Shown here piece by piece: positions 1-64,000 of a stretch of 64,000 nt of DNA. The position numbers and the translations under genes are program-made. Position 1 is the first letter of the stretch; the number at the start of each line of letters is the position of its first letter. Where the stretch lies: positions 224,001 through 288,000 of the forward strand of contig CAWCVB010000002.1 in NCBI GenBank assembly GCA_963798915.1. Reading direction: 5' to 3'. The notes below the pieces were generated by a model. It was not told the DNA's origin. It searched no databases and saw only the letters and a list, made by a program, of their open reading frames with translations. This DNA comes from an uncultured Gemmatimonadales bacterium (lineage in GTDB: Bacteria > Gemmatimonadota > Gemmatimonadetes > Gemmatimonadales > GWC2-71-9).

Positions 1-165
1 GATCACGGCGGCGAGCTCGGGGCGGAGGACTTTGATGGCGACTTGGCGGTCGTGTTTCAGGTCGTGGGCGAGGTAGACGGTGGCCATGCCGCCGTGACCC
101 AGTTCATGCTCAATGCGGTAGCGGCCGGCCAGCGCGGTGGTGAGGCGGTCGAGATCGGCGCTCAT
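1..165 (-). CDS. K0: Ser/Thr protein kinase, 5' part only (truncated by window edge)
   Basis: Manual translation from ATG at 165 gives [55 protein letters not shown] (Gly-loop and VAIK). The ATG overlaps the K1 stop (ATGA at 162-165). Not in the ORF track. Confidence 0.93.
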
Positions 166-2882
166 CGGGTCACCGTGGCGATTCGCGTGTCCCAGTTGCC
201 GAGCAGACGCACCTCGCGCAGCGGAGGTTCGGTGGAGCGCTGCTTGAAAACGAAGCGATTGCCGCCCAGAGCCACGGCATAGTTGCGCCCGGGGAAGTCG
301 GCGACGGCAGCGCTGAAGAGCCACTGCGGCTCTCCGAACGGGCTGTCCGCGTTCGCCGGGTCGTAACGGACGGCATAGAAGCCCTGAACCACCCGGCCGC
401 GCGCCAGGTCACTTCGGTCACGGTCTCCCGCCGTCTTCACGAACGCGTTCCTGACATCCACCACGATGAATTCCTCACCGCCGGTGGCCCAGGCGGCCTG
501 GGAAAAGCGCGAGCCTCCCGCGATGACCAGGCGGCGGCCACGACCATCCAGGCTCCGCGCGACAATCGCCGTCTCCGACGCCCCGACCTCCTCGGAGACG
601 CGCCACTGCTCGTCCGGCGTGTAGCCACCAAGTGTGTTCTGGCCGATGAACGGCTCCATCGGGCGGCCGTCGGTGTGGAGGATCACCAGCTTGTCGTCCA
701 GCCAGGCACGGTAGCTCGCGGTGTCTGCCAGGGCGCTCACCTCCCTCGCTCCCTCGGGCAGCGCGAGGGCCCGCGGCGGCGCACTGCTCTCCGGATCGGC
801 GATGAATGTTCCGCTGTCGAGCGTGTACAGGACGTGTCGACCGTCGGGCATCCACTTCACTCCGGCGATGGTGGGCGCGCTGAACCATGGCGTCACCCGA
901 CCCGAGGCGATGTCGATGACCTGCAGTGCCCTGGCGCCCGTCGCCATCCCGACACTCACGACGAGGCGCCGGCCGTCAGGCGTCATGTCGATCGAATTGT
1001 AGTTTGCCGCCGGCGCCGGAATCGTGTCGAGCTTTCCGGTGCGGTCGGCCGCCACGAGCACTCCTTCCCCCGGAACGCCGCCCTGCGCCCACGCGACGAC
1101 CCCGCTTCGGGACACCCCGAATTGGGCGGCCCCACGGCCGCTTTCCACGCGGACACCTTCCGTCACGCTGACCGATGCGCCGGTGACCATTCCTTGCTTC
1201 GCATCGAACGGTGCGGCGTACAGCTGCCCGCCCGGCCCGACGTACAGGAGATGCCCGTCGCCATCGAGTCGGGCCATCGTCCCGCGGATCGCGTCGGCGG
1301 AGGTGGTAGATTGCCAACGCCGCAGCGCCGCCCTCGCGCCGGTCGTCAGGTTCATCACGCTCAGGCCGGACCGACTGGTGACGATGGCTCGGCGGCCGTC
1401 GGGGAGCGGCTCCGGCAGGCTGCACAAGTCGCAAGTGAACGCAGCCAGCGAGTCTCCGTTGGCTCCGAGCACCATCAGCTGCGTGGCGCGGCGGTTTGAC
1501 ACGAGGAGCCGACCATCCGGCAACCAGGCGCCGCCGAATGGATCGCTCAAGGTGGAAGACAGTCTGCGCACCTGGCCGTCGGCGAACGTGACCCGCTTGA
1601 GGTTGTTCGCCGCGAAGAAGGCGACGGCGTCACTGGCCGGCGAGAAGAAGGGCGCGATGGCGCCCTCGGTCCCGTCGAGAGCCCGCACGGAGAAATCGGC
1701 AAGCTGACGCAGGTACAGTTGGGTGCGGTTTCCGTGCCGGGCCACGAACACCAGCTTCGACCCATCCGGCGAGAGTGCGATCGTCGGCATTCCCTCCGGA
1801 TTGTTGGAGAACGGATCGAGGGCGAGTGAGTCCGGCAGCGTGACGCTCGCACCCCACGACACGATTCCCGGGGAGGACCTCGCCGGGCGCAGCCAACCCC
1901 ACAGCGCCGCGACCGCGAGGACGGAGAAGGCGACGATCCGGACCGCGCCCGCACGTCTTCCCGTGGCGGCGGCATTGCGCGTTCTCAACCCGGCGGTGCG
2001 CCGCGGCCGCGAGGCGGAGACATCGCCGAGCGCCGCCGCGAACTCCGCGGCGCTGGTGAAGCGGTCGGCCGGGAGCTTGGCCAGCGCCGTCAGCACCGCA
2101 TCCTCGACGGATTCGGGCACGGTGTCGCGCATGCGGGTCGGTGGCACCGGCTTTTCGGTCATCACCTTGGCGACGATCGCCTGCGCGGTGCTGCCGGTGA
2201 ACGGCGGATCGCCCACCAGCATCTCGTAGGTCATCGCACCGAGGGCGTAGATGTCGCTGCGGGCGTCGAGGGTGCGCTCGCCCATCGCCTGTTCCGGCGA
2301 CATGTAGTGCGGGGTGCCGAGACTCATGCCGGTCTCGGTCATGCGGGAGCCACCACTGGTGGCGGCGAGTGCGATCCCGAAGTCGGCGACCAGAGCGCGG
2401 CCATCGTGCAGGAGGATGTTCTCGGGCTTGATGTCGCGATGGATCACGCCGTGGCGATGGGCGTAGTCGAGCGCGCCGGCGACTTCGGTGGCGATGCGGA
2501 TCGCGTCAGGGATGGGGAGCTGCTTCTCGCGCGTCAGCCTGTCGCGCAGCGACTCGCCTTCGACGTAGGGCATGACGTAGTAGACGTGAGTCGTGGGTCG
2601 CGGGTCGCGAGAGTCGTCTGCGTACTCCACCTGTCCCGAATCGAACAGCGGGAGGATGTGGGGGTGCTGCAGGTTCGCGGTGGTCTGGATCTCCGACAGG
2701 AACCGCTCGGCGCCGATCACCGCGGCGAGTTCCGGACGCAGGACCTTGATCGCCACCCTGCGGTGGTGTTTCAGGTCCTCGGCGAGATAGACCGTGGCCA
2801 TTCCGCCCTGCCCCAGCTCGCGCTCGATGCGGTAGCGGTCGGCGAGGCCGGTCCGAAGCCCGGCCGACGGACCCTCGCTCAT
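162..2882 (-). CDS. K1: Hanks-type Ser/Thr kinase + TM + TolB/PD40-like beta-propeller (906 aa)
   Basis: True start [10 protein letters not shown] at 2882 (ATGA overlap with K2 stop). Motifs [56 protein letters not shown] repeats. The ORF-track extension to 3632 is a shadow of K2. Confidence 0.92.
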
Positions 2883-5527
2883 GGTGCCGCCTTCGGCGCG
2901 AGCTTGGCGAACCAGTTGTCGACCCAGACCACGTCGGGCGCCGCACCACCGGCCGCCCGACGCTCCCGCGTGAAGAGAAACGCGCCGTCGGCCAGCGCGG
3001 CATACCCCTGATGCCAGGGATCGACCGAGAACGCCGATGCGTCGAACAGCGGACGCACCGACAGCGCCGAAAACGTGGGCTTCGTGGCGATCTGCGCGGC
3101 CTCCAGGCGCGTGTCGGCATCGAGGAAGTACAGCTCGCGCCCATTGGGAGACCACACCGGCGAAGTGCCGCCGCGGCTCGAGATCTGCCAGGGCCCCCCG
3201 CTGGCCTCTGGAAACGGCTGCACGTACACCTCGTTCCGGCCCGAGGTGTTCGACGTGTACGCCAGCCATCGGCCGTCGGGGGAAAGCGCCGGGTGCGCTT
3301 CGGTGGCCGCTGTGGCCACGACCCGTCTCATGGCGGTATCGCTCGTCAGGCGCCGAGCCAGGATGTCCCCCGCGCCGGGCGTGCCGTTGTCGGTCCGCAC
3401 CACCAGCCACTCGCCGTCCCGGGAGAGCTCCAGCTCCTGCAGCAGCAGGTCCGAGCCGGCGACGACGTGTTCGGGACTGCTGCCGTCCGCCGGGCGGCTC
3501 ATGACACTGGTCGCGTTGGCGCTGTCGCGGAGCCAGAAGACCGACCGCCCGTCGCCGGACCACGTCGGCCGCTTGTCCGACCCCCCGAAGCTGACCCGGG
3601 TCGGCGGGGCGCCATCGAGCGGGGCGATCCACATCCCGCCGTCGACGGCATCCTGGCCGGACCAGATCGCGAGGCGGCCGCCAGTGGGGGACAGGGCGAA
3701 CGAATAGGCGGGACCGTGCCAGGCCGTATCCGCCGGGTAGGCCGCGCCGTCCCGGTTGACCCGCACCAGCTCGAGGTCGGGATGGGCACCGGGGTCACGG
3801 ACATAGACGATCGTCCCCGACGGCGATACGGTGAGCTCGGCAAAGCCGGGGCTCACGAACACACCGTCGAACGCCGGCACCGCCGCGCCGCCGATGGTGA
3901 GATGCGCCAGGTCGAACGGCACGATCATCGCGACGCCATCGGGCCGCACGTAGAGCAGTCGCCCCCCAGGCAGATACCACGCCTGCTCCACGTTCTCCAG
4001 CAGCCGGTTCACGCGGTGGGTGCGCAGGTCGAGCGCGTAGATCGCGAGGGAGCTGCACCGTCGGGCGCAGGCCTGGAAGAGAATGCCGCGCCCGCCGGGA
4101 AGCGGCTGGGGAAAGCGCATGCCGGCGCCCGGATTCGGTGTGTGGGGCAGCACCACCTCCGCCCGGCCGCCAGCGTCGCTGACCCGGCGCAGCGACTGGG
4201 TGGTCGAGGACACGTAGATGATGGTGCCGTCGTCCAGCCACGCGGGGCCGCCCGGCTCGGTGGCCGCGCTGTCACCGATGGTGCTCACCGGCCCGCCCGT
4301 CACGCGGATCTTCCTGAGCTGCCCGTCGGCCACGAAGGCGATCCACTGACCGTCGGGCGAAAATACCGGCATGAGCGCGCGCTCGGTGCCGGGAAGCACG
4401 ATCGCAGAGAGCGCGGAGCGGCGCTTGAGCACCAGGCGTGCCGCGGGTGAGTCCTCCTGGTACGCGACGATTGAGCCGTCCGGCGAGAGCGCGAGGAGGG
4501 GGGACCTCGAACGCGCCACCCGACGCTGCATCTTCGGGAGCGTGACAACCTGCCAGGTGGCGGTGAGCGCGGGAGCCGGTGGGTGCCGCCAGCGCCAGAC
4601 CAGGATCGGCAACGCGACCAGCGCGAGGACCCAGCCGGCCGCCATCGGAACGAGCAGCCGGTGCGAACGGGATGCGCGCGCCGTCTGCAGGGACAGGGTC
4701 GGCGTCGGGTTGGCGAGCGCCGCCGCGAATTCGGCCGCCGTCGCGAAGCGGTCGGCCGGAAGCTTCTGGAGCGCGTAGAGCGTCGCCATCTCGATTCCCG
4801 CCGGCACCGTCTTCCGGAGCTGATGCGGCGGCACCGGCTCGGCAGTCATCACCTTCGCCACGATCGCCTGCGCCGTAGGGCCGGTGAATGGCGGCTCCCC
4901 CGTGAGCATCTCGTAGAGCACCGCGCCCAGCGCGTAGACGTCGCTCCGGGCGTCGAGGGTCCGCTCTCCCATCGCCTGCTCGGGACTCATGTAGGTCGGC
5001 GTGCCGAGCGACATCCCGGTCTCGGTCATCCGCGTCCCCGCGCTCGAGGCGGCTAGCGCGATTCCGAAATCGGCCACCAGCGCGTTGCCGTCGTGCAGGA
5101 GGATATTTTCCGGCTTGATGTCGCGGTGGATGACGCCGTGGCGGTGCGCGTAGTCGAGGGCGGCGGCCACCTCGGTGGCAATCCGCACGGCCTCGGCGAC
5201 GGCGAGCTGCTTTTCGCGGGTGAGCCGGTCGCGGAGTGATTCGCCCTCGATGAACGGCATCGCATACCAGAGCAGTCCGCCGGCATCGCCCGAGTCGATC
5301 AGCCCCAGGATGTGCGGATGCTGCAGGTTCGCGGTGGTCTTGATCTCCGAGAGGAACCGGTCGGCGCCGATCACGGCGGCGAGCTCGGGGCGGAGGACTT
5401 TGATGGCGACTTGGCGATCATGCTTGAGGTCGTGGGCGAGGTAGACCGTGGCCATGCCGCCGGCGCCGAGCTCGCGCTCGATGGTGTAGCGGTCAGCGAG
5501 TGCGGCCCGGAGCGAGTCGATACTCAC
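2879..5527 (-). CDS. K2: Ser/Thr kinase + TM + PD40/TolB-like beta-propeller (882 aa)
   Basis: Complete kinase motifs, TM LLVPMAAGWVLALVALPILVW, many SPDG/WSGDG repeats. GTG start preceded by GGAGGTG Shine-Dalgarno. Confidence 0.93.
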   Translation of the reverse strand: MSIDSLRAALADRYTIERELGAGGMATVYLAHDLKHDRQVAIKVLRPELAAVIGADRFLSEIKTTANLQHPHILGLIDSGDAGGLLWYAMPFIEGESLRDRLTREKQLAVAEAVRIATEVAAALDYAHRHGVIHRDIKPENILLHDGNALVADFGIALAASSAGTRMTETGMSLGTPTYMSPEQAMGERTLDARSDVYALGAVLYEMLTGEPPFTGPTAQAIVAKVMTAEPVPPHQLRKTVPAGIEMATLYALQKLPADRFATAAEFAAALANPTPTLSLQTARASRSHRLLVPMAAGWVLALVALPILVWRWRHPPAPALTATWQVVTLPKMQRRVARSRSPLLALSPDGSIVAYQEDSPAARLVLKRRSALSAIVLPGTERALMPVFSPDGQWIAFVADGQLRKIRVTGGPVSTIGDSAATEPGGPAWLDDGTIIYVSSTTQSLRRVSDAGGRAEVVLPHTPNPGAGMRFPQPLPGGRGILFQACARRCSSLAIYALDLRTHRVNRLLENVEQAWYLPGGRLLYVRPDGVAMIVPFDLAHLTIGGAAVPAFDGVFVSPGFAELTVSPSGTIVYVRDPGAHPDLELVRVNRDGAAYPADTAWHGPAYSFALSPTGGRLAIWSGQDAVDGGMWIAPLDGAPPTRVSFGGSDKRPTWSGDGRSVFWLRDSANATSVMSRPADGSSPEHVVAGSDLLLQELELSRDGEWLVVRTDNGTPGAGDILARRLTSDTAMRRVVATAATEAHPALSPDGRWLAYTSNTSGRNEVYVQPFPEASGGPWQISSRGGTSPVWSPNGRELYFLDADTRLEAAQIATKPTFSALSVRPLFDASAFSVDPWHQGYAALADGAFLFTRERRAAGGAAPDVVWVDNWFAKLAPKAAP

Positions 5528-5586
5528 GTGCTCACCTCCACGGGGAGGCGGGCAGGGTGAGCTGGAAGGAACATGCCGGGACTCAT
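5524..5586 (-). CDS. Putative 20-aa coupling mini-ORF MSPGMFLPAHPARLPVEVST
   Basis: AAGGAG SD just upstream of ATG at 5586. Its TGA overlaps the K2 GTG start (GTGA at 5524-5527). Confidence 0.5.
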   Translation of the reverse strand: MSPGMFLPAHPARLPVEVST

Positions 5587-5608
5587 GCGGACTTCTCCTT
5601 GTGGTGCC

Positions 5609-8245
5609 CTACCACTGGGCGACCCACACATCGAGGGTCGGCACGTTGGTGCGCACGGCCATGCGAAGGCCGTCGTTGGAGAATGACACCCCCGCGGCAA
5701 ACGGGATCGGGAAGTCGCTCCCCCGCCGCAAGGCACCGGTGGCCGGGTCGAGTCGATAGAATCCCGCCGAGGCGACGGTCTCGGAGATGACCAGCTCGAC
5801 CGAGCCGTCGGGCATCCAGTGCAATCCGGGAACGAAGTCGAACACGGCGCGGAGGACGGCCGTGCCTTCGGCGGCGCCGGGCGGGACGCGGAAGACCACC
5901 ACCGAGTCGCCGACCGGATAGTTGAATCCCCAGCCGATGAGGCCGAAGCCCCACGGGGAGTCCTCGACTTCGATGACCCGGAGCGGCGGAATGCGCACGG
6001 TCCGGATCTCCCCGGATGGTGGACGAATCGCGAGTGAGGCCGGAGCGTCGGCGAATTGCCAGGCGAGTCCACCATCGGCCATCACCTCGAGCCCGGTGAT
6101 GGGGGCGCTGTCGGGAAATGTCCCCTGGGCACGCCGGCTGCCGTCGGTCAGTTCCAGCGAGGAAATCCTGATATTCGCTCCGTCACGGTGCAGCAGGACC
6201 ATCGCAGATCCGTCGACCGTGCGCGAACGATCGACCACGTCGGGAACGGGTGCGCCAAGATTCCGCTCCGGGCCGCCGGCGAACGGCTGCACGGCGAACT
6301 GCACCACCGGCATCCCCTGGCCCGAGGCCGATGTGCGAATCAGGATCACCGATTCCCCGTCGCTGCCCATCAGGACCGAGAGCTGTCCGGTCGCGGCGGC
6401 CACCTGCCGGGCTACCACCCCGGCGTCGGCGATCGTCCGCCGGGAAACCGCAACCGCGCTCGCTTGGTAGGTCCCCGCGAGGTAGGCGATGCCGCCCGCG
6501 GAGATGGTCAGGAGCTCCATGGGGATCGACGAGAGGACCACTTGCCGTTCGCGGCTGAACCGGCCGGCATCGTCGAGCCGGTAGGCAGCGATCGTGAGCA
6601 GCCCGCTGCCGCCGGAATCGGCCGTGGCCACCACGAATTCATCGGGGCGCCGGAATCCCGCGGATCGCACGCGCGGGAGTGACATCGAATCCCTGGCCAC
6701 GCCGCGGCGATCGAAGACGATGAGCTGGCCCGGCGACCCGCTGGCACCGATCACGATCCAGCGACCATCCGGCGAGGACCTCCAGGCGAACGCCGACGCA
6801 CCCTGACGCTCGATGATGAGGGAATCACCCCGGCTCGGATCGATCGACGTCGTGGCACGAAACGCGAGCCGCCCCGGCGCCAGCTCATCGGCGATCAGCA
6901 GGGAGTCGCCGCCCGCGATCGAACTCACGGCGCTGCCGGGAATGAGGCGCGGGCTCGCGCCGCCCAGGGCAGGCACCAGGTAGTACCCGATCGAGCCGTG
7001 CTCGGGCAGGCCGACGAACAGCAGATTGCGACCGTCGACGGTCCAGGCAACGTCATAGACTGCCGCGAGGTTGCCCACCGTCCGCAGGGTGCCCGAGCCG
7101 ACGACGTCCTGCACCACCAGGGCATAGGTACAGCGGCCGTTCGCACCACACTCCCGGTTGGCGTAGGCCACGCGCTGGCCGTCGGGCGAGAGCGCCACGG
7201 CACCCTCGGCGGTCCCCGAGACGGTCACCTGTCGGCGAGGTGCATTGAGGATCACCGGCGCGCTCGACGGCCGCAGCACACGCCAACCGATCGCGGCCAC
7301 GGCGACCACGGCGACACCGGCGAGAGCTGGCACCAGCCACCGCCGCCGGCCGGGCGCCGCCCGCCAGCCCGCGATCGGCCGGGTGGCCGTCGGCGTGATG
7401 CCCGTGCTTGGCGTGGCCTGCCCCTCGAGCAGGTGGAGGAGTTCCTCGGCGTGCTGGTACCGATCGGCAGGACGCTTCGCGAGACAGCGCATCACGATCT
7501 GTTCGAGTGGCGGCGCGATGGCGCTTCGGCGTCGGGCAACCGGCTCCGGCGCCTCGGTGACCTGCGCGGCGAGTACCTGCTGTGGCGTGGCGGCCACGAA
7601 CGGCGGGCGTCCGGTGAGCATCTCGTACGCCACCACGCCAAGCGAATAGATGTCGGACCGATGATCTACGTGCGGATCGGCGGAGGCCTGTTCGGGCGAC
7701 ATGTAGGTGGGCGTGCCGACCGCCACGCCGAGTGTCGTGATGGTGTTCCGGCCGGTGGCTTCGGAGATGGCCTTGGCCACCCCGAAGTCGGTGACCAGCG
7801 CGTGGCGCCCCGACATCATGATGTTGTCCGGCTTCACGTCGCGATGGACCACCCCCATCTGATGGGCGTGGGCCAGCGCATCGGCCACCTCCACCAGGAG
7901 TCGCACGGCCTCGTGCACCGGCAACTCCCCCTCGCGCGCCAGCCGCTCACGGAGCGATTGCCCCGGCACGTAGGGCATGACGTAGTAGAGGAAGCCGTCG
8001 GCGGCGCCGGAATCGAGCAGTGGCAGGATATGGGGATGTTGGAGCTGGGCGGCGATCTCGATCTCGCGCAGGAACCGGGTCGATCCCATCGACGCGGCGA
8101 GGTCTTCACGCAGGACCTTGATCGCCACTTTGCGATGGTGCTTGAGGTCCTCCGCCAGGTAGACGGTGGCCATGCCGCCCTGCCCGAGTTCGCGCTCGAT
8201 GCGGTAGCGGTCGGCGAGGGCTCCCCTGAGCGAATCGATGCTCAT
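5609..8245 (-). CDS. K3: Ser/Thr kinase + TM + divergent beta-propeller (878 aa)
   Basis: VAIK, HRDVKPDN, DFG, GTPTYMSPEQ; TM WLVPALAGVAVVAVAAIGW; ALSPDG/SSPDG repeats. Confidence 0.92.
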   Translation of the reverse strand: MSIDSLRGALADRYRIERELGQGGMATVYLAEDLKHHRKVAIKVLREDLAASMGSTRFLREIEIAAQLQHPHILPLLDSGAADGFLYYVMPYVPGQSLRERLAREGELPVHEAVRLLVEVADALAHAHQMGVVHRDVKPDNIMMSGRHALVTDFGVAKAISEATGRNTITTLGVAVGTPTYMSPEQASADPHVDHRSDIYSLGVVAYEMLTGRPPFVAATPQQVLAAQVTEAPEPVARRRSAIAPPLEQIVMRCLAKRPADRYQHAEELLHLLEGQATPSTGITPTATRPIAGWRAAPGRRRWLVPALAGVAVVAVAAIGWRVLRPSSAPVILNAPRRQVTVSGTAEGAVALSPDGQRVAYANRECGANGRCTYALVVQDVVGSGTLRTVGNLAAVYDVAWTVDGRNLLFVGLPEHGSIGYYLVPALGGASPRLIPGSAVSSIAGGDSLLIADELAPGRLAFRATTSIDPSRGDSLIIERQGASAFAWRSSPDGRWIVIGASGSPGQLIVFDRRGVARDSMSLPRVRSAGFRRPDEFVVATADSGGSGLLTIAAYRLDDAGRFSRERQVVLSSIPMELLTISAGGIAYLAGTYQASAVAVSRRTIADAGVVARQVAAATGQLSVLMGSDGESVILIRTSASGQGMPVVQFAVQPFAGGPERNLGAPVPDVVDRSRTVDGSAMVLLHRDGANIRISSLELTDGSRRAQGTFPDSAPITGLEVMADGGLAWQFADAPASLAIRPPSGEIRTVRIPPLRVIEVEDSPWGFGLIGWGFNYPVGDSVVVFRVPPGAAEGTAVLRAVFDFVPGLHWMPDGSVELVISETVASAGFYRLDPATGALRRGSDFPIPFAAGVSFSNDGLRMAVRTNVPTLDVWVAQW

Positions 8246-8304
8246 GCGCCGACCCCGTCGGGAAACCGAGTCGAAGGGCTTGTCCTGAGCCGTTCCAGGC
8301 TCAT
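8242..8304 (-). CDS. Putative 20-aa mini-ORF MSLERLRTSPSTRFPDGVGA (kinase-N-terminus-like)
   Basis: ATGA overlaps at both ends (8301-8304 and 8242-8245). First 9 codons resemble the K4 start ATG ACC CTG GAC CGC CTC AGG GCA AGC. Confidence 0.55.
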   Translation of the reverse strand: MSLERLRTSPSTRFPDGVGA

Positions 8305-8393
8305 CGCGAATGCCTGTCGCGCGGAAAAGCCGAAGGGGCGGTGTTGCGGCGGTCGAGCGCGACTGCCGTGAGCGCAGCGGAAGAGTCGTTCAC
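8301..8393 (-). CDS. Putative 30-aa mini-ORF MNDSSAALTAVALDRRNTAPSAFPRDRHSR (kinase-N-terminus-like)
   Basis: GTG overlaps the K4 stop (GTGA at 8390-8393), and its stop overlaps the next mini-ORF ATG. The MNDS start matches K18 (MNDSVEQL). Confidence 0.5.
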   Translation of the reverse strand: MNDSSAALTAVALDRRNTAPSAFPRDRHSR

Positions 8394-11017
8394 CGCTTTT
8401 CCCCGTGCGGTGCGGCGCGTGTCACCAGCCAGATATTCGCCTCGATCTGCTGGGCGCCATAGTAGATCGTGCGACCATCGGGCGCCGCCGCGATGTCGCC
8501 GTACTGGTCGGGCGGATGGGGAAGTGTCACGGCGATTTCGTGCCGCTCGAGCGTCATGATGTCCTGGATCATCAGCGCTCCGCTCTTGGTGAAGTACACC
8601 ACCCGCCGAAAGCCTGGCAGCCACGCGAGGTCGTAGCCCCGTGCGTCGGTGCTCAGCTGGCGCAGGTGACCGGTCGCCACTTCAAACAGGGCGCTGCCCC
8701 GCAATTCGCCCGACGGCATCACGATGGCGCCAGTCAACCAGCGTCCATCGTGCGACCAGTAGCTGGGCTGGAGGCTCCCGCCCCCGATGTTGAGATCCTT
8801 GATCTCCGTGCCAGTCCTCTCGGTGATCGGCCATGGTGCTGATCCGATTGTGGCACCTCGCTGGACATGGCCAATCACCAGGCGCTGGCCGTCCGGGGCG
8901 AACATCGGGAAGTAGCCCCCAGTGGGGATATCGGTGAGGCGCGTCCGGCCGCTGCCGTCGAGCCGAATCGACCAGCCGTCGTACTTCCCGCCGGAATTGG
9001 AAAAGAACGTGACCGCCTCGTTGTCCGGGGTGAAGCGCGGAAACCAGTCGCGCGCATCATCGTCGGTGAGGCGCGTCAGGCCACTCCCGTCGGGATGCAT
9101 GATGAAGATGTCCTGCTGCCGGTCCGGTGAGTTGAACAGCGCGATCCACTTTCCGTCCGGTGACACGTCGGTCGGGGTGAGAATGCCGGTGCGATGCTGA
9201 AGCAGCGTCACGGCCCCGGCCTTGCCCGTGACCGGGTCGAATGCGATGGCGGCCGGGTTCACCGATTCGATCTTGGCGCGAAACACGAGTGACATGCCGT
9301 CCGTCGACAGATGCGGCAGGTCCATGGCAACATCGACTCCGGACACGACGGGTTCGGGATTGCCGGTGGCGCGCCCCGACGCTTCGTTCATGGGAATCCG
9401 CCAGATGCCCATGGCGCCGCCGCGATCGCTCCCGAAATAGAGATACTTCCCGTCCGGTGACCAGACCGGTGCCCAGTCGACCGCTACATCATTCGTCACC
9501 TTGACGCGTGCGCCGCCGGCCGCGGGAATTGTCTGAAGATCGCGTTGCCCGTTGCTGCTCGTCCAGAAGGCAATCCGCGCTCCCGATGGCGACCACGCGG
9601 GCTGATACGCGTCGCCGGCCCCCAGGGAATCCAGTTGCTGCGGCGCGCCGCCAGACACGTCGACCGTCCACAAGCCCCCCGAATTCGACGTACTGTACGG
9701 CGAGTTTACTTCTTCGGAGCCGAACACGATGCGCCGGCCGTCGGGCGACCACGCCGGATTGGCGCCGAACGTGGTCAGCCGCCGAGCCGACTCGCCCGTG
9801 GCGCCCACCACGAAGATGCCGCCGCCCTGCTGATTGTAGGCGATCTGCTTTCCGTCGGGCGAGTACGCGGGCCAGACCTCGTCGTGCGTCGAATCACCCG
9901 CCACCAGCACCGGATTGCGCCCGCCGACCCGCTGCACGAAGATGTCCCAGGTGCCACGCGCATTGCTTGCGTACGCGAACGATTCGCCATCCGGGGAGAG
10001 ACTGGGACTGGTTTCCACGCCCGAGGCGTCGGTGAGTTGCGTAAAGGCCGACCATCGCGCTTCCGGCGTGCGAGTCAGGTGACCGAGCCACCAGCCGCCG
10101 ATGGCGGCGAGTGCTGCGACCATCGCGATTCCAGCGACGGGAATCGAGAAGCGGCGCCTCGCGTCTCGCGTCTCGGGTCTCGCCTCTCTCCCTTCCTGTT
10201 GCAGCGCCTCCGCAAACTTCGCGGCACTGGCAAACCGGTCGGCCGGCAACTTGGCGAGCGCCGTGAGCACCGCCGCTTCAATGTGAGATGGAACGGTGTC
10301 GCGCACCGTGCTGATGGGAGAAGGCTTCTCGGTCAGCACCTTCGCCACGATCGCCTGCACGCTGGATCCGCTGAACGGCGGATCGCCGGCGAGCATTTCA
10401 TAGGTGACGGCGCCCAGCGCGTAGATGTCGCTCCGCGCGTCGATAGCGCGTTCACCCATCGCCTGTTCGGGCGACATGTATTGCGGGGTGCCAAGGGACA
10501 GGCCGGTCTGCGTCATCCGCTGGCCGCCGGCGGTTGCCACGGCGAGCGCGATACCGAAGTCGGCGACCAGCGCATGGCCGCCCTGCAGCAAGATGTTCTC
10601 GGGCTTGATGTCGCGATGGACAATGCCGATGGAATGGGCGCTTCCCAGGGCATCGGCGACTTCGCGGGCGATGAGCACTGCATCGCCAATCGGCAACTGA
10701 CGCTCGCGCTCGAGACGGGTGCGAAGCGTCTCGCCGGTAACGTACGGCATGACATAGTAGAGCAGCCCGTTGGCCTCGCCCGAGTCCAGCAGCGGCAGGA
10801 TGTGCGGATGCTGCAGCTTCGCGGTCGTCCTGATCTCGGTCAGGAAGCGCTCGCCACCAAGTGCGGCGCCGAGATCGGGATGCAGCACCTTGACGGCCAC
10901 CTGGCGGTCGTGCTTGATGTCGTGCGCCAGGTACACCGTCGCCATCCCGCCCGCACCCAGTTCCCGCTCGATGCGGTAGCGGTCAGCCAGGCTTGCCCTG
11001 AGGCGGTCCAGGGTCAT
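8390..11017 (-). CDS. K4: Ser/Thr kinase + TM + PD40-repeat double beta-propeller (875 aa)
   Basis: Complete kinase motifs; TM IPVAGIAMVAALAAIGGWWL; regular PD40 repeats (PSLSPDG, PAYSPDG, PAWSPDG, PVWSPDG, PRFTPD). Confidence 0.94.
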   Translation of the reverse strand: MTLDRLRASLADRYRIERELGAGGMATVYLAHDIKHDRQVAVKVLHPDLGAALGGERFLTEIRTTAKLQHPHILPLLDSGEANGLLYYVMPYVTGETLRTRLERERQLPIGDAVLIAREVADALGSAHSIGIVHRDIKPENILLQGGHALVADFGIALAVATAGGQRMTQTGLSLGTPQYMSPEQAMGERAIDARSDIYALGAVTYEMLAGDPPFSGSSVQAIVAKVLTEKPSPISTVRDTVPSHIEAAVLTALAKLPADRFASAAKFAEALQQEGREARPETRDARRRFSIPVAGIAMVAALAAIGGWWLGHLTRTPEARWSAFTQLTDASGVETSPSLSPDGESFAYASNARGTWDIFVQRVGGRNPVLVAGDSTHDEVWPAYSPDGKQIAYNQQGGGIFVVGATGESARRLTTFGANPAWSPDGRRIVFGSEEVNSPYSTSNSGGLWTVDVSGGAPQQLDSLGAGDAYQPAWSPSGARIAFWTSSNGQRDLQTIPAAGGARVKVTNDVAVDWAPVWSPDGKYLYFGSDRGGAMGIWRIPMNEASGRATGNPEPVVSGVDVAMDLPHLSTDGMSLVFRAKIESVNPAAIAFDPVTGKAGAVTLLQHRTGILTPTDVSPDGKWIALFNSPDRQQDIFIMHPDGSGLTRLTDDDARDWFPRFTPDNEAVTFFSNSGGKYDGWSIRLDGSGRTRLTDIPTGGYFPMFAPDGQRLVIGHVQRGATIGSAPWPITERTGTEIKDLNIGGGSLQPSYWSHDGRWLTGAIVMPSGELRGSALFEVATGHLRQLSTDARGYDLAWLPGFRRVVYFTKSGALMIQDIMTLERHEIAVTLPHPPDQYGDIAAAPDGRTIYYGAQQIEANIWLVTRAAPHGEKR

Positions 11018-11076
11018 CAGGTCAATCTCCGAGACGCGTGTGCCGAAGGGGCGGCGGCAAGACGGTCGAGCCTCAT
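11017..11076 (-). CDS. Putative 19-aa mini-ORF MRLDRLAAAPSAHASRRLT (kinase-N-terminus-like)
   Basis: ATG overlaps the K5 stop (ATGA at 11073-11076), and its TGA overlaps the K4 ATG (TGATG at 11015-11019). RLAAA matches K16/K17 RLAAALSDRY. Confidence 0.55.
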   Translation of the reverse strand: MRLDRLAAAPSAHASRRLT

Positions 11077-13762
11077 CTGGCTCCGCCGCTTTCGGCCACC
11101 CGGCGCCGGAACTCCGTGATCCAGTTGGGCGAAACTACCAGCTGGTAGTCGTTCTGCTCGGGAATCGCCGTCAGGAAGCGCCGGCCATCGCGGGTCGGCT
11201 GATAGAGGGCCGAAAAGAACTGTGCATCGAGCCCGGCGCTGGGAAAGGAGGCCATGAGCGTGTCGCGGCCGAGCAATGTGATGACGGGCCTGGTCGCCAG
11301 GCGCGCCTCGACGAGCGCCGAACCGCTCAGATAGTAGAGCCGGGTGCCATCGGCCGACCACATCGGGGCCACGCCACCGCCGACGGAAACCTGGAGCTTG
11401 GTGGAAGGATCGGGATAGGACCGGAGATAGATCTCGTCCTGCCCCGACTCGTCATCCACCAGGGCAACCCATTTTCCGTCGGGAGAGAACTCCGGCGCGT
11501 GGAAGCTGGCGTGGGACACAAGGTAGTCGTGCACCGCCGGGGTCGAGTCCAGTATCAGGCGCTGCAGGCTCCATACGTCCCCGGGAATCACCGAGAGCAG
11601 CACCGAGCGGCCGTCCGGCGACATGACTGCCCCCCCGGCAGCGAAGGGCAGGTCGACGAGCTTCTCCGGCGCAACCCCGCCGGATGCCCGCTGTCGCCAC
11701 AGCGTGTTCCCGGTTTCGCCGGTCGAGAAATAGAGAACGTCGGATCCGTCCGGAGTCCACGAAACGGAGGTGACGGTATTGACCGTCGTCAGCCGGGAAA
11801 AGGTGCCCAGTGACAGGTCTTCGATCCAGATATCGCTCTGACCATGGTCGCCAGTCACCACGGCGATGCGGCGTTCATCGGGGGAAAGCCGCAGGGCTTG
11901 GTACTGGCCGGCCGACGGCCCCACGGCACGGGGCGGACCGCCCGGGGCCACCCACGAGATCCTGCCGGTCGCGCTCCCGATCGAGGTTATCAGCGCGCCA
12001 CCGCGGGAAATGTAGATCTCCGAATTCCCGTTCAGACCGGGCACAACCGGAACGGGGTCGTGCACCGGAATCGGTGATCCGACCACCTTTCCGGCCCCGG
12101 CGTCCAACCGGACCGACATGACGGCGCCGTCGGCCTTGAGGTACACCAGCCACCCGTCGAGGATTGCCAGGGGCCGGATTGCCTTGATGCCAAGCCGGGT
12201 GACCGCCCCGTCCTTGAGGGAGGCGACTGCCAGCTGGGCCGAGGCGAGGCCACCGAACCAGACGGTAAAGACCGCGTAGCTGCCGTCCGGGGTACTGAGC
12301 GGCCAGAGATGATTCCGCTCTCCCGTGGTGGTGTCCACCTGCGTCAGGGCGGCCGGCGTTCCGCCGGCAGCACTCACCCGGGATAGCCCGGCATATGACC
12401 CCCATGTTCCCAACAGAATCTCGTTGTTGACGGTCCAGTCGGCACCGTTGTACGCGCCGGCATCCGCGATTGTCACCGGCGCGCTGCCGTCGAGCCTGAC
12501 CTTGCGCTCCTTGCCCTGCACTTCGAACCCCACCCACTGCCCGTCGGGCGAGAAGTACGGCTGGGCCGCCCCGATGGTACCGGGAATCTCACGCGCCTCC
12601 AGTTGGTTGGTGCGCAAGAAGTACAGCCGGGTCGTAAGGGAGGCGCCGCCGGAGTTGACGGGGGAGACGCTGTAGACCACGGTGCCGCCGTCGGGCGAGG
12701 TGGCGGCGGGCCATGGGTAGCTGCGAACCGGCCTGGTGCTGTCGGTGGTGGTCAGCACGTACTTGATGGGTGGGACCACCAGGGGGACCGGCCGCGGCCG
12801 GAGCAGCATCGCCACACCACCGAGCGCCAGCACCGCGATCGCCGCCACCCCGATGAACAGCGGGTCCCGCAGGCGCGAGCGCCCGGTGGGAGCTGCAAGC
12901 CCACCGGCCGGCATTGCTCTGCTCGCGGCAGGTGCCAGCTCCGGCCGGTTCAGCGCATCGCTGAACTCCGCCGCGCTGGCGAAACGGTCGGCCGGCAGCT
13001 TCTCAAGCGCCGTCAGCACCGCCGTCTCCACATGCGCGGGGATGGTGTGCCGCTGCGGCAGCATCGGCCGGGGCGACTCCGTCACCACCTTGGCCACGAT
13101 CGCCTGCGCCGTGCTTCCGGTGAACGGCGGATCCCCCACCAGCATCTCGTAGGTCATCGCCCCCAGGGCGTAGACGTCCGAGCGCGCCGTGATCTCCCGC
13201 TCCCCCATCGCCTGCTCCGGGCTCATGTAATGCGGCGTCCCCAGGCTCATCCCCGTCTCCGTCATCCGGGTCCCGCCCGCACTGCTCACCGCCAGCGCGA
13301 TCCCGAAATCGGCCACCAGCGCGCTGCCGTCATGCAGCATCACGTTCTCGGGCTTGATGTCCCGGTGGATGATCCCGTGCCGGTGGGCATAGTCCAGCGC
13401 CCCCGCCACTTCCGTCGCGATCCGCACCGCGTCGGCCACCGGCAACTGCTTCTCCCGGTTGAGCCGGTCGCGCAGCGACTCGCCCTCGACGTAGGGCATG
13501 ACGAAGAAGGCGGTGCCGGTGACCTCGCCCGAGTCAATCAGCCCCAGTATGTGCGGATGCTGCAGCGCCGCGATGGTGCGAATCTCCCGCACGAACCGCT
13601 CGGCCCCAATCACCGCCGCCAGCTCCGGCCGCAGCACCTTGATGGCCACGTTGCGGCCATGCTTCAGGTCCTCGGCCAGGTAGACGGTGGCCATGCCGCC
13701 CTGCCCGAGCTCCCGCTCGATGCGGTAGCGGTCAGCCAGGGCGGTGCGGAGACGCTCGACCG

Positions 13763-13766
<4 letters not shown>
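11073..13766 (-). CDS. K5: Ser/Thr kinase + TM + PD40/TolB-like beta-propeller (897 aa)
   Basis: True start GTG at 13766 (MTVERLRTALADRY; GTGA overlap with K6 stop). Complete kinase motifs; TM PLFIGVAAIAVLALGGVAMLL; SPDG repeats. Confidence 0.92.
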
Positions 13767-16048
<2,282 letters not shown>

Positions 16049-16049
16049 C

Positions 16050-18469
16050 CTACGCGCCCGATCGGGAAATTGACGCGCCCGGCTTGAGTCCCAGCCGCCG
16101 CACCAGCGCCTGGTACCGCGGCTCGCCGTGGAGGGGCCGGAACCTGGGATCCACACTCACCAAGCACATCCACACATTGCCGGAGGCATAGCCGCGTTCG
16201 AGCCAGTCCAGTGCCTTGGAGCGTTCGCCCAGGGCGAGAAAGGCGGACGCCAGCCGGTACTCGTCCACGTAATGCGTCCTGCCGTAGGCAATCACGGTAG
16301 CCAGTTCGTGGCTGGCCTCGGCGGTGTCACCTGCGAGCGCGAGCGCCTGCGCCAGGACCATGCGATCGCGCATCCTGCCGGGCAACGCTTGCACCAGTGC
16401 GCGCTGCTCGCGCACCGCCTCCCCGTAGTCCCCGCGCGCCAGCAGGAGATCGGCGTAACACCGCGACCCGGCGCCCAGTTCGCGGCGCCGACGGCAATAT
16501 GTTTCGGCCTCATCGGCGCCGCCGGCACCAAGCGCGATCTGCGTCGCGTGTTCCAGCACCAGCGGGGAGAGCGGATCGAAGCGTACTGCGCGGGCAACAT
16601 GCGCGCGGGCGGAGTCGGGTTGTCCCAGGCCCCACAGCTGCCAGGCATAGCCAATGTTCGCCTCCGCGTTGGTCGAGTCGAGAGAGAGCGCGATGCGGAA
16701 TTCGCGCTCCCCTGCCACACAGTCATTCTGATACGAACTCAAGAAGGTCCCGATCAGGCCATATGATTCCGCCGACTGCGGATCGAGTGCCGCGGCGCGC
16801 CGCGCCGCTGGCAGCATGTGCTGCAGCGCCTCGTGGGGCGCCACATAGTCGTCCGCCAGCGCATACCATGCCCGGGCCAGTGCATTCCATGCGCCGGCGT
16901 AGCTGGAATCGAGGGCGATCGCCTGCTCCGCGAGCGCCACAGCATGGCGCACGGCGCTCTCGCTCCCCGCCCGATCGCTGAGATAGAGTGAGCGCAGCAC
17001 GAGATCGTGCGCCGGCACGCTGCGCGTGCCCGGTGTGGCCAGCTGCTTGACGGTGGCGGGGGAGAGCGCGATATCGAGCGCCTTGGTAATACCGGTCGCG
17101 ATCGAATCGTGGAGCGAGAAGATGCTGGATTCGTCCTGGTCGTAGCTCGCCGACCAGAGCACTGCGTCATGCGCTGGATCGTCCAGCGCGACCGTAATTC
17201 GTAGCCGGCCATTGGCTCGCCCGATGGTGCCCTCGACGATACCCGACACGCCGAGCAGCTTCGCCGCGTCGCGCGCCGTCCTGCCGCGCAAGGCGAACGC
17301 CGAGGAGCGAGGCACCACCGCGAGTCCCGGAATGCGGGCAAGCGCGGAGGTGAGATCGGTCGCCATGCCGTCGGCGAGGTAAGCGTTGGCGCTGTCGCCG
17401 CCAAGCGATTCGAAGGGCAGCACCGCGAGATGACGAGTCGCGCCAGACGATGAGGTCAGTGTGTCGCCCGGGGTGCGGCCCAGGGGGAGCAGCCGCCAGG
17501 CAAGGAGCCCCAGTGCCACCAGGGCCGCAGCCCCGACCGCCAGCCGCCAGGTCGGGCGGCGGCGACCATGGTCGCGCGGCAGTTGATCCAGCGCCGCGAC
17601 CAGCTCAGCCGCTGATTGCGGACGGTCCGCCGGAGGCTTGGCGAGGCAGCGCATCACCAGCGCGGCGAGGCCGGCCGGAATGGCGGCGCGGGCACGGGTG
17701 ACCGATTCCGGCGGGGTCGTCAGCTGCGCGGCGATCAGCCGCTGCGCAGTCAGCCCGGTAAACGGTGGCCGGCCGGTCAGCATTTCATACCCGACGACCC
17801 CGAACGAATAGATGTCGGCGCGCGCATCAACCTGAGGGTCGGCGGCGGCCTGCTCTGGCGCCATGTAGGCCGGGGTGCCGAGGGACACTCCAGCTGGGTC
17901 AGCGCCGTTCCGGCTCCCGTCGCACTCGCGGCACCACTCGCCGCCTGCGCGATCCCGAAGTCCATCACCATCGCATGGCCGTCGCTGATGAGGATGTTTT
18001 CAGGCTTGATATCGCGATGAACAATGCCGCTCTGGTGCGCCTTGGCCAGCGCATCGGCGACTTCACGCAGGAGCCGGACTGCCACGTCGATCGGGAGTGC
18101 ACCTTCCCTCGCCAGCTTGTCACGGAGCGACTCGCCAGCGATGTAGGGCATAACGTAGTAGAGAACGGTCGAGGGTCGAGCGTCGAGCGCGTGACCCTCG
18201 ACCATCGACCCTTGACCCTCGACGCTTCCCGAATCAAACAGCGGCAGAATATGCGGGTGCTGCAGCCGGGCAGTCACTTCGATTTCCCGCAGGAACCGCT
18301 CGGCGCCAAGCACCGCGGCGAGCTCGGGCTTGAGGACCTTGATCGCCACCTTCCGGTTGTGTCGCAGGTCCTGGGCGAGGTAGACCGTGGCCATGCCACC
18401 CTGGCCCAGCTCGCGCTCGATGCGGTAGCGATCTGTAAGAGCGGCTTCCAGACGAGACAGCTCGGCCAT
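16050..18469 (-). pseudogene. K7: Ser/Thr kinase + TM + TolB-like + TPR, one-base deletion frameshift at about 17890 (real lesion or sequencing error)
   Basis: ORF 17777..18469 carries subdomains I-VII and ORF 16050..17888 carries SLGTPAYMAPEQ onward. The coding strand reads CTG GA GTG TCC where CTG GGA GTG TCC (LGVS) restores the frame. AAGGAG SD upstream. Confidence 0.85.
18168..18223. repeat. Heptamer tandem/inverted repeat inside K7 kinase N-lobe loop
   Basis: GTCGAGG GTCGAGC GTCGAGC GCGTGAC CCTCGAC CATCGAC CCTTGAC CCTCGAC; the second half is the near reverse complement of the first. Confidence 0.85.
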
Positions 18470-18485
18470 ATCGTGCTCCTTGCCT

Positions 18486-18512
18486 GGCGGTACGGCGGTA
18501 CGGCGGTACGGC
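18486..18512. repeat. 8-bp tandem repeat (GGCGGTAC)x3 + GGC
   Basis: Directly visible in the K8-K7 gap, just upstream (minus strand) of the K7 Shine-Dalgarno. Confidence 0.9.
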
Positions 18513-18556
18513 CCGAAGATGACGTCATTGCGAGGCGGCGCCAGCCGCCGTGGAGT

Positions 18557-21193
18557 CTACGGCGTTGGCTGAGACTGCCTTCCCAGCAGCTGCTGCCAGT
18601 TGAGCAGCAGGGTTGCCGACGAGCTGCCTTCCACCCGCTGCCGCACCAGAAATTGCCGGCCGTCCGCGCCCGCATCGTACGTGGTGGTGGCCTGGGCGCC
18701 TCCGCGTTGGTCCGCGAAGAGGCGCGCACTCCAGCGCGGTGAGCGGAAGAGCGCCTCCGGGTTTCCGACCTGAAGGCCAGGATCGGCCCTCACCGGCACT
18801 TGCATGATCGAACCGTCCGGCCCCTGAAAGAACAACGCGCGCCCGTCGCGACGCCAGCGCGGCAGCCCTCCTCCCGCAACCGAGACTCTGGTGACGGCGC
18901 CGGTCCGCCGGAACGGGCGTAGGTAGACCTCCAGCTCGCCGGTTTCATCGGAGACGTAGGCCAACCATTTCCCGTCAGGGGATACAGCGCCTGCCGATGC
19001 GGTTCCGCTCACGGACACCAGCGGTTCCAGTTTGCCGGTTGCGGTGTTCAAGGTCCAGAGAGCGCCATGCGGTGCGTTGCTCGGGGCCGCCAGCAGGATG
19101 AGATACCGGCCATCGGAGGTCCAATCGGTGGGCACAAACAGGTTCCCTTCGCCGGTCTGGTCCACGAGCGTACTATCCTTTCCGGTTTCGAGGTTCACCA
19201 GGATCGTCTTCCCGGTCTTCCCGTCAATCGTGGCGATCAGGGAATCGCCAGGCGCCCAGACCGGAAACCAGAAGCTGCCGTTCGGCCGCACCGGAATGGT
19301 CGTATGACGGCCGAGATCATAGACCCAGAGACCGAAACCGGCGAGCGCGATGGCGGGTCTGCTCCATGCCTCCCGCAGGGTCCAGGTTCCTTGCAGGGAG
19401 ATGCTGTCTCGAATGGCACCCCTGGAATCGACGATCAGCGGCCCCTCATCCAGCCGTGCCGTCTGGAGATAGACCAGCCCGGTCCGGGCCACGGCATACG
19501 ATGGGACCAGGCCGGCGGTCCGGATTCCTCTCGCCAGAGTGACCGCTTCTTCTCCTCGCGGAACCGCGTGTTTCAGGTCGATGTGCTGCGCGACGATATC
19601 AGCCCCTGTGCGGCCCTGGCGGCTGTACACTGCCACCCCCGGGGAGAGCAATTGGACGAATTGCGCCCCGGTGAGAAAGGTGCGCGGAGTGGCCCCCTTG
19701 GCATCGCTCCACACCAGATCGCCCGAGGTGTTCCCCGCGAACCGGCGCCCGTCGGGAAACCAGGCCGGCCAGGAGAGGGTCCGGGAGGAATCCTGCCATG
19801 CGCCACCGACAGGAATACAGTCCCCGCCGGAGACGGGCACGAGCATGGGATGACCGAGGTGGGTGAAAATGATCGTACCCTGGCTGCTCCAGGACCCTCC
19901 CAGGTCGGCCGCCGGGCAGAGGACCCGGGACACGCGGCCGCCGAGATCGAAACGCATGAGCGACCCCCGGGCAAAGAATCCGATCGCCCGGCCATCGGGT
20001 GCCCAGAAGGGCGCCTCGGCGCCGGCGGTGCCGGAGAGGGAGTCCACCTGCCCGGACCGCAGATCGCGCAGCCAGAGCTTCCGCTCCCCGGCCGCACCCA
20101 GGCCGACGAAAGCGAGCCGGGTGCCATCGGGAGACAGGGCGGCAAAGTGGAACTCCGCGAACTCCACACCTCGCGGCGGTTCCAGCTCGACTTGGAATAC
20201 CGTCGCCCTGCTCTCGCGCGGGTGCAAGATCCAGGATGCCGCCGCGATTACCAGGGCAAGGCCGGCGAGAAGCCAGGGCAGGCTGCGGAACACCTGAGCA
20301 GGAATGGGCCGCCCCTTTCCCGCCACGGAGCCCGGCATCGCTCCCGTGGCTGTGGGCAAGCGGTAGCTGGACTCGCTCAGCGCCGCCGCGAATTCCGCCG
20401 CGCTGGCAAAGCGATCCGCCGGCAGCTTCTCCAGCGCCGTGAGTACCGCGGCTTCCACGTGCGGGGGAATCGTATGCCGCTGCGGCAGCATCGGCCGGGG
20501 CGTCTCCGTCACCACCTTCGCCACGATGGCCTGCGCCGTGCTCCCGGTGAAGGGCGGATCGCCCACCAGCATCTCGTAGGTCATCGCCCCCAGCGCGTAC
20601 ACGTCGCTCCGCGCCGTGATCTCCCGCTCCCCCATCGCCTGCTCGGGGCTCATGTAGTGCGGCGTCCCCAGGCTCATCCCCGTCTCGGTCATCCGGGTTC
20701 CGCCGCCGCTGCTCACCGCCAGCGCGATGCCGAAATCGGCCACCAGCGCGCTGCCGTCGTGCAGCATCACGTTCTCGGGTTTGATGTCGCGGTGGATCAC
20801 ACCGTGCCGGTGAGCATAGTCCAGCGCCGAGGCAACCTCGGTCGCGATCCGCACCGCGTCGGCGATCGGCAGCTGCTTCTCCCGCAGCAGCCGGTCGCGC
20901 AATGACTCCCCCTCGACGAACGGCATCACGTAGTACGCCGTCCCCTGCACCTCGCCCGAGTCAATCAGCCCCAGGATATGGGGATGCTGCAGCGCCGCGA
21001 TGGTGCGGATCTCCCGCACGAACCGCTCCGCCCCGATCACCGCCGCCAGCTCCGGCCGCAGCACCTTGATGGCCACCTTGCGGGCGTGCTTCAGGTCCTC
21101 GGCCAGGTAGACCGTGGCCATCCCGCCCGCACCGAGTTCGTGCTCGATGGTATAGCGGTCACCCAGGGCAGACTTGAGCGTGTCGAGGGTCAC
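18557..21193 (-). CDS. K8: Ser/Thr kinase + TM + PD40/TolB-like beta-propeller (878 aa)
   Basis: Complete kinase motifs; TM LPWLLAGLALVIAAASWIL; SPDG repeats; GTGA overlap with K9 stop. Confidence 0.93.
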   Translation of the reverse strand: MTLDTLKSALGDRYTIEHELGAGGMATVYLAEDLKHARKVAIKVLRPELAAVIGAERFVREIRTIAALQHPHILGLIDSGEVQGTAYYVMPFVEGESLRDRLLREKQLPIADAVRIATEVASALDYAHRHGVIHRDIKPENVMLHDGSALVADFGIALAVSSGGGTRMTETGMSLGTPHYMSPEQAMGEREITARSDVYALGAMTYEMLVGDPPFTGSTAQAIVAKVVTETPRPMLPQRHTIPPHVEAAVLTALEKLPADRFASAAEFAAALSESSYRLPTATGAMPGSVAGKGRPIPAQVFRSLPWLLAGLALVIAAASWILHPRESRATVFQVELEPPRGVEFAEFHFAALSPDGTRLAFVGLGAAGERKLWLRDLRSGQVDSLSGTAGAEAPFWAPDGRAIGFFARGSLMRFDLGGRVSRVLCPAADLGGSWSSQGTIIFTHLGHPMLVPVSGGDCIPVGGAWQDSSRTLSWPAWFPDGRRFAGNTSGDLVWSDAKGATPRTFLTGAQFVQLLSPGVAVYSRQGRTGADIVAQHIDLKHAVPRGEEAVTLARGIRTAGLVPSYAVARTGLVYLQTARLDEGPLIVDSRGAIRDSISLQGTWTLREAWSRPAIALAGFGLWVYDLGRHTTIPVRPNGSFWFPVWAPGDSLIATIDGKTGKTILVNLETGKDSTLVDQTGEGNLFVPTDWTSDGRYLILLAAPSNAPHGALWTLNTATGKLEPLVSVSGTASAGAVSPDGKWLAYVSDETGELEVYLRPFRRTGAVTRVSVAGGGLPRWRRDGRALFFQGPDGSIMQVPVRADPGLQVGNPEALFRSPRWSARLFADQRGGAQATTTYDAGADGRQFLVRQRVEGSSSATLLLNWQQLLGRQSQPTP

Positions 21194-24157
21194 GGGGCGA
21201 GTCCTTTTTTCGGGGCACTGTCGGCGCCGACCTGCTCCGACACCACACGCCTGGCCTCGGCGATGATCGCCTGCTGCCCGGTCGTTGACGGGTCAACCGT
21301 GGCCAGGAAGCGGGAGAGCTGCAACACAGCGTCCGCGTGATTGCCGGCCTCCTCCAGTGCCATGCCGCGCTCGAATTGCACCAGCGGGCCGAGCGCGAAC
21401 CGGAGGCCCCAGGTCCTGGGCGTGTTGAACTGCGCGTCGATCCACATCAGGTACCGCTCGACCTCGGCGGGCTGCCCACGATTGCGAAGGGCACGGGCAA
21501 TCACGAAACGATTGACGATCTCCGCTGCGAGGAGATACTTCCCCTCTCGCATCATGGCATCGCTGATCGCGCGAACGGAGTCGGCCGCGCCCTCGGCGCC
21601 CTCCTTGACGAGCCACTCGGCCCGGAGGGATGCTGCTGCATGGGCCGCGACCGGACTGGATTCCTTGCGCAGGGCCCCCCGCGCGCGGTCGACGCCCGAC
21701 GCATCGGCGGTCACGACCGCCAGCAGTCCCTCGAGCCACTGCAGTTCAATTCGGTCGGTGGCCTGCTTGTCGACGTCTGGCATGGCCCGGGCCCGATCAA
21801 GAGCCTCAGCGGCCATGGCGGGATCGACCATCCCGAGCCAGGCTCCGACGGTCGCGAGGCGCGCGGTGCTGAGTCGGTCGCTGACCGAACCGCTGGAGGC
21901 CTCGTACTGGCGCAGTGCCGCCAACCCGCCGGTCCAGTCTCCCCGGGCGATGCGCAGCACTCCCTCGCCAAACCGTGAACTGGTCAGGACCTCTCCCTGG
22001 TAGCGTCCGTCGCGCTGGGCTTCCTCGACCAGCGCCAGTCGCTCGGGAATCCGCCCATCGATGAAGGTCAACAGGCCGCTGAGCACCGGCTGGCGGCCTC
22101 CGGCAGGCAGGTCGGCATAGGTTCGGACCGCCGCGTCACCCCAACCATCGGGCATCGGCTGGCCGGGCGTGACGAGCGAGCGGCTGATCGCGGCCGTGAT
22201 CGCCAGCAACTCTCCGAAGAACCCGTGTGAGGCAGCTCGCTCCCCGCTGGAAGGACTGCGCCGCCTCTGCCGACTTCCCGAGTGCTTCCTCCACAGCGCC
22301 CTCGTGCATCCAGACGTCGGCATTGTCCGGCGTGAGTCGGGCCAGCCGGGTGAGCACCGGGAGCGCCCCGGCCAGGTCGATCCCATAGACCGGGCCGGAG
22401 TGCACGATGCCGTCCACGCCGGACATCAGGATGGGCGGATAGTCGGGGTAGCGCCGGATCAGCTCCTGCCAGCGGGCCACCTGCTCGGGCAGCGGCCCGG
22501 TCTGCTGGGTCGCCTCCAGCCAGAGCCGCTCGCGGTCCGGCAACCGGCTGGCGAGTGCCAGCAGGCGGGCATGGGCAGCAGAGTCGGGTTCCTGGAGACT
22601 CCAGGTCCGCGCGGCATCGTAGCGCAGATAAGCCTGCACAAACGTTGAGTCGAGCTCGAACGCGCGGCGATACTCGGCCATCGCCGCGTCCACGTCGAGT
22701 TCCTGGAAGTGTCGCTCCCCGTCGAGGAAGTGCCTGAGCGCCGCAAACGATGAAGTGGTGAGACCGGTGAGGACTGGCGACGGGGGTGCCCCGCCACGCC
22801 ACACCTGCCGCAGGACCTGCCACGTGAGGGAGTCCGTGAGCGCTGAGATATCCTCCGCCGGTGCCAGGGTGCTGGCCCGGGCGATCGCGGTGTCGTCTCC
22901 GACTCGATAGAGCGCTACCGCCGCCCGCACCTGTCCCGATTCGTGAATCAACGTTCCCGTGAGGACACTGCCGGCGCCGAGACGTGTCGCGATCGCGCGT
23001 GCCCGGTCGAGAGGGAGCGGCGAGGGGGCATTCCGGGTATTGAGCAGCAGGGTCGGCGCATCGACGGTGTGCAATTCGCCGACGCCGTCGAGGGTGGTGC
23101 TGAGGGTCACCACGAGGTCCTGGCCGAGCCGCGCCAGCGAACTGTCGGAGATCGCCGAGAGCGGCATGACCGCGATCGCGGAAGCGTCGCCGCTGATGGA
23201 TGTCGCTGAGGTGTCCTTGCGCCCCAGGACCCACCAGGCGCCGGCGGCCAGGAGCGCCACCGCGGCGCCCGTGAAAGCGATCAGGCGCCCCCGACCACCG
23301 GCGCGGGATGCAGCCGGGCCGCTGGACGTTGTGGCGGTCTTGAGCCGCTCGGCGACCACGGCGGCGGAGGGCCGGGCGGTCGGATCCTTGGCGAGGCAGG
23401 CGGTCACCAGGTCGGCGAGGGCGCGCGGAGTGTCGTCCCGGATGCTGGCGATCGCCGGCGCGGGGGTGGTGACATGGGCGGCGACAACCTGCTGGAGGTT
23501 GCTGCCGGTGAACGGCGGCTGACCGGCCAGCATCTCGAACAGCACGCAGCCCAGGGCGTAGATGTCCGCCTTCCCGTCGATCACCGAGGACGCCGTCGCC
23601 TGTTCGGGGCTCATGTACGCCGGCGTGCCCACGGCAAACCCCGCCTGCGTCATGGTGGTGCCACCGGCCGCGGTCAGGGCGCGGGCCACGCCGAAGTCGG
23701 CGAGGACGGCGTGCCCTTCCTGGAGCAGGATGTTCTCCGGCTTGATGTCGCGATGCACCACGCCCTCGCGATGCGAATAGGCGAGGGCATCGGCGATCTC
23801 GAGGGCCAGCGTCGCGGCGCGGTCCGGGGCGAGCCGGCCCTCCCTGGCCAGCAGCTCCCGCAAGGTCTCGCCGCGGACGTATGGGGCCACGTAGTAGAGC
23901 ATGCCGCCGGCGCTGTCGGAGTCGATCAGCGGCAGGATGTGCGGATGCTGCAGCCTGGCAATCGTGGTGATCTCCCGGACGAACCGCTCGCCCCCGATCG
24001 CGGCGGAGAGCTCCTCGTGCATCACCTTGATGGCGACCTGGCGATCGTGCTTGAGATCGTGGGCGAGGTAGACCGTGGCCATGCCACCCTGGCCCAGCTC
24101 CCGCTCGATGCGGTAGCGGTCGGCGAGGGCCGCCGTGAGGCGTTCGGTGATGGTCAT
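21190..24157 (-). pseudogene. K9: Ser/Thr kinase + TM + TolB-like + TPR/helical domain, frameshift at about 22225-22245
   Basis: ORF 22136..24157 (kinase, TM, AIAVMPL domain, TPR) changes frame after AAQSFQRG into ORF 21190..22386 (GFFGELLAITAAISR...), whose stop forms the usual GTGA overlap with K8. Confidence 0.82.
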
Positions 24158-26529
24158 GGCGTGGTTCGCCCTCCATCCGGCAACGTGAACCGGGCCACCT
24201 CGAGATGGAACGTCCGGAGCACCGATGCGAACCGTGGGTCCGACCGAATCGGATCGAACGCCTGGTTCACCATGTTCAAGGCGAGCAGCATCTGCGGCTC
24301 CCGAACCGCGGCGTCCTCAAGGGCGTTCAATGCTCCCGGCACGTCTTCCAGTCCGAGCCTGGCGAAGGTCAGGCCCGTCGCACGGCCGGGCGTCTCGGTC
24401 GGCAGGGCCTCCAACTGGCGCAGGATGGCCGTGGCTTCCGCGCGCGCGCCGGCACGCGCCAAGGACCACGCCGCGATGCCTTGCCGCAGGGGAATGAGGT
24501 TGATCGACAGGCTGGCGCGCGCCTCGGCCGCGGCTTCGTCCGATGCCCCGGCAAGGTCGAGCACCCATTGGTTGGTGAAGTGGGGCACGACGCTCTCGGG
24601 ATCAAGCGCCATGGCCTGCTGCATCGTGGCGCGGGCTTCCTCCGCCCGGCCGAGGAGCGCCAGGGCCCAGCCCTGGTAGGACAGCTGGATCGTGTACAAC
24701 GGATCGAGGCGTGCCCCCTCCGCGAATTGCTCGACCGCGTCCCGGACGCGGCCGGTCTGCAGGAACAGGTCACCGAAGCGGAAATGTCCGTCCTCAACCT
24801 GCGGATCGAGGGCGAGGGCGCGCCGGAACTCGCGCTCGGCATCCGCCCATTCCGCCGCGCGCATCTGCGCGAAGCCGAGGGCGACGTGGCCGGAGGCCAT
24901 CGAGTCATCGAGGGCGACGGCCCGCATTGCGGCCGCCCGCGCCGACTGCTGGACCTCCTCGGGGCGCACCGCGACATAGAATGGCTGCACGAGCAGCACC
25001 GACGCGAGCAGCGCGTGGGCTGCGGCATACCCCGGGTCGCGCGCGATTGCCTCGCGCAGATAGCGCTCCGCGTCGCGCACGCCCTGATTCCGCCCGCGAT
25101 ACGCCTGCAGGCCCCGCAGGTACAGGTCGTAGGCCGCCAGGTTGGTGGTCCCGCCGCGTGCCCTCCCCGGTTCGTCCACGCCGCTCGCCAGACGGACCTG
25201 CAGGGCGGCGACGATCGCCCGGGTGATCTCGTCCTGCACGGCGAAGACGTCCTCCAGGGCTCGTTCGTAGGTGTCGTTCCAGATCACCCGGCCGTCGGTG
25301 GTGCTCGTCAGCTCGGCGGTGACCCGGATCCGGTTGCCGGCACGTCGCACCGATCCGTCGAGCACGGCGCCCACATTGAGCGCGGCGCCGATCTCGACGG
25401 CCGCGTCTCCGCGCTCCTTGACCCGAGCCGCTGATGCGTGGCCGGCCAGGCGGAGCCCCGGGATGCGCGTCAGCGCGCTGCCCAGCTCATCGGCGATGCC
25501 GGCCGCGAAGTAGGCGTTGGCCGTGTCGCCACCGACCGAGGTGAACGGCAGCACGGCGAGCGAGCGCTCCGCTTCCACGGGGGCCGGGCCGCCGTCTGCC
25601 GACCGACGGGACTGGACCGCGTAGCCGAGCGCCGCCACCAGCGCCACGGCCGCGCCGACCACGACGAATCGCCGCACCGGCGACACGCGAGGGGCGTCGT
25701 GGGTGCCCGCCGTGAGGGCCGCCGCAAAGGCGCCGCAGCTGGCGAATCGATCGGCGGGCGCCTTGGCCAGCGCGCGCTGCACGGCCGACTCCACCTCCGC
25801 CGGCACCGCCGGCCGCACCGCCCGAATGCTGCGCGGCACCTCCGTCATCAGTCGGGCGATGATCGCCTGGGTGCTGGCGCCAGTGTGTGGCGGCTCGCCC
25901 ACCAGCATCTCATACGCCACCGCCGCGAGCGCGAACTGATCGGAGCGGGCATCCACGAGCTCGGTGCCCGACGCCTGCTCCGGGCTCATGTAGCTCGGGG
26001 TACCGAGGGAGAGCCCGGTCTCGGTGATCCGCTCGCCACCCGCGTGGGCCACCGCCAGCGCGATGCCGAAGTCGGCGATCACCGGCTGGCCGGCCTGGAG
26101 CAGGATGTTCTCCGGCTTGAGGTCGCGATGAATCACCCCGCGGGCGTGGGCGAAGTCGAGCGCCCCCGCCAGCAGCCCGACCAGGCGAACGACCTCCTCC
26201 ACCGGGAGCTGCCGCTCCGCCTCGAGGCGGCTGCGCAGGGTCTCGCCCTCGACGAATGGCATCACGTAGTACAGCAGACCATCCGCCGCCCCCGAGTCGA
26301 ACAGGGGGAGCAGGTTGGGATGTTGCAGGGTCGCCATCACCCGGATCTCCGACAGGAACCGCTCGCCACCCAGCGCCACGGCGAGCTCGGGCTTGAGCAC
26401 CTTGATGGCGACCTGACGATCGTGCTTGAGATCGTGGGCGAGGTAGACCGTGGCCATGCCACCCTGGCCCAGCTCCCGCTCGATGCGGTAGCGCTCGGCG
26501 AGGGCGGCCCGAAGGCGCTCCAGCGTCAT
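24154..26529 (-). CDS. K10: Ser/Thr kinase + TM + TolB-like + TPR (791 aa)
   Basis: True start MTLERLRAALAERY at 26529 (ATGA overlap). HRDLKPEN, DFG; TM FVVVGAAVALVAALGYAV; SLAVLPF...GSVRRAGNRIRVTAEL; TPR repeats; terminal FDPIRSDPRF motif. Confidence 0.92.
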   Translation of the reverse strand: MTLERLRAALAERYRIERELGQGGMATVYLAHDLKHDRQVAIKVLKPELAVALGGERFLSEIRVMATLQHPNLLPLFDSGAADGLLYYVMPFVEGETLRSRLEAERQLPVEEVVRLVGLLAGALDFAHARGVIHRDLKPENILLQAGQPVIADFGIALAVAHAGGERITETGLSLGTPSYMSPEQASGTELVDARSDQFALAAVAYEMLVGEPPHTGASTQAIIARLMTEVPRSIRAVRPAVPAEVESAVQRALAKAPADRFASCGAFAAALTAGTHDAPRVSPVRRFVVVGAAVALVAALGYAVQSRRSADGGPAPVEAERSLAVLPFTSVGGDTANAYFAAGIADELGSALTRIPGLRLAGHASAARVKERGDAAVEIGAALNVGAVLDGSVRRAGNRIRVTAELTSTTDGRVIWNDTYERALEDVFAVQDEITRAIVAALQVRLASGVDEPGRARGGTTNLAAYDLYLRGLQAYRGRNQGVRDAERYLREAIARDPGYAAAHALLASVLLVQPFYVAVRPEEVQQSARAAAMRAVALDDSMASGHVALGFAQMRAAEWADAEREFRRALALDPQVEDGHFRFGDLFLQTGRVRDAVEQFAEGARLDPLYTIQLSYQGWALALLGRAEEARATMQQAMALDPESVVPHFTNQWVLDLAGASDEAAAEARASLSINLIPLRQGIAAWSLARAGARAEATAILRQLEALPTETPGRATGLTFARLGLEDVPGALNALEDAAVREPQMLLALNMVNQAFDPIRSDPRFASVLRTFHLEVARFTLPDGGRTTP

Positions 26530-29173
26530 CGGGCCACTCCTCTTGCCTTCGCCACCGCGTGCTTCATCTGGTCGACCCAGCCGGGGATCACGCGCAGGTA
26601 GCCGGGATCGGGCTGCTCGGGGCTCTCCACATAGATCACCCCGCCGGCATGGTCGGGACGATTCGACCAGCCGGAGGTGTCCGAGAACCTGGGATCCCGG
26701 CCCCAGAGCGTGGCGGCCCCCTGTGGCTCGCCGGTGGCGGGGTTCACCCGCACCAGGTACCAGCTCGCGCCGAAGCGGTAGACCAGCTCGGTGTCGGAGA
26801 GCCAGATCGGTTCGACGCCAAGTGTCGCGACCTGCCAGCGCCGGCCGGTCTCGGGGAAGGTGGTGACGACGATGCGGCTCTCGTCCACGGTCTGATAGGT
26901 GATCAGGTGACCGCCCGGCGCGACGCTCGGGAAGCGCGCGCCGGTCAGGACGGTGTCGAAGACCGGTGCCTTCAGTCGCGGGTCGAAGGCCGCCACGACG
27001 CCCGAGCCCCAGTCGAGTGCGATGGCGAGGGAATCGGAGGGGTAGCCGATCGGGTCGAGGGAGCCTTCTCCCGGACCCCATGTGGCCAGGGTGTCGACGG
27101 GTTGTCCCGATCCCGGAGCCCCACGGAGCAGGCCCCAGATCGAATCGTGCCGGGCCCCGATCAGGAGCCGGTCACCATCGGGGTTCCACATGGCGTGCCG
27201 AATCGTCTCGGCGTGGAGCCACGTCGAGCGCTGCCCGTTCTGCAGGTCGTAGATCCGGAGCTCGTTGGCATCGCCTGCCGGGACCACGGCAGCGAGCCAG
27301 CGGCCGTCGCCGCTGAGGTCGTAGCGCTCGAAGTTGGCGGGGTCGATCGGCAACGGTTCGATACCCCGATCGGGGTGGAACCGGACAAGACGACCGATGG
27401 TCGCGTCGAGCCCCGGGGCGTAGACGAGCGTCCCATCCGCCGCGACGTCGTATTGCCCCTCGCCGAGCGCCTCGCGCCGGATCCCGGCGATCAGGCGGGT
27501 CGGCGCTCCCGCCAGGTGCCGCTTCGGGTCGTAGGTGGCCCCGACGAGGTTGCCGTCGGTGGCCAGCCAGAGAAGATAGCGCCCCTCGATGATCCGGAAG
27601 GCGCTGCCAGCCGCGGGCGTGCCGGGTGAGCCGTCGAGATTGGCGATGCGGAGGGTCGTGACGGTGTTCGATTCCGGTTCGATGGTCTGGGCGATGCCGT
27701 TGAACGAGCAGAGCAGCTCACGGGATTCGGTCACCCACACCCCGAAGACGCAGCGGTCGATGATCGTCGACCGGGTGGAACCGGTGCTCGGATCGAAGCG
27801 GTTGAAGCGATAGCCGTCGTTGTCGACGGCAACGAACTGGCTGGTGGCCGTCCAGTCGATCATAGCGCCACTGTTGGCCATCATCAGCAGGCGCGACTCC
27901 GAGCCATCGATCGGGATGGCCATCATCCGGTCGTCATTGAAGTACGCGACCTGCGTCCCATCGGGGGAGATCCGTGGCCCGGTGCCACCCTCGGTCCCCG
28001 GCAACTCGCGCACCTCGGCGGTCTCAAGGCTGCGGATCCAGAGCGACGTCGAATCGCCGCGGCTCGCGGCGTAGACGACAAAGTTGCCCGCAGGGTCCAC
28101 CGAGAGATTGCGCACCTGCGCGCCGTACGGCCCGATGCGGGAGCGGCTGCTGACGAGGTTCATCTTGGCGGTGTCGGGGAGACCAACATCGTAGACCGTC
28201 GGCCCGGACACCATGGGGCGTCGAAGCAGCGCCCAGGCGGCGACTGCCGCGAGCGCGAGCGTGGCGGCGCCGAGGATCATGCTGACGCGCCGATACGGTC
28301 CCGGCGCCGCTGCGGCCGCGGTGCGACGGGCAGTGGTCCGCATGCCGGTTGCCTGGCCTGCGAGGGCCGCGGCGAACTCCGCCGCGCTCGCGAAGCGGTC
28401 CACCGGCAGCTTGGCGAGTGCGGTGAGCACCGCATCCTCAACCGCCTCCGGGACGGTGTCGCGAGTGGCCGAGGGCGCCGTCGGCTTTTCAGTCATCACC
28501 TTGGCGACGATCGCCTGGGCCGACGCCCCGCTGAACGGCGGCTCGCCGGTGAGCATCTCGTAGAGCACGCAGCCGAGGGCGTAGACGTCGGTGCGGGCGT
28601 CGAGGTCGCGCTCGCCCATGGCCTGTTCGGGACTCATGTAGTAGGGCGTGCCGAGCGACATGCCGGTCTCGGTCATCCGGGTGCCCCCGGTGTTCGAGAC
28701 CGCGAGCGCGATGCCGAAATCGGTCACCAGCGCCTGGCCATCATGCAGCATGATGTTCTCGGGCTTGATGTCGCGATGGATCACGCCGTGGCGATGGGCA
28801 TAGTCGAGCGCACCGGCCACCTCCGCGGCCAGCCGCAGCGACTCGGCGATCGGCAGCTGTTTCTCGCGGCTGAGCCGGTCGCGCAGCGACTCGCCTTCCA
28901 CGAACGGCATCACGTAGTAGGCGGTCCCGTCGACATCCCCCGAGTCGATGAGCCCGAGGATGTGCGGGTGCTGCAGATTGGCGATGGTCTTGATCTCGCG
29001 CAGGAACCGCTCGGCGCCGATCACCGCCGAGAGCTCGGGGCGCAGCACCTTGATGGCCACGTCCCGGTCATGGCGGAGGTCACGGGCCAGGTACACCGTG
29101 GCCATCCCGCCCTGGCCCAGCTCCCGCTCGATGCGGTAGCGATCGGCCAACGCCGACTTCAATCCCTCCACGC

Positions 29174-29177
<4 letters not shown>
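26526..29177 (-). CDS. K11: Ser/Thr kinase + TM + beta-propeller (883 aa)
   Basis: Complete kinase motifs; TM MILGAATLALAAVAAWALL; ISPDG/WNPDG repeats; ATGA overlaps at both ends. Confidence 0.93.
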
Positions 29178-31830
<2,653 letters not shown>

Positions 31831-31834
<4 letters not shown>

Positions 31835-34752
31835 CGGGGATTCACCGGACCCAGGTACTTGTCAAGCCAGGCGAGCGTCTCGCCGATGAGGCGTGGGCGT
31901 GGTACATCGTGACCCCCCTCGTACACCACCCACTTCTTGTCGGCGGGTGCAGTACCCAGTCGCTCGTAGAAGGGACGCTGCGCAGTCTCCGTCGGGAAGA
32001 AGAAGTCATACTTGCCGTTCAGCATCAGCACCGGAATGTGGATGTGCGGCAGGTAGTTGATCGGGTCGACCTCCGGTCTCGGCCGCTCCATGGTGAGGCC
32101 GGCGACATACAGGACCGCCGCCTTGACCCGCGGTTCGACCGCCGGAATGATCCCGCCCATGTTGGCGCCCCAGCTGTAGCCGAAGTAGGCAAACCGGGTG
32201 CTGTCCATGTCTGGCCGGCTGCCGAGGTAGTCGAGGGTCCGCCGGAAGTCCTTCCCCCACATGATGACGTGATCCCGCCAGAAGATGGACTTGTCGGGGA
32301 TGTCGCTCGTGAGGCTGTCGGACCGTTCGTAGGTGCTCCTGTAGATCGGCAGCACGAACGCACGTCCGCTCTTCACCACGAAGCTTGGCGTCATGTCGCG
32401 CCGCGCGGCGCTGGTGCGGGTGTTGATCGCGCCGGAGCCGGGGAAGAACACGATGGGCTGGTACGGTGGCGTGCCGCTCCTGGGGAGGAAGACCCATGCT
32501 TGCATCCGCTCTCCGCCGTACGCGGCGTTGAAGCTCACGAATTGGGCAATCCACTCGTCACTGCTCGAGTCCACGCGCTCGACCCGGGGCTGGAGCGGGA
32601 GCGGATCGTAATCGAACTGGTGGCGGTAGCCCTCGACCACCGCATCCGGGACCGACGCGACCTTCGTGTAATCGGTAAACGACCGCACCAGCGGTCGCCG
32701 CGCGAGCGCGAGATTGCTGTCCGCGGAGTCGTATCGCGCGAGCCGGATGCCGTTGATCGCCGAGCGATCCATCGGCGGCTGCGCATAGGCGTCGACGAAC
32801 GCGTAGGTGGGGTCGCTCCAACCGCCTCCCTCGATGTAGCGCTCGCCGCTGGCCGCCTCCTCGTTGTAGCACCACTCGCGCACATTGCCCGCCATGTCGG
32901 AGGCACCGACGAAGCTCACGGCGCGCGGCGTCCCGACGCGCCACGGCCCGGTGCCCTGCAGGTTGCTCAGCGGCACGATGGCGGACGAGAGCCAGATGCC
33001 CGCGGCGCGGGCCCAATGGTACACGGTGGGAAGCGACTTCCCCTTCCACTTGGCATACGCGGCGGCCTCGTACCAGCTCACGCCGCCGACCGGCATGTCC
33101 GCCTGTCCGGACGGATAGTCCCCGCCAACCCACGTCGAGGGTCCCGGGCGTCCCGTCTGGTCGACCAGGCGGGCCATCGCCTGCTGCCAGGTGAGTGTGC
33201 GGTTGCCCTCCCTGAACGGAAAGTCCCACCAGGTGCTGTCGCGATACCCGCCTGCCTCCACGAACGCCTTGTACTGGCGATTGGTCGTCTCGTATCGATC
33301 GATCTTCCAGTCGCGGAGCGAGAGCTCGGGTGAGCCTTCCGTGCCGACGAGAAAGGTGTTGTACCGGGGCCCGCCGGCGACGGCGATCATCGCCGAATCC
33401 GGATCGGCGACGGTCTGAAGCATCAGCGGATAGGCGTGGTAAAGGCCGGTCGTGTACAAGGTCCGGTACCCCGGCTCCTCGAAACGATAGAGGCCGGTCT
33501 GGAACGGGAGTTCCGTCGAATCGACCGGTGTCGTCCCGATGTAGTGCCAGATGCTGGTGTCCCTGAGAGATGCCCGGTACACCATGGCACCGGCCGGGCG
33601 GGTAATGATCGTGGGCCGGCGACCGTGACTCAACTGGGTGAATCGTTTCGCAAGAATCGTGTCGCGAGGCGCGATCGCCTTGGCACGGAGGCCCACGTAC
33701 CAGGCGCTGTCCATCTGGCCGTCGTCGATCATCCGCCCCATCTCGGGGATCGCCGTCTCGCTCACCCAGGCGTGACGCTGCATCTTCCGGACGCCCAGGA
33801 GCGCCACGGCAGCCACCCCGGCCACGGCGATGACCGCCAGCGCGATCTTCCGCCGCCGAGCCGCACGGCTGACACCCGGGACCATCGCGGTCCCGCCGGG
33901 TGTCACCAGCGCATCGAAGGCGGCGAGCAGCTCGTCCGCATTCTGGTACCGGCGGTCGGGATCCTTCGTCAGGCACCGCATCACGATGGCCGCGATGGCT
34001 GGCGGAACGGAGTCCGACAGTGGAGCGGGGGGCGTGAGGACGTGCGCCGTCATGACTGCCTGCGGCGTGCCCGTGAACGGTGGTGCACCGGAGAGGAGCT
34101 CGTACGCCATGGCGCCCAGGCTGTAGATATCGGCGCGGGCGTCGATCGATGGATCGGCCGCGGCCTGTTCCGGCGCCATGTATGCCGGTGTACCCACCGA
34201 GATGCCGATCTCGGTGAGGGTCGCTGAAGCGCTGCCGGACGCGTCGCTGTGGCCGGCCGCGAGCGCCTTGGCCACGCCGAAGTCCATCAACAGTGCATGC
34301 CCCTCGGCGAGCATGACGTTGTCGGGCTTGATGTCGCGATGGACCACACCATGGCGGTGGGCGTGCGCCAGGCCGTCGGTGACCTCCCGCAGCAGGCGCG
34401 TGGCCCCGGCCGGCGACATCGCGCCGTCGCGCGCGAGCCGGTCGCGCAGCGATTCGCCGCGCACGAACGGCATCACGTAATAGAGAAGGCCGTCGGCATC
34501 GCCCGAGTCCAGCAGCGGAAGGATGTGCGGGGACTGCAGGTGGGCGGCAATCCGGATCTCGCGCAGGAACCGCTCGGCGCCCAGCACGGCGGCCAGTTCC
34601 GGTTTGAGCACCTTGATCGCCACCTGGCGGCCGTGCTTCAGGTCCTCCGCCAGATACACCGTGGCCATGCCGCCCTGACCCAGCTCCCGCTCGATCGTGT
34701 AGCGGTCGGCGAGGGCGGCCCGGAGCGTGTCGAGGCTCATGATGCCGCTCAT
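31831..34752 (-). CDS. K13: Ser/Thr kinase + TM + formylglycine-generating-enzyme-like (FGE-sulfatase) domain + alpha/beta hydrolase (973 aa; alternative start 34740)
   Basis: Kinase motifs (HRDIKPDN); FGE-family motifs IDRYETTNRQY, PVGGVSWYEAAAYAKW, LPTVYHW, DMAGNVREW, GIRLAR; hydrolase nucleophile elbow GYSWG, NGKYD and GGH (putative Ser-Asp-His triad). Confidence 0.9.
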
Positions 34753-37392
34753 CGCAGACTGTCCACGGTGTAGAGCAGCGATGTGTAGACCAGCTGGTCG
34801 TACGCGTACACCTGCGGATCGTCGGCCAGGGTCGGCCAGAACATGCCGCGCACCCCGCCGAGATCGCGGGAGGCGGCAGTGAACAGCGGGCCACGCTCAC
34901 CGGTCAGGGGGTCGATGCGGTCGAATTGCGGGGGCGCGACCGACCCGGAATTGGCCCATACCCAGACCTCCCGTCCATCCGGGCTCCAGCGCACCAGATA
35001 GTCTCCGGGACGGACGCCGAGCGCCCGGCGTGGCGCCCCTCCCCCCAGCGGATAGAGCGCCACACTGTCGCCGACCTGGGCCAGCACACTGCGGCCGTCC
35101 GGCGAGACGATCCCCTGCGACGTTCCGAGCGGCGTGACCGGGGTGAGGATTCCCCGCGGCAGCGAGTCCACGTAACAACGCCCGGCCTGCCCCGACTCCG
35201 TGCCGCAGAAGAACGCGATGGTGTCGCTCCCGGCGAGGCGAACGTCACCGGCGGACGCGTCGAATGCCTGCAACTGTCCGGCATCGATGCGCCGCGCCGT
35301 GCCCGGCCCCGTCGGGTAGAGCATGAGCCTGGGGGGCGTCGTGATCACCCCGGCCAGAACGAGCCCGCCGTCCGGGGACACCGCCAGCGGCGTTCCCTCG
35401 CCGAGGCGGCCCGGCGGCGAGCCGTTCGTGCCCCGGCGCAGCACCGAATAGTGGGAACCTCCCATGCCGCTCATGTCGCTGAACATGAGATACCGTCCGT
35501 CCCGGCTGAGGACCGGCCGGGCCGAAAGGTTACGCAGCCCGAGGTTCGTCTCCTCGGTGGCGCCCGGCCCCCGCCCGACGACGCGGTACATTTGCCGGTC
35601 ATCGGTAAGCAGCACCCGGCCCTGCGGGGAGACGTCCTGTACCGTCAGGCCGCCGGTGCCGGAGAGGGCCCAGCGGTCCTGCCCCGACCGGGCGAGCTCA
35701 CGCAGCGCGTAGCCGGCAACGCCGGCACTTGCGTCGCCCGCGGCCGAGTAGAGGATGGTCTTCCCGTCCGGCCGCCACGCGATCCCTTCGATGCTGGGGT
35801 AGTCTCCCGACCGTACCAGCTGTTGCCCCGCACGGTCGGCGATGACGGCATACCCGCGGTCGTCGAACCTGGCGGGGTGCTGGAGATACGCGATCGCGTC
35901 TCCCGAGGGCGAGATCCTGGGGTCGGACAGATAGCCCTGGGACCGGACCAGGACCGTCCCCACCGGGTACTCCAGCAGGTCGGTGCCGCTGCTGTCCCGA
36001 ATCACCGCCATGCTCTTCCCGTCCGGGCCCCAGTCGGCCTCGCGCACGCCGGTCGTCACCTCGTGGGGCGCCTCGCCCCCAAGCGACAGGGTCGCCAGCG
36101 TGCCGGTAAAGAGCCGGTGCCGTCCGACGTAGCGTGCATGCGTGAGGACGGCGAGCTCACCGGCCTGTGAGACGTTCAGCAGGTGTGTCGAATCCGGTCC
36201 GAACGGGGCGGGGTCCGGATGATCGGGCCGGATGACGTACAGGTGCGACTCCGTTCCAACGTCGGGCGTGCCGCTGAACACCATCGTCTTCCCATCGGGC
36301 ATGAAGCGCGCATTGAAGATCGTACGCGCATCGAACGTCTGGGCCGTGAACCACGGCGCCGAGGCCGGTGCCCCATGGCGGGGCAGGGCGACGGCCAGCA
36401 GTACCGCTCCCGCGGCCACCGCGACCGTGCCCCACCACCAGGGACTGCGCAGCAAGGGCCGGAAGCCCGGCGCGGTGGGCGACAACGCGCCACCCGCGCC
36501 CGGGCGCGCGGGCCTGAAGTGGGGATCCGCCAGCGCCGCGGCGAACTCCTTCGCCGTTGCAAACCGGTCGGCCGGCACCTTCTCCAGCGCGTGGTTCACC
36601 GCCGCCGCCACATTGGGCGGAACCGACCGGCGCGCCTTGGTCACCGGGGCGGGGTCCCCGGTCACGATCTTCATGATGATCTGCTGCACCGTGGCCCCAG
36701 TGTGTGGCGGGTCCCCGGTCAGCATCTCGTACAGCACCGCGCCGAGCGAGTAGATGTCCGAGCGGCTGGTGAGCTCTTTCTCGGCCGTCGCCTGTTCGGG
36801 CGACATGTAGTGCGGTGTGCCCAGGGACAGGCCCGTCTCGGTCATCCGGCCGCCCGCCGCGGCACTCACCGCCAGGGCGATCCCGAAATCCGCCACCATC
36901 GGCCGGCCGTCGTGCAGCAGGATGTTCTCGGGTTTGATGTCGCGGTGAATCACCCCGTGCCGGTGGGCATAATCCAGCGCATCCGCCACCTCCGTGGTGA
37001 TCCGGACTGCTTCGTCCACACTGAGCTGGGTCTCCCGGTTGAGCTTGTCCCGCAGGGTCTCGCCCTCGACGTAGGGCATGACGTAGTACAGGAGGTCTAC
37101 GGTCGACTGTCGACCGTCGACCGTCGACCGTTGACTGTCGACCCTGGCTATTCCCGAATCAAACAGCGGGAGAATGTGCGGATGCGAGAGTGCCGCGGTG
37201 GTCTTGATCTCGACCACGAAGCGCTCGGCCCCGATTACGGCGGCGAGCTCGGGCTTGAGGACCTTGATGCGCGACCTTGCGATCGTGCTTGAGGTCCTCG
37301 GCAAGATAGACCGTGGCCATGCCGCCCTGCCCGAGCTCACGCTCGATGCGGTAGCGGTCCGCGAGCGATGCGCGGAGCAACTCGAGGCTCAT
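34749..37392 (-). pseudogene. K14: Ser/Thr kinase + TM + beta-propeller, one-base insertion at 37268/37269 (probably artefact)
   Basis: Start MSLELLRASLADRY at 37392 (ATGA overlap). The coding strand reads GTC GCG CATC AAG where GCG ATC AAG or GCG CTC AAG is expected. The remainder is in ORF 34749..37340. Confidence 0.85.
37095..37143. repeat. Heptamer tandem repeat (GTCGACY-like x7) in K14 kinase loop
   Basis: GTCTACG GTCGACT GTCGACC GTCGACC GTCGACC GTTGACT GTCGACC; encodes RVDSQRSTVDGRQSTVD. Confidence 0.9.
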
Positions 37393-40052
37393 TGGCGGAG
37401 CTCCGGATAGTCGGCCAGCCAGTTGTCGATCCGGATCACCTGCGGGATGCCGCCGGTCCCGACCATCACGAAACGCTGTCCGTCGGCATCCACGTCGTAG
37501 TTCTTGTGGAACGCGGTGCTGATGTAGTACGGTGTGGTCTGGAACAGCGGCACCGGAGCCCCGACCTCGAGGGTTGGGGTGGTCCGGATGCGCACCGACA
37601 TCAGCATCTCCTCCGGCCCCACGAAGAAGAGTTCGCCACTCCGACGCGACCAGCGCGGCTGCCGTCCGCCTCGTGCCGAGACCTGAATCCGGCGGTCCTC
37701 GACATTGGGGAACGGCCGGATGTACACCTCGAAGATTCCCGACTCGCTCGAGGCATAGGCCAACCACTTCCCATCCGGCGAGAACTCCGGCGTGACATCG
37801 GATGAGGGAGAGGTGACGACCGGGATTGCCGGCTCGTCACTGCCCATCAGCTTGGCGTAGATGTCCGACCCGTTCTCCGCCTCCACCGAGGTTCGGAAGA
37901 CCATCCATCGGCCATCGGGCGACCAGATCGCATCGGCGACCCCCCGGGGCTCATCCACCGTCGGGGTCGGATCACCGACTCCGTCGTCGCGCACCTGCAG
38001 CACCGAGTCCTTGCCGCCACTGCGGTAGAACAGCAGCGAGCGCCCGTTCGGGTGCCATGCCGGCCTGAGGTTGTTCCGTCCACCGATCGGGCGGACCACC
38101 TGCGTGGCGGGCCCCTCGTCCAACTGCTTTACCTCGAGCGCATGCCCCACCGACATGGCGAGCCGGCGACCGTCGGGAGAAAGGGCCGGGGACTCGGCAA
38201 CGGGCGTCCGCCAGGCGGGGTCGATTTGCCGGGCAACACCGCTCCGATCGACCCAGTAGGCCCTCCGCGCGGCGCCGCCGTCGCGCCAGTAAAGCATCGA
38301 GCCGCTCGCCGAGAAGGCGGCATCGGCAATGGTGACGCCATTGTTCCGCAAGTCGGAGGCGAGCAACACCGGATTGCCGCGGAGCTCGAGCCGCTCGAGA
38401 TCGAAGGCCACCCCGTACACCTGTCGGCCGTCGGTTGAGAAGATGAATGCGCCGGTGGGGAGGATGGCGACGGGGATGCCCTCAGTCAGGTGTCGCGGCT
38501 CGGAGCTCCCCGCGGGGAGTGCGAGCAACTCGAGCGGGCCGGAGCCCCGCTGCCGGGTGAACACCACCCCTCGACCGCCCGGTACAGCCACTGGCCACCG
38601 GTCGGCGGTGGCCCGGCTGGCCTCGGGGCTCGTCAGGGTGTCGATGCGCCCGCCTGCACCCGGTATCCGGAAAATGCCCCCCAGCCTGGAGTAGTAGATG
38701 TAGCCATCATCACCCCAGGAGGCGCCGATGAACACCGAGTCGGCCACCAGTGTGCGGGGTGTCCCGCCCGAGAGTGGAATGGTCTGGAGCGCACCCTGGG
38801 AGAACACCGATCGCACGTAGGTCAGCTGGGAGCCGTCCGGCGAGAACTCGGGCCACCGGGCATCGGTTGTGCCCGGAATCTCGACGGGGTCGAGCTGGTT
38901 GAGCCGCTTGAGCAGCAGGTGGGTCGTCGATCCGCTGCCCGCTGCACCGGCAGTGGGGAACACGACATCGCGGCCATCAGGGGAGATGGCGAAGGTGCGT
39001 CCGACGATCGAGGCCGGTGCGAGGGAGTCCGGGAAGCTCAGGTACTCCTTGTGACTCTCGTCGGTTGTCGATGACGCAACACCGCCAGCGATCACCCCCC
39101 AGCCCGCGAGGACCGTCACCGCCGCCAGTGCCGCGATGCTGCGCCAATCGCGGAGCCAGCGCCCCGTGGTGGCTGGCCGGTCCCGCACGATCCCGCTGGT
39201 GCGGCGCGTCCCCGTGCCGTTCCCCGAGAGTGCCTCGGCGAACTCCCTGGCCGAGGCGAAGCGATCGGCCGGCAGGCGCTGGATCGCGGTGTGCACCGCA
39301 TCCTCGACTCCCGGCGGCACCGTCTTCCGGTAGGTGGTGACCGGCTCGGGCGTCGCGGTCATCACCTTGGCGATGATTGACTGCGCCGTGGGACCCGAGA
39401 ACGGCGGCTCGCCGGCGAGCATCTCGTAGAGCACGCAGCCGAGGGCATAGATGTCGGTGCGGGCGTCGAGGTCCCGCTCGCCCATGGCTTGCTCGGGGCT
39501 CATGTAGTGCGGCGTGCCGAGCGACATCCCTGTTTCGGTCATGCGGGTGCCGCCATCGGAACGGCTCACGGCGAGCGCGATGCCAAAGTCCGCCACCAGC
39601 GCCTGCCCGTCATGCAGCAGGATGTTCTCGGGCTTGATGTCGCGGTGGATCACCCCGTGTCGGTGGGCGTAGTCCAGGGCGCTCGCCACTTCGCTCGCGA
39701 TGCGGACGGCCTCGGGAATGGGGAGTTGCTTCTCGCGGGTCAGCCGGTCACGCAGCGATTCGCCTTCCACGAACGGCATCACGTAGTAGGCGGTCCCGTC
39801 GAGATCACCCGAGTCGATGAGCCCCAGGATGTGCGGGTGCTGCAGGTTGGCGATGGTCTTGATCTCGCGCAGGAATCGCTCGGCGCCGATCACGGCCGAG
39901 AGCTCGGGGCGCAGCACCTTGATGGCGACATCTCGCTCGTGCCTGAGGTCACGAGCGAGATAGACCGTGGCCATGCCGCCAGCGCCCAGTTCGCGCACGA
40001 TGGTGTAGCGGTCGTTCAGTGCGGCGGCGAGGCGCTCAGGCATCGTGCTCAC
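37389..40052 (-). CDS. K15: Ser/Thr kinase + TM + PD40/TolB-like beta-propeller (887 aa; alternative ATG 40043)
   Basis: Complete kinase motifs; TM IAALAAVTVLAGWGVIAGGV; SPDG repeats; GTGA overlap with K16 stop. Confidence 0.93.
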   Translation of the reverse strand: MSTMPERLAAALNDRYTIVRELGAGGMATVYLARDLRHERDVAIKVLRPELSAVIGAERFLREIKTIANLQHPHILGLIDSGDLDGTAYYVMPFVEGESLRDRLTREKQLPIPEAVRIASEVASALDYAHRHGVIHRDIKPENILLHDGQALVADFGIALAVSRSDGGTRMTETGMSLGTPHYMSPEQAMGERDLDARTDIYALGCVLYEMLAGEPPFSGPTAQSIIAKVMTATPEPVTTYRKTVPPGVEDAVHTAIQRLPADRFASAREFAEALSGNGTGTRRTSGIVRDRPATTGRWLRDWRSIAALAAVTVLAGWGVIAGGVASSTTDESHKEYLSFPDSLAPASIVGRTFAISPDGRDVVFPTAGAAGSGSTTHLLLKRLNQLDPVEIPGTTDARWPEFSPDGSQLTYVRSVFSQGALQTIPLSGGTPRTLVADSVFIGASWGDDGYIYYSRLGGIFRIPGAGGRIDTLTSPEASRATADRWPVAVPGGRGVVFTRQRGSGPLELLALPAGSSEPRHLTEGIPVAILPTGAFIFSTDGRQVYGVAFDLERLELRGNPVLLASDLRNNGVTIADAAFSASGSMLYWRDGGAARRAYWVDRSGVARQIDPAWRTPVAESPALSPDGRRLAMSVGHALEVKQLDEGPATQVVRPIGGRNNLRPAWHPNGRSLLFYRSGGKDSVLQVRDDGVGDPTPTVDEPRGVADAIWSPDGRWMVFRTSVEAENGSDIYAKLMGSDEPAIPVVTSPSSDVTPEFSPDGKWLAYASSESGIFEVYIRPFPNVEDRRIQVSARGGRQPRWSRRSGELFFVGPEEMLMSVRIRTTPTLEVGAPVPLFQTTPYYISTAFHKNYDVDADGQRFVMVGTGGIPQVIRIDNWLADYPELRQ

Positions 40053-42670
40053 CGGATACCGTCCACGGTGAACAGCCGAGACATGTAAGGGTACTCGTCG
40101 AACACATAGCTGTGCGGGTCGTCGGCCAGGCTGAGGAAGGCAACGGCCCGCACGTCGGTCAGGTCGCGCGGGATAATGTCCACGAGCGACTTGCGAGCGC
40201 CGGTGACGGGATTGACCCGATCAACGTGCAGCGGCGAGATCGCGTAGGGATTGGCCCAGACCCAGACCTCGTTCCCATCCGGGTTCCACCGGATCGGAAA
40301 ATCCTCGGCGCGGAAACCGAGAGCAGGCTCTGACGGGCCGCCGTCAGTCAGGTAGATCCTGAAGCTGTCCGCGATGGCCAGCACCCGGCTCCCGTCGGGT
40401 GACAGCCACCCGCGAGTCGTCCCCGGAGGGGTGACCGGAGTGATGGTGCCGGCGGGGAGGGTCTTGATGTAGCAGCGTGATGCCTGGTCTCGCTCCGCAG
40501 CGCAGAAGAAGACCGTGGAGTCTCGCGCAGTGACCGTGATGTAACCGGCATACGCGAGTGACTGGAACTGACCCGAGTCGAGCCGCTGTGCGCTGCCGGG
40601 GCCCGTCGGGTAGAGCATGAGCTTGGGCGGAGTGGAGAACACCAGTGCCAGGACGAGGCCGTTGTCGGCGGAAACGGCGGCCGGCTCACCTTCACCAAGC
40701 GGGATGGGAGGTGAGCCGTCGGTTCCGCGCCACAGCACCGTGTAATTGGGGCCGCCGAACGCGCCCTCGTCCGCAAACGCCAGGTACCGGCCGTCCCGGC
40801 TCATGTTCCCCACGGTGGACAGGTCACGGACACCCAAGGTCGTCTCTTCCGAGTCCCCCCGTCCTCGGCCAACCAGCACAAACGGCGTCTTGTCCTCGCT
40901 CACCAGCAGGCGGCCCGTCGGCGAGACATCCTGCACGATCAGGTTGCCGGCGCCGGACAGCACCAGCCGGTCTCGCCCGGAGCGGCTCAATGCACGGACC
41001 TGGTATTGGCTTCCTTGGCCGGTACCGGCGCCGGAATAGAAGATGCCGCTGCCGTCGGGCTGCCAGGCGATGCCCTCGAGGCCCCAGTGTTCGGGGGATT
41101 GCGCCACGGTACGGCCTGCGCGGTCGACGATGACAGCGGTTCCACGGTCGTCATACCTGCCCGGGTGATAGAAGTACGCCACCGCATCGCCCGACGGCGA
41201 CACGGCCGGGTCCGAGAGGTACCCGACCGACCGGGCGAGCACCGTATGCACGGGATACTCGAGCAGGTCGGTGCCGAGGCTGTCCCGGACAACTGCCATG
41301 CTCGTGTCATCGGGCGCCCAGTCGGCTTCCCGCACACCGGCCGCCAGCTCGCGCGGCGCCTCGCCTCCCAGTGACATGGTCGCAAGCGTGCCGAGGAACA
41401 GCCGGTGGGCGAGGTATTTCGCGTGGGTGAGTATCGCCAGCTTTCCACTCCTCGACACGCTCAGCAGGTGCGTCGAGTCCGGCCCGACCGCGACGGGATC
41501 GGGATGATCGGAACGGATCACGAGGAGCCGAGGGGTCTGGCCCACCGCCGGCATGGCGTCGTACACCATCGTCTGGCCATCGGGGGCAAACCGCGCATTG
41601 AAGATCGATTGTGACTCGAACGTCCACGGCGTGAAGCTCGGCACCGGCACTGACGTTCTCGAGTGGTTTGCGATCACGGCCAGCGTAACGGCCGCCACCA
41701 CAATGGCGGCGGCGGCCCACGACCAGGGGCTCCGAACCCAGCTCCGGAAGGTGCGGAGACTGGCACCTGCGGCGCTCAGTCCGGCCGCGGATTCGGTTGT
41801 GCTGAAGTGGAGATCGACCAGCGCCTCGGCGAAGGCCCTGGCGGAGTCGAAGCGATCGGCGGGCAGTTTCTCCAGCGCCTTGTCGAGGGCGGCCGCCACG
41901 TTGGGCGGCACATGCTTCCGCAGCGTCGTGACCGGTGCGGCGTCCTCCGCCACGATCTTCATGATGATCTGCTGCGCCGATGCGCCGGTATGGGGCGGAT
42001 TGCCGGTCAGCATCTCGAAGAGAACGGAGGCCAGCGAGTAGACGTCGCTCCGGGGACCGATCTCCTTGTCCGCGGTGGCCTGCTCGGGGCTCATGTAGTG
42101 GGGCGTGCCGAGACTCAGCCCGGTCTCGGTCATTCGCCCGCCAGCGGCGGCACTCACGGCCAGGGCGATCCCGAAGTCCGCCACCATCGCATGGCCGCCA
42201 TGCAACAGGATGTTCTCCGGCTTGACGTCGCGGTGGACGATCCCGTGCTCGTGGGCGTACTGGAGTGCGTCGAGCACTTCGCGCGCGATTCGCACGGCCT
42301 CATCGATTCCGAGTTGCGTCTCGCGATCGAGCCTGCTGCGGAGGGTCTCGCCGTCGATGAACGGCATGACATAGTAGAGCACGGTCGTCGGTCGACGGTC
42401 GTCGGTCGACGAGTCCATCGTGGCCGTTCCGGAATCGAAGAGAGGCAGAATATTGGGATGCTGGAGTGCTGCGGTGGTCTTGATCTCGACCACGAAGCGC
42501 TCGGCGCCGAGCACCGCGGCGAGCTCGGGCTTCAGCACCTTGATGGCGACCTCGCGGTCGTGCTTGAGGTCGTGGGCCAAGTAGACCGTGGCCATCCCGC
42601 CGGCCCCGAGCTCGCGCTCGAGGCGATAACGGTCCGACAGCGCGGCGGCGAGCCGGCTGAACCCGCTCAT
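40049..42670 (-). CDS. K16: Ser/Thr kinase + TM + beta-propeller (873 aa), ectodomain paralogous to K14
   Basis: HRDVKPEN, DFG; TM WAAAAIVVAAVTLAVIA; IFNARFAPDG...GPDSTHLL...GVREADW shared with K14. Confidence 0.93.
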   Translation of the reverse strand: MSGFSRLAAALSDRYRLERELGAGGMATVYLAHDLKHDREVAIKVLKPELAAVLGAERFVVEIKTTAALQHPNILPLFDSGTATMDSSTDDRRPTTVLYYVMPFIDGETLRSRLDRETQLGIDEAVRIAREVLDALQYAHEHGIVHRDVKPENILLHGGHAMVADFGIALAVSAAAGGRMTETGLSLGTPHYMSPEQATADKEIGPRSDVYSLASVLFEMLTGNPPHTGASAQQIIMKIVAEDAAPVTTLRKHVPPNVAAALDKALEKLPADRFDSARAFAEALVDLHFSTTESAAGLSAAGASLRTFRSWVRSPWSWAAAAIVVAAVTLAVIANHSRTSVPVPSFTPWTFESQSIFNARFAPDGQTMVYDAMPAVGQTPRLLVIRSDHPDPVAVGPDSTHLLSVSRSGKLAILTHAKYLAHRLFLGTLATMSLGGEAPRELAAGVREADWAPDDTSMAVVRDSLGTDLLEYPVHTVLARSVGYLSDPAVSPSGDAVAYFYHPGRYDDRGTAVIVDRAGRTVAQSPEHWGLEGIAWQPDGSGIFYSGAGTGQGSQYQVRALSRSGRDRLVLSGAGNLIVQDVSPTGRLLVSEDKTPFVLVGRGRGDSEETTLGVRDLSTVGNMSRDGRYLAFADEGAFGGPNYTVLWRGTDGSPPIPLGEGEPAAVSADNGLVLALVFSTPPKLMLYPTGPGSAQRLDSGQFQSLAYAGYITVTARDSTVFFCAAERDQASRCYIKTLPAGTITPVTPPGTTRGWLSPDGSRVLAIADSFRIYLTDGGPSEPALGFRAEDFPIRWNPDGNEVWVWANPYAISPLHVDRVNPVTGARKSLVDIIPRDLTDVRAVAFLSLADDPHSYVFDEYPYMSRLFTVDGIR
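42384..42411. repeat. Heptamer tandem repeat (GTCGWCG)x4 in K16 kinase loop
   Basis: GTCGTCG GTCGACG GTCGTCG GTCGACG; encodes STDDRRPTT. Confidence 0.8.
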
Positions 42671-45315
42671 TCCTTCACCGTCGCCGCCAGAGCGGCGAAC
42701 CAGTGCTCCACCAGGACCACGCTCTGCCCGGCCAGTCCCGTTCTCCCCTTCTGCTGCTGAAACAGGAACGTGCGTTCCCCCGGCTCGACGACATACGCCT
42801 GGTGGAACGGATCGATCGTGAACCCGCCGGTTCCGAAGAGCGGGTGCACGCCGGCAACCTCAAGCGTCGGCCTGGCCTGGATCTGCGCCACCATGAGCCG
42901 GCTGCCGGTGGGGTCGACATAGAACAGCTCCGTTCCGTCGGACGACCATTCGGGCTGGTACCCGCCCCCGTTCGACACCTGCCAGCGGCCATCACCGGTA
43001 TTGGGAAAGGGACGGATGTACACCTCGTTCCTTCCTGATTCATTGGAGGCGTACGCCAGCCATTTCGAATCGGGCGACAGTGCGGGATTGAGTTCGGTGA
43101 ACGGGGTCGCCACCAGCGGGGCGGGCGTGGAGTCGCCGCCCAGGCGAACCCCGACCAGGTCTCCCGCGCCCGCGCTGCCGTTGTCGGTCCGCAGCAGCAG
43201 CCAGCGGCCATCGGCAGACCACTCCGCCTCCTGCACGGGGCGGTCGAGTTTGGCCAGGAGCCGGTCGGTGCCGGTGCCGTCGGCGGCACGGGCGTAGACA
43301 TTTCCGCCGTTGCCGCTGTCGCGGATGAAGGCGATGGCGCGGCCGTCGGGCGACCAGGTTGGGCGCCGGTCCTGCGCGCCGAAGGTGAGCCGCGTCAAGG
43401 GGCCGCGGTCGAGCTGCTTGACCCAGATGCTCAGCGCGCCGCTGCCGGGACCTGCACCCATCGCGAGCCGCCGCCCGTCCGGCGAGAGGGCCATCGAGTT
43501 GATTGCGGCGCTCCAGCCGGAATCGACCGGCGTCGCAATTCCCTCACGATTCACCCGCATCAGCTGCATCTCGGTACTGCCGGTGCCGCGGCGGTACATC
43601 ATGGCTCCCGCCGGAGACCAGGCCAGCATCGGTACCGGTCCCATGATCAGGACGTTTTGCAGCACCCGTACAGCCGTTCCGGTGACCTCGAGCTTGCCGA
43701 GGTCGAACGGTGCGGCGAGCGCGACGCCGTCGCGGCGAACGTACAGCAGCCGGCCGTCGGGCAGGTACCAGCCGCCAAAGGCGCCGTCCACCACAAGCTT
43801 CTGCCGGCCGGTTCGGAAATCGAGAGCATGCACGCTGGTGGTGAGGCACCCCGAGCTGCAAGCGCCGAAGAGCACGCCGCGCGCGCGGGGGAGGGGCTCG
43901 ATGTTGTACAGCCCGTATCCGGCCAGGGCGGAGTCGGCCATCACCAGCGACGACGCGCCGCCGTCGGCGCTGACTCGGCGCAGTTCGTTGCCGCTTCCAC
44001 CGGTGTAGACCAGCGTCCCGTCACTCAGCCAGGCGACCTTGAACTGCTGCGATGGCGCCGAATCGGCAACGGTGATCGGCGTGCCACCGGTGAGCCGAAT
44101 CTTCCTGAGCTGTCCGTCGGCCAGGAACGCGAGCCATTTCCCATCGGGCGAGAATGTCACGCCGTTCCCGCGCTGGGTCCCCGGGACCGAGACCGGATCG
44201 AGCTCGTCCTGGGACTTGATCCAGATCAGACCGTCCTGCCGGTCGTCCTTGAACGCCATGAGGCGGCCGTCGGGCGAGAAGGCCATCGATAGGATCGTGC
44301 TGCCGAGCCCCAGCGAATCGCCCAGGGTGATGTAGTTCCAGGCCGGTGCGGCCGGTTGCGGGCGGCCGAGCCAGCCCCACGCCGCCACCACGGCGGCCAG
44401 CACAACGACGGCCCACGGTGCGGCCGAGATCCAGCGTGAGCGCGCCGAACGCGGCCGCGCCGCGCCGGTCGCCCAGGCGTCCGGCTCCGCCCCCCGGCCG
44501 TTCAGCGCATCGGCGAACTCCGCCGCGCTGGCGAACCGGTCGGCCGGCAACTTCTCCAGCGCTTTATTGGTGGCCCACTCGACGCGGGGCGGGACCGACT
44601 TCCGCTGCAACGTGAGCGAGCGGGGCTCCTCGGTCATGACCCGGGCGACGATGGCCTGCGCGGTGGGGCCGGTGAACGGGGGCTCGCCCACCAGCATTTC
44701 ATAGGTGACCGCACCGAGCGCGTAGACGTCCGAGCGGGGGCCGATCTCACGTTCGCCCATCGCCTGCTCGGGCGACATGTACGTCGGCGTGCCGAGCGAC
44801 ATCCCCGTCTCGGTCATGCGGGTGCCACCGCCGGCACTGCTCACGGCCAGCGCGATTCCGAAATCGGCCACCAGCGCGTTGCCGTCGTGCAGGAGGATAT
44901 TTTCCGGCTTGATGTCGCGGTGGATGACGCCGTGGCGGTGCGCGTAGTCGAGGGCGGCGGCCACCTCGGTGGCAATTCGCACGGCCTCGGCGACCGCGAG
45001 CTGCTTTTCGCGGGTGAGCCGGTCGCGGAGACTTTCCCCTTCGACGTAGGGCATGACGTAGTACGCCGTTCCGTCCACCTCGCCCGAATCGATCAAGCCG
45101 AGAATGTGGGGGTGCTGCAGGGCGGCGATGGTCTGAATTTCCCGCACGAAGCGATCGGCCCCGATCACCGCCGCGAGTTCCGGCCGCAGCACCTTGATGG
45201 CCACCTGCCGCCGATGCCTCAGATCCTCTGCCAGATATACCGTGGCCATCCCGCCGGCCCCGAGTTCGCGCTCGACGCCATAACGGTCCGACAGCGCGGC
45301 GGCGAGCCGTGCCAA
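42667..45315 (-). CDS. K17: Ser/Thr kinase + TM + PD40/TolB-like beta-propeller (882 aa; start TTG 45315 or CTG 45327)
   Basis: Complete kinase motifs; TM APWAVVVLAAVVAAWGWL; ectodomain similar to K2 (RTDNG..GAGD, DP.HQ.Y). First gene of the main array block. Confidence 0.9.
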   Translation of the reverse strand: MARLAAALSDRYGVERELGAGGMATVYLAEDLRHRRQVAIKVLRPELAAVIGADRFVREIQTIAALQHPHILGLIDSGEVDGTAYYVMPYVEGESLRDRLTREKQLAVAEAVRIATEVAAALDYAHRHGVIHRDIKPENILLHDGNALVADFGIALAVSSAGGGTRMTETGMSLGTPTYMSPEQAMGEREIGPRSDVYALGAVTYEMLVGEPPFTGPTAQAIVARVMTEEPRSLTLQRKSVPPRVEWATNKALEKLPADRFASAAEFADALNGRGAEPDAWATGAARPRSARSRWISAAPWAVVVLAAVVAAWGWLGRPQPAAPAWNYITLGDSLGLGSTILSMAFSPDGRLMAFKDDRQDGLIWIKSQDELDPVSVPGTQRGNGVTFSPDGKWLAFLADGQLRKIRLTGGTPITVADSAPSQQFKVAWLSDGTLVYTGGSGNELRRVSADGGASSLVMADSALAGYGLYNIEPLPRARGVLFGACSSGCLTTSVHALDFRTGRQKLVVDGAFGGWYLPDGRLLYVRRDGVALAAPFDLGKLEVTGTAVRVLQNVLIMGPVPMLAWSPAGAMMYRRGTGSTEMQLMRVNREGIATPVDSGWSAAINSMALSPDGRRLAMGAGPGSGALSIWVKQLDRGPLTRLTFGAQDRRPTWSPDGRAIAFIRDSGNGGNVYARAADGTGTDRLLAKLDRPVQEAEWSADGRWLLLRTDNGSAGAGDLVGVRLGGDSTPAPLVATPFTELNPALSPDSKWLAYASNESGRNEVYIRPFPNTGDGRWQVSNGGGYQPEWSSDGTELFYVDPTGSRLMVAQIQARPTLEVAGVHPLFGTGGFTIDPFHQAYVVEPGERTFLFQQQKGRTGLAGQSVVLVEHWFAALAATVKE

Positions 45316-45601
45316 GGGGTCCCTCAGGTGTACTCCTGATCGGTGATCTGGAACAATACGTCCGTCTGGCCGGAGCGGCTACCACTCCTGGCCCACAGCG
45401 CCCTTCCGTCCCTCGAACCTGGCGAGTGAGCATTCGGCGGTGTTTCCGGACGCTGGCCATCCTCGACGGGTGTCAAAGGCTTATTATTGAGACTGATGGA
45501 AGACACCATCAGACAGCCGCTTCGAATTTCCATTCGTCACCATCCCCGCCCGCCCGGTCCCGGGGAAGTGCGTCGCTGACTCCTGTTCCAAGGCGGTAGG
45601 C

Positions 45602-47389
45602 ATGGCTGCAACCGACGTTTCACATCCCGACTACTACCACAAGGTGGTTGACTGCCAGTGGGCCTGTCCGGCCCACACCAACGTCCCCGGCTACCTCCGG
45701 CTGATCGCGCTGGGCCGCTACGACGACGCCTACATGCTCAACCGGGAGTCGAACGTCTTCCCGGGAATCCTGGGCCGCACCTGCGACCGCCCCTGCGAGC
45801 CGGCCTGCCGCCGGGGCCGGATCGACGACAAGCCGGTCGCGATTTGCCGCCTCAAGCGGGTCGCTGCCGACCGCCGCGGCGACATCACCGATCGCCTCCC
45901 GACCGGCGCCAGCGAGAAGAACGGCAAGCGGATCGCCTGTGTGGGTGCCGGCCCGGCCTCGCTTACGGTGGCCAACGACCTCCTCCCGCTGGGCTACGAG
46001 GTCACCATCTTCGAGCAGAACCCGACGCCCGGCGGCCTGATGCGGATCAACATTCCCGCATTCCGCCTCCCCCATCAGGTGCTGGATGAGGAATGTGACT
46101 ACGTGATCCGGATGGGCGCCGGGATGCGCTACGACACCCCGATCACCAGCATGAAGGCGCTGCTCGAGGAGGGCTACGACGCGGTGTTTGTGGGGAGCGG
46201 GGCGCCCAAGGGGAAAGAACTCGACCTTCCCGGCCGCTGGGACGCGCCCGACCAGGTCCACATCGGGATCGAGTGGCTCGCCAACATCCACTTCGGTCAC
46301 GTGACCGCAATCGAGCCGCGGGTGCTGATCATCGGTGTCGGCAACACCGCCATGGACTGCTGCCGCAGTGCCAAGCGCCTCGGCGCCACCGACGTGAAGG
46401 TGATCGCGCGGCGCGGCCGCAAGCACTTCAAGGCGTCGCCCTGGGAGCTGGAGGATGCCGAGGAGGAGCTGGTCGAGATCATCGAGAACCACCAGCCAAG
46501 CCGGTTCGTGGTCGAGGACGGCCGGCTCACCGGGCTGGAATTCGACGTGCTCGAGTGGGCCGAGGACGAGACCGGCCGGCAGCGGAGCAGGGTGCTCCGG
46601 CAGGAAGTCATTCCCTGCGACGCGGTGGTGCTCGCGATCGGCCAGGACAACGCCTTTCCGTGGATCGAGCGTGACGTCGGGATCGAGTTTGGCGAGTGGG
46701 AGATGCCGGTGGTGGACCGCACCACCTTCCAGTCCACGCGGCCCGGCATCTTCTTCGGCGGTGACGCGGCATGGGGCCCGGAGAACATCATCTGGGCCGT
46801 GGCCCACGGGCACGAAGCGGCGATCTCGATTCACGCGCACTGCGAGGGCCGCAACCTGCCCGACCGGCCGCCGCAGGGGATGACGCTGGCAAGCGCCAAG
46901 GTGGGGATGCAGAGCTGGTCATACGACAACGATTACGATCCCGACAAGCGCCAGCGGATGACCCATGAGGACCTCTCGACCCGGTTCCGCGACATCGGCA
47001 TCGAGGTGGAGCTGGGCTTCACCCCCGAGCAGGCGGCGATCGAAGTGCAGCGCTGCCTCAACTGCGACATCCAGACCCACTTCACGGCACCGCTCTGCAT
47101 CGAGTGCGACGCCTGTGTCGATGTCTGCCCCACCCGCTGCCTCACCATCACGACCAACGACTCACCCATCGACGAGTTGCGCCAGCGGCTCTCGGCACCG
47201 GCGCTGAACCTGGCCCAGGAGATCTACGTCTCCGGCGCGCTGCCACAGACCCGCCGGGTGATGGTCAAGGACGAGGACGTGTGTGTGCACTGCGGCCTCT
47301 GCGCCGAGCGGTGCCCCACCGCGGCGTGGGACATGCGAACGTTCGACCTGCAGCTGCCCTACGCGGGGCACGAGGCAATGGCACGATGA
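45602..47389 (+). CDS. GltD/DsrL-like FAD-dependent NAD(P)H oxidoreductase with C-terminal 2[4Fe-4S] ferredoxin domain (KorC-like subunit), 595 aa
   Basis: N-terminal CQWACP...CDRPCEPAC Fe-S motif, GAGPA FAD site, IIGVGNTAMDC nucleotide site followed by ARRGR, C-terminal CIECDACVDVCP and CVHCGLCAERCP. Confidence 0.88.
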   Translation: MAATDVSHPDYYHKVVDCQWACPAHTNVPGYLRLIALGRYDDAYMLNRESNVFPGILGRTCDRPCEPACRRGRIDDKPVAICRLKRVAADRRGDITDRLPTGASEKNGKRIACVGAGPASLTVANDLLPLGYEVTIFEQNPTPGGLMRINIPAFRLPHQVLDEECDYVIRMGAGMRYDTPITSMKALLEEGYDAVFVGSGAPKGKELDLPGRWDAPDQVHIGIEWLANIHFGHVTAIEPRVLIIGVGNTAMDCCRSAKRLGATDVKVIARRGRKHFKASPWELEDAEEELVEIIENHQPSRFVVEDGRLTGLEFDVLEWAEDETGRQRSRVLRQEVIPCDAVVLAIGQDNAFPWIERDVGIEFGEWEMPVVDRTTFQSTRPGIFFGGDAAWGPENIIWAVAHGHEAAISIHAHCEGRNLPDRPPQGMTLASAKVGMQSWSYDNDYDPDKRQRMTHEDLSTRFRDIGIEVELGFTPEQAAIEVQRCLNCDIQTHFTAPLCIECDACVDVCPTRCLTITTNDSPIDELRQRLSAPALNLAQEIYVSGALPQTRRVMVKDEDVCVHCGLCAERCPTAAWDMRTFDLQLPYAGHEAMAR

Positions 47390-49185
47390 GCGGCATCAAC
47401 GACTTCGCGTTCAAGATCGGCACCGTCAACGGCACCGGCTCCGCCAGCGCCAATTCCCTGCTGATGCAGGCCATCTTCCGGATGGGAATCCCGGTGACGG
47501 GCAAGAATGTCTTCCCGAGCAACATCCAGGGGCTGCCCACCTGGTATGAAATGCGGGTCAGCGGCGACGGCTGGACCGCGCGGCCGTCGGCACTCGACCT
47601 GATGGTGGCGCTCAACCCGGCGACGTACGACCGGGACATCGCAGCGGTGCGGCCGGGCGGCTTCTTTCTCTACGACTCGAGCTGGCCGCTCGATCCCGGC
47701 CTGGTGCGCGAACATGTCACGATCCTCGGCGTGCCGTTCGGGCGGATGTGCGTGGAGGCATTCGAGCGCGACCGGGACCGCACCCTGATGCGCAACATCG
47801 TGTACGCCGGCGCGCTGGCGGCGCTGCTCGACATCGACATGGAGGTCGTGGCCGGGATGCTGGATGAGAAGTTCGCGAAGAAGCAGCGGCTCCTCGACGC
47901 CAACCACCAGGCGATCCGGATGGGATACGACTACACCCGCGAGCATTGCGACTGCCCGCTGCCGTTCCACCTGCAGCGAATGAACGGGACCAGCGACCAC
48001 GTGCTGCTGGACGGCAACACCGCCTGCGCCCTCGGTGCGGTCTATGCCGGCGCGACGGTCGGGGCCTGGTATCCGATCACCCCGTCGACATCGCTGATGG
48101 AGGCGTTCACCGCATTCTGCCGGGAGTTCCGGACCGACCCGGTCACCGGCGAGCACCGCTACGCGATCGTGCAGGCCGAGGACGAGCTGGCGGCCGCCGG
48201 GATCGCGATCGGGGCGGGGTGGGCCGGCGCCAGGGCGTTCACCAACACCTCCGGGCCCGGGATCTCGCTGATGCAGGAGTTCATCGGGCTCGCCTACTAT
48301 ACCGAAATTCCGGCGGTCTTCTTTGACATCCAGCGCTGCGGTCCGTCAACCGGGATGCCGACGCGGACGCAGCAGGGCGACCTGCTGATGCTGGCCTATG
48401 CCTCGCACGGCGACACCAGGCACCCGGTGCTCTACCCGGCCAACCCGGCAGAGTGCTTCGAGATGAGCGTCAAGGCGTTCGATATCGCCGAGCGCTTCCA
48501 GACGCCGGTGTTCGTCGCCTCCGACCTCGACATCGGGATGAACGACTGGATGACGCCGCGGCTGGGCTGGAACGACGACTATCGCCCGGATCGGGGCAAG
48601 GTGCTCGATGCTGCCGCGCTCGAGGCGCTGCCCCGCTTTTCCCGCTACCTGGATGTTGATGGTGACGGGATTGCGGCCCGGACCCTGCCTGGAGTCGGGG
48701 CCAAGGGGGCCTACTTCGTGCGCGGCTCGGGTCATGACAAGCACGCCGGGTACACCGAGGACGCCGACGCGTACCAGGAAGTGGTCGACCGGCTCAAGCG
48801 CAAGGTCGACGGCGCGGCGGCGGCGGTGCCGGCACCGGTGTTCGACCGGGAACCGGGCGCCACCATCGGCCTGGTGACGATCGGCGGTTGTGATGCGGCG
48901 GTGCGCGAGGCGGTGGCGACGCTCCGCTTGCAGGGGCTCCGGCTCGACCTGATGCGGATCCGCGGCTTCCCGTTCAGCGGCGAGGTGGCGGCGTTCCTGG
49001 CCGAGCACGACCAGCTCTTCGTGATCGAGCAGAACCGCGACGCGCAGTTGCGGTCGCTGCTCGCGATCGAGCTCGGGATCCCGCGCGACCGGATGACACC
49101 GGTGCTCGACTACGGCGGCCTGCCGCTCCCTGCGCAGGTGGTGATCGACGCGCTCTCCCGCACCGTGACGGAGGTGGCGGCATGA
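47386..49185 (+). CDS. korA: 2-oxoacid:ferredoxin (acceptor) oxidoreductase alpha subunit, gamma-alpha fusion (599 aa)
   Basis: True start MSGINDFAFKIG at 47386 (ATGA overlap). Motifs NVFPSNIQG, WYPITPST, QAEDELAA, TSGPG, QRCGPSTGMPT. Substrate specificity cannot be determined from sequence by eye. Confidence 0.88.
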   Translation: MSGINDFAFKIGTVNGTGSASANSLLMQAIFRMGIPVTGKNVFPSNIQGLPTWYEMRVSGDGWTARPSALDLMVALNPATYDRDIAAVRPGGFFLYDSSWPLDPGLVREHVTILGVPFGRMCVEAFERDRDRTLMRNIVYAGALAALLDIDMEVVAGMLDEKFAKKQRLLDANHQAIRMGYDYTREHCDCPLPFHLQRMNGTSDHVLLDGNTACALGAVYAGATVGAWYPITPSTSLMEAFTAFCREFRTDPVTGEHRYAIVQAEDELAAAGIAIGAGWAGARAFTNTSGPGISLMQEFIGLAYYTEIPAVFFDIQRCGPSTGMPTRTQQGDLLMLAYASHGDTRHPVLYPANPAECFEMSVKAFDIAERFQTPVFVASDLDIGMNDWMTPRLGWNDDYRPDRGKVLDAAALEALPRFSRYLDVDGDGIAARTLPGVGAKGAYFVRGSGHDKHAGYTEDADAYQEVVDRLKRKVDGAAAAVPAPVFDREPGATIGLVTIGGCDAAVREAVATLRLQGLRLDLMRIRGFPFSGEVAAFLAEHDQLFVIEQNRDAQLRSLLAIELGIPRDRMTPVLDYGGLPLPAQVVIDALSRTVTEVAA

Positions 49186-50240
49186 GCTCGATCGCGAAGC
49201 CCCCCGTCTTCCATCCCAGCGCGCGCACCAACGCGCTTGGCCTCCAACTGCGCGACTACGAGGGGGGGATGTCGACCCTCTGTGCCGGGTGCGGGCATGA
49301 CTCGGTGACGGCAGCGCTGATCCAGGCGGCGTGGGAGCTGGCGATCCCGCCCCAGATGGCCGCCAAGATGAGCGGCATCGGCTGCTCGGCCAAGACCACC
49401 GCCTACTTCATGAAGCAGTCGCACGGCTTCAACAGCGTGCACGGCCGGATGCCGGCCGTCACCACCGGCGCGGCGGCGGCCAACCGCCAGCTGGTGTGCA
49501 TCGGTGTCTCGGGTGACGGCGACTCGCTGTCGATCGGCCTGGGACAGATGTGCCACGCAATCCGCCGCAACGTGAACATGCTTTATGTGCTCGACAACAA
49601 CGGCGTCTACGGCCTCACCAAGGGGCAGTTCTCCGCGTCGGCCGACGTGGGATCCAAGTCGAAGAAGGGCGAGGCCAACCTGCAGGCGCCGATTGACCCG
49701 GTGCTGCTGGGGCTGTCCCTGGGCGCGACCTTCGTGGCGCGATCGTTTTCGGGCGACAAGCGGCAGCTGGTGCCGATCCTCAAGGCGGGAATCGCCCATC
49801 GCGGCCTGGCGCTGGTGGACGTGATCTCGCCCTGCGTGACCTTCAACGATCACGAGGGGAGCACCAAGAGCTACGCGTACACCCGCACCCACGAGATCGA
49901 GGCGGTGGCGACCGACTTTGTTCCGCTGCAGCAGGAAATCACCGTGGCTCCCGGCGACGCGAAGGTGTTCGAGGTGCCCATGCACGACGGCACCCGGGTG
50001 CGACTCCGCCCCACCACCGACGACTACGATCCCACCGACCGCACCTCCGCCTACGCCCACGTGCGCGCCTGCCAGGCCCGGGGCGAGATCGCCACGGGCC
50101 TGTTGTTCGTGGATGAGTCGAGCGGCCGGGAAATGTGTGACGGGCTCCACCTGCCGGCCGCGCCACTGCACGACCTTCCTTACGAGACGCTCTGTCCCGG
50201 GAGCACAGCGCTCGACGAGCTGATGGGGCGGTATCGCTAG
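49182..50240 (+). CDS. korB: 2-oxoacid:ferredoxin oxidoreductase beta subunit (352 aa)
   Basis: LCAGCG, SGIGCS, HGR, TPP-binding GDGD...NNGVYGLTKGQ, SPCVTFN; ATGA overlap with korA. Confidence 0.9.
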   Translation: MSSIAKPPVFHPSARTNALGLQLRDYEGGMSTLCAGCGHDSVTAALIQAAWELAIPPQMAAKMSGIGCSAKTTAYFMKQSHGFNSVHGRMPAVTTGAAAANRQLVCIGVSGDGDSLSIGLGQMCHAIRRNVNMLYVLDNNGVYGLTKGQFSASADVGSKSKKGEANLQAPIDPVLLGLSLGATFVARSFSGDKRQLVPILKAGIAHRGLALVDVISPCVTFNDHEGSTKSYAYTRTHEIEAVATDFVPLQQEITVAPGDAKVFEVPMHDGTRVRLRPTTDDYDPTDRTSAYAHVRACQARGEIATGLLFVDESSGREMCDGLHLPAAPLHDLPYETLCPGSTALDELMGRYR

Positions 50241-50287
50241 GAGCGACCAGCTTGAGCGTCAGTCATGATGCACGCTCGACGTGCGGC

Positions 50288-50335
50288 CCGAGCTCGTCGC
50301 TGAAGCGACGGCTCGGCAGGTGTCGCTGAAGCGAC
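50288..50335. terminator. Two copies of hairpin GTCGC-TGAA-GCGAC between convergent genes (REP-like or terminator)
   Basis: GTCGCTGAAGCGAC at 50296-50309 and 50322-50335. The first extends to a longer bulged stem (50288-50316). No U-tract. Confidence 0.45.
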
Positions 50336-50365
50336 CGATGCGTTCGAGGCCTGACCGACCCGTCG

Positions 50366-50428
50366 TCACTCGAGTGACACGTGCCGAGCCGCGGCTTCCA
50401 GCCGCGAGCCCGACTGGTCAACGCTCAT
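50366..50428 (-). CDS. Putative 20-aa mini-ORF MSVDQSGSRLEAAARHVSLE (kinase-N-terminus-like)
   Basis: ATG overlaps the K18 stop (ATGA at 50425-50428). SRLEAA matches K7 MAELSRLEAAL. Confidence 0.45.
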   Translation of the reverse strand: MSVDQSGSRLEAAARHVSLE

Positions 50429-53109
50429 GGCGCGGGCCCCCACTTGAGACTCGGCGTGAAATGCTCGATCCTGACGAGCTGGGGTGGCGCGTCGGTGCCC
50501 TGTCCCACCATCAGAAAGTGCCGGTCGTCCGGGGCCACGGCATAGCGCGCATAGTCCAGCCCGGTCGCGGCGTCGCTGTGGAACAAGGCGTGCGGCGCGC
50601 CGGACCGGAACACGGGATTGGTGTCGACCTCCACGGCCATCAGGTCGAGCGTGCTGATGGCCCGGAAGAACAGTTCCTTTCCGGAATGCGCCCAGCGTGG
50701 TTCCACGCCTCCGTCCGTTGACACCTGCCACACCCCGCGGTTCACGTCCGGAAAGGGCCGCACGTACACCTCGCGCCGGCCGGAGGCAGTGGATACGTAG
50801 GCAATCCGGTGGCCGTCCGGCGAGATCACCGGGTTGGTTTCGGCCGCCGGTCCGGTGATGAGCGGCTGGAGCGTCGTATCGGAGCCGAGCCGCATGCCCA
50901 GGATGTCACCGGATCCGGCCTGGGCGCCAGAGGTCCGTACGACCAGCCACTGCCCGTCCGGTGATTCGCCGACCTCGGTGATGTCACGGTCACTCCGGAC
51001 GACCAGCGTGACACCACCTGTCCCGTCGGCCTGTTTCCGGAAGACCGCCTGCGGGTGCACGCGCTCGGAAATGAAGAGGATGGAGCGTCCGTCCCCGGCC
51101 CAGCTCGGGCGCACATCGGGAGCCGGATCCAGGGTGAAGCGGGTGAGCGGCCCTGACGGCAGTTGCTTGATCCAGATATCCGTGCCGGTGGTGCCGGCGC
51201 GCGAGAGTTCGACGGCCACCCGCTGGCCATCCGGTGACAGCGCTACTCCACGGATCTCACCGCCCTCCCGCCAGTCCCGGTCCACCGGGTGCGCCGTGCC
51301 GTCGCCTGCCACCCAGTCCAGCCGCGAGGTGGCACCCGGGGAGCCCGCGACATAGTAGAGCGCTCCGTCATCGCTCGCTGCCAGGTCCACCCCGGCGTAG
51401 GTGCCGCTTATGCGAGTACCGGACGCCACCGCCCTCGGCGGGGCAGTGAGCGCGAGGCGGCCCTCGTCGAAGGGGGCTGCCTGCAATGTCCCATCAACCG
51501 TCACGAAGAGCAGGTATCCGGCGGCATACCGGGCGCTCACCGCCTGGGTAACCACGCGGTGCTCGCCGGTACCAAGCCGCCAGGCCATGATGGAGAAATC
51601 TCCCGGGGCATCATTGGCATGGCGAAGCCGGAAGAGCGCCACTCGGTTCCCGGGGAGGATCTGCGGCCAGGCGATGCCGGTCTCATGCTGGAGCGTATCG
51701 AGCGGCGCCACCGTCCCGCGATCACTGCCATCGGGCCGTACCCGCTGCAGGCCTCCGACATCCGCGTCGAAATAGATGTATCCGTCGCTGGCCCAGTAGG
51801 CGCCGCTCGTGCCCAGGGGCGCCCCGACCACGGTCCGCGGCATCCCTCCACCAAGCTGCACCACCTTCATGATGCGACCATCGCGATCGGTGACGAAGCC
51901 GACCTGCCGGCCGTCGGGAGAGATGAACGGGTCGTAGGCGCCTTCCGTCCCGGGAATCGGAGTCGCGTTCAGGGTATTGCTGTGCTTCAGCCACAACCGT
52001 CCGCCAACCGAATCCCCACCGGTGTACACCAGGATGGATCCATCCCGGGAGACGGCCATATGGGTCCCCAGCATGGAAAGGCTCGGTGCCTGATCCGGAG
52101 GAAATCCCACGGCGAACTGCGACGGGAGCGACGGCTCCGATCGGAGTCGTCCCCAGAGCCAGAGCGCGACCGCGAGCACTGCGACGATCCAGCCCGCCAA
52201 GTTCATCAGACGGGAGAGTGGGCGATGGCGACTTCCCGTGCGCTCCCGTGTTCCGGAGGTGGAAGAGGCGATGGTCGTGGCACCGGAGAGCGCACTGGCA
52301 AATGCTGCTGTGCTGGCGAACCGGTCTGCGGGCAATTTCTGTAACGCGGTGAGCACCGCCGCATCCACGTGCTCCGGCACCGTCTTCCGCACGTCGCGCA
52401 GTGGCACCGGCTCCGCCGTGACCACCTTGGCCACGATCGCCTGTGCCGTGGGACCGGTGAAGGGCGGCTCGCCCGCGAGCATCTCGTAGGTCATCGCACC
52501 GAGCGCGTACACGTCGCTCTGAGCGGTGATCTCCCGCTCACCCATGGCCTGCTCGGGGCTCATGTAGTGCGGCGTGCCGAGCGACATCCCGGTTTCCGTC
52601 ATGCGGGTCCCGGCGGTCTTGCTCACCGCGAGTGCGATGCCGAAGTCGGCCACCAGGGCCTGGCCATCGTGCAGCATCACGTTCTCGGGCTTGATGTCGC
52701 GGTGGATCACGCCGTGGCGGTGGGCATAGTCGAGGGCGCTGGCCACCTCGCCGGCGATGCGGACGGCATCCCCGATGGGCAGCTGCTTCTCGCGGGCGAG
52801 CCGGTCGCGCAGTGACTCGCCCTCCACATACGGCATCACATAGAAGAGGAAGCTGCCGGCCTCACCCGAGTCGAAGAGCGGCAGGATGTGCGGGTGCTGC
52901 AGGTTGGCGGTAGTGCGAATTTCGGAGAGGAAGCGCTCGGCGCCGATCACGGCGGCAAGCTCGGGGCGGAGCACCTTGATCGCCACCTTGCGGTGGTGCT
53001 TGAGGTCTTCGGCGAGATAGACGGTGGCCATGCCGCCTTGGCCAAGTTCGCGCTCGATGCGGTAGCGGTCGGCGAGGGCGGCAGCCAGCTGCTCGACGGA
53101 GTCATTCAT
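50425..53109 (-). CDS. K18: Ser/Thr kinase + TM + PD40/TolB-like beta-propeller (894 aa)
   Basis: True start MNDSVEQLAAALADRY at 53109 (ATGA overlap with the upstream stop at 53106). Complete kinase motifs; TM LAGWIVAVLAVALWLWG. Confidence 0.92.
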   Translation of the reverse strand: MNDSVEQLAAALADRYRIERELGQGGMATVYLAEDLKHHRKVAIKVLRPELAAVIGAERFLSEIRTTANLQHPHILPLFDSGEAGSFLFYVMPYVEGESLRDRLAREKQLPIGDAVRIAGEVASALDYAHRHGVIHRDIKPENVMLHDGQALVADFGIALAVSKTAGTRMTETGMSLGTPHYMSPEQAMGEREITAQSDVYALGAMTYEMLAGEPPFTGPTAQAIVAKVVTAEPVPLRDVRKTVPEHVDAAVLTALQKLPADRFASTAAFASALSGATTIASSTSGTRERTGSRHRPLSRLMNLAGWIVAVLAVALWLWGRLRSEPSLPSQFAVGFPPDQAPSLSMLGTHMAVSRDGSILVYTGGDSVGGRLWLKHSNTLNATPIPGTEGAYDPFISPDGRQVGFVTDRDGRIMKVVQLGGGMPRTVVGAPLGTSGAYWASDGYIYFDADVGGLQRVRPDGSDRGTVAPLDTLQHETGIAWPQILPGNRVALFRLRHANDAPGDFSIMAWRLGTGEHRVVTQAVSARYAAGYLLFVTVDGTLQAAPFDEGRLALTAPPRAVASGTRISGTYAGVDLAASDDGALYYVAGSPGATSRLDWVAGDGTAHPVDRDWREGGEIRGVALSPDGQRVAVELSRAGTTGTDIWIKQLPSGPLTRFTLDPAPDVRPSWAGDGRSILFISERVHPQAVFRKQADGTGGVTLVVRSDRDITEVGESPDGQWLVVRTSGAQAGSGDILGMRLGSDTTLQPLITGPAAETNPVISPDGHRIAYVSTASGRREVYVRPFPDVNRGVWQVSTDGGVEPRWAHSGKELFFRAISTLDLMAVEVDTNPVFRSGAPHALFHSDAATGLDYARYAVAPDDRHFLMVGQGTDAPPQLVRIEHFTPSLKWGPAP

Positions 53110-54591
53110 GGATGTTGCTCGACGGCCTGGTGTGCCAGTGTCACCAGCGACCAGTAGGGCGGGGGATATCCGTCGCGCGCCCGGGCTTCGGCAGCCGCCC
53201 CACGCAGGTCCGCCGCCAGCGCGCGCTGGCGCGTCACGAACGCCTCGTGTGCCAGTGCTGATGATGCCGACATCCCTTCCGGAACAGGCCCGTGGCCGCC
53301 CAGGGCTGACCAGCACCCAGCTGTATCCCTTGGCCAGCCGCACGAGCGGCAGCCGATACCATGCATGATCCAGGGCTCGGCCCTCATCCGCCTGGTCGAG
53401 CATGGCATCAAGTACCGCGTTATCCAGGTGATCCTGCCAGAGCGCCGCGCTGTCCCGCCACTCGGCGACGACCACCAGTTGAGGATCGTACTCCAGATCT
53501 GATGGTTCCTGCGTCTCGAAGTGCCGGACGCCGAGCTCGGAGAGCCAGCGTCGGATGCCGGGGCGGGAGATGGTGGAGCGTCCCATCCACAGCGTGATGC
53601 CCTCGTCGTGGTAGGCGGACGAGGCCACCTCCGAACAGAAGAGGTGCGAGGGATCACTGTAGTCCATCGTGAAGTCGTACGGGATGTGACCGGCCCGCGC
53701 GCGTGCCAGCATGCGCGACGCGGCACGATGCGGCAGCATGGGGTCGGCTTCAAGAGCGGGCAGGTCCGCCCTCGGACGCAGCACCATCACGCGCAGCTTC
53801 TTGTCGGCCAGGTACTGCTCGGCGCTGGACACGGCGACGCCGATCTCGATGTGCGCTTCGATGACCGACACCTGGCGCGTGGCCGAATCGATGTAGACCA
53901 GGCCGACGTGCGAAAAATTTCCCGGGTAGTCATTGCCGCGGGCGATGAGCGCTGACGTGGGATAGCCGCCGCGGGAGACCAGCATGTCACCCGAATGAAT
54001 GCGAACGCCATGCACCAGGGCGGACGGCGTGGCGGACGGTTCGTCGCGTCCGAGAAGAAGCGCGGGACTGCTGTCGGGGTGCTGCAGCATCGCCTCCTCC
54101 ACCGCGGCCCGGGCGCCATAGAGCAGGCGATAGAGGCGTTGCCTTGCCTCGAGCTGGTCGGGATCCCAGTGACGCGACTGGTCCTTGATAACCTCGCGGA
54201 GCCGGCCGGCAAGCGCGACGTAGCCCCGGAGCTGCGAGGGACAGGCCGCGACGACGGGGCCGGTGGCGAAGAAGTCATCTTCCAGGGCCTGGAGGCGGGG
54301 ATCTGTCGGCCTCACCGGGGTGCCGGCGAGACTGTCGAGGTCTGCCGCCACGTCAGCGATCCTGAGGGCGGATGTATTGGTGGCTCCGCTGCAGCCGGCC
54401 GCTCGCGCAGCGACGAAGCGGCCCTCGAGCGCGCGCCAGAGCGAGTCCTGGTTCCAGGCAAAGGGAACACCGCGTGGCGGCGCGGGCGGCACCCTTACCG
54501 AGCGAGCGGGAACCGAGAGGAGCAGCACACCGAGGACACCAGCGAGGGTGATCCCGAGGCGTGACCGGGCAGTCAAGAGGCGAGCTCGCAC
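53106..54591 (-). pseudogene. YiiX/YebB-like permuted papain-like (NlpC/P60) cysteine hydrolase with N-terminal signal/anchor; one-base insertion at about 53304 (probably artefact)
   Basis: GDMLVSRG, FSHVGLV (His), PYDF...LFCSEV (Cys) and PSDL motifs in permuted order. The C-terminus continues in another frame (LGGHGPVPEGMS...YPPPYWSL) ending at 53106. Start GTG 54591 or TTG 54576. Confidence 0.8.
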
Positions 54592-54595
54592 GCTT

Positions 54596-55957
54596 TCAGC
54601 GACGGGCCCGCAATGCACGCACGCGAACCAGATAATAGAGCACCGACCCAGCCAGTACAGCGGACATGTACAGCACCTCATGCAGGGTGGAATGCGCCAG
54701 CACCCAGAGCACCACGGCCGATGCGAGCAGGGCCACCGTGGGTCCGCCGGGTGCGCGGAAGCTGCCGGCGGGCCGCGGGCGCGTGTACCGCAAGCGCAGC
54801 GCGGCCAGGCAGACAGCCAGATAGATCAGCAGCAGCGCCATGCTCGCCAGCACGGCCAGCACCTGGAAGCCGCCGCTCAGGCTGAGCAGCAGGGTGACGG
54901 CCGCGAAGGCGATGATCGAAATCCACGGCGTATGGAAGCGCGGATGCACCCGTGCCAACGCCTGAGGCAGCATGCCGCTTTCCGACGCGGCCAGAAAGGC
55001 GCGCGGCGTGCCGATCATGTCGGCCGCCAGTGCGCCGAAGACGGCGACAGCGGTGCAGGCCACCACGATGCTGCGCCCCGGACCGGCGGCCAGCCGCTGG
55101 GCCAGGTCCGCGAGCGGCGTCGCGCTGCCATGGGCCAACTCGCTGCCCAGCACCCCCTGCGCCACCAGCTGGAGCACAACGTACAGCAGCACCAGCGCAC
55201 CCGCGGCGCCAAGAATTCCCCGTGGCACGGTCCGGGTGGGATCGCGAATCTCGCCGCTGGGCGTGAGCGCGCTCTCCATCCCACCAAAGGCGAAGAAGAG
55301 CACCAGCGTGCCGGCGCCCAGCTGCGACACCGAGGGCCACCCATTCCATGTCAGGTTGGACCATTGGACCGCCAGCAGACCAACCACGGCCAGCAGCAGC
55401 AGCGGCGCCAGCTTGGCCACTGTGGTGGCAACCGCGAGCCGGGTACCCTGGCGCACGCCCCTGATGTTGATGACGGCGAGGCTGCCAAAGAGCAGAACCA
55501 GACCGAACATGCGGGGCACACCGCCGGCAAGAGGTGGAAGGACCGTTGCCACCGCATCCAGCAGCACGTGGGCAATGGCGGCGTCGGACGCCGCCGACCA
55601 GATGATCGCAAAGACCACCCACGCCAGGAAACCCGACAGCGGCCCGAACGCCTCCTCGATGTAGGCCACGGACCCGCCGGATCGGGTGACTTGGCTGCCC
55701 ACCTCGGCAAAGCAGGTCAGTACCAGGATGATCAGGGCGCCGCAGACGAGATAGGCCAGGATCGCGGCGGGTCCCAGAATGGCGGCCACCACGGCGGGCA
55801 GCGCGAAGATGCCGGCGCCAATCGTCAGGTTGATGGCATTGGCGCCCAAAGCCCATGGGCCGATGGCGCGGACCAGCACCGACTCTGCCGCTGGTAGCGT
55901 CGGCGGAGTCGAGGCTGGCAAGACCGGGGCGGTGAATTCGCTGCCGGTAATTGTCAT
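54596..55957 (-). CDS. APC-family amino acid/polyamine permease (453 aa)
   Basis: IGAGIF in TM1, FAEVGS...SGGSVAYI, FFAFGGME, EIRDPTRTVPRG, HPRFHTPW; about 12 hydrophobic segments; ATGA overlap with K19 stop. Confidence 0.93.
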   Translation of the reverse strand: MTITGSEFTAPVLPASTPPTLPAAESVLVRAIGPWALGANAINLTIGAGIFALPAVVAAILGPAAILAYLVCGALIILVLTCFAEVGSQVTRSGGSVAYIEEAFGPLSGFLAWVVFAIIWSAASDAAIAHVLLDAVATVLPPLAGGVPRMFGLVLLFGSLAVINIRGVRQGTRLAVATTVAKLAPLLLLAVVGLLAVQWSNLTWNGWPSVSQLGAGTLVLFFAFGGMESALTPSGEIRDPTRTVPRGILGAAGALVLLYVVLQLVAQGVLGSELAHGSATPLADLAQRLAAGPGRSIVVACTAVAVFGALAADMIGTPRAFLAASESGMLPQALARVHPRFHTPWISIIAFAAVTLLLSLSGGFQVLAVLASMALLLIYLAVCLAALRLRYTRPRPAGSFRAPGGPTVALLASAVVLWVLAHSTLHEVLYMSAVLAGSVLYYLVRVRALRARR

Positions 55958-58695
55958 GGCGAGGCGAGCTTCAACTGCTTCAGTTCGGCACGCCAGTTGA
56001 AGATCACGTTGAGGGACGTCGCGTCACTGCCGCCGGCGGTCACCATCAGGAACCGGCGGCCATCGGGATGCACGTCGTACCCGCGGTAGTACTCCTGCAT
56101 CCCCAGCCCGGTGCCATCAAACAGCAAGTGCGGGACACCATGGGTGAACGAGCGTCCGGTGGTGACGGGGACCGCGTACATGTCACCCCGCTGACTTCGG
56201 AAGAAGAGCTCCTTCCCGTCTCGCCGCCAGAGCGGCTCGACACCTCCGCCGACCGATACCACGTAGCGCGCCGAGTCCACGTTGGGAAATGGACGAACAT
56301 GAACCTGTGGGGTGCCGGCTTCCGCGGAGACATAGGCCAGCCATTGGCCATCGGGCGAAAGTGCGATGGCATAATTGTCGTAGCGCGACGGGAGGATGGA
56401 ACGCGGCGTGCTGTCAACGCCGTTCCTGATCTGCATCAGGTGACGCGACCCGGGCCCCGAGCCTTCCGATCGGAAGAGGGTGAAGCGTCCCTGGGGATCG
56501 AAGAGGATCTCGTCAAGTCCGACGTCCGGGGGCGAAGCCGGTTCGGCGGCATCGCTCCCGTCGGCCCGGCGCATCCAGGCCGTGCGCCGGCCATCCCGGC
56601 TCGCGAGATAGGCGACCCGCTTGCCGTCGGGCGTCCAGACAGGGCGGTTAGCGCTGACGACGTCAAAAGAAAGTCGGCTGAGCGCGCCGGTGGCGAGTTG
56701 TTCGATCCAGATCTGGTCATCTCCCAATTCACTTCGCGTTACCGCGATCTGGCTGGCATCCGGGGAAAGAGCAAGTGCGGAAACGACCAGCGCCGGATCG
56801 GACGGAACCGCGGTCCGCTGGCCATCGCGGTCCACCCAGACCAGCCCGGCCCGGTCGCCGGATGTGGGCTGGTACACCAGGGTGCCGTTCGACGACACCG
56901 CGAATTGCACGGTGCCGTTGCTTCCGTCGGTCTGCACGTTGCGACGGACCAGCACGGGAGTTCCCGCGAGGCGACCGCCCCTCGCATCAAGCGGCGCCTC
57001 CAGAAGATTGCCCTCGGCGGTGCCGATCACGATCATGCCGCCGCCGATGTAGCGGACATAGGAGCCCGGGGCAAGATCGGTGACGGCGCCCGAGGCGACG
57101 TCGACGAGGCCGATATGGTTGGAGGTGATCGAGCCTTTCCAGACCATGACCAGCGCCTGCCGGCTGCCAGGCAGCACGTCGGGAAAGTCGAGTTCCTGGA
57201 TGGCCTGGGTCGAGTCCGGCCGGGCGATCCGCGTGACGGCGCCACCGGAGGATGATACGCGCGCCAGGTTGCGGCTGGCGTCGGTGAAGTAGATCTGGCC
57301 GTCATCGGCCCAGTCGGCTCCGCCGAACTGCGCCACGGAATCAGCGACCAGCGTGCGAGCGACTCCGCCGGTGAGCGCGATCACCTTGAGCGCGAGACGG
57401 CCTCCGTCAGCGGTGACGAATCCCACCGATTGCCCGTCAGGAGAGAAGAACGGCGCGAACGCGCCCTTGGTGTCAGGGAGCGGGCGGGCGGCGGGCTGGT
57501 CCAGTTCACGGACCCAGAGTGCGTTGTCTGCCCCGTTGGGCCCGACAAACACAACGCGCCGCCCGGAGGGGGCAATGGCGAGCCTGATATTGGCGATGGC
57601 GCGAACCCGGACGCTGTCGCCCAGGGTGATGGTCGCGTGCACCACCTCATCCGGCCCGACGCTGCCGGGGTCGGCTCCCTTTCCTCGCAGCATGAGACTT
57701 GCCGCGAGTGCCAGGACCGCCGCCACCGCAACGCCGATCAGCGCAAGGCTGCGGCGGTCGCGGATCCAGACGCGCGCGGGGCCAGCGGCATGCGCATCCA
57801 TTCCCGCCATGGTGTAGCCCGGATCGTTGAGCGCCTCGGCAAATTCCCTGGCGGTGGCGAACCGATCAGCGGGCAGGCGTTCGACGGCCTTGGCTACCGC
57901 CGCCGCGACGTTGGGTGGCACGGACTTCCGGAGCCGGGTGACCGGGGCCGCTTCCTCGGTCACGATCTTCATGATGATCTGCTGCGCCGAGGTGCCCATG
58001 TGAGGCGGCTCGCCGGTCAGCATTTCATAGAGCACGCTGCCGAGCGAATAGATATCGCTCCGGCCGGTGATCTCCTTGTCGGCGGTGGCCTGCTCGGGGC
58101 TCATGTAGTGCGGGGTGCCAAGCGACATCCCGGTCTCGGTCATCCGGCCGCCCGCGGCGGCACTCAAGGCCAGCGCAATGCCGAAGTCGGCCACCATGGG
58201 CCGGCCGTCGTGGAGGAGAATGTTCTCCGGCTTGATGTCGCGGTGGATCACCCCGTGGCGGTGGGCGTAGTCCAGGGCATCGGCCACGCTGGTGGCGATG
58301 CGCACCGACTCCTCAATGCCCAGCTGGGTCTCGCGGTCGAGCTTGCTGCGGAGGGTCTCGCCGTCGATGAACGGCATGACGTAGTACAGGAGGTCTACGG
58401 TCGACTGTCGACCGTCGACCGTCGACCGTTGACTGTCGACCCTGGCTATTCCCGAATCAAACAGCGGGAGAATGTGCGGATGCGAGAGTGCCGCGGTGGT
58501 CTTGATCTCGACCACGAAGCGCTCGGCGCCGATTACGGCGGCGAGCTCGGGCTTGAGGACCTTGAGCGCGACCTTGCGATCGTGCTTGAGGTCCTCGGCA
58601 AGATAGACCGTGGCCATGCCGCCCTGGCCCAGCTCACGCTCGATGCGGTAGCGGTCGGATAATGCGCTGGAAAGACGGGTGAGAGCGTCAGTCAT
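55954..58695 (-). CDS. K19: Ser/Thr kinase + TM + PD40/TolB-like beta-propeller (913 aa)
   Basis: Complete kinase motifs; TM LALIGVAVAAVLALAASLML; SPDG repeats; heptamer-repeat loop insert identical to K14. Confidence 0.94.
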   Translation of the reverse strand: MTDALTRLSSALSDRYRIERELGQGGMATVYLAEDLKHDRKVALKVLKPELAAVIGAERFVVEIKTTAALSHPHILPLFDSGIARVDSQRSTVDGRQSTVDLLYYVMPFIDGETLRSKLDRETQLGIEESVRIATSVADALDYAHRHGVIHRDIKPENILLHDGRPMVADFGIALALSAAAGGRMTETGMSLGTPHYMSPEQATADKEITGRSDIYSLGSVLYEMLTGEPPHMGTSAQQIIMKIVTEEAAPVTRLRKSVPPNVAAAVAKAVERLPADRFATAREFAEALNDPGYTMAGMDAHAAGPARVWIRDRRSLALIGVAVAAVLALAASLMLRGKGADPGSVGPDEVVHATITLGDSVRVRAIANIRLAIAPSGRRVVFVGPNGADNALWVRELDQPAARPLPDTKGAFAPFFSPDGQSVGFVTADGGRLALKVIALTGGVARTLVADSVAQFGGADWADDGQIYFTDASRNLARVSSSGGAVTRIARPDSTQAIQELDFPDVLPGSRQALVMVWKGSITSNHIGLVDVASGAVTDLAPGSYVRYIGGGMIVIGTAEGNLLEAPLDARGGRLAGTPVLVRRNVQTDGSNGTVQFAVSSNGTLVYQPTSGDRAGLVWVDRDGQRTAVPSDPALVVSALALSPDASQIAVTRSELGDDQIWIEQLATGALSRLSFDVVSANRPVWTPDGKRVAYLASRDGRRTAWMRRADGSDAAEPASPPDVGLDEILFDPQGRFTLFRSEGSGPGSRHLMQIRNGVDSTPRSILPSRYDNYAIALSPDGQWLAYVSAEAGTPQVHVRPFPNVDSARYVVSVGGGVEPLWRRDGKELFFRSQRGDMYAVPVTTGRSFTHGVPHLLFDGTGLGMQEYYRGYDVHPDGRRFLMVTAGGSDATSLNVIFNWRAELKQLKLASP
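58393..58441. repeat. Heptamer tandem repeat (GTCGACY-like x7) in K19, identical to 37095-37143
   Basis: Direct sequence comparison. Confidence 0.9.
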
Positions 58696-58757
58696 GGTGC
58701 ACTCCCGCTCGAGCGGTGGCCGTCGGCGACAGCGGGTGCCAGCCGATCTTGGTTCAT
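58692..58757 (-). CDS. Putative 21-aa mini-ORF MNQDRLAPAVADGHRSSGSAP (degenerate kinase start joined to kinase-like end)
   Basis: ATG 7 nt after the amidohydrolase stop; TGA overlaps the K19 ATG (ATGA at 58692-58695). Aligns to MTPDRLTAALADRYR (K12); the tail resembles the K6 end SGVAP. Confidence 0.5.
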   Translation of the reverse strand: MNQDRLAPAVADGHRSSGSAP

Positions 58758-58764
58758 GCTCCTG

Positions 58765-60219
58765 TCACCGGCCGGCACTGCTGGATGGCCACACGACCTC
58801 CCCCTGTTTGATGACTCGGTACACCCGCCGCACGTTGGCGATGTCCCGGGCGGGATCGGCGTCGAGCATCACCAGATCACCCGACTTGCCGGGCTCGAGC
58901 GTGCCGAAGTCACGCTCCCGATTCATGGCGCGGGCGCCATTGCGGGTCGCGTCCACCAGGACCTCCATCGGGGCAAGCCCGGCCTGCTGCATCAGGTCCA
59001 TTTCGCGGTAGACGGACGGACCGTGGAAGGTGCCTGGGTTGCCGGCATCGGTGCCCATCGCGACCACGATGCCGGCGTCGTGCACGCGCTTGAGATTGGC
59101 GAGCCCATTCTGCAGTGACGGGTTCGGCGGCGCGTGGGGCTGGGGTCCTCGCGCCCAGACCGGCCGGAGCGAGTCCGGGATACCGCGGCTGAATTGCGCC
59201 TTCGACGCGGAATCCACGCAGGCCGTCGGGTACGGGAGAGCGTCTGGGCTGGTCGCCATGTACGCGTTGGGATAGCCCTCGAGGACAGTCAGCGTCGGGG
59301 TATAGATGACGTGATGCTCCCGCGCGAGGGTCAGGAACTCGTCATCCACCGGCCCCGAAAAGACGCTGTGCACCAGGACCCGCGCGCCCGCGCGAATCGC
59401 GTCCTTCGCTTCCCAGAGCCCGGTGGCGTGGACGATCAGTGGCAGATGGACGCTGTCCGCTTCGGCACCGGCGACATGCACCAGCGCGCTGAAGTGCGCG
59501 CTGTCGGCAGATGTCCAGTTCCCCGGCACGATGTACCAGACCTTGATCGCGGCCGATCCCATCGCCGCGTGCGAGCGGACGGCGGCGCGAACCGCGGTGT
59601 CCGACGCCATGAAGACGAACTGCCGCTCATCGGGGAGATTGACGTCTACGTCAATGGTGCTGAGCAGCGCGCCGGCCGCGGCCACATGCGGCACATGCGG
59701 ATCGCGCTCGCCCCGGGCCTGGAACCCGCGGGTCCAGGGATAGCCGCCCACGTCGAAGGTGGCGGTGACGCCGGCGCAGAGATCCGCCCGGAAGAACCGC
59801 TCCGGGTGATCGCGCATCGACGCGACCACCGCCGGGTACTGGTGGCTGGCGCGGACGTCCGCCGCGTCGGGCCGGGCATCGAACCAGCCGGTCTGGCCGT
59901 AGTGGACGTGGGCATCCACCAGTCCAGGAATGATCCACTTGCCGCGCGCATCCACGATCGTCGCGCCGGACGGGACCGGTATTGCACTCGACCTTCCCAC
60001 CGCGACGATCCGGCCGTCCTGGATAAGCACCGCCCCATCCTGGATCGGCGCGGCACCCGTGCCGTCGATCAGCGTTCCGCCGCGTACGACGAGCGTTGGC
60101 GCTGCCGCGCGGGTCTGCTGGGCGGCGGCAGCAGCCGTGAACCAGACAACGGAAAGCAGGCAGAGCGAACCACTCCGCCATGCAGAGAGCCACGGCCGCT
60201 CGGCACGCGGGATCGACAT
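58765..60219 (-). CDS. Secreted metal-dependent amidohydrolase family protein (484 aa)
   Basis: Signal peptide ending AAAAAQQ; IIPGLVDAHVH metal site, IKVW, IVHAT, LVHS, MGTDAG, GTLEPGKSGDLV. Confidence 0.9.
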   Translation of the reverse strand: MSIPRAERPWLSAWRSGSLCLLSVVWFTAAAAAQQTRAAAPTLVVRGGTLIDGTGAAPIQDGAVLIQDGRIVAVGRSSAIPVPSGATIVDARGKWIIPGLVDAHVHYGQTGWFDARPDAADVRASHQYPAVVASMRDHPERFFRADLCAGVTATFDVGGYPWTRGFQARGERDPHVPHVAAAGALLSTIDVDVNLPDERQFVFMASDTAVRAAVRSHAAMGSAAIKVWYIVPGNWTSADSAHFSALVHVAGAEADSVHLPLIVHATGLWEAKDAIRAGARVLVHSVFSGPVDDEFLTLAREHHVIYTPTLTVLEGYPNAYMATSPDALPYPTACVDSASKAQFSRGIPDSLRPVWARGPQPHAPPNPSLQNGLANLKRVHDAGIVVAMGTDAGNPGTFHGPSVYREMDLMQQAGLAPMEVLVDATRNGARAMNRERDFGTLEPGKSGDLVMLDADPARDIANVRRVYRVIKQGEVVWPSSSAGR

Positions 60220-60480
60220 CGGTTACCACCTTGGATCGGGTTGATCGACCCGCTGCGCTGGCGTGGCGGGGAATCTGGAAGTAGAAGCTCTGTCCGTCGG
60301 GAGCGGCAATGTCGGGGGAATCCACTCCCAGAGTCTAATGCGGGAATCGCGGGACGGTTAGAGGGCGGTTCGGCCCCCGGCGCTTCCCCTCGTCGTCCCG
60401 GACCAGGGTGTGGCAGAACCCGCCCTGCCGCCCCATACTGAGTACGCTCGCGTCTGCGCTTCCTTCAACAGGCGGTTTCC

Positions 60481-63400
60481 GTGCGTGCTGCGCTCCGAGT
60501 CATCCTCGCTGCTTCCTTCCTTTCGGCTTCGGCCGCCGTGGCCGAAGCCCAGTCACCTGACACCTACGCCGAAATGCGCTGGCGCTCGATCGGCCCGCCC
60601 CGGGCGGGGCGCACCCGTGCCCTCGCCGGCGTGCCCAGCCAGCCGAACGTTTTCTATGCCGGGTTCGATAACGGCGGCGTCTGGCGATCCACCGACTACG
60701 GCTCCACCTGGCAGCCGATTTTCGATCAGGAGCCGACCGGTTCGATCGGCGCGATCGCCGTGGCCGCATCCGACCCGAGCATCATCTACGTCGGCACCGG
60801 CGCCGGCATCATCCGCCCCGACCTCTCGACCGGCAACGGTCTCTACAAGTCCACCGACGCCGGAAAGACCTGGACCCACCTGGGCCTCGACGAGACACAG
60901 ATGATCGCCTGGATCGCGATCGATCCGACCGACCCCAATCGGCTCTTCGTCGCGGCTCTCGGCCACCCCTACGGACCCAACGCCGAGCGAGGAATCTTCC
61001 GTTCTACCGACGGGGGAACCACCTGGGAAAAGGTGCTGTACCATGATGAGTACACCAGCGGGAACAGCGTCATCATTGATCCCGCCGATCCGAGCATCGT
61101 CTACGCCGCGCTCTGGCAGCAGCAGCAGAGTTTCCGGGAGGGGGATGAATTCGGTGGGGCCGGCAACGGCATCTTCAAGTCCACCGACGGCGGCACGACC
61201 TGGAAGCACCTGACCGAGGGCCTTCCCGATGCCATCGAGGCAAACCTGGCCGTGGCGCCGAGCGATCCCAGCCGGCTTTACGCAATGGTGGCCGGCGTGG
61301 CGCCAGCCGGTGCCAGGAACAAAGGAGGTCCGACCACCGGCGTCGTCGGTTTCTACACCTCCGCCGACCGTGGCGAGCACTGGACTGCAGTCGATGCACC
61401 GGGCATTCCGGCGGACACTTCGGGCCCCGCCGATCCGCGTCCGCTCGCGCGCATTGGCGGGGGCGATCTCCCCACGATCACCGTCGACCCGAAGCGCCCG
61501 AGCGTGGTCTACAGCTCGACCATTGTGCTCTGGCGCACCAGTGATGGCGGGCATACCTGGTCCGCAGTGCGCGGCTCTCCGGGCGGGGACGATTACCAGA
61601 ACACGTGGGTCAACCCGAACAACCCCGATATCCTCTTCGCGGTCTCCGACCAGGGGGCGGTGATCTCGGCCAACCACGGCGAATCGTGGAGCAACTGGTA
61701 TACCCAGCCGACCGCCGCGATGTATCACGTCACCACCGACAACGCCTTTCCCTATCGCGTCTGCGGCGGCCAACAGGATTCCGGCTCGGGATGTGTCGAC
61801 AGCAGGTCGATGGACGGCGAGATCACATTCCACGACTGGCATCCGGTCAACATCCAGGAATACGGCATCGCTGCGCCCGATCCCCGCGATCCCGACCTGG
61901 TCTACGGGAGCGGCCGCACCAACATCTCGCTGTACAATCGGCAAACCGGCCAGACCACTCACCTCGGTCCCGACGAGGTGGAGCGGGGCGAGGAGTATGG
62001 CCGCAATGTGCGAACGATGCCGCTTCACTGGTCGCCGGTCGCTCCCGATGTGCTCTTCTACGCCTCGAACGTCGTGTGGAAGAGCACTGATCACGGCCGG
62101 AGCTGGAGCCGGATAAGCCCCGACCTTGCGCGGCGGACGTGGACTGTGCCGGCCAGCGCCGGGAAGTACGCCGAGGGCGTCCACGCCGAGGCCAAGGGGG
62201 CGATTACCGCGTTGGCCCCCTCGCCGCGCGACGTGCAGGTGCTGTGGGCCGGGACCGACGACGGTGCCATTCAGATAACCAGTGATGGTGGCGCCACCTG
62301 GCGCAACGTGACGCCCGCCGCCATCAAGCCGTGGACTCGCATCTTCAACCTCGATGCCGGGCATTTCGATGCCTCCACCGCTTACGCCGCCGCCAACACG
62401 ATGCGGATCGATGACCCGGACCCGCACTTCTGGCGCACGCACGATGGCGGGAAGACCTGGAGCGAGATCGACACCGGCCTGGCACCGGGTGCCGTCGCGA
62501 ACGCGATCCGGGAGGATCCCAGGGTGCCGGGTCTGCTCTACGCCTCGACCGAGACGCAGGTCTGGGTCTCGTTCGATGATGGCGATCACTGGCAGTCACT
62601 CCGGCAGAACATGCCGGCGGTATCGGTGCGCGATCTCCAGGTGAAGGACGACACGAGCTGTCTCTGCGCCGACCTGGTGGCCGCTACTCACGGGCGAGGG
62701 TTCTGGATCCTCGACGACGTGACGCCCCTCCGCCAGGCGGCCGCAGCCTGGGCCGCGAAAGCCGCCTACCTCTTCAAACCCGCACCGGCGGTGCGGGTGC
62801 GCTTCGGTACCAACGATCCCACGCCCTGGCCGCCGGAGGTGCCGGCCGGCGAGAACCCGCCGCCGGGCGGGATCATCGACTACTACCTGGCCGCCGATGT
62901 ATCGGGCCCGGTCGCGCTCGAGATTCTCGATTCGGCGGGTGTGGTGGTCCGCTCATACTCCAGCGAAGACTCGGTGCTGGTGCCCGATCCTGCGCTCGAT
63001 CCGGCGGGTTACGAAAAAATCTGTCAGCGAGACTTCCGCGCGCCCGACTGCAATGTGCCGCTCTACTGGGCGGCGCCGCAGATGCGCCTCTCCACCAAGG
63101 CCGGTATGCATCGCTTCGGTTGGGACCTTCGCTTCGATCCGATCGGAGAGCGGGGTCCAGGTCGAGACAACGGGGCCGCCGTGCCGCACCGGACCTATCC
63201 CGCGGCATACGCGCCCTGGGCGCCGCCCGGCGCGTACACCGTGCGGCTCACCGTGGGTGGGACGCGCTACACTCAACCCCTCAAACTGCATCTCGACCCG
63301 CGAGTTACCACACCGGCGCCGGCGCTCGCTCGGCTCGCTGCGTTATCGCGGGAGATGTACGTCGGCGCCAGTACGGCGCATGCCGCTGCATTGCGAGCGC

Positions 63401-63771
63401 GGGCGCTGGCAGCCGTGCTCCGCAAGATGGACGGTAAGGACGTGGCCCGTTTCCGGGCGCAGGTTGAATCGTTGGCGCCCGCGCCGGTGGCCGGCACCGG
63501 CGGCCGGGTTCGCGGCCGGGGCCGCCCGGGCAGCGAGCAGCCCGCGCCCACCCTCGATGCCGTGAGCGCCGAAATGCTCGACGCGGCCATGGCGATGCAG
63601 GACGCGGACGTGGCGCCGACAGCGGAAGAAGTCGCGGCGTGCGCGCGGGCCCGCACCCATGCCGGGTCGGTGCTGCGGAAGTGGAACGCTTTGGTGGGGG
63701 ATCGTCTCCGGCAGCTCAATGCGCGGAGGAAGGCGGCGGGGCAGCCGGAGATTGCGGTGCCGAGCCCGTAA
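60481..63771 (+). CDS. Secreted VPS10/sortilin-like BNR (Asp-box) beta-propeller protein, often annotated as glycosyl hydrolase (1096 aa)
   Basis: Signal peptide; WRSIGP.RAGR; repeated S/T-x-D-x-G-x-T/S-W boxes; GGQQDSG; ATHGRGFWILDD; PGAYTVRLTV; helical C-terminal tail. Confidence 0.88.
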   Translation: MRAALRVILAASFLSASAAVAEAQSPDTYAEMRWRSIGPPRAGRTRALAGVPSQPNVFYAGFDNGGVWRSTDYGSTWQPIFDQEPTGSIGAIAVAASDPSIIYVGTGAGIIRPDLSTGNGLYKSTDAGKTWTHLGLDETQMIAWIAIDPTDPNRLFVAALGHPYGPNAERGIFRSTDGGTTWEKVLYHDEYTSGNSVIIDPADPSIVYAALWQQQQSFREGDEFGGAGNGIFKSTDGGTTWKHLTEGLPDAIEANLAVAPSDPSRLYAMVAGVAPAGARNKGGPTTGVVGFYTSADRGEHWTAVDAPGIPADTSGPADPRPLARIGGGDLPTITVDPKRPSVVYSSTIVLWRTSDGGHTWSAVRGSPGGDDYQNTWVNPNNPDILFAVSDQGAVISANHGESWSNWYTQPTAAMYHVTTDNAFPYRVCGGQQDSGSGCVDSRSMDGEITFHDWHPVNIQEYGIAAPDPRDPDLVYGSGRTNISLYNRQTGQTTHLGPDEVERGEEYGRNVRTMPLHWSPVAPDVLFYASNVVWKSTDHGRSWSRISPDLARRTWTVPASAGKYAEGVHAEAKGAITALAPSPRDVQVLWAGTDDGAIQITSDGGATWRNVTPAAIKPWTRIFNLDAGHFDASTAYAAANTMRIDDPDPHFWRTHDGGKTWSEIDTGLAPGAVANAIREDPRVPGLLYASTETQVWVSFDDGDHWQSLRQNMPAVSVRDLQVKDDTSCLCADLVAATHGRGFWILDDVTPLRQAAAAWAAKAAYLFKPAPAVRVRFGTNDPTPWPPEVPAGENPPPGGIIDYYLAADVSGPVALEILDSAGVVVRSYSSEDSVLVPDPALDPAGYEKICQRDFRAPDCNVPLYWAAPQMRLSTKAGMHRFGWDLRFDPIGERGPGRDNGAAVPHRTYPAAYAPWAPPGAYTVRLTVGGTRYTQPLKLHLDPRVTTPAPALARLAALSREMYVGASTAHAAALRARALAAVLRKMDGKDVARFRAQVESLAPAPVAGTGGRVRGRGRPGSEQPAPTLDAVSAEMLDAAMAMQDADVAPTAEEVAACARARTHAGSVLRKWNALVGDRLRQLNARRKAAGQPEIAVPSP

Positions 63772-63835
63772 GGCGGTCGCTGGCGGCTCGGCGGCGCGCG
63801 GTTGTTGTGGTGGAGCGGTTGCGATAAAGAGGCGC

Positions 63836-63886
63836 AAAAGGGAGTCGATGGCGGCAGGCGCGTTCTGCCACTCGCCATCGGCTCCC
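63836..63886. terminator. Long hairpin, likely intrinsic (possibly bidirectional) terminator
   Basis: 14-bp arms GGGAGTCGATGGCG (63840-63853) and CGCCATCGGCTCCC (63873-63886) with one G-U pair, plus an inner GCAG/CTGC stem. AAAA on the left gives a U-tract on the minus strand. Confidence 0.6.
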
Positions 63887-64000
63887 CATTGTCAGGCGAT
63901 GAACTCTACCGCGCGTTTCCCACTCCACGGTGCCGGACCAGTTGCCGGACGCTCGCGGAGAGTCTTGGCGGGATCGCTCGGCGCGCCGCCTGCGGGGTGT

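Follow-up and report, generated by a model that had tools for sequence, protein, structure and literature searches.

The window, a 64,000-nt stretch of Gemmatimonadales DNA, is best explained as carrying an unusually large, co-oriented bank of periplasmic sensors on PknB-like kinases with module-specific concerted evolution, a reading to which we assign a probability of about 0.6. Twenty Hanks-type Ser/Thr kinase modules lie on the minus strand, bearing out an earlier note's claim of a giant one-strand kinase array. Eighteen genes (K0-K17) run head to tail over positions 1-45315, K0 being clipped by the window edge, and two further kinases (K18 and K19) lie outside this main array:

K0, 1..165, minus strand: N-terminal 55 kinase residues with RYRIE, GGMATVY G-loop and VAIKV; repeat family D15 member
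K1, 162..2882, minus strand: kinase, TM helix (aa 313-331) and PD40 propeller; Pkinase 164.8 bits, PD40 31.5 bits
K2, 2879..5527, minus strand: kinase, TM helix and PD40 propeller; tract 5055-5182 identical to K17
K3, 5609..8245, minus strand: kinase (Pkinase 182.3 bits), TM helix and divergent PD40/Tricorn_N-like ectodomain (alone, PD40 25 bits and Atlas score 0.95 to PD40/Tricorn_N clusters)
K4, 8390..11017, minus strand: kinase, TM helix (aa 290-308) and PD40 propeller; Pkinase 151.8 bits, PD40 122.4 bits
K5, 11073..13766, minus strand: kinase, TM helix and double β-propeller; modelled copy
K6, 13763..16048, minus strand: kinase and α/β+TPR module (Pkinase and TPR families); TM segment deleted
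K7, 16050..18469, minus strand: kinase, TM helix and α/β+TPR; one frameshift; 2420 nt
K8, 18557..21193, minus strand: kinase, TM helix and PD40 propeller
K9, 21190..24157, minus strand: kinase, TM helix and long α/β+TPR-like ectodomain; one frameshift; 2968 nt
K10, 24154..26529, minus strand: kinase, TM helix and α/β+TPR ectodomain; modelled copy
K11, 26526..29177, minus strand: kinase (Pkinase 175 bits), TM helix and propeller-class ectodomain; PD40 sub-threshold
K12, 29174..31834, minus strand: kinase, TM helix and PD40 propeller
K13, 31831..34752, minus strand: kinase, TM helix, FGE-sulfatase-like and dienelactone-hydrolase-like domains
K14, 34749..37392, minus strand: kinase, TM helix and PD40 propeller; one extra base; 2644 nt
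K15, 37389..40052, minus strand: kinase, TM helix and PD40 propeller
K16, 40049..42670, minus strand: kinase (Pkinase 154.1 bits), TM helix and propeller-class ectodomain; PD40 sub-threshold
K17, 42667..45315, minus strand: kinase, TM helix and PD40 propeller; TTG start; transcriptionally first in the array
K18, 50425..53109, minus strand: kinase, TM helix and PD40 propeller; outside the main array
K19, 55954..58695, minus strand: kinase, TM helix and PD40 propeller; outside the main array

A motif scan of the window located 19 HRDxKPxN sites with DFG and GTPxYMxPE after each. The plus strand has none; on the minus strand there are 17 within 1-45315 (2441, 5128, 7846, 10618, 13367, 15625, 18019, 20794, 23755, 26130, 28778, 31435, 34341, 36947, 39647, 42235 and 44922) and two outside the main array (52704 and 58245). 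The twentieth copy, K0, is the kinase fragment at the left edge. An independent repeat search returned a 152-nt N-terminal kinase segment (D15) in 20 copies, including 1-152, spaced 2.3-3.0 kb apart within the array. With one domain architecture present 20 times on the same strand, and 44,995 of the first 45,315 nt filled by array genes, the arrangement is not due to chance. Adjacent genes overlap by 4 nt (ATGA or GTGA) at 12 of 17 junctions, nine of them in succession from K17 to K8 and one between the K0 ATG and the K1 stop, and an (A/G)TGA start context is present at all 17. Scans for promoters and terminators scored no better than shuffled controls, and co-transcription is predicted from these overlaps. 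A Pfam scan of the long ORFs found no FHA, PP2C or other partner gene in the window. The host, a member of the Gemmatimonadales, is a soil-type bacterium.

Of the 26 long ORFs searched, 18 have a Pkinase match above the Pfam gathering score, with K9 assigned through the motif scan and kinase-domain matches. The G-loop, VAIK, αC Glu, HRD, DFG and SPE/APE motifs are present in every copy, with VALK in K19, VAVK in K4, and the catalytic motifs of K7 and K14 divided between two frames. These putatively bitopic RD kinases, their catalytic motifs intact, are predicted to be active, as the earlier note had proposed. Searching the PDB with a profile of the K5 family placed the M. tuberculosis PknB kinase domain at the top (E=1.9e-71), followed by StkP, PknA and PknE. 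The NCBIfam models PknB_PASTA_kin (267-314 bits, cut-off 450) and PknD (129-176 bits, cut-off 839) fall short of their cut-offs and match the kinase part alone.

A hydropathy scan, from which the topology is predicted, revealed one hydrophobic helix, located at aa 288-335, in all but one of the 19 scorable copies, which would place the kinase in the cytoplasm and the sensor (~550 residues) in the periplasm. The scan found no hydrophobic segment in K6, where alignment with K10, K7 and K9 opens a ~39-column gap at the helix position. Domain search and BLAST recovered the reported pairing of a conserved kinase with strongly differing extracytoplasmic parts, and our count of C-terminal modules is likewise 14 propellers, four of TPR type and one FGE plus hydrolase. 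PD40 scores above the gathering threshold in 12 copies (K1, K2, K3, K4, K5, K8, K12, K14, K15, K17, K18 and K19) and below it in K11 and K16, which were assigned to the propeller class via BLAST to paralogues. The K11 ectodomain (PD40 14.9 bits) aligns with those of K5, K12, K17, K18 and K19 at 23-27% over ~500 aa, and the K16 ectodomain shares 57% identity with that of K14, with an Atlas score of 0.98 to PD40/Tricorn_N clusters. TPR families are detected in K6, K7 and K10 and sub-threshold in K9, while K13 matches FGE-sulfatase (79.8 bits) and DLH (26.9 bits). The AlphaFold2 model of the K5 ectodomain (pLDDT 89.5, pTM 0.86) is all-β with ~45 strands, its best PDB matches being two-propeller proteins (2ymu, Aip1 1nr0, Pwp2, LRP6 E1E2 and tricorn 1k32). 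For the K10 ectodomain model (pLDDT 89.4, pTM 0.90), the structural matches are TPR superhelices and the periplasmic domain of CadC.

K7, K9 and K14 each contain a single frameshift, their lengths (2420, 2968 and 2644 nt) not being multiples of 3. In K7 it lies in the activation loop, after DFG (17962) and before GTP (17879), with HRD and DFG sharing one frame and GTPAYMAPE lying in another. In K9 it lies near 22300, the GC3 coding frame changing between 22360 and 22270. K14 has an extra base at its VAIK codons (~37270), within a stretch otherwise nearly identical to K19. The catalytic motifs reported earlier are found in every copy; these three frameshifts and the helix loss in K6 had been overlooked. 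A possible fourth frameshift was seen at the end of a C92 peptidase-like ORF.

The sensor types are anciently separated, each forming an orthogroup conserved across the order. Among the best 120 K5 homologues, identity is 56-87%; 114 cover ≥97% of the length, and the other six are shorter or partial entries (68-90% coverage). The K5 ectodomain shares 55-86% identity with full-length orthologues from other Gemmatimonadales versus 24-30% with array paralogues. The K8 ectodomain orthogroup descends from 83% to 52%, with matches thereafter at ≤37%; a 543-aa entry without a kinase domain (P0287) is 48% identical to the K8 ectodomain. K11 has outside orthologues at up to 54%, and a K13 orthologue of the same ectodomain type (L060:6811) aligns at 45% over 643 aa. 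Since orthologues share 52-86% and paralogues ~25%, the sensors are old and conserved. The ectodomains of K5 and nine orthologues form one clade (SH-aLRT 99), and the ectodomain diverges only about twice as much as the kinase between closest relatives (14% versus 7% for K5/P0002; 17% versus 7.5% for K8/P0271). The rapid ectodomain diversification proposed earlier is not supported by these values.

The kinase modules follow a different course, showing concerted evolution specific to this module. Nucleotide identity between copies is 75-100% only within ~+20 to +800 nt of the start and 30-50% on either side. K5 and K8 are 92.9% identical in their kinase modules and 24.5% in their ectodomains; the K12-K15 values are 88% and 27%. 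The K5 kinase module is 66-84% identical to its orthologues, and that of K8 is 93% identical to K5 versus 66-77% to its own orthologues. In AU tests on kinase modules, monophyly was rejected for K5 plus nine orthologues (log-likelihood difference 163, p=9.4e-5) and for K8 plus eight (195, p=2e-57), the clades having been named after the BLAST identities were seen, so that the tests were not blind. Building the separate trees proposed in the earlier note gave opposite outcomes, the ectodomain tree recovering an orthogroup clade and the kinase modules rejecting orthogroup monophyly. The best match of the kinase lay in the same genome for 26 of 79 proteins, and that of the ectodomain for two of 79.

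The kinase modules are mosaics of identical tracts (73-155 nt) set in 70-80% identical surroundings. In a Sawyer-type run test screening 171 pairs, none of 100,000 permutations produced a run as long as that observed in K14-K19 (79 sites), K2-K17 (85) and K9-K10 (38). K14 (37077-37229) and K19 (58375-58527), 21 kb apart, share an identical 153-nt tract; K2 (5055-5182) and K17 (44849-44976), 40 kb apart, share one of 128 nt; and a 73-nt tract of K9 (24044-24116) is identical to K10. When the kinase module is divided into thirds, the nearest paralogue changes from one third to another for 17 of the 19 copies, the exceptions being K5 and K8. Where residues are identical, the fraction with the same codon is 0.58 for kinase modules and 0.43 for ectodomains (78 pairs), or 0.74 and 0.34 for K5-K8. 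Other genome bins display within-locus kinases up to 87-92% identical with ectodomains at 24-33% or not alignable. Across 1,770 pairs of the K5 orthogroup, kinase identity hardly correlates with ectodomain identity (Spearman 0.15), the ectodomain being more alike than the kinase in 142, which indicates that exchange recurs across lineages. Kinase identity was not seen to fall with array distance (Mantel r=0.11, p=0.84, all copies; r=-0.08, p=0.23, propeller types), an outcome at odds with simple neighbour-biased conversion. The most similar pair, K5-K8, has no single long identical tract (run test p=0.14); the two are uniformly similar, and their likeness is older than the split from the closest relatives, as P0002 and P0271 have the same kinase type. 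The kinase modules are alike because they were exchanged between old paralogues, a homogenisation that explains why a conserved kinase is joined to variable sensors.

Young tandem duplicates with ectodomains recombined in from elsewhere, and no kinase overwriting, would produce the same kinase/ectodomain tree discordance, and the (A/G)TGA context at 17/17 junctions with 12 overlaps fits a repeated unit; species-specific Pkinase clades have also been attributed to "duplication and/or recombination" in the available text of PMC11032199. We consider this account unlikely, given the shifting nearest neighbours and the mosaic modules, which point to short-tract conversion between existing copies, the distances of 21 and 40 kb between tract partners, and the weak correlation within the K5 orthogroup. 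Sensor swapping and kinase overwriting are not mutually exclusive. Mis-assembly or consensus polishing of dispersed paralogues is very improbable as the origin of the array, its identical tracts or its frameshifts. The source is a metagenome-type contig, and mis-mapped reads during polishing could create or erase small paralogue differences within one assembly; three kinase frameshifts and possibly one in the C92 peptidase-like ORF give a rate of ~1 per 16-21 kb, which would suit indel-prone sequencing, and the extra base of K14 sits in its K19-like stretch. Against this, no exact repeat shared by two copies exceeds 155 nt (<80 nt in most pairs), each unit contains ~1.7 kb of unique ectodomain sequence, and the window's proteins map to one 784,222-bp contig. 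Independent genome bins hold up to seven same-strand kinases within 22.7 kb and repeat the similar-kinase/divergent-sensor pattern, and both ectodomain types tested (K5 and K8) have their own orthologues elsewhere.

A birth-and-death receptor repertoire for immunity or self/non-self recognition, with arms-race-driven ectodomains and the kinase as a fixed output, is very improbable. Its attractions are the tandem layout with very divergent ectodomains, array content and order that vary among species representatives, the three frameshifted copies and the one without a membrane helix, and a 2026 preprint whose available text describes divergent surface β-propellers that sense threats and act upstream of an Actinomycetota kinase (PMC13622651). 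The PADLOC models PD-T4-6, mad6 and MkoA also match the kinases (E down to 1e-97), but only across kinase residues ~6-300, and the NCBIfam defence models score far below cut-off (MADS6 ~150-190 versus 460 bits; PglW ~69-86 versus 990). The Pfam scan of long ORFs and PADLOC found no toxin, nuclease, NTPase or other defence gene in the window, with zero PADLOC matches for the three non-kinase proteins scanned. The conserved orthogroups and the twofold divergence ratio described above weigh against an arms race, and the ectodomain family is very large (8,941 50%-identity clusters at E≤1e-30), including fusions to winged-helix DNA-binding regulators. The earlier interpretation is partly supported, by the bitopic RD kinases, the differing arrays and the three frameshifted copies, but not as regards a diversifying repertoire or an undescribed immunity system, the searches having found no defence-associated neighbour and only generic kinase-domain matches to defence models.

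For the bank of sensors on concertedly evolving kinases, we propose that the 0.8 kb encoding the kinase is overwritten again and again by sequence from paralogues, through gene conversion or unequal recombination, leaving near-identical kinase modules on unrelated sensors within one genome. PknB and PknD provide the model for the receptor mechanism: by analogy, a periplasmic ligand would bind the sensor, the receptor would dimerise, the TxT activation loop would be autophosphorylated and cytoplasmic substrates would then be phosphorylated. With their kinase modules homogenised, the receptors would channel many inputs to a common set of substrates.

The array has in common with PknB and PknD the RD Hanks kinase (HRD and DFG motifs, double-Thr activation loop), one membrane helix and an extracytoplasmic sensor. 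It lacks PASTA domains, and its propellers are doubled and of PD40/Tricorn type, unlike the six-bladed NHL propeller of PknD (described as a six-bladed β-propeller in the available text of PMC2877116). The K10-class model superposes on the E. coli CadC periplasmic domain (PDB 3ly7-3lya) with a target-normalised TM-score of 0.61-0.65 (rmsd ~5 Å over ~310 columns, sequence identity 12-14%). The propeller class, whose Atlas clusters are auto-named "CadC family", is also fused to Trans_reg_C winged-helix domains (P0339, P0341, P0348 and P0375); the output here is a Hanks kinase, versus a DNA-binding domain in CadC. PD-T4-6, MADS MAD6 and BREX PglW have the Hanks kinase domain in common with the array, but neither C-terminal parts nor partner genes. 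Plant DUF26/CRK clusters, as portrayed in the accessible part of PMC6368629, are likewise tandem, with unequal crossover and gene conversion, species copy-number differences and pseudogenes. The array is unlike them in being prokaryotic and apparently polycistronic, with conversion restricted to the kinase module and ectodomains that are old orthogroups, not young, fast-diverging duplicates.

Compared across related genomes (species representatives), as the earlier note had suggested, array content and order both differ. At least two same-strand kinases occur in 13 of 25 related loci of ≥20 kb and a lone kinase in the other 12, so clustering is not required for function. To call Hanks kinases usually dispersed overstates the case, given these 13 loci and the tandem duplicates described for myxobacteria in the accessible text of PMC11032199. 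The same text, citing Perez et al. 2008, reports expansions of membrane Ser/Thr kinases with periplasmic WD40/TPR in Planctomycetota and Myxobacteria. As far as that text describes them, these families resemble the array in their cytoplasmic Pkinase, membrane span and periplasmic propeller/TPR repeats, and in lineage-specific expansion with some adjacent duplicates and species-specific Pkinase clades. The array differs from them in its phylum, Gemmatimonadota, in its PD40/Tricorn_N-type double propellers rather than WD40, and in its uninterrupted head-to-tail run of at least 18 genes, mostly with 4-nt overlaps. Its within-genome kinase clades, moreover, carry sensors that diverged long ago and are conserved among orthologues, a pattern that indicates conversion and not young duplicates. 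Other phyla were already known to have kinase-PD40/TPR receptors and tandem kinase duplicates, and the array belongs to a known kind of signalling family, of which it is a large example, rather than being a new immune system.

Twenty Hanks-type Ser/Thr kinase genes (K0–K19) are present in the window, whose G+C content is 66–72% throughout. A six-frame motif scan located HRDxKPxN 19 times, always on the minus strand and always followed by DFG and GTPxYMxPE; 17 of these sites lie at 2441–44922, spaced 2.3–3.0 kb apart, and the other two at 52704 and 58245. Of the twentieth kinase, K0, just the N-terminus lies inside the window, in the first 165 bases, and the gene continues beyond the left edge; an independent repeat search recovered the N-terminal kinase segment as 20 copies (family D15). 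Motif scan, edge copy, and repeat search thus agree with the 18 back-to-back kinases plus two counted in an earlier note made from the sequence alone. With gene starts set ~131–150 codons upstream of HRD, the array genes occupy 44,995 nt of the first 45,315. The features are:

1–45315, minus strand: main array, K0–K17
45602–50240, plus strand: 2-oxoacid:ferredoxin-oxidoreductase-like cluster, divergent, forming the array's right-hand boundary
50425–53109, minus strand: K18, outside the main array
53110–54681, minus strand: Peptidase_C92 (YaeF/YiiX-like amidase) ORF, upstream of K18 and in the same frame
55954–58695, minus strand: K19, outside the main array
60481–63771, plus strand: Sortilin-Vps10/BNR (Asp-box) repeat protein, 1096 aa

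Adjacent array genes share 4-nt ATGA/GTGA stop/start overlaps at 12 of 17 junctions, nine of them consecutive from K17 to K8. These overlaps are the basis on which co-transcription of the array genes is proposed, the consensus promoter and terminator scans being uninformative, with no signal above shuffled controls in 5000–22000 and 45000–60500. The remaining five junctions contain gaps, and at three of them (5527, 8245, and 11017) the start codon keeps its following A (ATGA/GTGA), which may be a retained ancestral unit boundary or just a conserved Met-Ser/Thr N-terminus. The divergent cluster, encoding a Fer4_20/Pyr_redox_2/4Fe-4S protein, a POR/POR_N protein, and a TPP_enzyme_C protein, is separated from K17 by 286 bp, the likely promoter region of the array. 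The C92 peptidase-like ORF and an amino-acid permease are interspersed with K18 and K19, followed by an amidohydrolase and the sortilin/BNR protein (Pfam), which appears unrelated to the kinase array. Pfam detects neither an FHA protein nor a phosphatase or other partner gene in the window, which also holds no tRNAs and no Rfam families.

Pkinase scores above the gathering threshold in 18 of 26 long ORFs submitted to Pfam, with 129.8–182.3 bits for PF00069 in 17 ORFs and 42.4 bits for the C-terminal piece of K7 (cut-off 31.7). All copies carry the G-loop, β3 Lys, αC Glu, HRDxKxxN, DFG, and APE, placing the full catalytic motif set on a Pkinase fold, and most have an activation loop with two threonines (R-M-T-E-T-G). 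The best solved relative of the K5-family profile is the M. tuberculosis PknB kinase domain (E=1.9e-71), followed by StkP, PknA, and PknE. The copies fall outside the PknB/Stk1 PASTA class (NF033483), scoring 267–314 bits against a cut-off of 450 in six proteins scanned, with matches confined to the kinase part; PASTA families are absent from the Pfam scan of window ORFs. They are likewise not PknD, defined by an equivalog score above 839 bits (NF009651) and a six-bladed NHL propeller, as matches reach 129–176 bits in the kinase part only. No NCBIfam equivalog exceeds its cut-off in the six proteins.

A Kyte-Doolittle scan places a single helix at aa 288–335 in 18 of 19 copies. Bitopic receptor kinases are defined by a lack of any N-terminal signal sequence and by a lone membrane-spanning helix that links kinase and C-terminal domain, and by hydropathy the proteins have this layout; their orientation, with the C-terminal ectodomain outside, is a prediction from sequence. 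The exception is K6 (13763–16048, minus strand), whose residues ~290–335 lack the helix found in K7, K9, and K10, a gap of ~39 columns coinciding with its position. The K6 "ectodomain" would then stay cytoplasmic, or the copy may be decaying.

The ectodomains fall into three classes, as the earlier note had divided them: 14 propellers, four α/β plus TPR modules, and one FGE-sulfatase plus hydrolase. PD40 (PF07676) exceeds 20.9 bits in 12 of the 14 propellers and remains below threshold in K11 (14.9 bits) and K16 (17.7 bits), both of which join the class via BLAST matches to paralogues. With three relatives available for aligning the K16 ectodomain, its assignment also draws on an Atlas look-up, in which look-alikes with PD40 and PF26549 "Tricorn_N" were found for K16 (0.98) and for the divergent K3 (0.95). 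The AlphaFold2 model of the K5 ectodomain (alignment of 61 sequences; pLDDT 89.5, pTM 0.86) is all-β, with ~45 strands and one helix at the C-terminus. In the PDB it most resembles the two-propeller proteins 2ymu, Aip1, Pwp2, LRP6 E1E2, and tricorn protease, at low TM-scores (0.28–0.34) that we attribute to inter-domain geometry. Together with the PF07676 scores, this double-propeller model identifies the class as PD40 (WD40-like, TolB-type) propellers.

K6, K7, K9, and K10 carry an α/β module followed by TPR repeats, and K13 an FGE-sulfatase-like domain joined to a dienelactone-hydrolase-like domain. The K10 ectodomain model (24157–25602, minus strand; pLDDT 89.4, pTM 0.90) resembles TPR superhelices and superposes on the CadC periplasmic domain with a target-normalized TM-score of 0.61–0.65 and an rmsd of ~5 Å. 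The matching entries, 3ly7–3lya, are the pH/lysine-sensing periplasmic domain of E. coli CadC, and the modeled resemblance hints at the fold class to which the four TPR-type sensors may belong. The PD40/Tricorn_N double propeller is also joined to a Trans_reg_C winged-helix domain in P0339, P0341, P0348, P0375, and Atlas clusters; the hits, mostly from Acidobacteriota, are CadC/ToxR-like one-component regulators in which the kinase is replaced, a distribution that fits a sensor module of general periplasmic use.

Among array paralogues, kinase domains are 50–91% identical and ectodomains 23–36% identical or unalignable, with K14/K16 (57%) and K2/K17 (45%) as exceptions. Paralogous ectodomains are saturated (23–57% amino-acid identity). 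Unusually fast divergence of the sensors, as expected of the diversifying repertoire proposed in the earlier note, would account for this contrast. Comparison with orthologues argues against it. The K5 ectodomain shares 86, 68, 65, 63, 63, 56, 56, 57, and 57% identity with nine database orthologues and 24–30% with its array neighbors, and the K8 orthogroup reaches 83%, then 60–52%, before dropping to ≤37%; P0287 in this group (48%) is shorter (543 aa) and without a kinase domain. The ectodomain tree unites K5 and its nine orthologues in one clade with short branches (SH-aLRT 99), and paralogue branches measure 0.6–4.2 substitutions per site. These identities and the tree indicate that the sensor types predate the sampled Gemmatimonadales and are conserved. 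Judged by protein identity, with 52–86% inside the K5 and K8 orthogroups, fast-evolving sensors are therefore rejected as the source of the contrast. The closest orthologues, P0002 (K5) and P0271 (K8), are represented by protein sequences; among ectodomain matches that come with DNA, the best shares 55% identity.

The kinase module, the N-terminal ~0.8 kb of coding sequence, follows a different history. K5 and K8 modules are 92.9% identical; K5 shares 84–66% with the modules of its own orthologues and K8 66–77% with those of its orthologues. Kinase trees group K8 and P0271 together with K5 and P0002, and the K5 orthologues P0067 and P0108 bear K16/K19-type modules. AU tests, with groups chosen once the BLAST identities had been seen, reject kinase monophyly for both the K5 orthogroup (log-likelihood difference 163, p=9.4e-5) and the K8 orthogroup (195, p=2e-57). 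The pattern extends beyond this array. Across 1,770 pairs from the K5 orthogroup, kinase identity shows almost no correlation with ectodomain identity (Spearman 0.15). Among proteins from genomes with at least three sampled kinases, the best match lies in the same genome for 26 of 79 kinase modules and 2 of 79 ectodomains, and other genome bins contain kinase pairs 87–92% identical whose ectodomains are 24–33% identical or unalignable.

Counted from the start codon, nucleotide identity reaches 75–100% only between ~+20 and +800 nt, falling to 30–50% on either side. A Sawyer-type run test (566 polymorphic sites, 171 pairs, 100,000 permutations) reveals shared runs for K14–K19, K2–K17, and K9–K10 that were reached in none of the permutations, and for K12–K15 at p=1e-3; K5–K8 is not significant. 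Exact tracts of 153, 128, 73, and 73 nt connect K14–K19 (21 kb apart), K2–K17 (40 kb), K9–K10 (adjacent, 2.4 kb), and K12–K15 (8 kb), respectively. Except in K5 and K8, the nearest paralogue is not the same for every third of the module (17 of 19 copies). Protein-level constraint could also keep kinases alike, yet identical residues use the same codon at a frequency of 0.58 in the kinase module versus 0.43 in the ectodomain (78 pairs), and of 0.74 versus 0.34 for K5–K8, so the similarity exceeds what such constraint alone explains. Copies farther apart in the array are no less alike in their kinases (Mantel test, not significant), which counts against a simple neighbor-conversion model. Paralogues closer than orthologues within the segment, mosaic identical tracts, and sharp boundaries are the marks of concerted evolution by gene conversion; all three are seen here, and we regard them as evidence that the conserved-kinase/variable-sensor pattern comes from a kinase module evolving in concert on ancient sensors.

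In a search over up to 8,000 candidates, the 120 best homologues of K5 are 56–87% identical; the match spans 97% or more of K5 in 114 of them and 68–90% in six shorter or partial entries; all named entries among these 120 are from Gemmatimonadales or Gemmatimonadota genome bins. The window's own protein was located on a 784,222-bp contig. Of 1.84 billion cluster representatives, 62,682 match the K5 ectodomain at E≤1e-3 and 8,941 do so at E≤1e-30, which makes the family very large. A scan of species-representative genomes gave at least 623 matching stretches, from which 69 loci were taken, 68 with a Gemmatimonad label. The sole locus labeled Ilumatobacteraceae, a short contig (JALHOG010000161.1, 2950 bp), probably entered its bin as a contaminant. 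Among the 25 loci that span 20 kb or more, one same-strand kinase occurs in 12, two in six, three in three, four in two, five in one, and seven in one, counts bounded by 10-kb flanks in which runs of 18 could not appear. Clustering is therefore common, not universal. Neither order nor content of the array is conserved among 20 multi-kinase loci of species-level relatives, and the variation in tandem array content anticipated in the earlier note is real.

The earlier account of the copies, correct in its counts, overlooked single frameshifts in K7, K9, and K14. K7 switches frame inside the activation loop, between DFG and GTP; K14 has one surplus base at the VAIK codons, amid sequence that is otherwise almost identical to K19; and the K9 coding frame switches near 22300 by GC3 periodicity, with K9-like external proteins aligning only to ~22600, short of the frameshift. 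Their gene lengths (2420, 2968, and 2644 nt for K7, K9, and K14) imply one indel each in otherwise undisrupted genes, which on sequence grounds may be real pseudogenes or may carry indel errors. Sequencing error gains plausibility from what may be a fourth frame problem, where the C92-like ORF ends. This ORF runs without a stop to the K18 start, yielding an apparent 1418-aa ORF, its coding signal weakens over the final ~100 codons, and an alternative frame (53106–53786) ends in a stop overlapping the K18 ATG by 4 nt. It is either a separate frameshifted gene or, less likely, a true fusion with K18. Among the 69 loci, tblastn detected relatives of neither the K18 upstream extension nor the K9 C-terminal ORF (21190–22386).

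The suggestion that the array is an undescribed immune system finds no support in kinase-only PADLOC matches, NCBIfam scores below cut-off, and the absence of defense neighbors from the window. A defense kinase of the MADS MAD6 or BREX PglW type is recognized by a full-length match above a curated cut-off with system partner genes nearby, and the single-gene PD-T4-6 kinase by a match along the entire protein plus a demonstrated anti-phage phenotype. The PADLOC models PD-T4-6, mad6, and MkoA match strongly, confined to the kinase domain. The PD-T4-6 models, which have no curated cut-off, hit 17 of 17 kinases at E values of 1e-78 to 1e-97, covering only kinase residues ~6–330, and behave as generic Hanks-kinase detectors. 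Automated defense annotation of this contig would yield ~20 probably false "PD-T4-6" systems, because the models match housekeeping-type Hanks kinase domains at 1e-80 to 1e-97. MADS MAD6 (NCBIfam MADS6, ~150–190 bits versus 460) and BREX PglW (~69–86 bits versus 990) are both rejected, their partner genes also being absent from the window.

The architecture itself has precedents. By published accounts, the most frequent tethered partners of Ser/Thr kinases in prokaryotes include PD40 and TPR (PMC2877116), Planctomycetota have massive membrane-kinase expansions with periplasmic WD40 or TPR arrays (PMC11032199), myxobacteria contain tandem duplicates and species-specific Pkinase clades ascribed to "duplication and/or recombination" (cited in PMC11032199), and gene conversion occurs among tandem receptor-like kinases of plants (PMC6368629). 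Our literature search, covering few subscription journals, found nothing on such arrays or kinase-module conversion in Gemmatimonadota or other bacteria, nor on Gemmatimonadetes/Gemmatimonadota kinase expansions. The array is real, and it is striking yet ordinary: the receptor-kinase architecture is a known one, here in a tandem cluster of very large size and in a phylum whose literature, as far as searched, does not discuss it. What it adds is the evidence for concerted evolution. Species-specific clades in bacterial kinase-domain trees are usually taken as recent duplication bursts; if module exchange holds, such clades can also arise by gene conversion between very old paralogues, which would change the dating of kinome expansions and require receptor-kinase orthology to be assigned by sensor, not kinase. 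Gemmatimonadales would join the groups with large, clustered receptor-kinase repertoires, and the array would constitute a natural chimera set, the same kinase on at least 14 different sensors, useful for dissecting periplasmic-propeller control of Hanks kinases.

The array comprises a bank of PknB-like RD kinases with intact motifs, one helix each, and distinct conserved domains predicted to be extracytoplasmic, encoded by co-oriented genes that overlap at stops and starts and exchange modules between copies. What is known of PknB and PknD provides the steps proposed from ligand to phosphorylation: a periplasmic ligand would bind the sensor, the receptor would dimerize, its activation loop would be autophosphorylated in trans, and cytoplasmic substrates would then be phosphorylated. 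Because the kinase modules are homogenized, different inputs probably address overlapping substrates. A more ambitious reading joins three claims, namely that homogenization is selected, that the array is a super-operon, and that mixed receptors share one substrate set ("many sensors, one output"); we consider this conjunction unlikely, at roughly one in five. The array would be a single, largely translationally coupled super-operon of at least 10 genes, whose interchangeable kinase modules would hetero-dimerize, cross-phosphorylate, and address one substrate set, with gene conversion keeping the output wiring uniform and the sensors distinct. Such an arrangement would be comparable in its logic to chemoreceptor arrays.

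Follow-up and report, generated by a model that had tools for sequence, protein, structure and literature searches.

A large tandem array of Hanks-type receptor kinases that probably collects sensors in a Gemmatimonadota genome

Introduction

Bacterial Hanks-type kinases are usually viewed as scattered genes with private partners. In Mycobacterium tuberculosis, PknD combines a Hanks kinase with one transmembrane (TM) helix and a six-bladed propeller sensor, according to the accessible text of PMC6213207. The locus described here encodes proteins of PknD-like topology with a similar sensor fold, and structure 1rwi of the PknD ectodomain matches a model of one array sensor with Z 21.1 and an rmsd of 3.1 over 242 residues; however, the array sensor consists of two TolB/PD40-type propellers with 9% identity to PknD, and where PknD is a single gene, about 20 paralogues stand in one run here. 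Expanded, lineage-specific sets of WD40/TPR receptor kinases are described for Planctomycetota (Ca. Uabimicrobium) and myxobacteria, with duplication and/or recombination proposed as their source and adjacent duplicates remarked for myxobacteria; the available portion of that paper mentions neither Gemmatimonad* nor gene conversion (PMC11032199). Those proteins, as far as that portion describes them, share with ours a cytoplasmic kinase and predicted periplasmic propeller or TPR arrays, whereas in our genome more than half of the kinome lies in 111 kb with 22 genes contiguous, swapping is seen directly in the DNA, and sensors match foreign genomes better than their neighbours.

Two further arrangements are related. 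The accessible part of PMC13147305 describes PknS/EcfK, an ECF sigma-kinase pair in which a TM Hanks kinase carries periplasmic TPRs. The genome bearing our run (G000) has eight strong Sigma70_ECF matches, most adjoining dispersed kinases; none lies in C2:203978-289000 (C2 being contig CAWCVB010000002.1), the nearest, at C2:192799 and 289464, stand beside other kinases, and the 22-gene run, whose kinases form a separate clade, differs from such pairs in having no ECF gene. As in the PknB/Stp operon, seen in the available text of PMC6213207, a PP2C phosphatase gene comes after a kinase and is co-oriented with it, but the array lacks PASTA domains and one phosphatase follows 22 kinases. Model NF033483 scores 240-326 bits on array kinases, against a cut-off of 450.

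Cassette arrays with a constant head and a variable tail include staphylococcal lpl genes, polymorphic-toxin orphan modules and integrons. Like these and plant receptor-like kinase (RLK) clusters, the present locus has constant and variable parts in tandem, changing number and order, and interspersed cargo. Here, however, every array unit is a whole receptor gene; no integrase was seen in the mapped part of the region, and the 4-nt overlaps at most junctions would leave no room for attC sites; and in contrast to plant RLK clusters, recent duplicates and gene-wide positive selection are absent. Architecture, kinase expansion and gene conversion are each already known separately, and a literature search on Gemmatimonadota, Hanks kinases and tandem arrays, covering titles and abstract openings, returned no description of a kinase array in this phylum.

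Results

Extent and setting of the array

The window, that is, the whole 64,000-nt stretch of C2 that was analysed, contains 17 whole kinase genes and the 5' end of one crossing its left edge (positions 1-45315), followed by two further kinases, all on the minus strand (Table 1). To the left of the window lie the remainder of the edge-straddling gene, four extra kinase genes and then the PP2C gene, so that the unbroken head-to-tail run comprises 22 kinase genes over 59 kb (C2:210721-269309) with nothing intervening. The original prediction of 18 plus two same-strand kinases in an array running off the left edge agrees with this gene count and with the motifs. Within G000, 33 of 58 HRD-bearing open reading frames fall in C2:203978-315013 (111 kb, 3.4% of the assembly); random placement gave at most 10 kinases per 58.7 kb in 20,000 draws, against the 22 observed. 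Array kinases fall together in a clade of their own (21 rows, every one from the region, support 86/98), and homologues are from Gemmatimonadota.

Table 1 Features of the array and its surroundings, in window coordinates unless prefixed C2; start codons were picked by hand, a few among alternatives.
Position	Strand	Feature	Remarks
C2:209901-210734		PP2C phosphatase	outside window; frame break immediately before last motif
1..165	-	5' end of kinase gene C2:221568-224165	propeller sensor
162..2882	-	kinase-TM-double propeller, 906 aa	loop insert of 17 residues, repeat-derived
2879..5527	-	kinase-TM-double propeller, 882 aa	128-nt exact tract common with 42667 gene
5609..8245	-	kinase-TM-divergent propeller, 878 aa	PD40 1e-4
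8390..11017	-	kinase-TM-TolB-like propeller, 875 aa	
11073..13766	-	kinase-TM-double propeller, 897 aa	vs 18557: kinase 88% identity, sensor 26%
13763..16048	-	kinase-TolB-N/TPR, 761 aa	no membrane helix, probably soluble
16050..18469	-	kinase-TM-TolB-N/TPR	frame break near 17890
18557..21193	-	kinase-TM-double propeller, 878 aa	
21190..24157	-	kinase-TM-TPR-type module	frame break near 22240
24154..26529	-	kinase-TM-TolB-N/TPR, 791 aa	77-nt exact 5' tract common with 21190 gene
26526..29177	-	kinase-TM-divergent double propeller, 883 aa	
29174..31834	-	kinase-TM-double propeller, 886 aa	
31831..34752	-	kinase-TM-FGE-sulfatase-alpha/beta hydrolase, 973 aa	
34749..37392	-	kinase-TM-propeller	frame break near 37270; 155-nt exact tract common with 55954 gene
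37389..40052	-	kinase-TM-double propeller, 887 aa	
40049..42670	-	kinase-TM-propeller, 873 aa	sensor 57% identity to 34749 sensor
42667..45315	-	kinase-TM-double propeller	first gene of unbroken run
45602..50240	+	inserted oxidoreductase operon, three genes	Fe-S flavoprotein, 2-oxoacid:ferredoxin oxidoreductase alpha and beta
50425..53109	-	kinase-TM-double propeller	start overlaps C92 gene stop
53106..54681	-	Peptidase C92 (YaeF/YiiX) family gene	frame break near 53300; upstream anchor of locus
54596..55957	-	amino-acid permease gene	cargo between kinases
55954..58695	-	kinase-TM-double propeller, 913 aa	

A 1418-aa open reading frame at 50425, considered as a C92-kinase fusion, resolved into two genes, a frame-broken C92 peptidase and a kinase. 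The window contains no tRNA, a promoter/terminator scan of 40000-47000 gave nothing exceeding shuffled sequence, and neither a substrate gene nor an effector gene lies within the 22-gene run.

Kinase domains and sensor modules

All 20 window kinases carry HRD[ILV]KP.N and DFG, and VA[ILV]KV and GTP.YM.PEQ are each in frame in 19 of the 20, frame breaks splitting VAIK in the 34749 gene and GTP.YM in the 16050 gene. Pfam PF00069 scores far above cut-off in every scanned array gene; judged by this domain and by the Gly loop, VAIK lysine, alphaC Glu, HRDxKPxN, DFG and subdomain VIII PE motif, the proteins fall among Hanks-type RD-class Ser/Thr kinases with predicted catalysis. A hydropathy scan found, in 19 of 20 window genes, a single hydrophobic helix that separates the kinase from the C-terminal module and is flanked by basic residues towards the kinase; the exception, the 13763 kinase (0.54 against 1.77-2.87 in the others), lacks a membrane helix and is thus not a receptor in the sense of the other genes. 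The predicted repertoire of receptor kinases with conserved active sites and diverse outer modules stands for all but this gene, and profile searches of the 19 whole genes returned the expected 14 propeller modules, four TolB-like/TPR modules and one FGE plus hydrolase.

The AlphaFold2 model of the 42667 sensor (pLDDT 92) has two six-bladed TolB-like propellers, matching TolB chains with Z 24.5-26.7. Foldseek ranked LRP6, megalin and other double propellers highest (TM about 0.33), a modelled similarity that we read as fold analogy only. With blades assigned by hand, variability peaks in the B-C loops of the propellers, at about 3.0 bits compared with about 1.5 in the A-B loops. In the FGE-hydrolase kinase, the Ser (GYSWG), Asp and His motifs of the alpha/beta hydrolase are all present; among the 150 matches listed in a search of nine genus kin, this kinase had no full-length counterpart.

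Sensors are old and conserved

Sensors within the run reach at most 57-58% pairwise identity, with a median of 28% over 112 alignable pairs, and are conserved across genomes at 55-81%. For 24 of 24 G000 sensors the best match was abroad, in a foreign pool of 310 that far exceeds the home pool and with several of these wins being near ties. Plant-style birth and death, as originally proposed, finds no recent duplicates in these data. The proposal of diversifying sensors is not supported by gene-wide dN/dS, which was 0.19-0.23 (dS 0.6-1.6) in eight cross-genome pairs, a purifying signal. G000 sensors showed no clustering by genome (17 changes, against 17.4 shuffled). Three array genes are frame-broken, yet breaks are not denser than the assembly background (four in 91 kb against 11 in 257 kb elsewhere, in a test that missed some known breaks and in which errors and mutations are indistinguishable), so that gene 'death' is not upheld. 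By sequence comparison, the sensor types are old and conserved across genera.

Kinase halves recombine between genes

Separate kinase and sensor trees, a check suggested with the original prediction, have topologies that disagree: the kinase alignment rejects five of six sensor-tree clades (AU p 1e-70, 5e-77, 0.015, 4e-7 and 6e-7; the sixth, 0.16). Among foreign genes with a sensor at least 55% identical to that of a G000 gene, the matching kinase was also the best in 30/30 dispersed cases, an easy control since dispersed kinases have no close paralogue, and in 12/26 cases from the region (9/12 when restricted to the genus). Sliding windows place the partner switch near the kinase end.

Genes whose sensors are unrelated share exact tracts of 155, 128 and 77 nt, the longest including a 63-nt heptamer-repeat insert, and 3 of 465 gene pairs lie at the permutation floor in a conversion test. 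Genome-typical heptamer inserts are common to paralogues in G000, G001, G005, G008 and L057. Clustering by genome is stronger in the kinase tree (27 changes, compared with 39.9 after shuffling, 0/200) than in the sensor tree (36 against 40.1, 11/200). The nearest DNA neighbour lies within G000 for 8 of 23 array kinases against 0 of 20 dispersed ones, which indicates that homogenisation is partial.

Silent-site tracts and discordant domain trees identify concerted evolution by ectopic gene conversion, as read from the DNA, and at that level kinase halves of about 0.8 kb recombine, which brings sensors to other kinase partners and positions and alters their number. These sequences do not distinguish transfer between genomes from old paralogy with differential loss.

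Anchors, junctions and relatives

Between the C92 and PP2C anchors we counted no kinase in G008, one each in G001 and G005, and 23 in G000. Double-propeller sensors number 20 in G000 against 1-5 in nine genus kin, whose assemblies are fragmented (120-560 contigs), so their counts may be low. The C92 gene adjoins kinases or PP2C in 4/4 kin having it, and PP2C lies within or beside kinase clusters in G001, G003, G005, G007, G008, G014 and G050; none was seen in the displayed array maps of G039 and G057. The first gene of the oxidoreductase operon had no match in the nine genus kin at E 1e-100.

At 15 of the 21 junctions in the G000 run, stop and start overlap by exactly 4 nt, and at one more a 1-nt gap separates the genes; among kin, 26 of 50 are exact overlaps. 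A test for junctions travelling with sensors was weak (0.50 against 0.43, p 0.015, from 16 non-independent pairs). Downstream of sensor stops, G000, G001 and G071 carry stranded 5' ends of kinase genes.

Other genera of the family hold tandem arrays of 24 and 13 kinases, with different flanks, and gene order and neighbours differ in every genome examined; comparing array content and order across relatives, as had been recommended, thus showed both to vary among the genomes compared. The G000 locus is an unusually large case of a sensor-collecting array that recurs in its family. Cargo elsewhere includes four PIN genes in the G039 array and a Fic/Doc gene in a G050 cluster.

Discussion

The whole is probably best explained as an array of Hanks-type receptor kinase genes that collects sensors. 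In each encoded protein, a single membrane helix would link an RD kinase in the cytoplasm to a module in the periplasm; most of these modules would be pairs of six-bladed TolB-like propellers, the others TolB-N/TPR or FGE plus hydrolase. Conserved kinase DNA would serve as a recombination handle through which old periplasmic sensors are gained, lost and swapped, the putative engine being crossing-over between kinase halves, both intrachromosomal and with incoming DNA of relatives. The mobile unit may be a sensor, its stop/start junction and the next kinase start, with no need of an integrase. By analogy with PknB/PknD-type kinases, ligand binding would gather kinases whose activation segments are then autophosphorylated, and the nearly interchangeable kinases would act on a small common substrate set, for which the BTAD/SARP regulators and FHA proteins of G000 are candidates; PP2C at the run's end would reset the signal. 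The idea of a common phospho-output is favoured as far as the shared phosphatase and the near-identical activation segments across array kinases fit it. Most likely, the array would broadly survey proteins, peptides and envelope fragments in the periplasm or outside the cell and pool these inputs into a general response. A bolder version is unlikely: integrase-free cassettes drawn from a family-wide pool, with kinase DNA as attachment site, in a translationally coupled array that provides pooled innate surveillance against predators, phages or the proteins of competitors, with a single phosphatase reset.

In G000, one region accommodates more than half of the 58 kinases and acts in the manner of a cassette array, the kinase count between its fixed anchors spanning 0 to 23 within the genus; this offers a testable model of how many inputs could be rewired onto one output without a dedicated recombinase. 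The array is also a natural library of double-propeller binding domains.

We regard as unlikely an innate-immunity or conflict repertoire on the model of plant RLK clusters, in which sensors would detect phage, predator or competitor molecules and a pooled output would set off a defence reaction, dormancy or death. The array does lie within an accessory region of variable content, PIN and Fic/Doc genes occur as cargo in relatives, and a TPR receptor kinase, PknS, shields Xanthomonas from amoebae in the accessible part of PMC13147305; the variability of the B-C loops also fits, but is expected of any propeller. Against this reading, PADLOC returned no match for seven of seven sensor modules, the C92 gene or two neighbours (PP2C had one weak match, 6e-5), the whole kinase matches PD-T4-6 and MAD6 models solely along its kinase domain, the run contains no effector gene, and the sensors are under purifying selection, conserved across genomes and without recent duplicates. 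The originally suggested immunity system thus gained no ground, nothing tested pointing there. Known defence kinases (PD-T4-6, MADS, BREX PglW) were likewise rejected as identities for the array kinases, whose matches were confined to the kinase domain, with NCBIfam MAD6 and PglW scores far below cut-off.

Mostly neutral or selfish accumulation, whereby homology among the kinases would turn the locus into a sink for recombination, swollen in some lineages, with most copies redundant or silent, is very unlikely. It would suit the swing in the main sensor type from 1-5 to 20 copies within one genus, the unrelated cargo in and beside arrays, and the relic fragments; it is opposed by catalytic motifs intact in all window kinases, dN/dS near 0.2, frame breaks no denser than background, and the retained stop/start overlaps.

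Still less probable is a set of ordinary tandem paralogues of ancient origin, passed on vertically with differential loss, occasional conversion and no sensor import. Conversion alone accounts for the exact tracts, and sensor identity abroad overlaps that of ordinary orthologues (PP2C, for example, 76-81% in the genus); however, a very large ancestral array would have to be lost nearly wholly in 9/9 genus kin, and the flanks, order and neighbours differ as described above.

An assembly artefact stringing together dispersed kinases is barely credible: although the assembly has indels and no junction or frame break is spanned by any read or contig piece from two public DNA runs (0.06 of sampled words present; pieces of 151-310 nt on window 14000-33900), the longest exact repeat is 155 nt, a 784-kb contig encloses the array, junctions carry in-register overlaps, and independent assemblies hold runs of 24, 13, 8 and 5 kinases, the arrays of 24 and 13 in other genera themselves making mis-assembly unlikely. 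The longest arrays seen lie in assemblies of at most 17 contigs, which suggests that fragmented Gemmatimonadota assemblies under-report such arrays.

Size and reality of the kinase array

The tandem kinase array described in the original prediction was confirmed in its gene count, module content and motifs. Positions 1-45315 of the window hold 17 whole Hanks-type Ser/Thr kinase genes and one cut by the left edge, and two further genes have their left ends at 50425 and 55954; every one of these 20 is encoded on the reverse strand. The 19 whole genes encode 14 propeller, four TolB-N/TPR-type and one FGE-sulfatase plus hydrolase module. HRD[ILV]KP.N and DFG are kept in all 20 window kinases; the lysine motif and GTP.YM.PEQ are each in frame in 19 of 20, with one gene each carrying the motif across a frame break. 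The unbroken head-to-tail run comprises 22 genes (C2:210721-269309, on contig CAWCVB010000002.1, where the window spans C2:224001-288000), followed by a PP2C phosphatase gene. In this assembly (3.3 Mb, 17 contigs, 84.8% complete), 33 of the 58 HRD-bearing ORFs lie within C2:203978-315013, hereafter the region, and 22 kinases fall within 58.7 kb, compared with at most 10 under random placement (20,000 draws).

The array is very probably real. No exact repeat in the region exceeds 155 nt, and other assemblies contain comparable loci: among 73 loci where one array gene has a close relative (71 are titled as Gemmatimonadota, Gemmatimonadales or a lower taxon), 21 have at least three kinase matches, with a maximum of 8 in 23.7 kb; split genes inflate a few of these counts, and one contig carries two of the loci. 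Genome G015 has 8 kinases in 32 kb, and G014 has five together with two PP2C genes. In other genera of the family, we observed 24 co-oriented kinases in 92 kb with cargo in between (G039), 13 in 38 kb (G057), clusters of 6, 6 and 8 (G050) and five each in G132 and G071; no long kinase run was found in G041. Kinase richness is the rule across the family, with 16-116 first-look candidates per genome in 55 genomes (one marked unpublished, at neither extreme), whereas few such genomes are seen in most other classes.

The density of frame breaks is 0.44 per 10 kb in the region (4 in 91 kb) versus 0.43 elsewhere (11 in 257 kb), both rates being lower bounds, as breaks seen by eye at 22240, the PP2C end and C2:306641-309870 were missed. 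Sequencing error is a simpler reading of these breaks than gene decay. The kinase gene at C2:306641-309870 has many single-base breaks in ~1.3 kb, unlike its neighbours, reflecting either a poorly polished assembly or decay.

Predicted receptor anatomy

Hydropathy and structure prediction show a receptor-like layout of the array products, with an N-terminal kinase, an arginine-preceded hydrophobic segment and a C-terminal module of 480-650 residues. The segment has a hydropathy of 1.77-2.87 in all scanned products except that of gene 13763 (named, like others, by its left end in the window), which lacks it (0.54). The 42667 sensor was modelled from a 90-row alignment as two tandem propellers (pLDDT 92, pTM 0.89); its closest structures are TolB chains (Z 24.5-26.7, rmsd ~2.9), followed by the PknD ectodomain (Z 21.1). 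The FGE-sulfatase product is possibly an enzyme-coupled sensor, and has homologues at 43-45% in locus L042 and genome G013. With the start codons that we chose, 15 of 21 junctions in the run are exact 4-nt stop/start overlaps, which suggests translational coupling; of the other six, one leaves 1 nt between the genes and five leave 55-144 nt.

Features in and around the kinase array.
Feature	Position	Strand	Remarks
FGE-sulfatase + alpha/beta hydrolase receptor kinase	window 31831-34752	-	Ser, Asp, His motifs kept in outer module
2-oxoacid:ferredoxin oxidoreductase operon	window 45602-50240		inside kinase region
C92 (YaeF/YiiX) peptidase gene	window 53106-54681		
BTAD/SARP-type regulators with kinase-type TolB-N/TPR module	C1:315578, C2:172617, C2:436062, C7:190641, C17:17239 (source genome)		

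Kinase and sensor halves differ in history

Pairwise identity among region kinase domains runs from 42 to 88%, with a median of 63% over 465 pairs; for the 24 sensors, the 112 pairs that could be aligned range from 23 to 57%, with a median of 28%. In separate kinase and ectodomain trees, as proposed in the original prediction, the two histories disagree, with five of six sensor-tree clades rejected by the kinase alignment. Genes 11073 and 18557, for example, have kinases that are 88% identical and sensors that are 26% identical, and sliding windows place the switch around the kinase end and juxtamembrane part. Foreign genes with a sensor at least 55% identical to that of a source-genome gene were also closest to the kinase of this gene in 30/30 cases for dispersed kinases, used as controls, compared with 12/26 for region kinases, or 9/12 when the genus alone is counted. 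At the DNA level, 8/23 array kinases versus 0/20 dispersed kinases are nearest to a paralogue in the same genome. Genome labels (69 propeller kinases, 6 genomes; quick and FastTree trees) changed 27 times on the kinase tree versus 39.9 when shuffled (0/200 as low) and 36 times on the sensor tree versus 40.1 (11/200 as low); the source genome alone had 13 changes on the kinase tree and 17 on the sensor tree.

Genes 34749 and 55954 share a 155-nt identical tract that includes a 63-nt heptamer-repeat insert, and two other pairs share tracts of 128 and 77 nt, visible as gene conversion tracts. Such inserts are common to paralogues of one genome and differ between genomes even where sensors are orthologous. 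Lengthened kinase loops occur in 9/37 scored source-genome kinases, most of these loops being repeat-derived, and in 35/192 in kin. Heptamer tandem repeats (GGTCGAC/GGTCGTC/GCTGAAG-like) number in the hundreds genome-wide; those at ~2580, 37090, 42380 and 58390 lie inside kinase genes, several in frame within one kinase loop.

The evidence indicates that the sensors are collected old types and not fresh duplicates. The likeness to plant receptor-like-kinase clusters originally drawn holds for the sensor repertoire but not for the recent duplicates found in plants, since the sensors diverge as described and each of the 24 tested finds its best match among 310 foreign sensors, in several cases as a near tie. 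Sensor dN/dS is 0.19-0.23 (8 cross-genome pairs) versus 0.09-0.21 in dispersed controls, rough values given a dS of 0.6-1.6.

Copy number varies between fixed anchors

The locus is bracketed by the C92 peptidase and PP2C genes. Array content varies across relatives, as originally envisaged: between these anchors there are no kinases in G008, where the two are adjacent, one in each of G001 and G005 (a different kinase in each), and 23 plus the oxidoreductase operon in the source genome. No kinase was found in the DNA examined around the PP2C orthologue of G003 and G007. Double-propeller matches number 20 in the source genome versus 1-5 in nine genus kin, whose assemblies are fragmented and 69-100% complete. 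The C92 gene, present in only 5/21 genomes and adjoining kinases or PP2C in all five, may encode a functional partner, for instance a ligand-generating enzyme. In G005 (L097:3200-3560, contig C100), an apparent second, decayed copy of the C92 3' end, seen by eye upstream of PP2C, would place the kinase between the two arms of a direct repeat. In the source genome, G001 and G071, stranded kinase 5' ends ~17-40 codons long lie after sensor stop codons, which would fit a moving unit made up of a sensor, the junction and the start of the next kinase; testing this unit directly gave a weakly positive result.

The first gene of the oxidoreductase operon is 79% identical to its counterpart in G013, from another family, and was not found in nine genus kin; the operon was possibly acquired by transfer. 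Arrays of other genera have different flanks, and cargo including PIN genes, amidases and a BTAD regulator. Four PIN-domain genes are interspersed in the G039 array (L171, L172, L174; G039:C3 317-370 kb) and a Fic/Doc gene lies in a G050 cluster (L182), resembling the toxin-antitoxin cargo of cassette arrays. Following the window's kinases, positions 58765-63771 hold an amidohydrolase gene (-) and a gene for a 1096-aa BNR/sortilin-like glycosidase-type protein (+).

Proposed mechanism and relation to known systems

The data show a tandem layout, intact catalytic motifs, kinases and sensors that have changed partners, gene conversion, and arrays that differ in the number and order of their genes. 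We consider it probable that recombination in kinase halves reassorts sensors, and that ligand-driven kinases feed few substrates, with PP2C as the reset. Homologous recombination within kinase halves would drive array change, and sensors may have been imported from relatives or may reflect old paralogy with loss. Ligand binding would lead to dimerisation and autophosphorylation, as a review describes for PknB and PknD (PMC6213207). Near-identical activation segments in most members, together with kinases exchangeable between sensors, suggest convergence on few substrates.

That the array is instead an immunity system, as the original prediction had allowed, is unlikely: circumstantial points favour it, but PADLOC matched none of seven sensor modules, and the PD-T4-6 and MAD6 matches are confined to the kinase domain. 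The array likewise falls outside known kinase defence systems, which it resembles over that domain only, outside the PASTA kinases, and outside ECF-STK pairs, there being no ECF sigma gene in the run. In mode of action its products would resemble PknD-type receptors and the expanded WD40/TPR kinases of Planctomycetota and myxobacteria, for which adjacent duplicates and recombination have been noted (PMC11032199). Atlas clusters of the kinase+PD40 architecture are dominated by Gemmatimonadota, with single rows from Acidobacteriota and Bacteroidota. A literature search, mostly of titles and abstract openings, found no account of such arrays in Gemmatimonadota. What stands out here is how large the array is (22 contiguous genes, 33 in the region), how widely kinase number varies between the same two anchors (0 to 23) and the evidence that the sensors are old, collected types.

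The 22-gene run itself contains no ECF sigma, FHA or BTAD gene. Elsewhere, the source genome has eight strong ECF matches, mostly adjoining dispersed kinases, six FHA matches in four ORFs and seven clear BTAD matches. The TolB-N/TPR module of the kinases also occurs in five BTAD-type regulators; sensor modules are thus common to different output types.

Follow-up and report, generated by a model that had tools for sequence, protein, structure and literature searches.

Candidate vestigial kinase 5' ends persisting as short upstream ORFs in a Gemmatimonadota sensor-kinase array

Results

Mini-ORFs in the gaps of a kinase array

The mini-ORFs detected between kinase genes in a 64,000-nt stretch of DNA (i.e. 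the window) are interpreted here as vestigial kinase 5' ends that may persist as upstream ORFs of ~20 codons, in an arrangement compatible with coupling by termination-reinitiation. We regard the chances of this reading as about even. A kinase 5' origin of these stubs is well supported, and a present function is inferred.

The minus strand of the window carries 20 Ser/Thr kinase genes, three of which are frameshifted. The contiguous array has 17 junctions, comprising 12 stop/start overlaps of 4 nt, one 1-nt spacer and four gaps. PF00069 was matched by 19 of the 20 kinase proteins submitted, the exception being a 398-aa 3' piece of a frameshifted gene, and PD40 was detected in 14 of 20 at E-values up to 0.001, with TPR or FGE-sulfatase domains present in others. 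The genes flanking the mini-ORFs combine a Pkinase domain with C-terminal repeat domains, as do Hanks-type Ser/Thr protein kinases with a PD40/TPR sensor domain. All four gaps of the array hold a unit composed of a 27-nt kinase-like head, normally beginning with an ATG, and a 32-nt tail, the membership of one unit (i.e. g18) being weak. The distance from the head start to the following start codon is exactly 59 nt for all five heads (starting at 18528, 11076, 8363, 8304 and 5586). Two of the gaps were absent from the original prediction and also have an ATG at -59.

Three mini-ORFs had been described in the original prediction as a family mimicking the kinase N-terminus, with a shared CCTTCG junction and start/stop overlaps with both neighbours. 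All three were present at the minus-strand positions claimed and each contained CCTTCG (Table 1). The overlaps were also as claimed. The ATG of unit C overlaps the stop codon of K13766 (ATGA) whilst its own stop codon overlaps the K11017 ATG by 1 nt (TGATG), and GGAG occurs in its 32-nt tail, 10-13 nt ahead of the kinase ATG (11017). The chain of kinase K11017, ORF 8393 (i.e. m3), ORF 8304 and kinase K8245 is joined by GTGA, ATGA and ATGA. In this chain, the GTG start of ORF 8393 overlaps the K11017 stop codon and is followed by a 30-nt spacer and then by unit A (8363..8305), which consists of a decayed head without its own ATG, the CCTTCG hexamer and a 32-nt tail; the stop codon of unit B overlaps the ATG of K8245. 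Stop/start overlaps (4 nt in ATGA/GTGA or 1 nt in TGATG) were thus observed at both ends of unit C, m3 and unit B. They were observed at the 3' end alone of g5, stub58 and the stubs of related loci L050, L051 and L016, and at neither end of g18.

Table 1. Positions in the window of the mini-ORFs and of the kinase genes adjacent to them
Feature	Positions	Strand	Description
Kinase K5527	2879..5527	-	downstream of unit g5
Unit g5	5524..5586	-	20-codon ORF, MSPGMFLPAHPARLPVEVST then stop; ATG 59 nt before GTG of kinase K5527
Kinase K8245	5609..8245	-	downstream of units A and B
Unit B ORF	8304..8242	-	MSLERLRTSPSTRFPDGVGA then stop; 20 codons; CCTTCG at 8277..8272
ORF 8393 (m3), including unit A	8393..8301	-	last 20 codons read VALDRRNTAPSAFPRDRHSR then stop; CCTTCG at 8336..8331
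Kinase K11017	8390..11017	-	Pkinase and PD40 beta-propeller; stub units on both flanks
Unit C ORF	11076..11017	-	MRLDRLAAAPSAHASRRLT then stop; 19 codons; head is ATG and 8 kinase-like codons; CCTTCG at 11049..11044
Kinase K13766	11073..13766	-	stop overlaps unit C ATG
Unit g18	18470..18528	-	ATG 59 nt before ATG of frameshifted kinase 18469
stub58	58757..58692	-	MNQDRLAPAVADGHRSSGSAP then stop; 62-nt kinase 5' fragment; stop overlaps ATG of kinase K58695

Likeness of the heads to kinase starts

The heads were compared to kinase starts using a weight matrix of the nine codons preceding L-A-D-R-Y in the 20 window kinases. Scores were 24.8 for the head at 11076 (unit C), equal to the best true kinase, and 20.0 for the head at 8304 (unit B). 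The head at 8363 (unit A) was marginal with a score of 15.6, as compared to a maximum of 15.4 over 20 codon-block shuffles, and one other non-kinase site (i.e. 23359, score 18.7) scored above it. The proposed family resemblance to the kinase N-terminus was upheld, marginally so for the last member. The unit B head is identical to the head of kinase K11017 at 23/27 positions, with a z-score of 9.6 for B against the K11017 5' end, and units A and C are related with a z-score of 6.2 (heads identical at 17/27 positions). Homology to kinase 5' ends, as in a kinase 5' pseudogene, was found for the heads (marginally for 8363) and for stub58, and on this homology the heads are judged to be kinase-derived.

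The remaining window units differ in their state of preservation. The stub58 sequence aligns to the K13766 5' end through R-I-E-R-E with a 1-nt deletion, matches a kinase 5' profile at an E-value of 0.04, and reads as an unambiguous kinase 5' fragment. Unit g5 has AAGGAG 8 nt before its ATG and a stop codon overlapping the GTG of K5527; its head has decayed and CCTTCG has been lost, but the AAGGAG, ATG, open frame and overlapping stop have all been retained. Outside the first 8 nt, the g5 tail is homologous in register to those of unit B and L051 (14/24 each, p about 0.001-0.002). In g18, the kinase start reads ATGG and hence there is no overlapping stop, the frame continuing for 84 codons. 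This unit contains an 8-nt tandem repeat in three copies and its sole likeness is that of its head to the L051 stub head (14/27, p 0.006), such that it can be considered only a weak candidate for membership.

Units and tails in other species

Related loci, 71 in number, were obtained by a K11017 search of genome contigs, with best-segment identity of at most 82%, and did not include the genome of the window itself. The related stubs were revealed only by running a matrix constructed from all 160 heads over the upstream regions of these loci. Two other species (L050 and L051) have homologous units that share the 32-nt tail and CTTCG junction, and a third (L016) has a variant. Full members number five, plus variants, among the 160 kinase starts examined. 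In both L016 and L051, the unit opens an array and is preceded by a non-kinase gene; the L051 unit has a decayed head but retains a start codon, an SD-like motif and the frame. The 5' module of K8245 (i.e. tail and head) matches that of the L051 kinase at 43/59 positions (tail 22/32, head 21/27).

Unit lengths are tightly restricted. Five units in the window are exactly 59 nt, stub58 is 62 nt, and the L050 and L051 units are 65 nt, with heads two codons longer and a tail that is still 32 nt; all of these lengths equal 2 mod 3. Tails align in register without indels (B-L051, 22/32; B-g5, 17/32; g5-L051, 17/32; C-L050, 18/32). Between the tail groups C/A/L050 and B/g5/L051, identity is random and yet CTTCG, the 32-nt length and a kinase-like head are still kept. 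This pattern is not predicted by simple neutral decay, pointing to a possible constraint of some kind.

Other searches of the 71 related loci returned few candidates. A profile of the five full units detected no additional full-length member, blastn-short with units and tails gave no significant match, and the exact degenerate pattern from the three copies had 0 matches. The window-based head matrix produced 7 matches scoring at least 17, none being stub-like and two being divergent true kinases. In the window itself, the ATG-N24-CCTTCG pattern of the original prediction was not significant alone, with 2 matches as compared to 0.57 expected and 11 of 100 shuffles reaching 2. A second pattern, constructed post hoc from the three copies, had 3 matches and 0 in 100 shuffles, a result that is circular.

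The source of the tails was less apparent than that of the heads. Comparisons of tails with kinase sequence following the head gave p-values of 0.58 or more, those with the stub58 tail gave 0.14 or more, and those with kinase 3' ends yielded nothing significant once self-overlaps were set aside; derivation of the tails, too, from kinase sequence is unproven on these comparisons. An exact 14-mer is common to the unit B tail and one PD40 blade of K21193 (in frame, F-P-D-G), and was judged to be a chance match (E-value 0.046; the likeness ends on both sides).

Translation signals and coding character

SD-like 4-mers were observed before 4 of 9 stub starts and 10 of 20 kinase starts, as compared to 9.6% of background ATG/GTG sites. 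A coding signal in the stub frame was absent, as neither the differences between units nor GC by codon position fit this frame. Tail residues are variable and the only shared peptide is P-S-[AT]. With tail residues unconserved and a composition that is not coding-like, no evidence was obtained for the conserved peptide or decoy put forward in the original prediction. By our own base-composition estimate, ~60% of random 20-codon stretches would be stop-free here. An N-terminal extension in the kinase's own frame was rejected, there being no start codon and no conservation upstream of P-F-[GD]. A CRISPR-like repeat-spacer array was also rejected, the repeats being merely 48-63% alike and present in at most 3 units.

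Discussion

A model for the origin and persistence of the stubs

In the favoured reading, the unit would consist of a start codon and the first nine kinase codons (i.e. the head) followed by a 32-nt leader (i.e. the tail) with an SD-like purine run serving the real kinase start. Stub translation, coupling and the order of evolutionary events are put forward as putative steps. The unit may have originated where the variable head meets the conserved kinase domain, through either partial duplication or recombination; paralogue homology and gene-conversion tracts would also begin at this boundary. In L050, the two adjacent kinases share ~90% identity along 780 nt beginning exactly at S-D-H-Y, with differing heads and sensor domains. 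A single old unit could then have been inherited and copied along with kinase 5' ends, and such copying would produce the common CCTTCG junction and exact length. The stub-bearing kinases do not form one clade in a kinase-domain tree.

Spacing of 2 mod 3, combined with kinases that begin with ATGA or GTGA, places the stop codon of the stub frame on the kinase start codon. A ribosome that ends the upstream gene, or that loads at the stub SD, would translate ~20 codons before termination and reinitiation at the kinase start, and hence a 59-nt insert could leave intact the stop/start relay present at 12 of the 17 array junctions. Preservation of translational coupling by a relay, as had been suggested for these ORFs, fits this geometry of lengths and of stops falling on the next starts. 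Translational coupling by termination-reinitiation has been reported for ATGA and TGATG overlaps, and is reported to require overlaps or very short distances (PMC6728339, PMC10666635). Searches of the literature on Gemmatimonadetes kinase arrays listed no report of such stubs.

Alternative explanations

A possible but doubtful explanation is that the stubs are neither translated nor functional and represent debris from duplications and deletions in a birth-and-death kinase array, their ORF-like look being a by-product of gene-start copying and high G+C. It is consistent with the unconserved tail peptides, with composition and substitutions that are not coding-like in the stub frame, with loss of the ATG in unit A and the lack of an overlapping stop in g18, and with the frequency of other remnants and of frameshifted kinases. 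The ATG-N24-CCTTCG pattern alone was not significant. Kinases start with M-T or M-S and therefore an ATGA overlap arises automatically; as 20-codon open frames are also expected by chance from our base-composition estimate, open frames are weak proof of translation. Arguing against mere debris, units are retained in at least three other species with tails of exact length and free of indels; g5 and L051 preserve a start codon, an SD-like motif and the frame despite decay of the head; and CTTCG is invariant while the remaining tail is randomised.

A more ambitious proposal, which we consider unlikely, is that Gemmatimonadota sensor-kinase genes have in the 59-nt unit a conserved leader module and not debris. 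The module would comprise a translated short ORF, copying the N-terminal codons of the kinase itself, and an invariant CTTCG box at a fixed 32 nt from the kinase start. It would set or gate the output of each kinase as a relay or checkpoint in very long arrays chained by translation, and may also supply homology for the swap, gain or loss of kinases or of their 5' modules.

An active regulatory leader ORF, gating translation of the downstream kinase by peptide- or codon-dependent pausing or by binding of an unrecognised factor to the head-CTTCG box, is distinctly unlikely. Leader peptides are typically of 19-22 codons, the same length as the stubs, and such a role would accord with cross-species conservation of the head, CTTCG box and fixed 32-nt spacing while the spacer sequence drifts, with units that head arrays after non-kinase genes (i.e. 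L016 and L051) and with SD-like motifs before stub starts. However, the peptide is unconserved beyond P-S-[AT] and members are very few among the 160 kinase starts. When the three units and the entire 8.3-kb gap were folded as RNA, z-scores ranged from -0.34 to +0.54, no stabler than shuffles, and no alternative structures were obtained. Scans for promoters and terminators detected none in the gaps, as did Tandem Repeats Finder for repeats, and an Rfam scan of 5000-19000 produced no match in the gaps and two weak matches elsewhere that were far below gathering scores. The stubs thus lack the conserved motif combined with alternative structures or a terminator by which leader peptides are recognised.

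The stubs had also been proposed to be empty-slot scars of kinase cassettes excised recurrently at a fixed breakpoint, a process that would be either site-specific or guided by homology. The general idea of scars is favoured by kinase remnants of several sizes, including an in-frame internally deleted kinase in L067, which retains the first 58 and last ~70 residues and lies before the next kinase, and kinase 5' fragments in L013, in L018 and upstream of K58695. The likeness of the unit B head to K11017, and the R-L-T-D-A shared by the L050 stub head and its upstream kinase, would be expected if a copy of the upstream kinase had been lost by head-to-head recombination. Recurrent excision at a fixed breakpoint is, on the other hand, highly unlikely. 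The same unit and tail are found in L050 and L051, and tails homologous in register across species (e.g. B-L051 and C-L050) indicate that the CCTTCG junction was inherited by common descent and not produced by recurrent excision. Units follow non-kinase genes in L016 and L051, tails are unlike kinase 3' ends, no recombinase was found, there are no strong inverted repeats, and attC cores (RYYYAAC/GTTRRRY) were present in 0 of 6 units. Nor did the predicted kinase-filled orthologous slot occur among the 71 loci. The closest K11017 relative (L003), with a best-segment identity of 67%, begins within the gene, and its downstream junction, a ~320-nt gap, differs in sequence and is therefore uninformative.

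An element structured as RNA or DNA, such as an SD-sequestering hairpin between CCUUCG and the purine run located 12 nt downstream, or a recombination site, is barely credible. Pairing of CCUUCG with tail positions 18-24 was seen by eye, with changes from U-A to U-G, in units A, B and C and in L051, but it is missing in L050 and is omitted from minimum-free-energy folds that are no stabler than shuffles, and neither an Rfam family nor attC cores were detected.

Comparison with known systems

The reading of the stubs as vestigial kinase 5' ends shares features with several known arrangements. As in gene pairs coupled by stop/start overlaps, the ORFs are co-directional with -4 or -1 overlaps, in the order upstream kinase, stub, kinase. 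The stub differs in being a 19-22-codon remnant of the downstream family's own start and not a gene for a partner protein, and its coupling is putative. Bacterial leader ORFs, including those for attenuator or arrest peptides (e.g. the erm, tna and trp leaders), are similarly ORFs of ~20 codons located directly before a regulated gene, with the SD of that gene inside the leader. Unlike these leaders, the stubs have no arrest motif, alternative hairpins, terminator or conserved peptide tail, and the stub stop codon lies on a start codon and not upstream of a structure.

Remnants in birth-and-death arrays exhibit the same homology to the 5' ends of neighbouring paralogues, the same proximity to frameshifted or internally deleted paralogues and the same mosaic evolution with conversion tracts; the stubs differ by being very short and of exactly fixed length, with a start codon and frame intact across species. 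Integron attC sites, also named '59-base elements', are likewise units of ~59 nt between co-oriented genes of an array. A relationship was rejected because the 6 units checked have no core sites, because no notable inverted repeat or fold was detected, and because the unit is homologous to a gene start; the likeness in length is coincidental.

If the relay reading is correct, a length that keeps ribosomes in register would by itself account for the co-option of a gene remnant, and the expression of arrays with 17 or more sensor kinases would rely on unbroken stop/start chaining. Under any reading, the stubs mark the boundary of head and kinase domain as a seam for kinase shuffling, which helps to explain the very large and diverse sensor-kinase repertoires of Gemmatimonadota. 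Annotation pipelines will miss the stub ORFs and may misplace the starts of adjacent kinases.

Kinase array and leader units

The kinase N-terminal motif was found in 20 genes, all on the minus strand of the window (66-72% G+C), and Pfam placed Hanks-type kinase domains in their products, with PD40 beta-propeller, TPR or other sensor domains after them. A single contiguous array, running from 45315 to the lower edge of the window, holds 18 of the 20 genes; its 17 junctions comprise 12 4-nt ATGA/GTGA overlaps, one 1-nt spacer and four gaps (Table). The paralogues are old; identities are 51-88% in the kinase domains and only about 21-44% in the sensor parts. Three kinases are each broken into two frames that overlap, through either frameshifts in pseudogenes or assembly indels. 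The sensor parts are highly diverse (31831-34752 and 50425-54681, minus strand). FGE-sulfatase-like and dienelactone-hydrolase-like domains occur in kinase 34752, and kinase 53109 lies in a frame that stays open far upstream, as an ORF of 1418 aa.

Table. Gaps and split genes of the kinases in the window
Feature	Kinase start	Positions	Strand
Array gap		18556-18470	minus
Array gap		11072-11018	minus
Array gap		8389-8246	minus
Array gap		5608-5528	minus
Split kinase (two overlapping frames)	37392	37159-37392	minus
Split kinase (two overlapping frames)	24157	22136-22386	minus
Split kinase (two overlapping frames)	18469	17777-17888	minus

Three mini-ORFs with kinase-like starts had been described in these gaps; the ORFs, their peptides, CCTTCG positions and chain of start/stop overlaps were reproduced exactly. 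Heads (the first 27 nt) were scored with a weight matrix of the nine codons preceding L-A-D-R-Y in the 20 window kinases. Kinase likeness held for units C (11076; 24.8, equal to the best true kinase) and B (8304; 20.0, in the kinase range) and was marginal for unit A (8363, within ORF 8393..8301), which scored 15.6 when the highest of the shuffles reached 15.4. The proposed search pattern ATG-N24-CCTTCG was not significant alone, with two matches in the window vs 0.57 expected and at least two in 11 of 100 shuffles. Inside kinase 24157, far from starts, lies a 27-mer resembling a kinase head (VVAERLKTA, matrix score 18.7; 23333-23359, minus strand).

The original observation is confirmed and extended by the geometry of the units. 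The interval between the head's first base and the following start codon measures exactly 59 nt in C, A and B, and an ATG likewise stands at exactly -59 in the remaining two gaps (g5, 5586; g18, 18528). The g5 ORF is 20 codons long, is preceded by AAGGAG at 8 nt and ends in a stop that overlaps the GTG of kinase 5527; the g18 frame lacks such a stop, as the frameshifted kinase 18469 has ATGG at its start. An 8-nt unit (GCCGTACC) stands in three copies, head to tail, within the g18 leader (about 18489-18512, minus strand). A further stub, stub58 (58757..58692), begins 62 nt before kinase 58695 and can be aligned with kinase 5' ends up to and including the R-I-E-R-E codons, with a 1-nt deletion, thereby demonstrating directly that such stubs can be kinase gene-start pieces.

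Each unit consists of the 27-nt head and a 32-nt tail. Tail positions 2-6 (CTTCG), 8 (C) and 23 (G) are invariant in C, A, B and two units from other species (L050, L051), and positions 19-25, 8-14 nt before the kinase start and in the expected SD place, are purine-rich. A single head type, with a rare AGG or AGT codon (CTCAGGGCAAGC-like), always follows the tail; heads before tails are diverse.

Related units in other species

The comparison set of 71 loci from other Gemmatimonadota species spans 917 kb and adds 140 kinase starts. Related loci assign the window to Gemmatimonadota, probably to Gemmatimonadaceae. Three of the 71 loci carry the unit, and a profile of five full units detected no further member in the window or these loci. 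L050 and L051 each contain a 22-codon ORF with a kinase-like head, GCTTCG or CCTTCG and a 32-nt tail, which overlaps, through GTGA or ATGA, a kinase whose head is of the same type. The third, L016, carries a variant of 41 codons, resembling two units in one ORF and containing both CCTTCC and CCTTCG; it begins in an overlap with the stop of a gene for a family-2 glycoside hydrolase, and the gene upstream of the L051 unit is likewise non-kinase. Ungapped and in register, tails were conserved across species within two groups, one comprising B-L051 (22/32), B-g5 (17/32) and g5-L051 (17/32) and the other C-L050 (18/32), and only CCTTCG and length were common to both.

At locus L041 (about 430-480), the kinase that opens the array has a head-like copy 71 nt (2 mod 3) upstream of its own head, identical at 21/27 positions vs a null maximum of 19 in 600 trials. 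At L040, a repeated element that may be a dispersed intergenic repeat precedes four TTG/GTG-start kinases (motifs at 1495, 4570, 7345 and 15667), reading in one frame RHPGE[RS]RGP... or ...KAVHAK[PS]RSRED.

Functional readings of the units

A start codon is present in eight of nine units (C, B, g5, g18, stub58, L050, L051 and L016; the exception is A), and SD-like motifs precede four of the nine stub starts, compared with 10 of the 20 kinase starts and 9.6% of sites in the background. The frame is open, and a length of 2 mod 3 places the stop on the kinase start. It is this architecture (start codon, SD-like motif, open frame and length) that is conserved, even where heads have decayed (g5, L051). 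It fits a passive relay, in which ribosomes would translate the stub, terminate at the kinase start codon and then reinitiate; termination-reinitiation is reported for ATGA/TGATG pairs (PMC6728339, PMC10666635). Much of the architecture is also expected without selection: the kinases' first residues, M-T or M-S, account for their ATGA starts, and 20-codon frames without a stop are frequent at the G+C of the window. The relay is therefore about evenly balanced against pure junk; the originally suggested relay that preserves translational coupling is plausible. The single feature explained by neither is the invariant CTTCG and 32-nt spacing amid an otherwise randomised tail.

Nothing supported an RNA element: the folds of the units were no more stable than shuffles, Rfam gave no family match, and no attC cores were found in the units or promoter/terminator patterns in the gaps. 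A functional peptide was equally without support, as tail residues vary among units and coding in the stub frame is borne out neither by the substitutions nor by the G+C at the codon positions. No evidence was found for the proposed decoy of the kinase N-terminus.

Origin of the units

The unit heads are kinase-derived, and no kinase sequence was found as a source of the tails. We conclude that the stubs are remnants of kinase 5' ends, doubling as upstream ORFs with a stop/start overlap. Recurrent excision of kinase cassettes, as first proposed, is unsupported.

Several results point to recombination at the seam between head and kinase domain. Two adjacent L050 kinases (468-5868) share about 90% nt identity over 780 nt of kinase domain, from exactly S-D-H-Y, and have unrelated heads and sensor domains, a sharply bounded gene-conversion or mosaic tract. 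Stub-bearing kinases are scattered over the kinase-domain tree; the 5' module (tail plus head) of kinase 8245 is identical to that of the L051 kinase at 43/59 positions, and their kinase domains are not close. The B head copies that of the upstream kinase 11017 (23/27), and the L050 stub head has R-L-T-D-A in common with its upstream kinase head (head match only ~64% by hand count from the alignment). One old unit was probably inherited and copied, its head at times renewed, we infer, by exchange with neighbouring kinase heads.

Larger kinase remnants occur in arrays of this kind. At L067 (about 17520-17905), an in-frame loss has left a kinase with its first 58 and last ~70 residues (the end reading DNWFTELSRKGAKP*), directly before an intact kinase. 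Fragments of kinase 5' ends, about 44 or more codons long and retaining the stretch from L-A-D-R-Y to G-G-M, precede intact kinases at L013 (about 9985-10108) and L018 (about 12420-12540), that of L013 ending on the ATGA of the kinase start.
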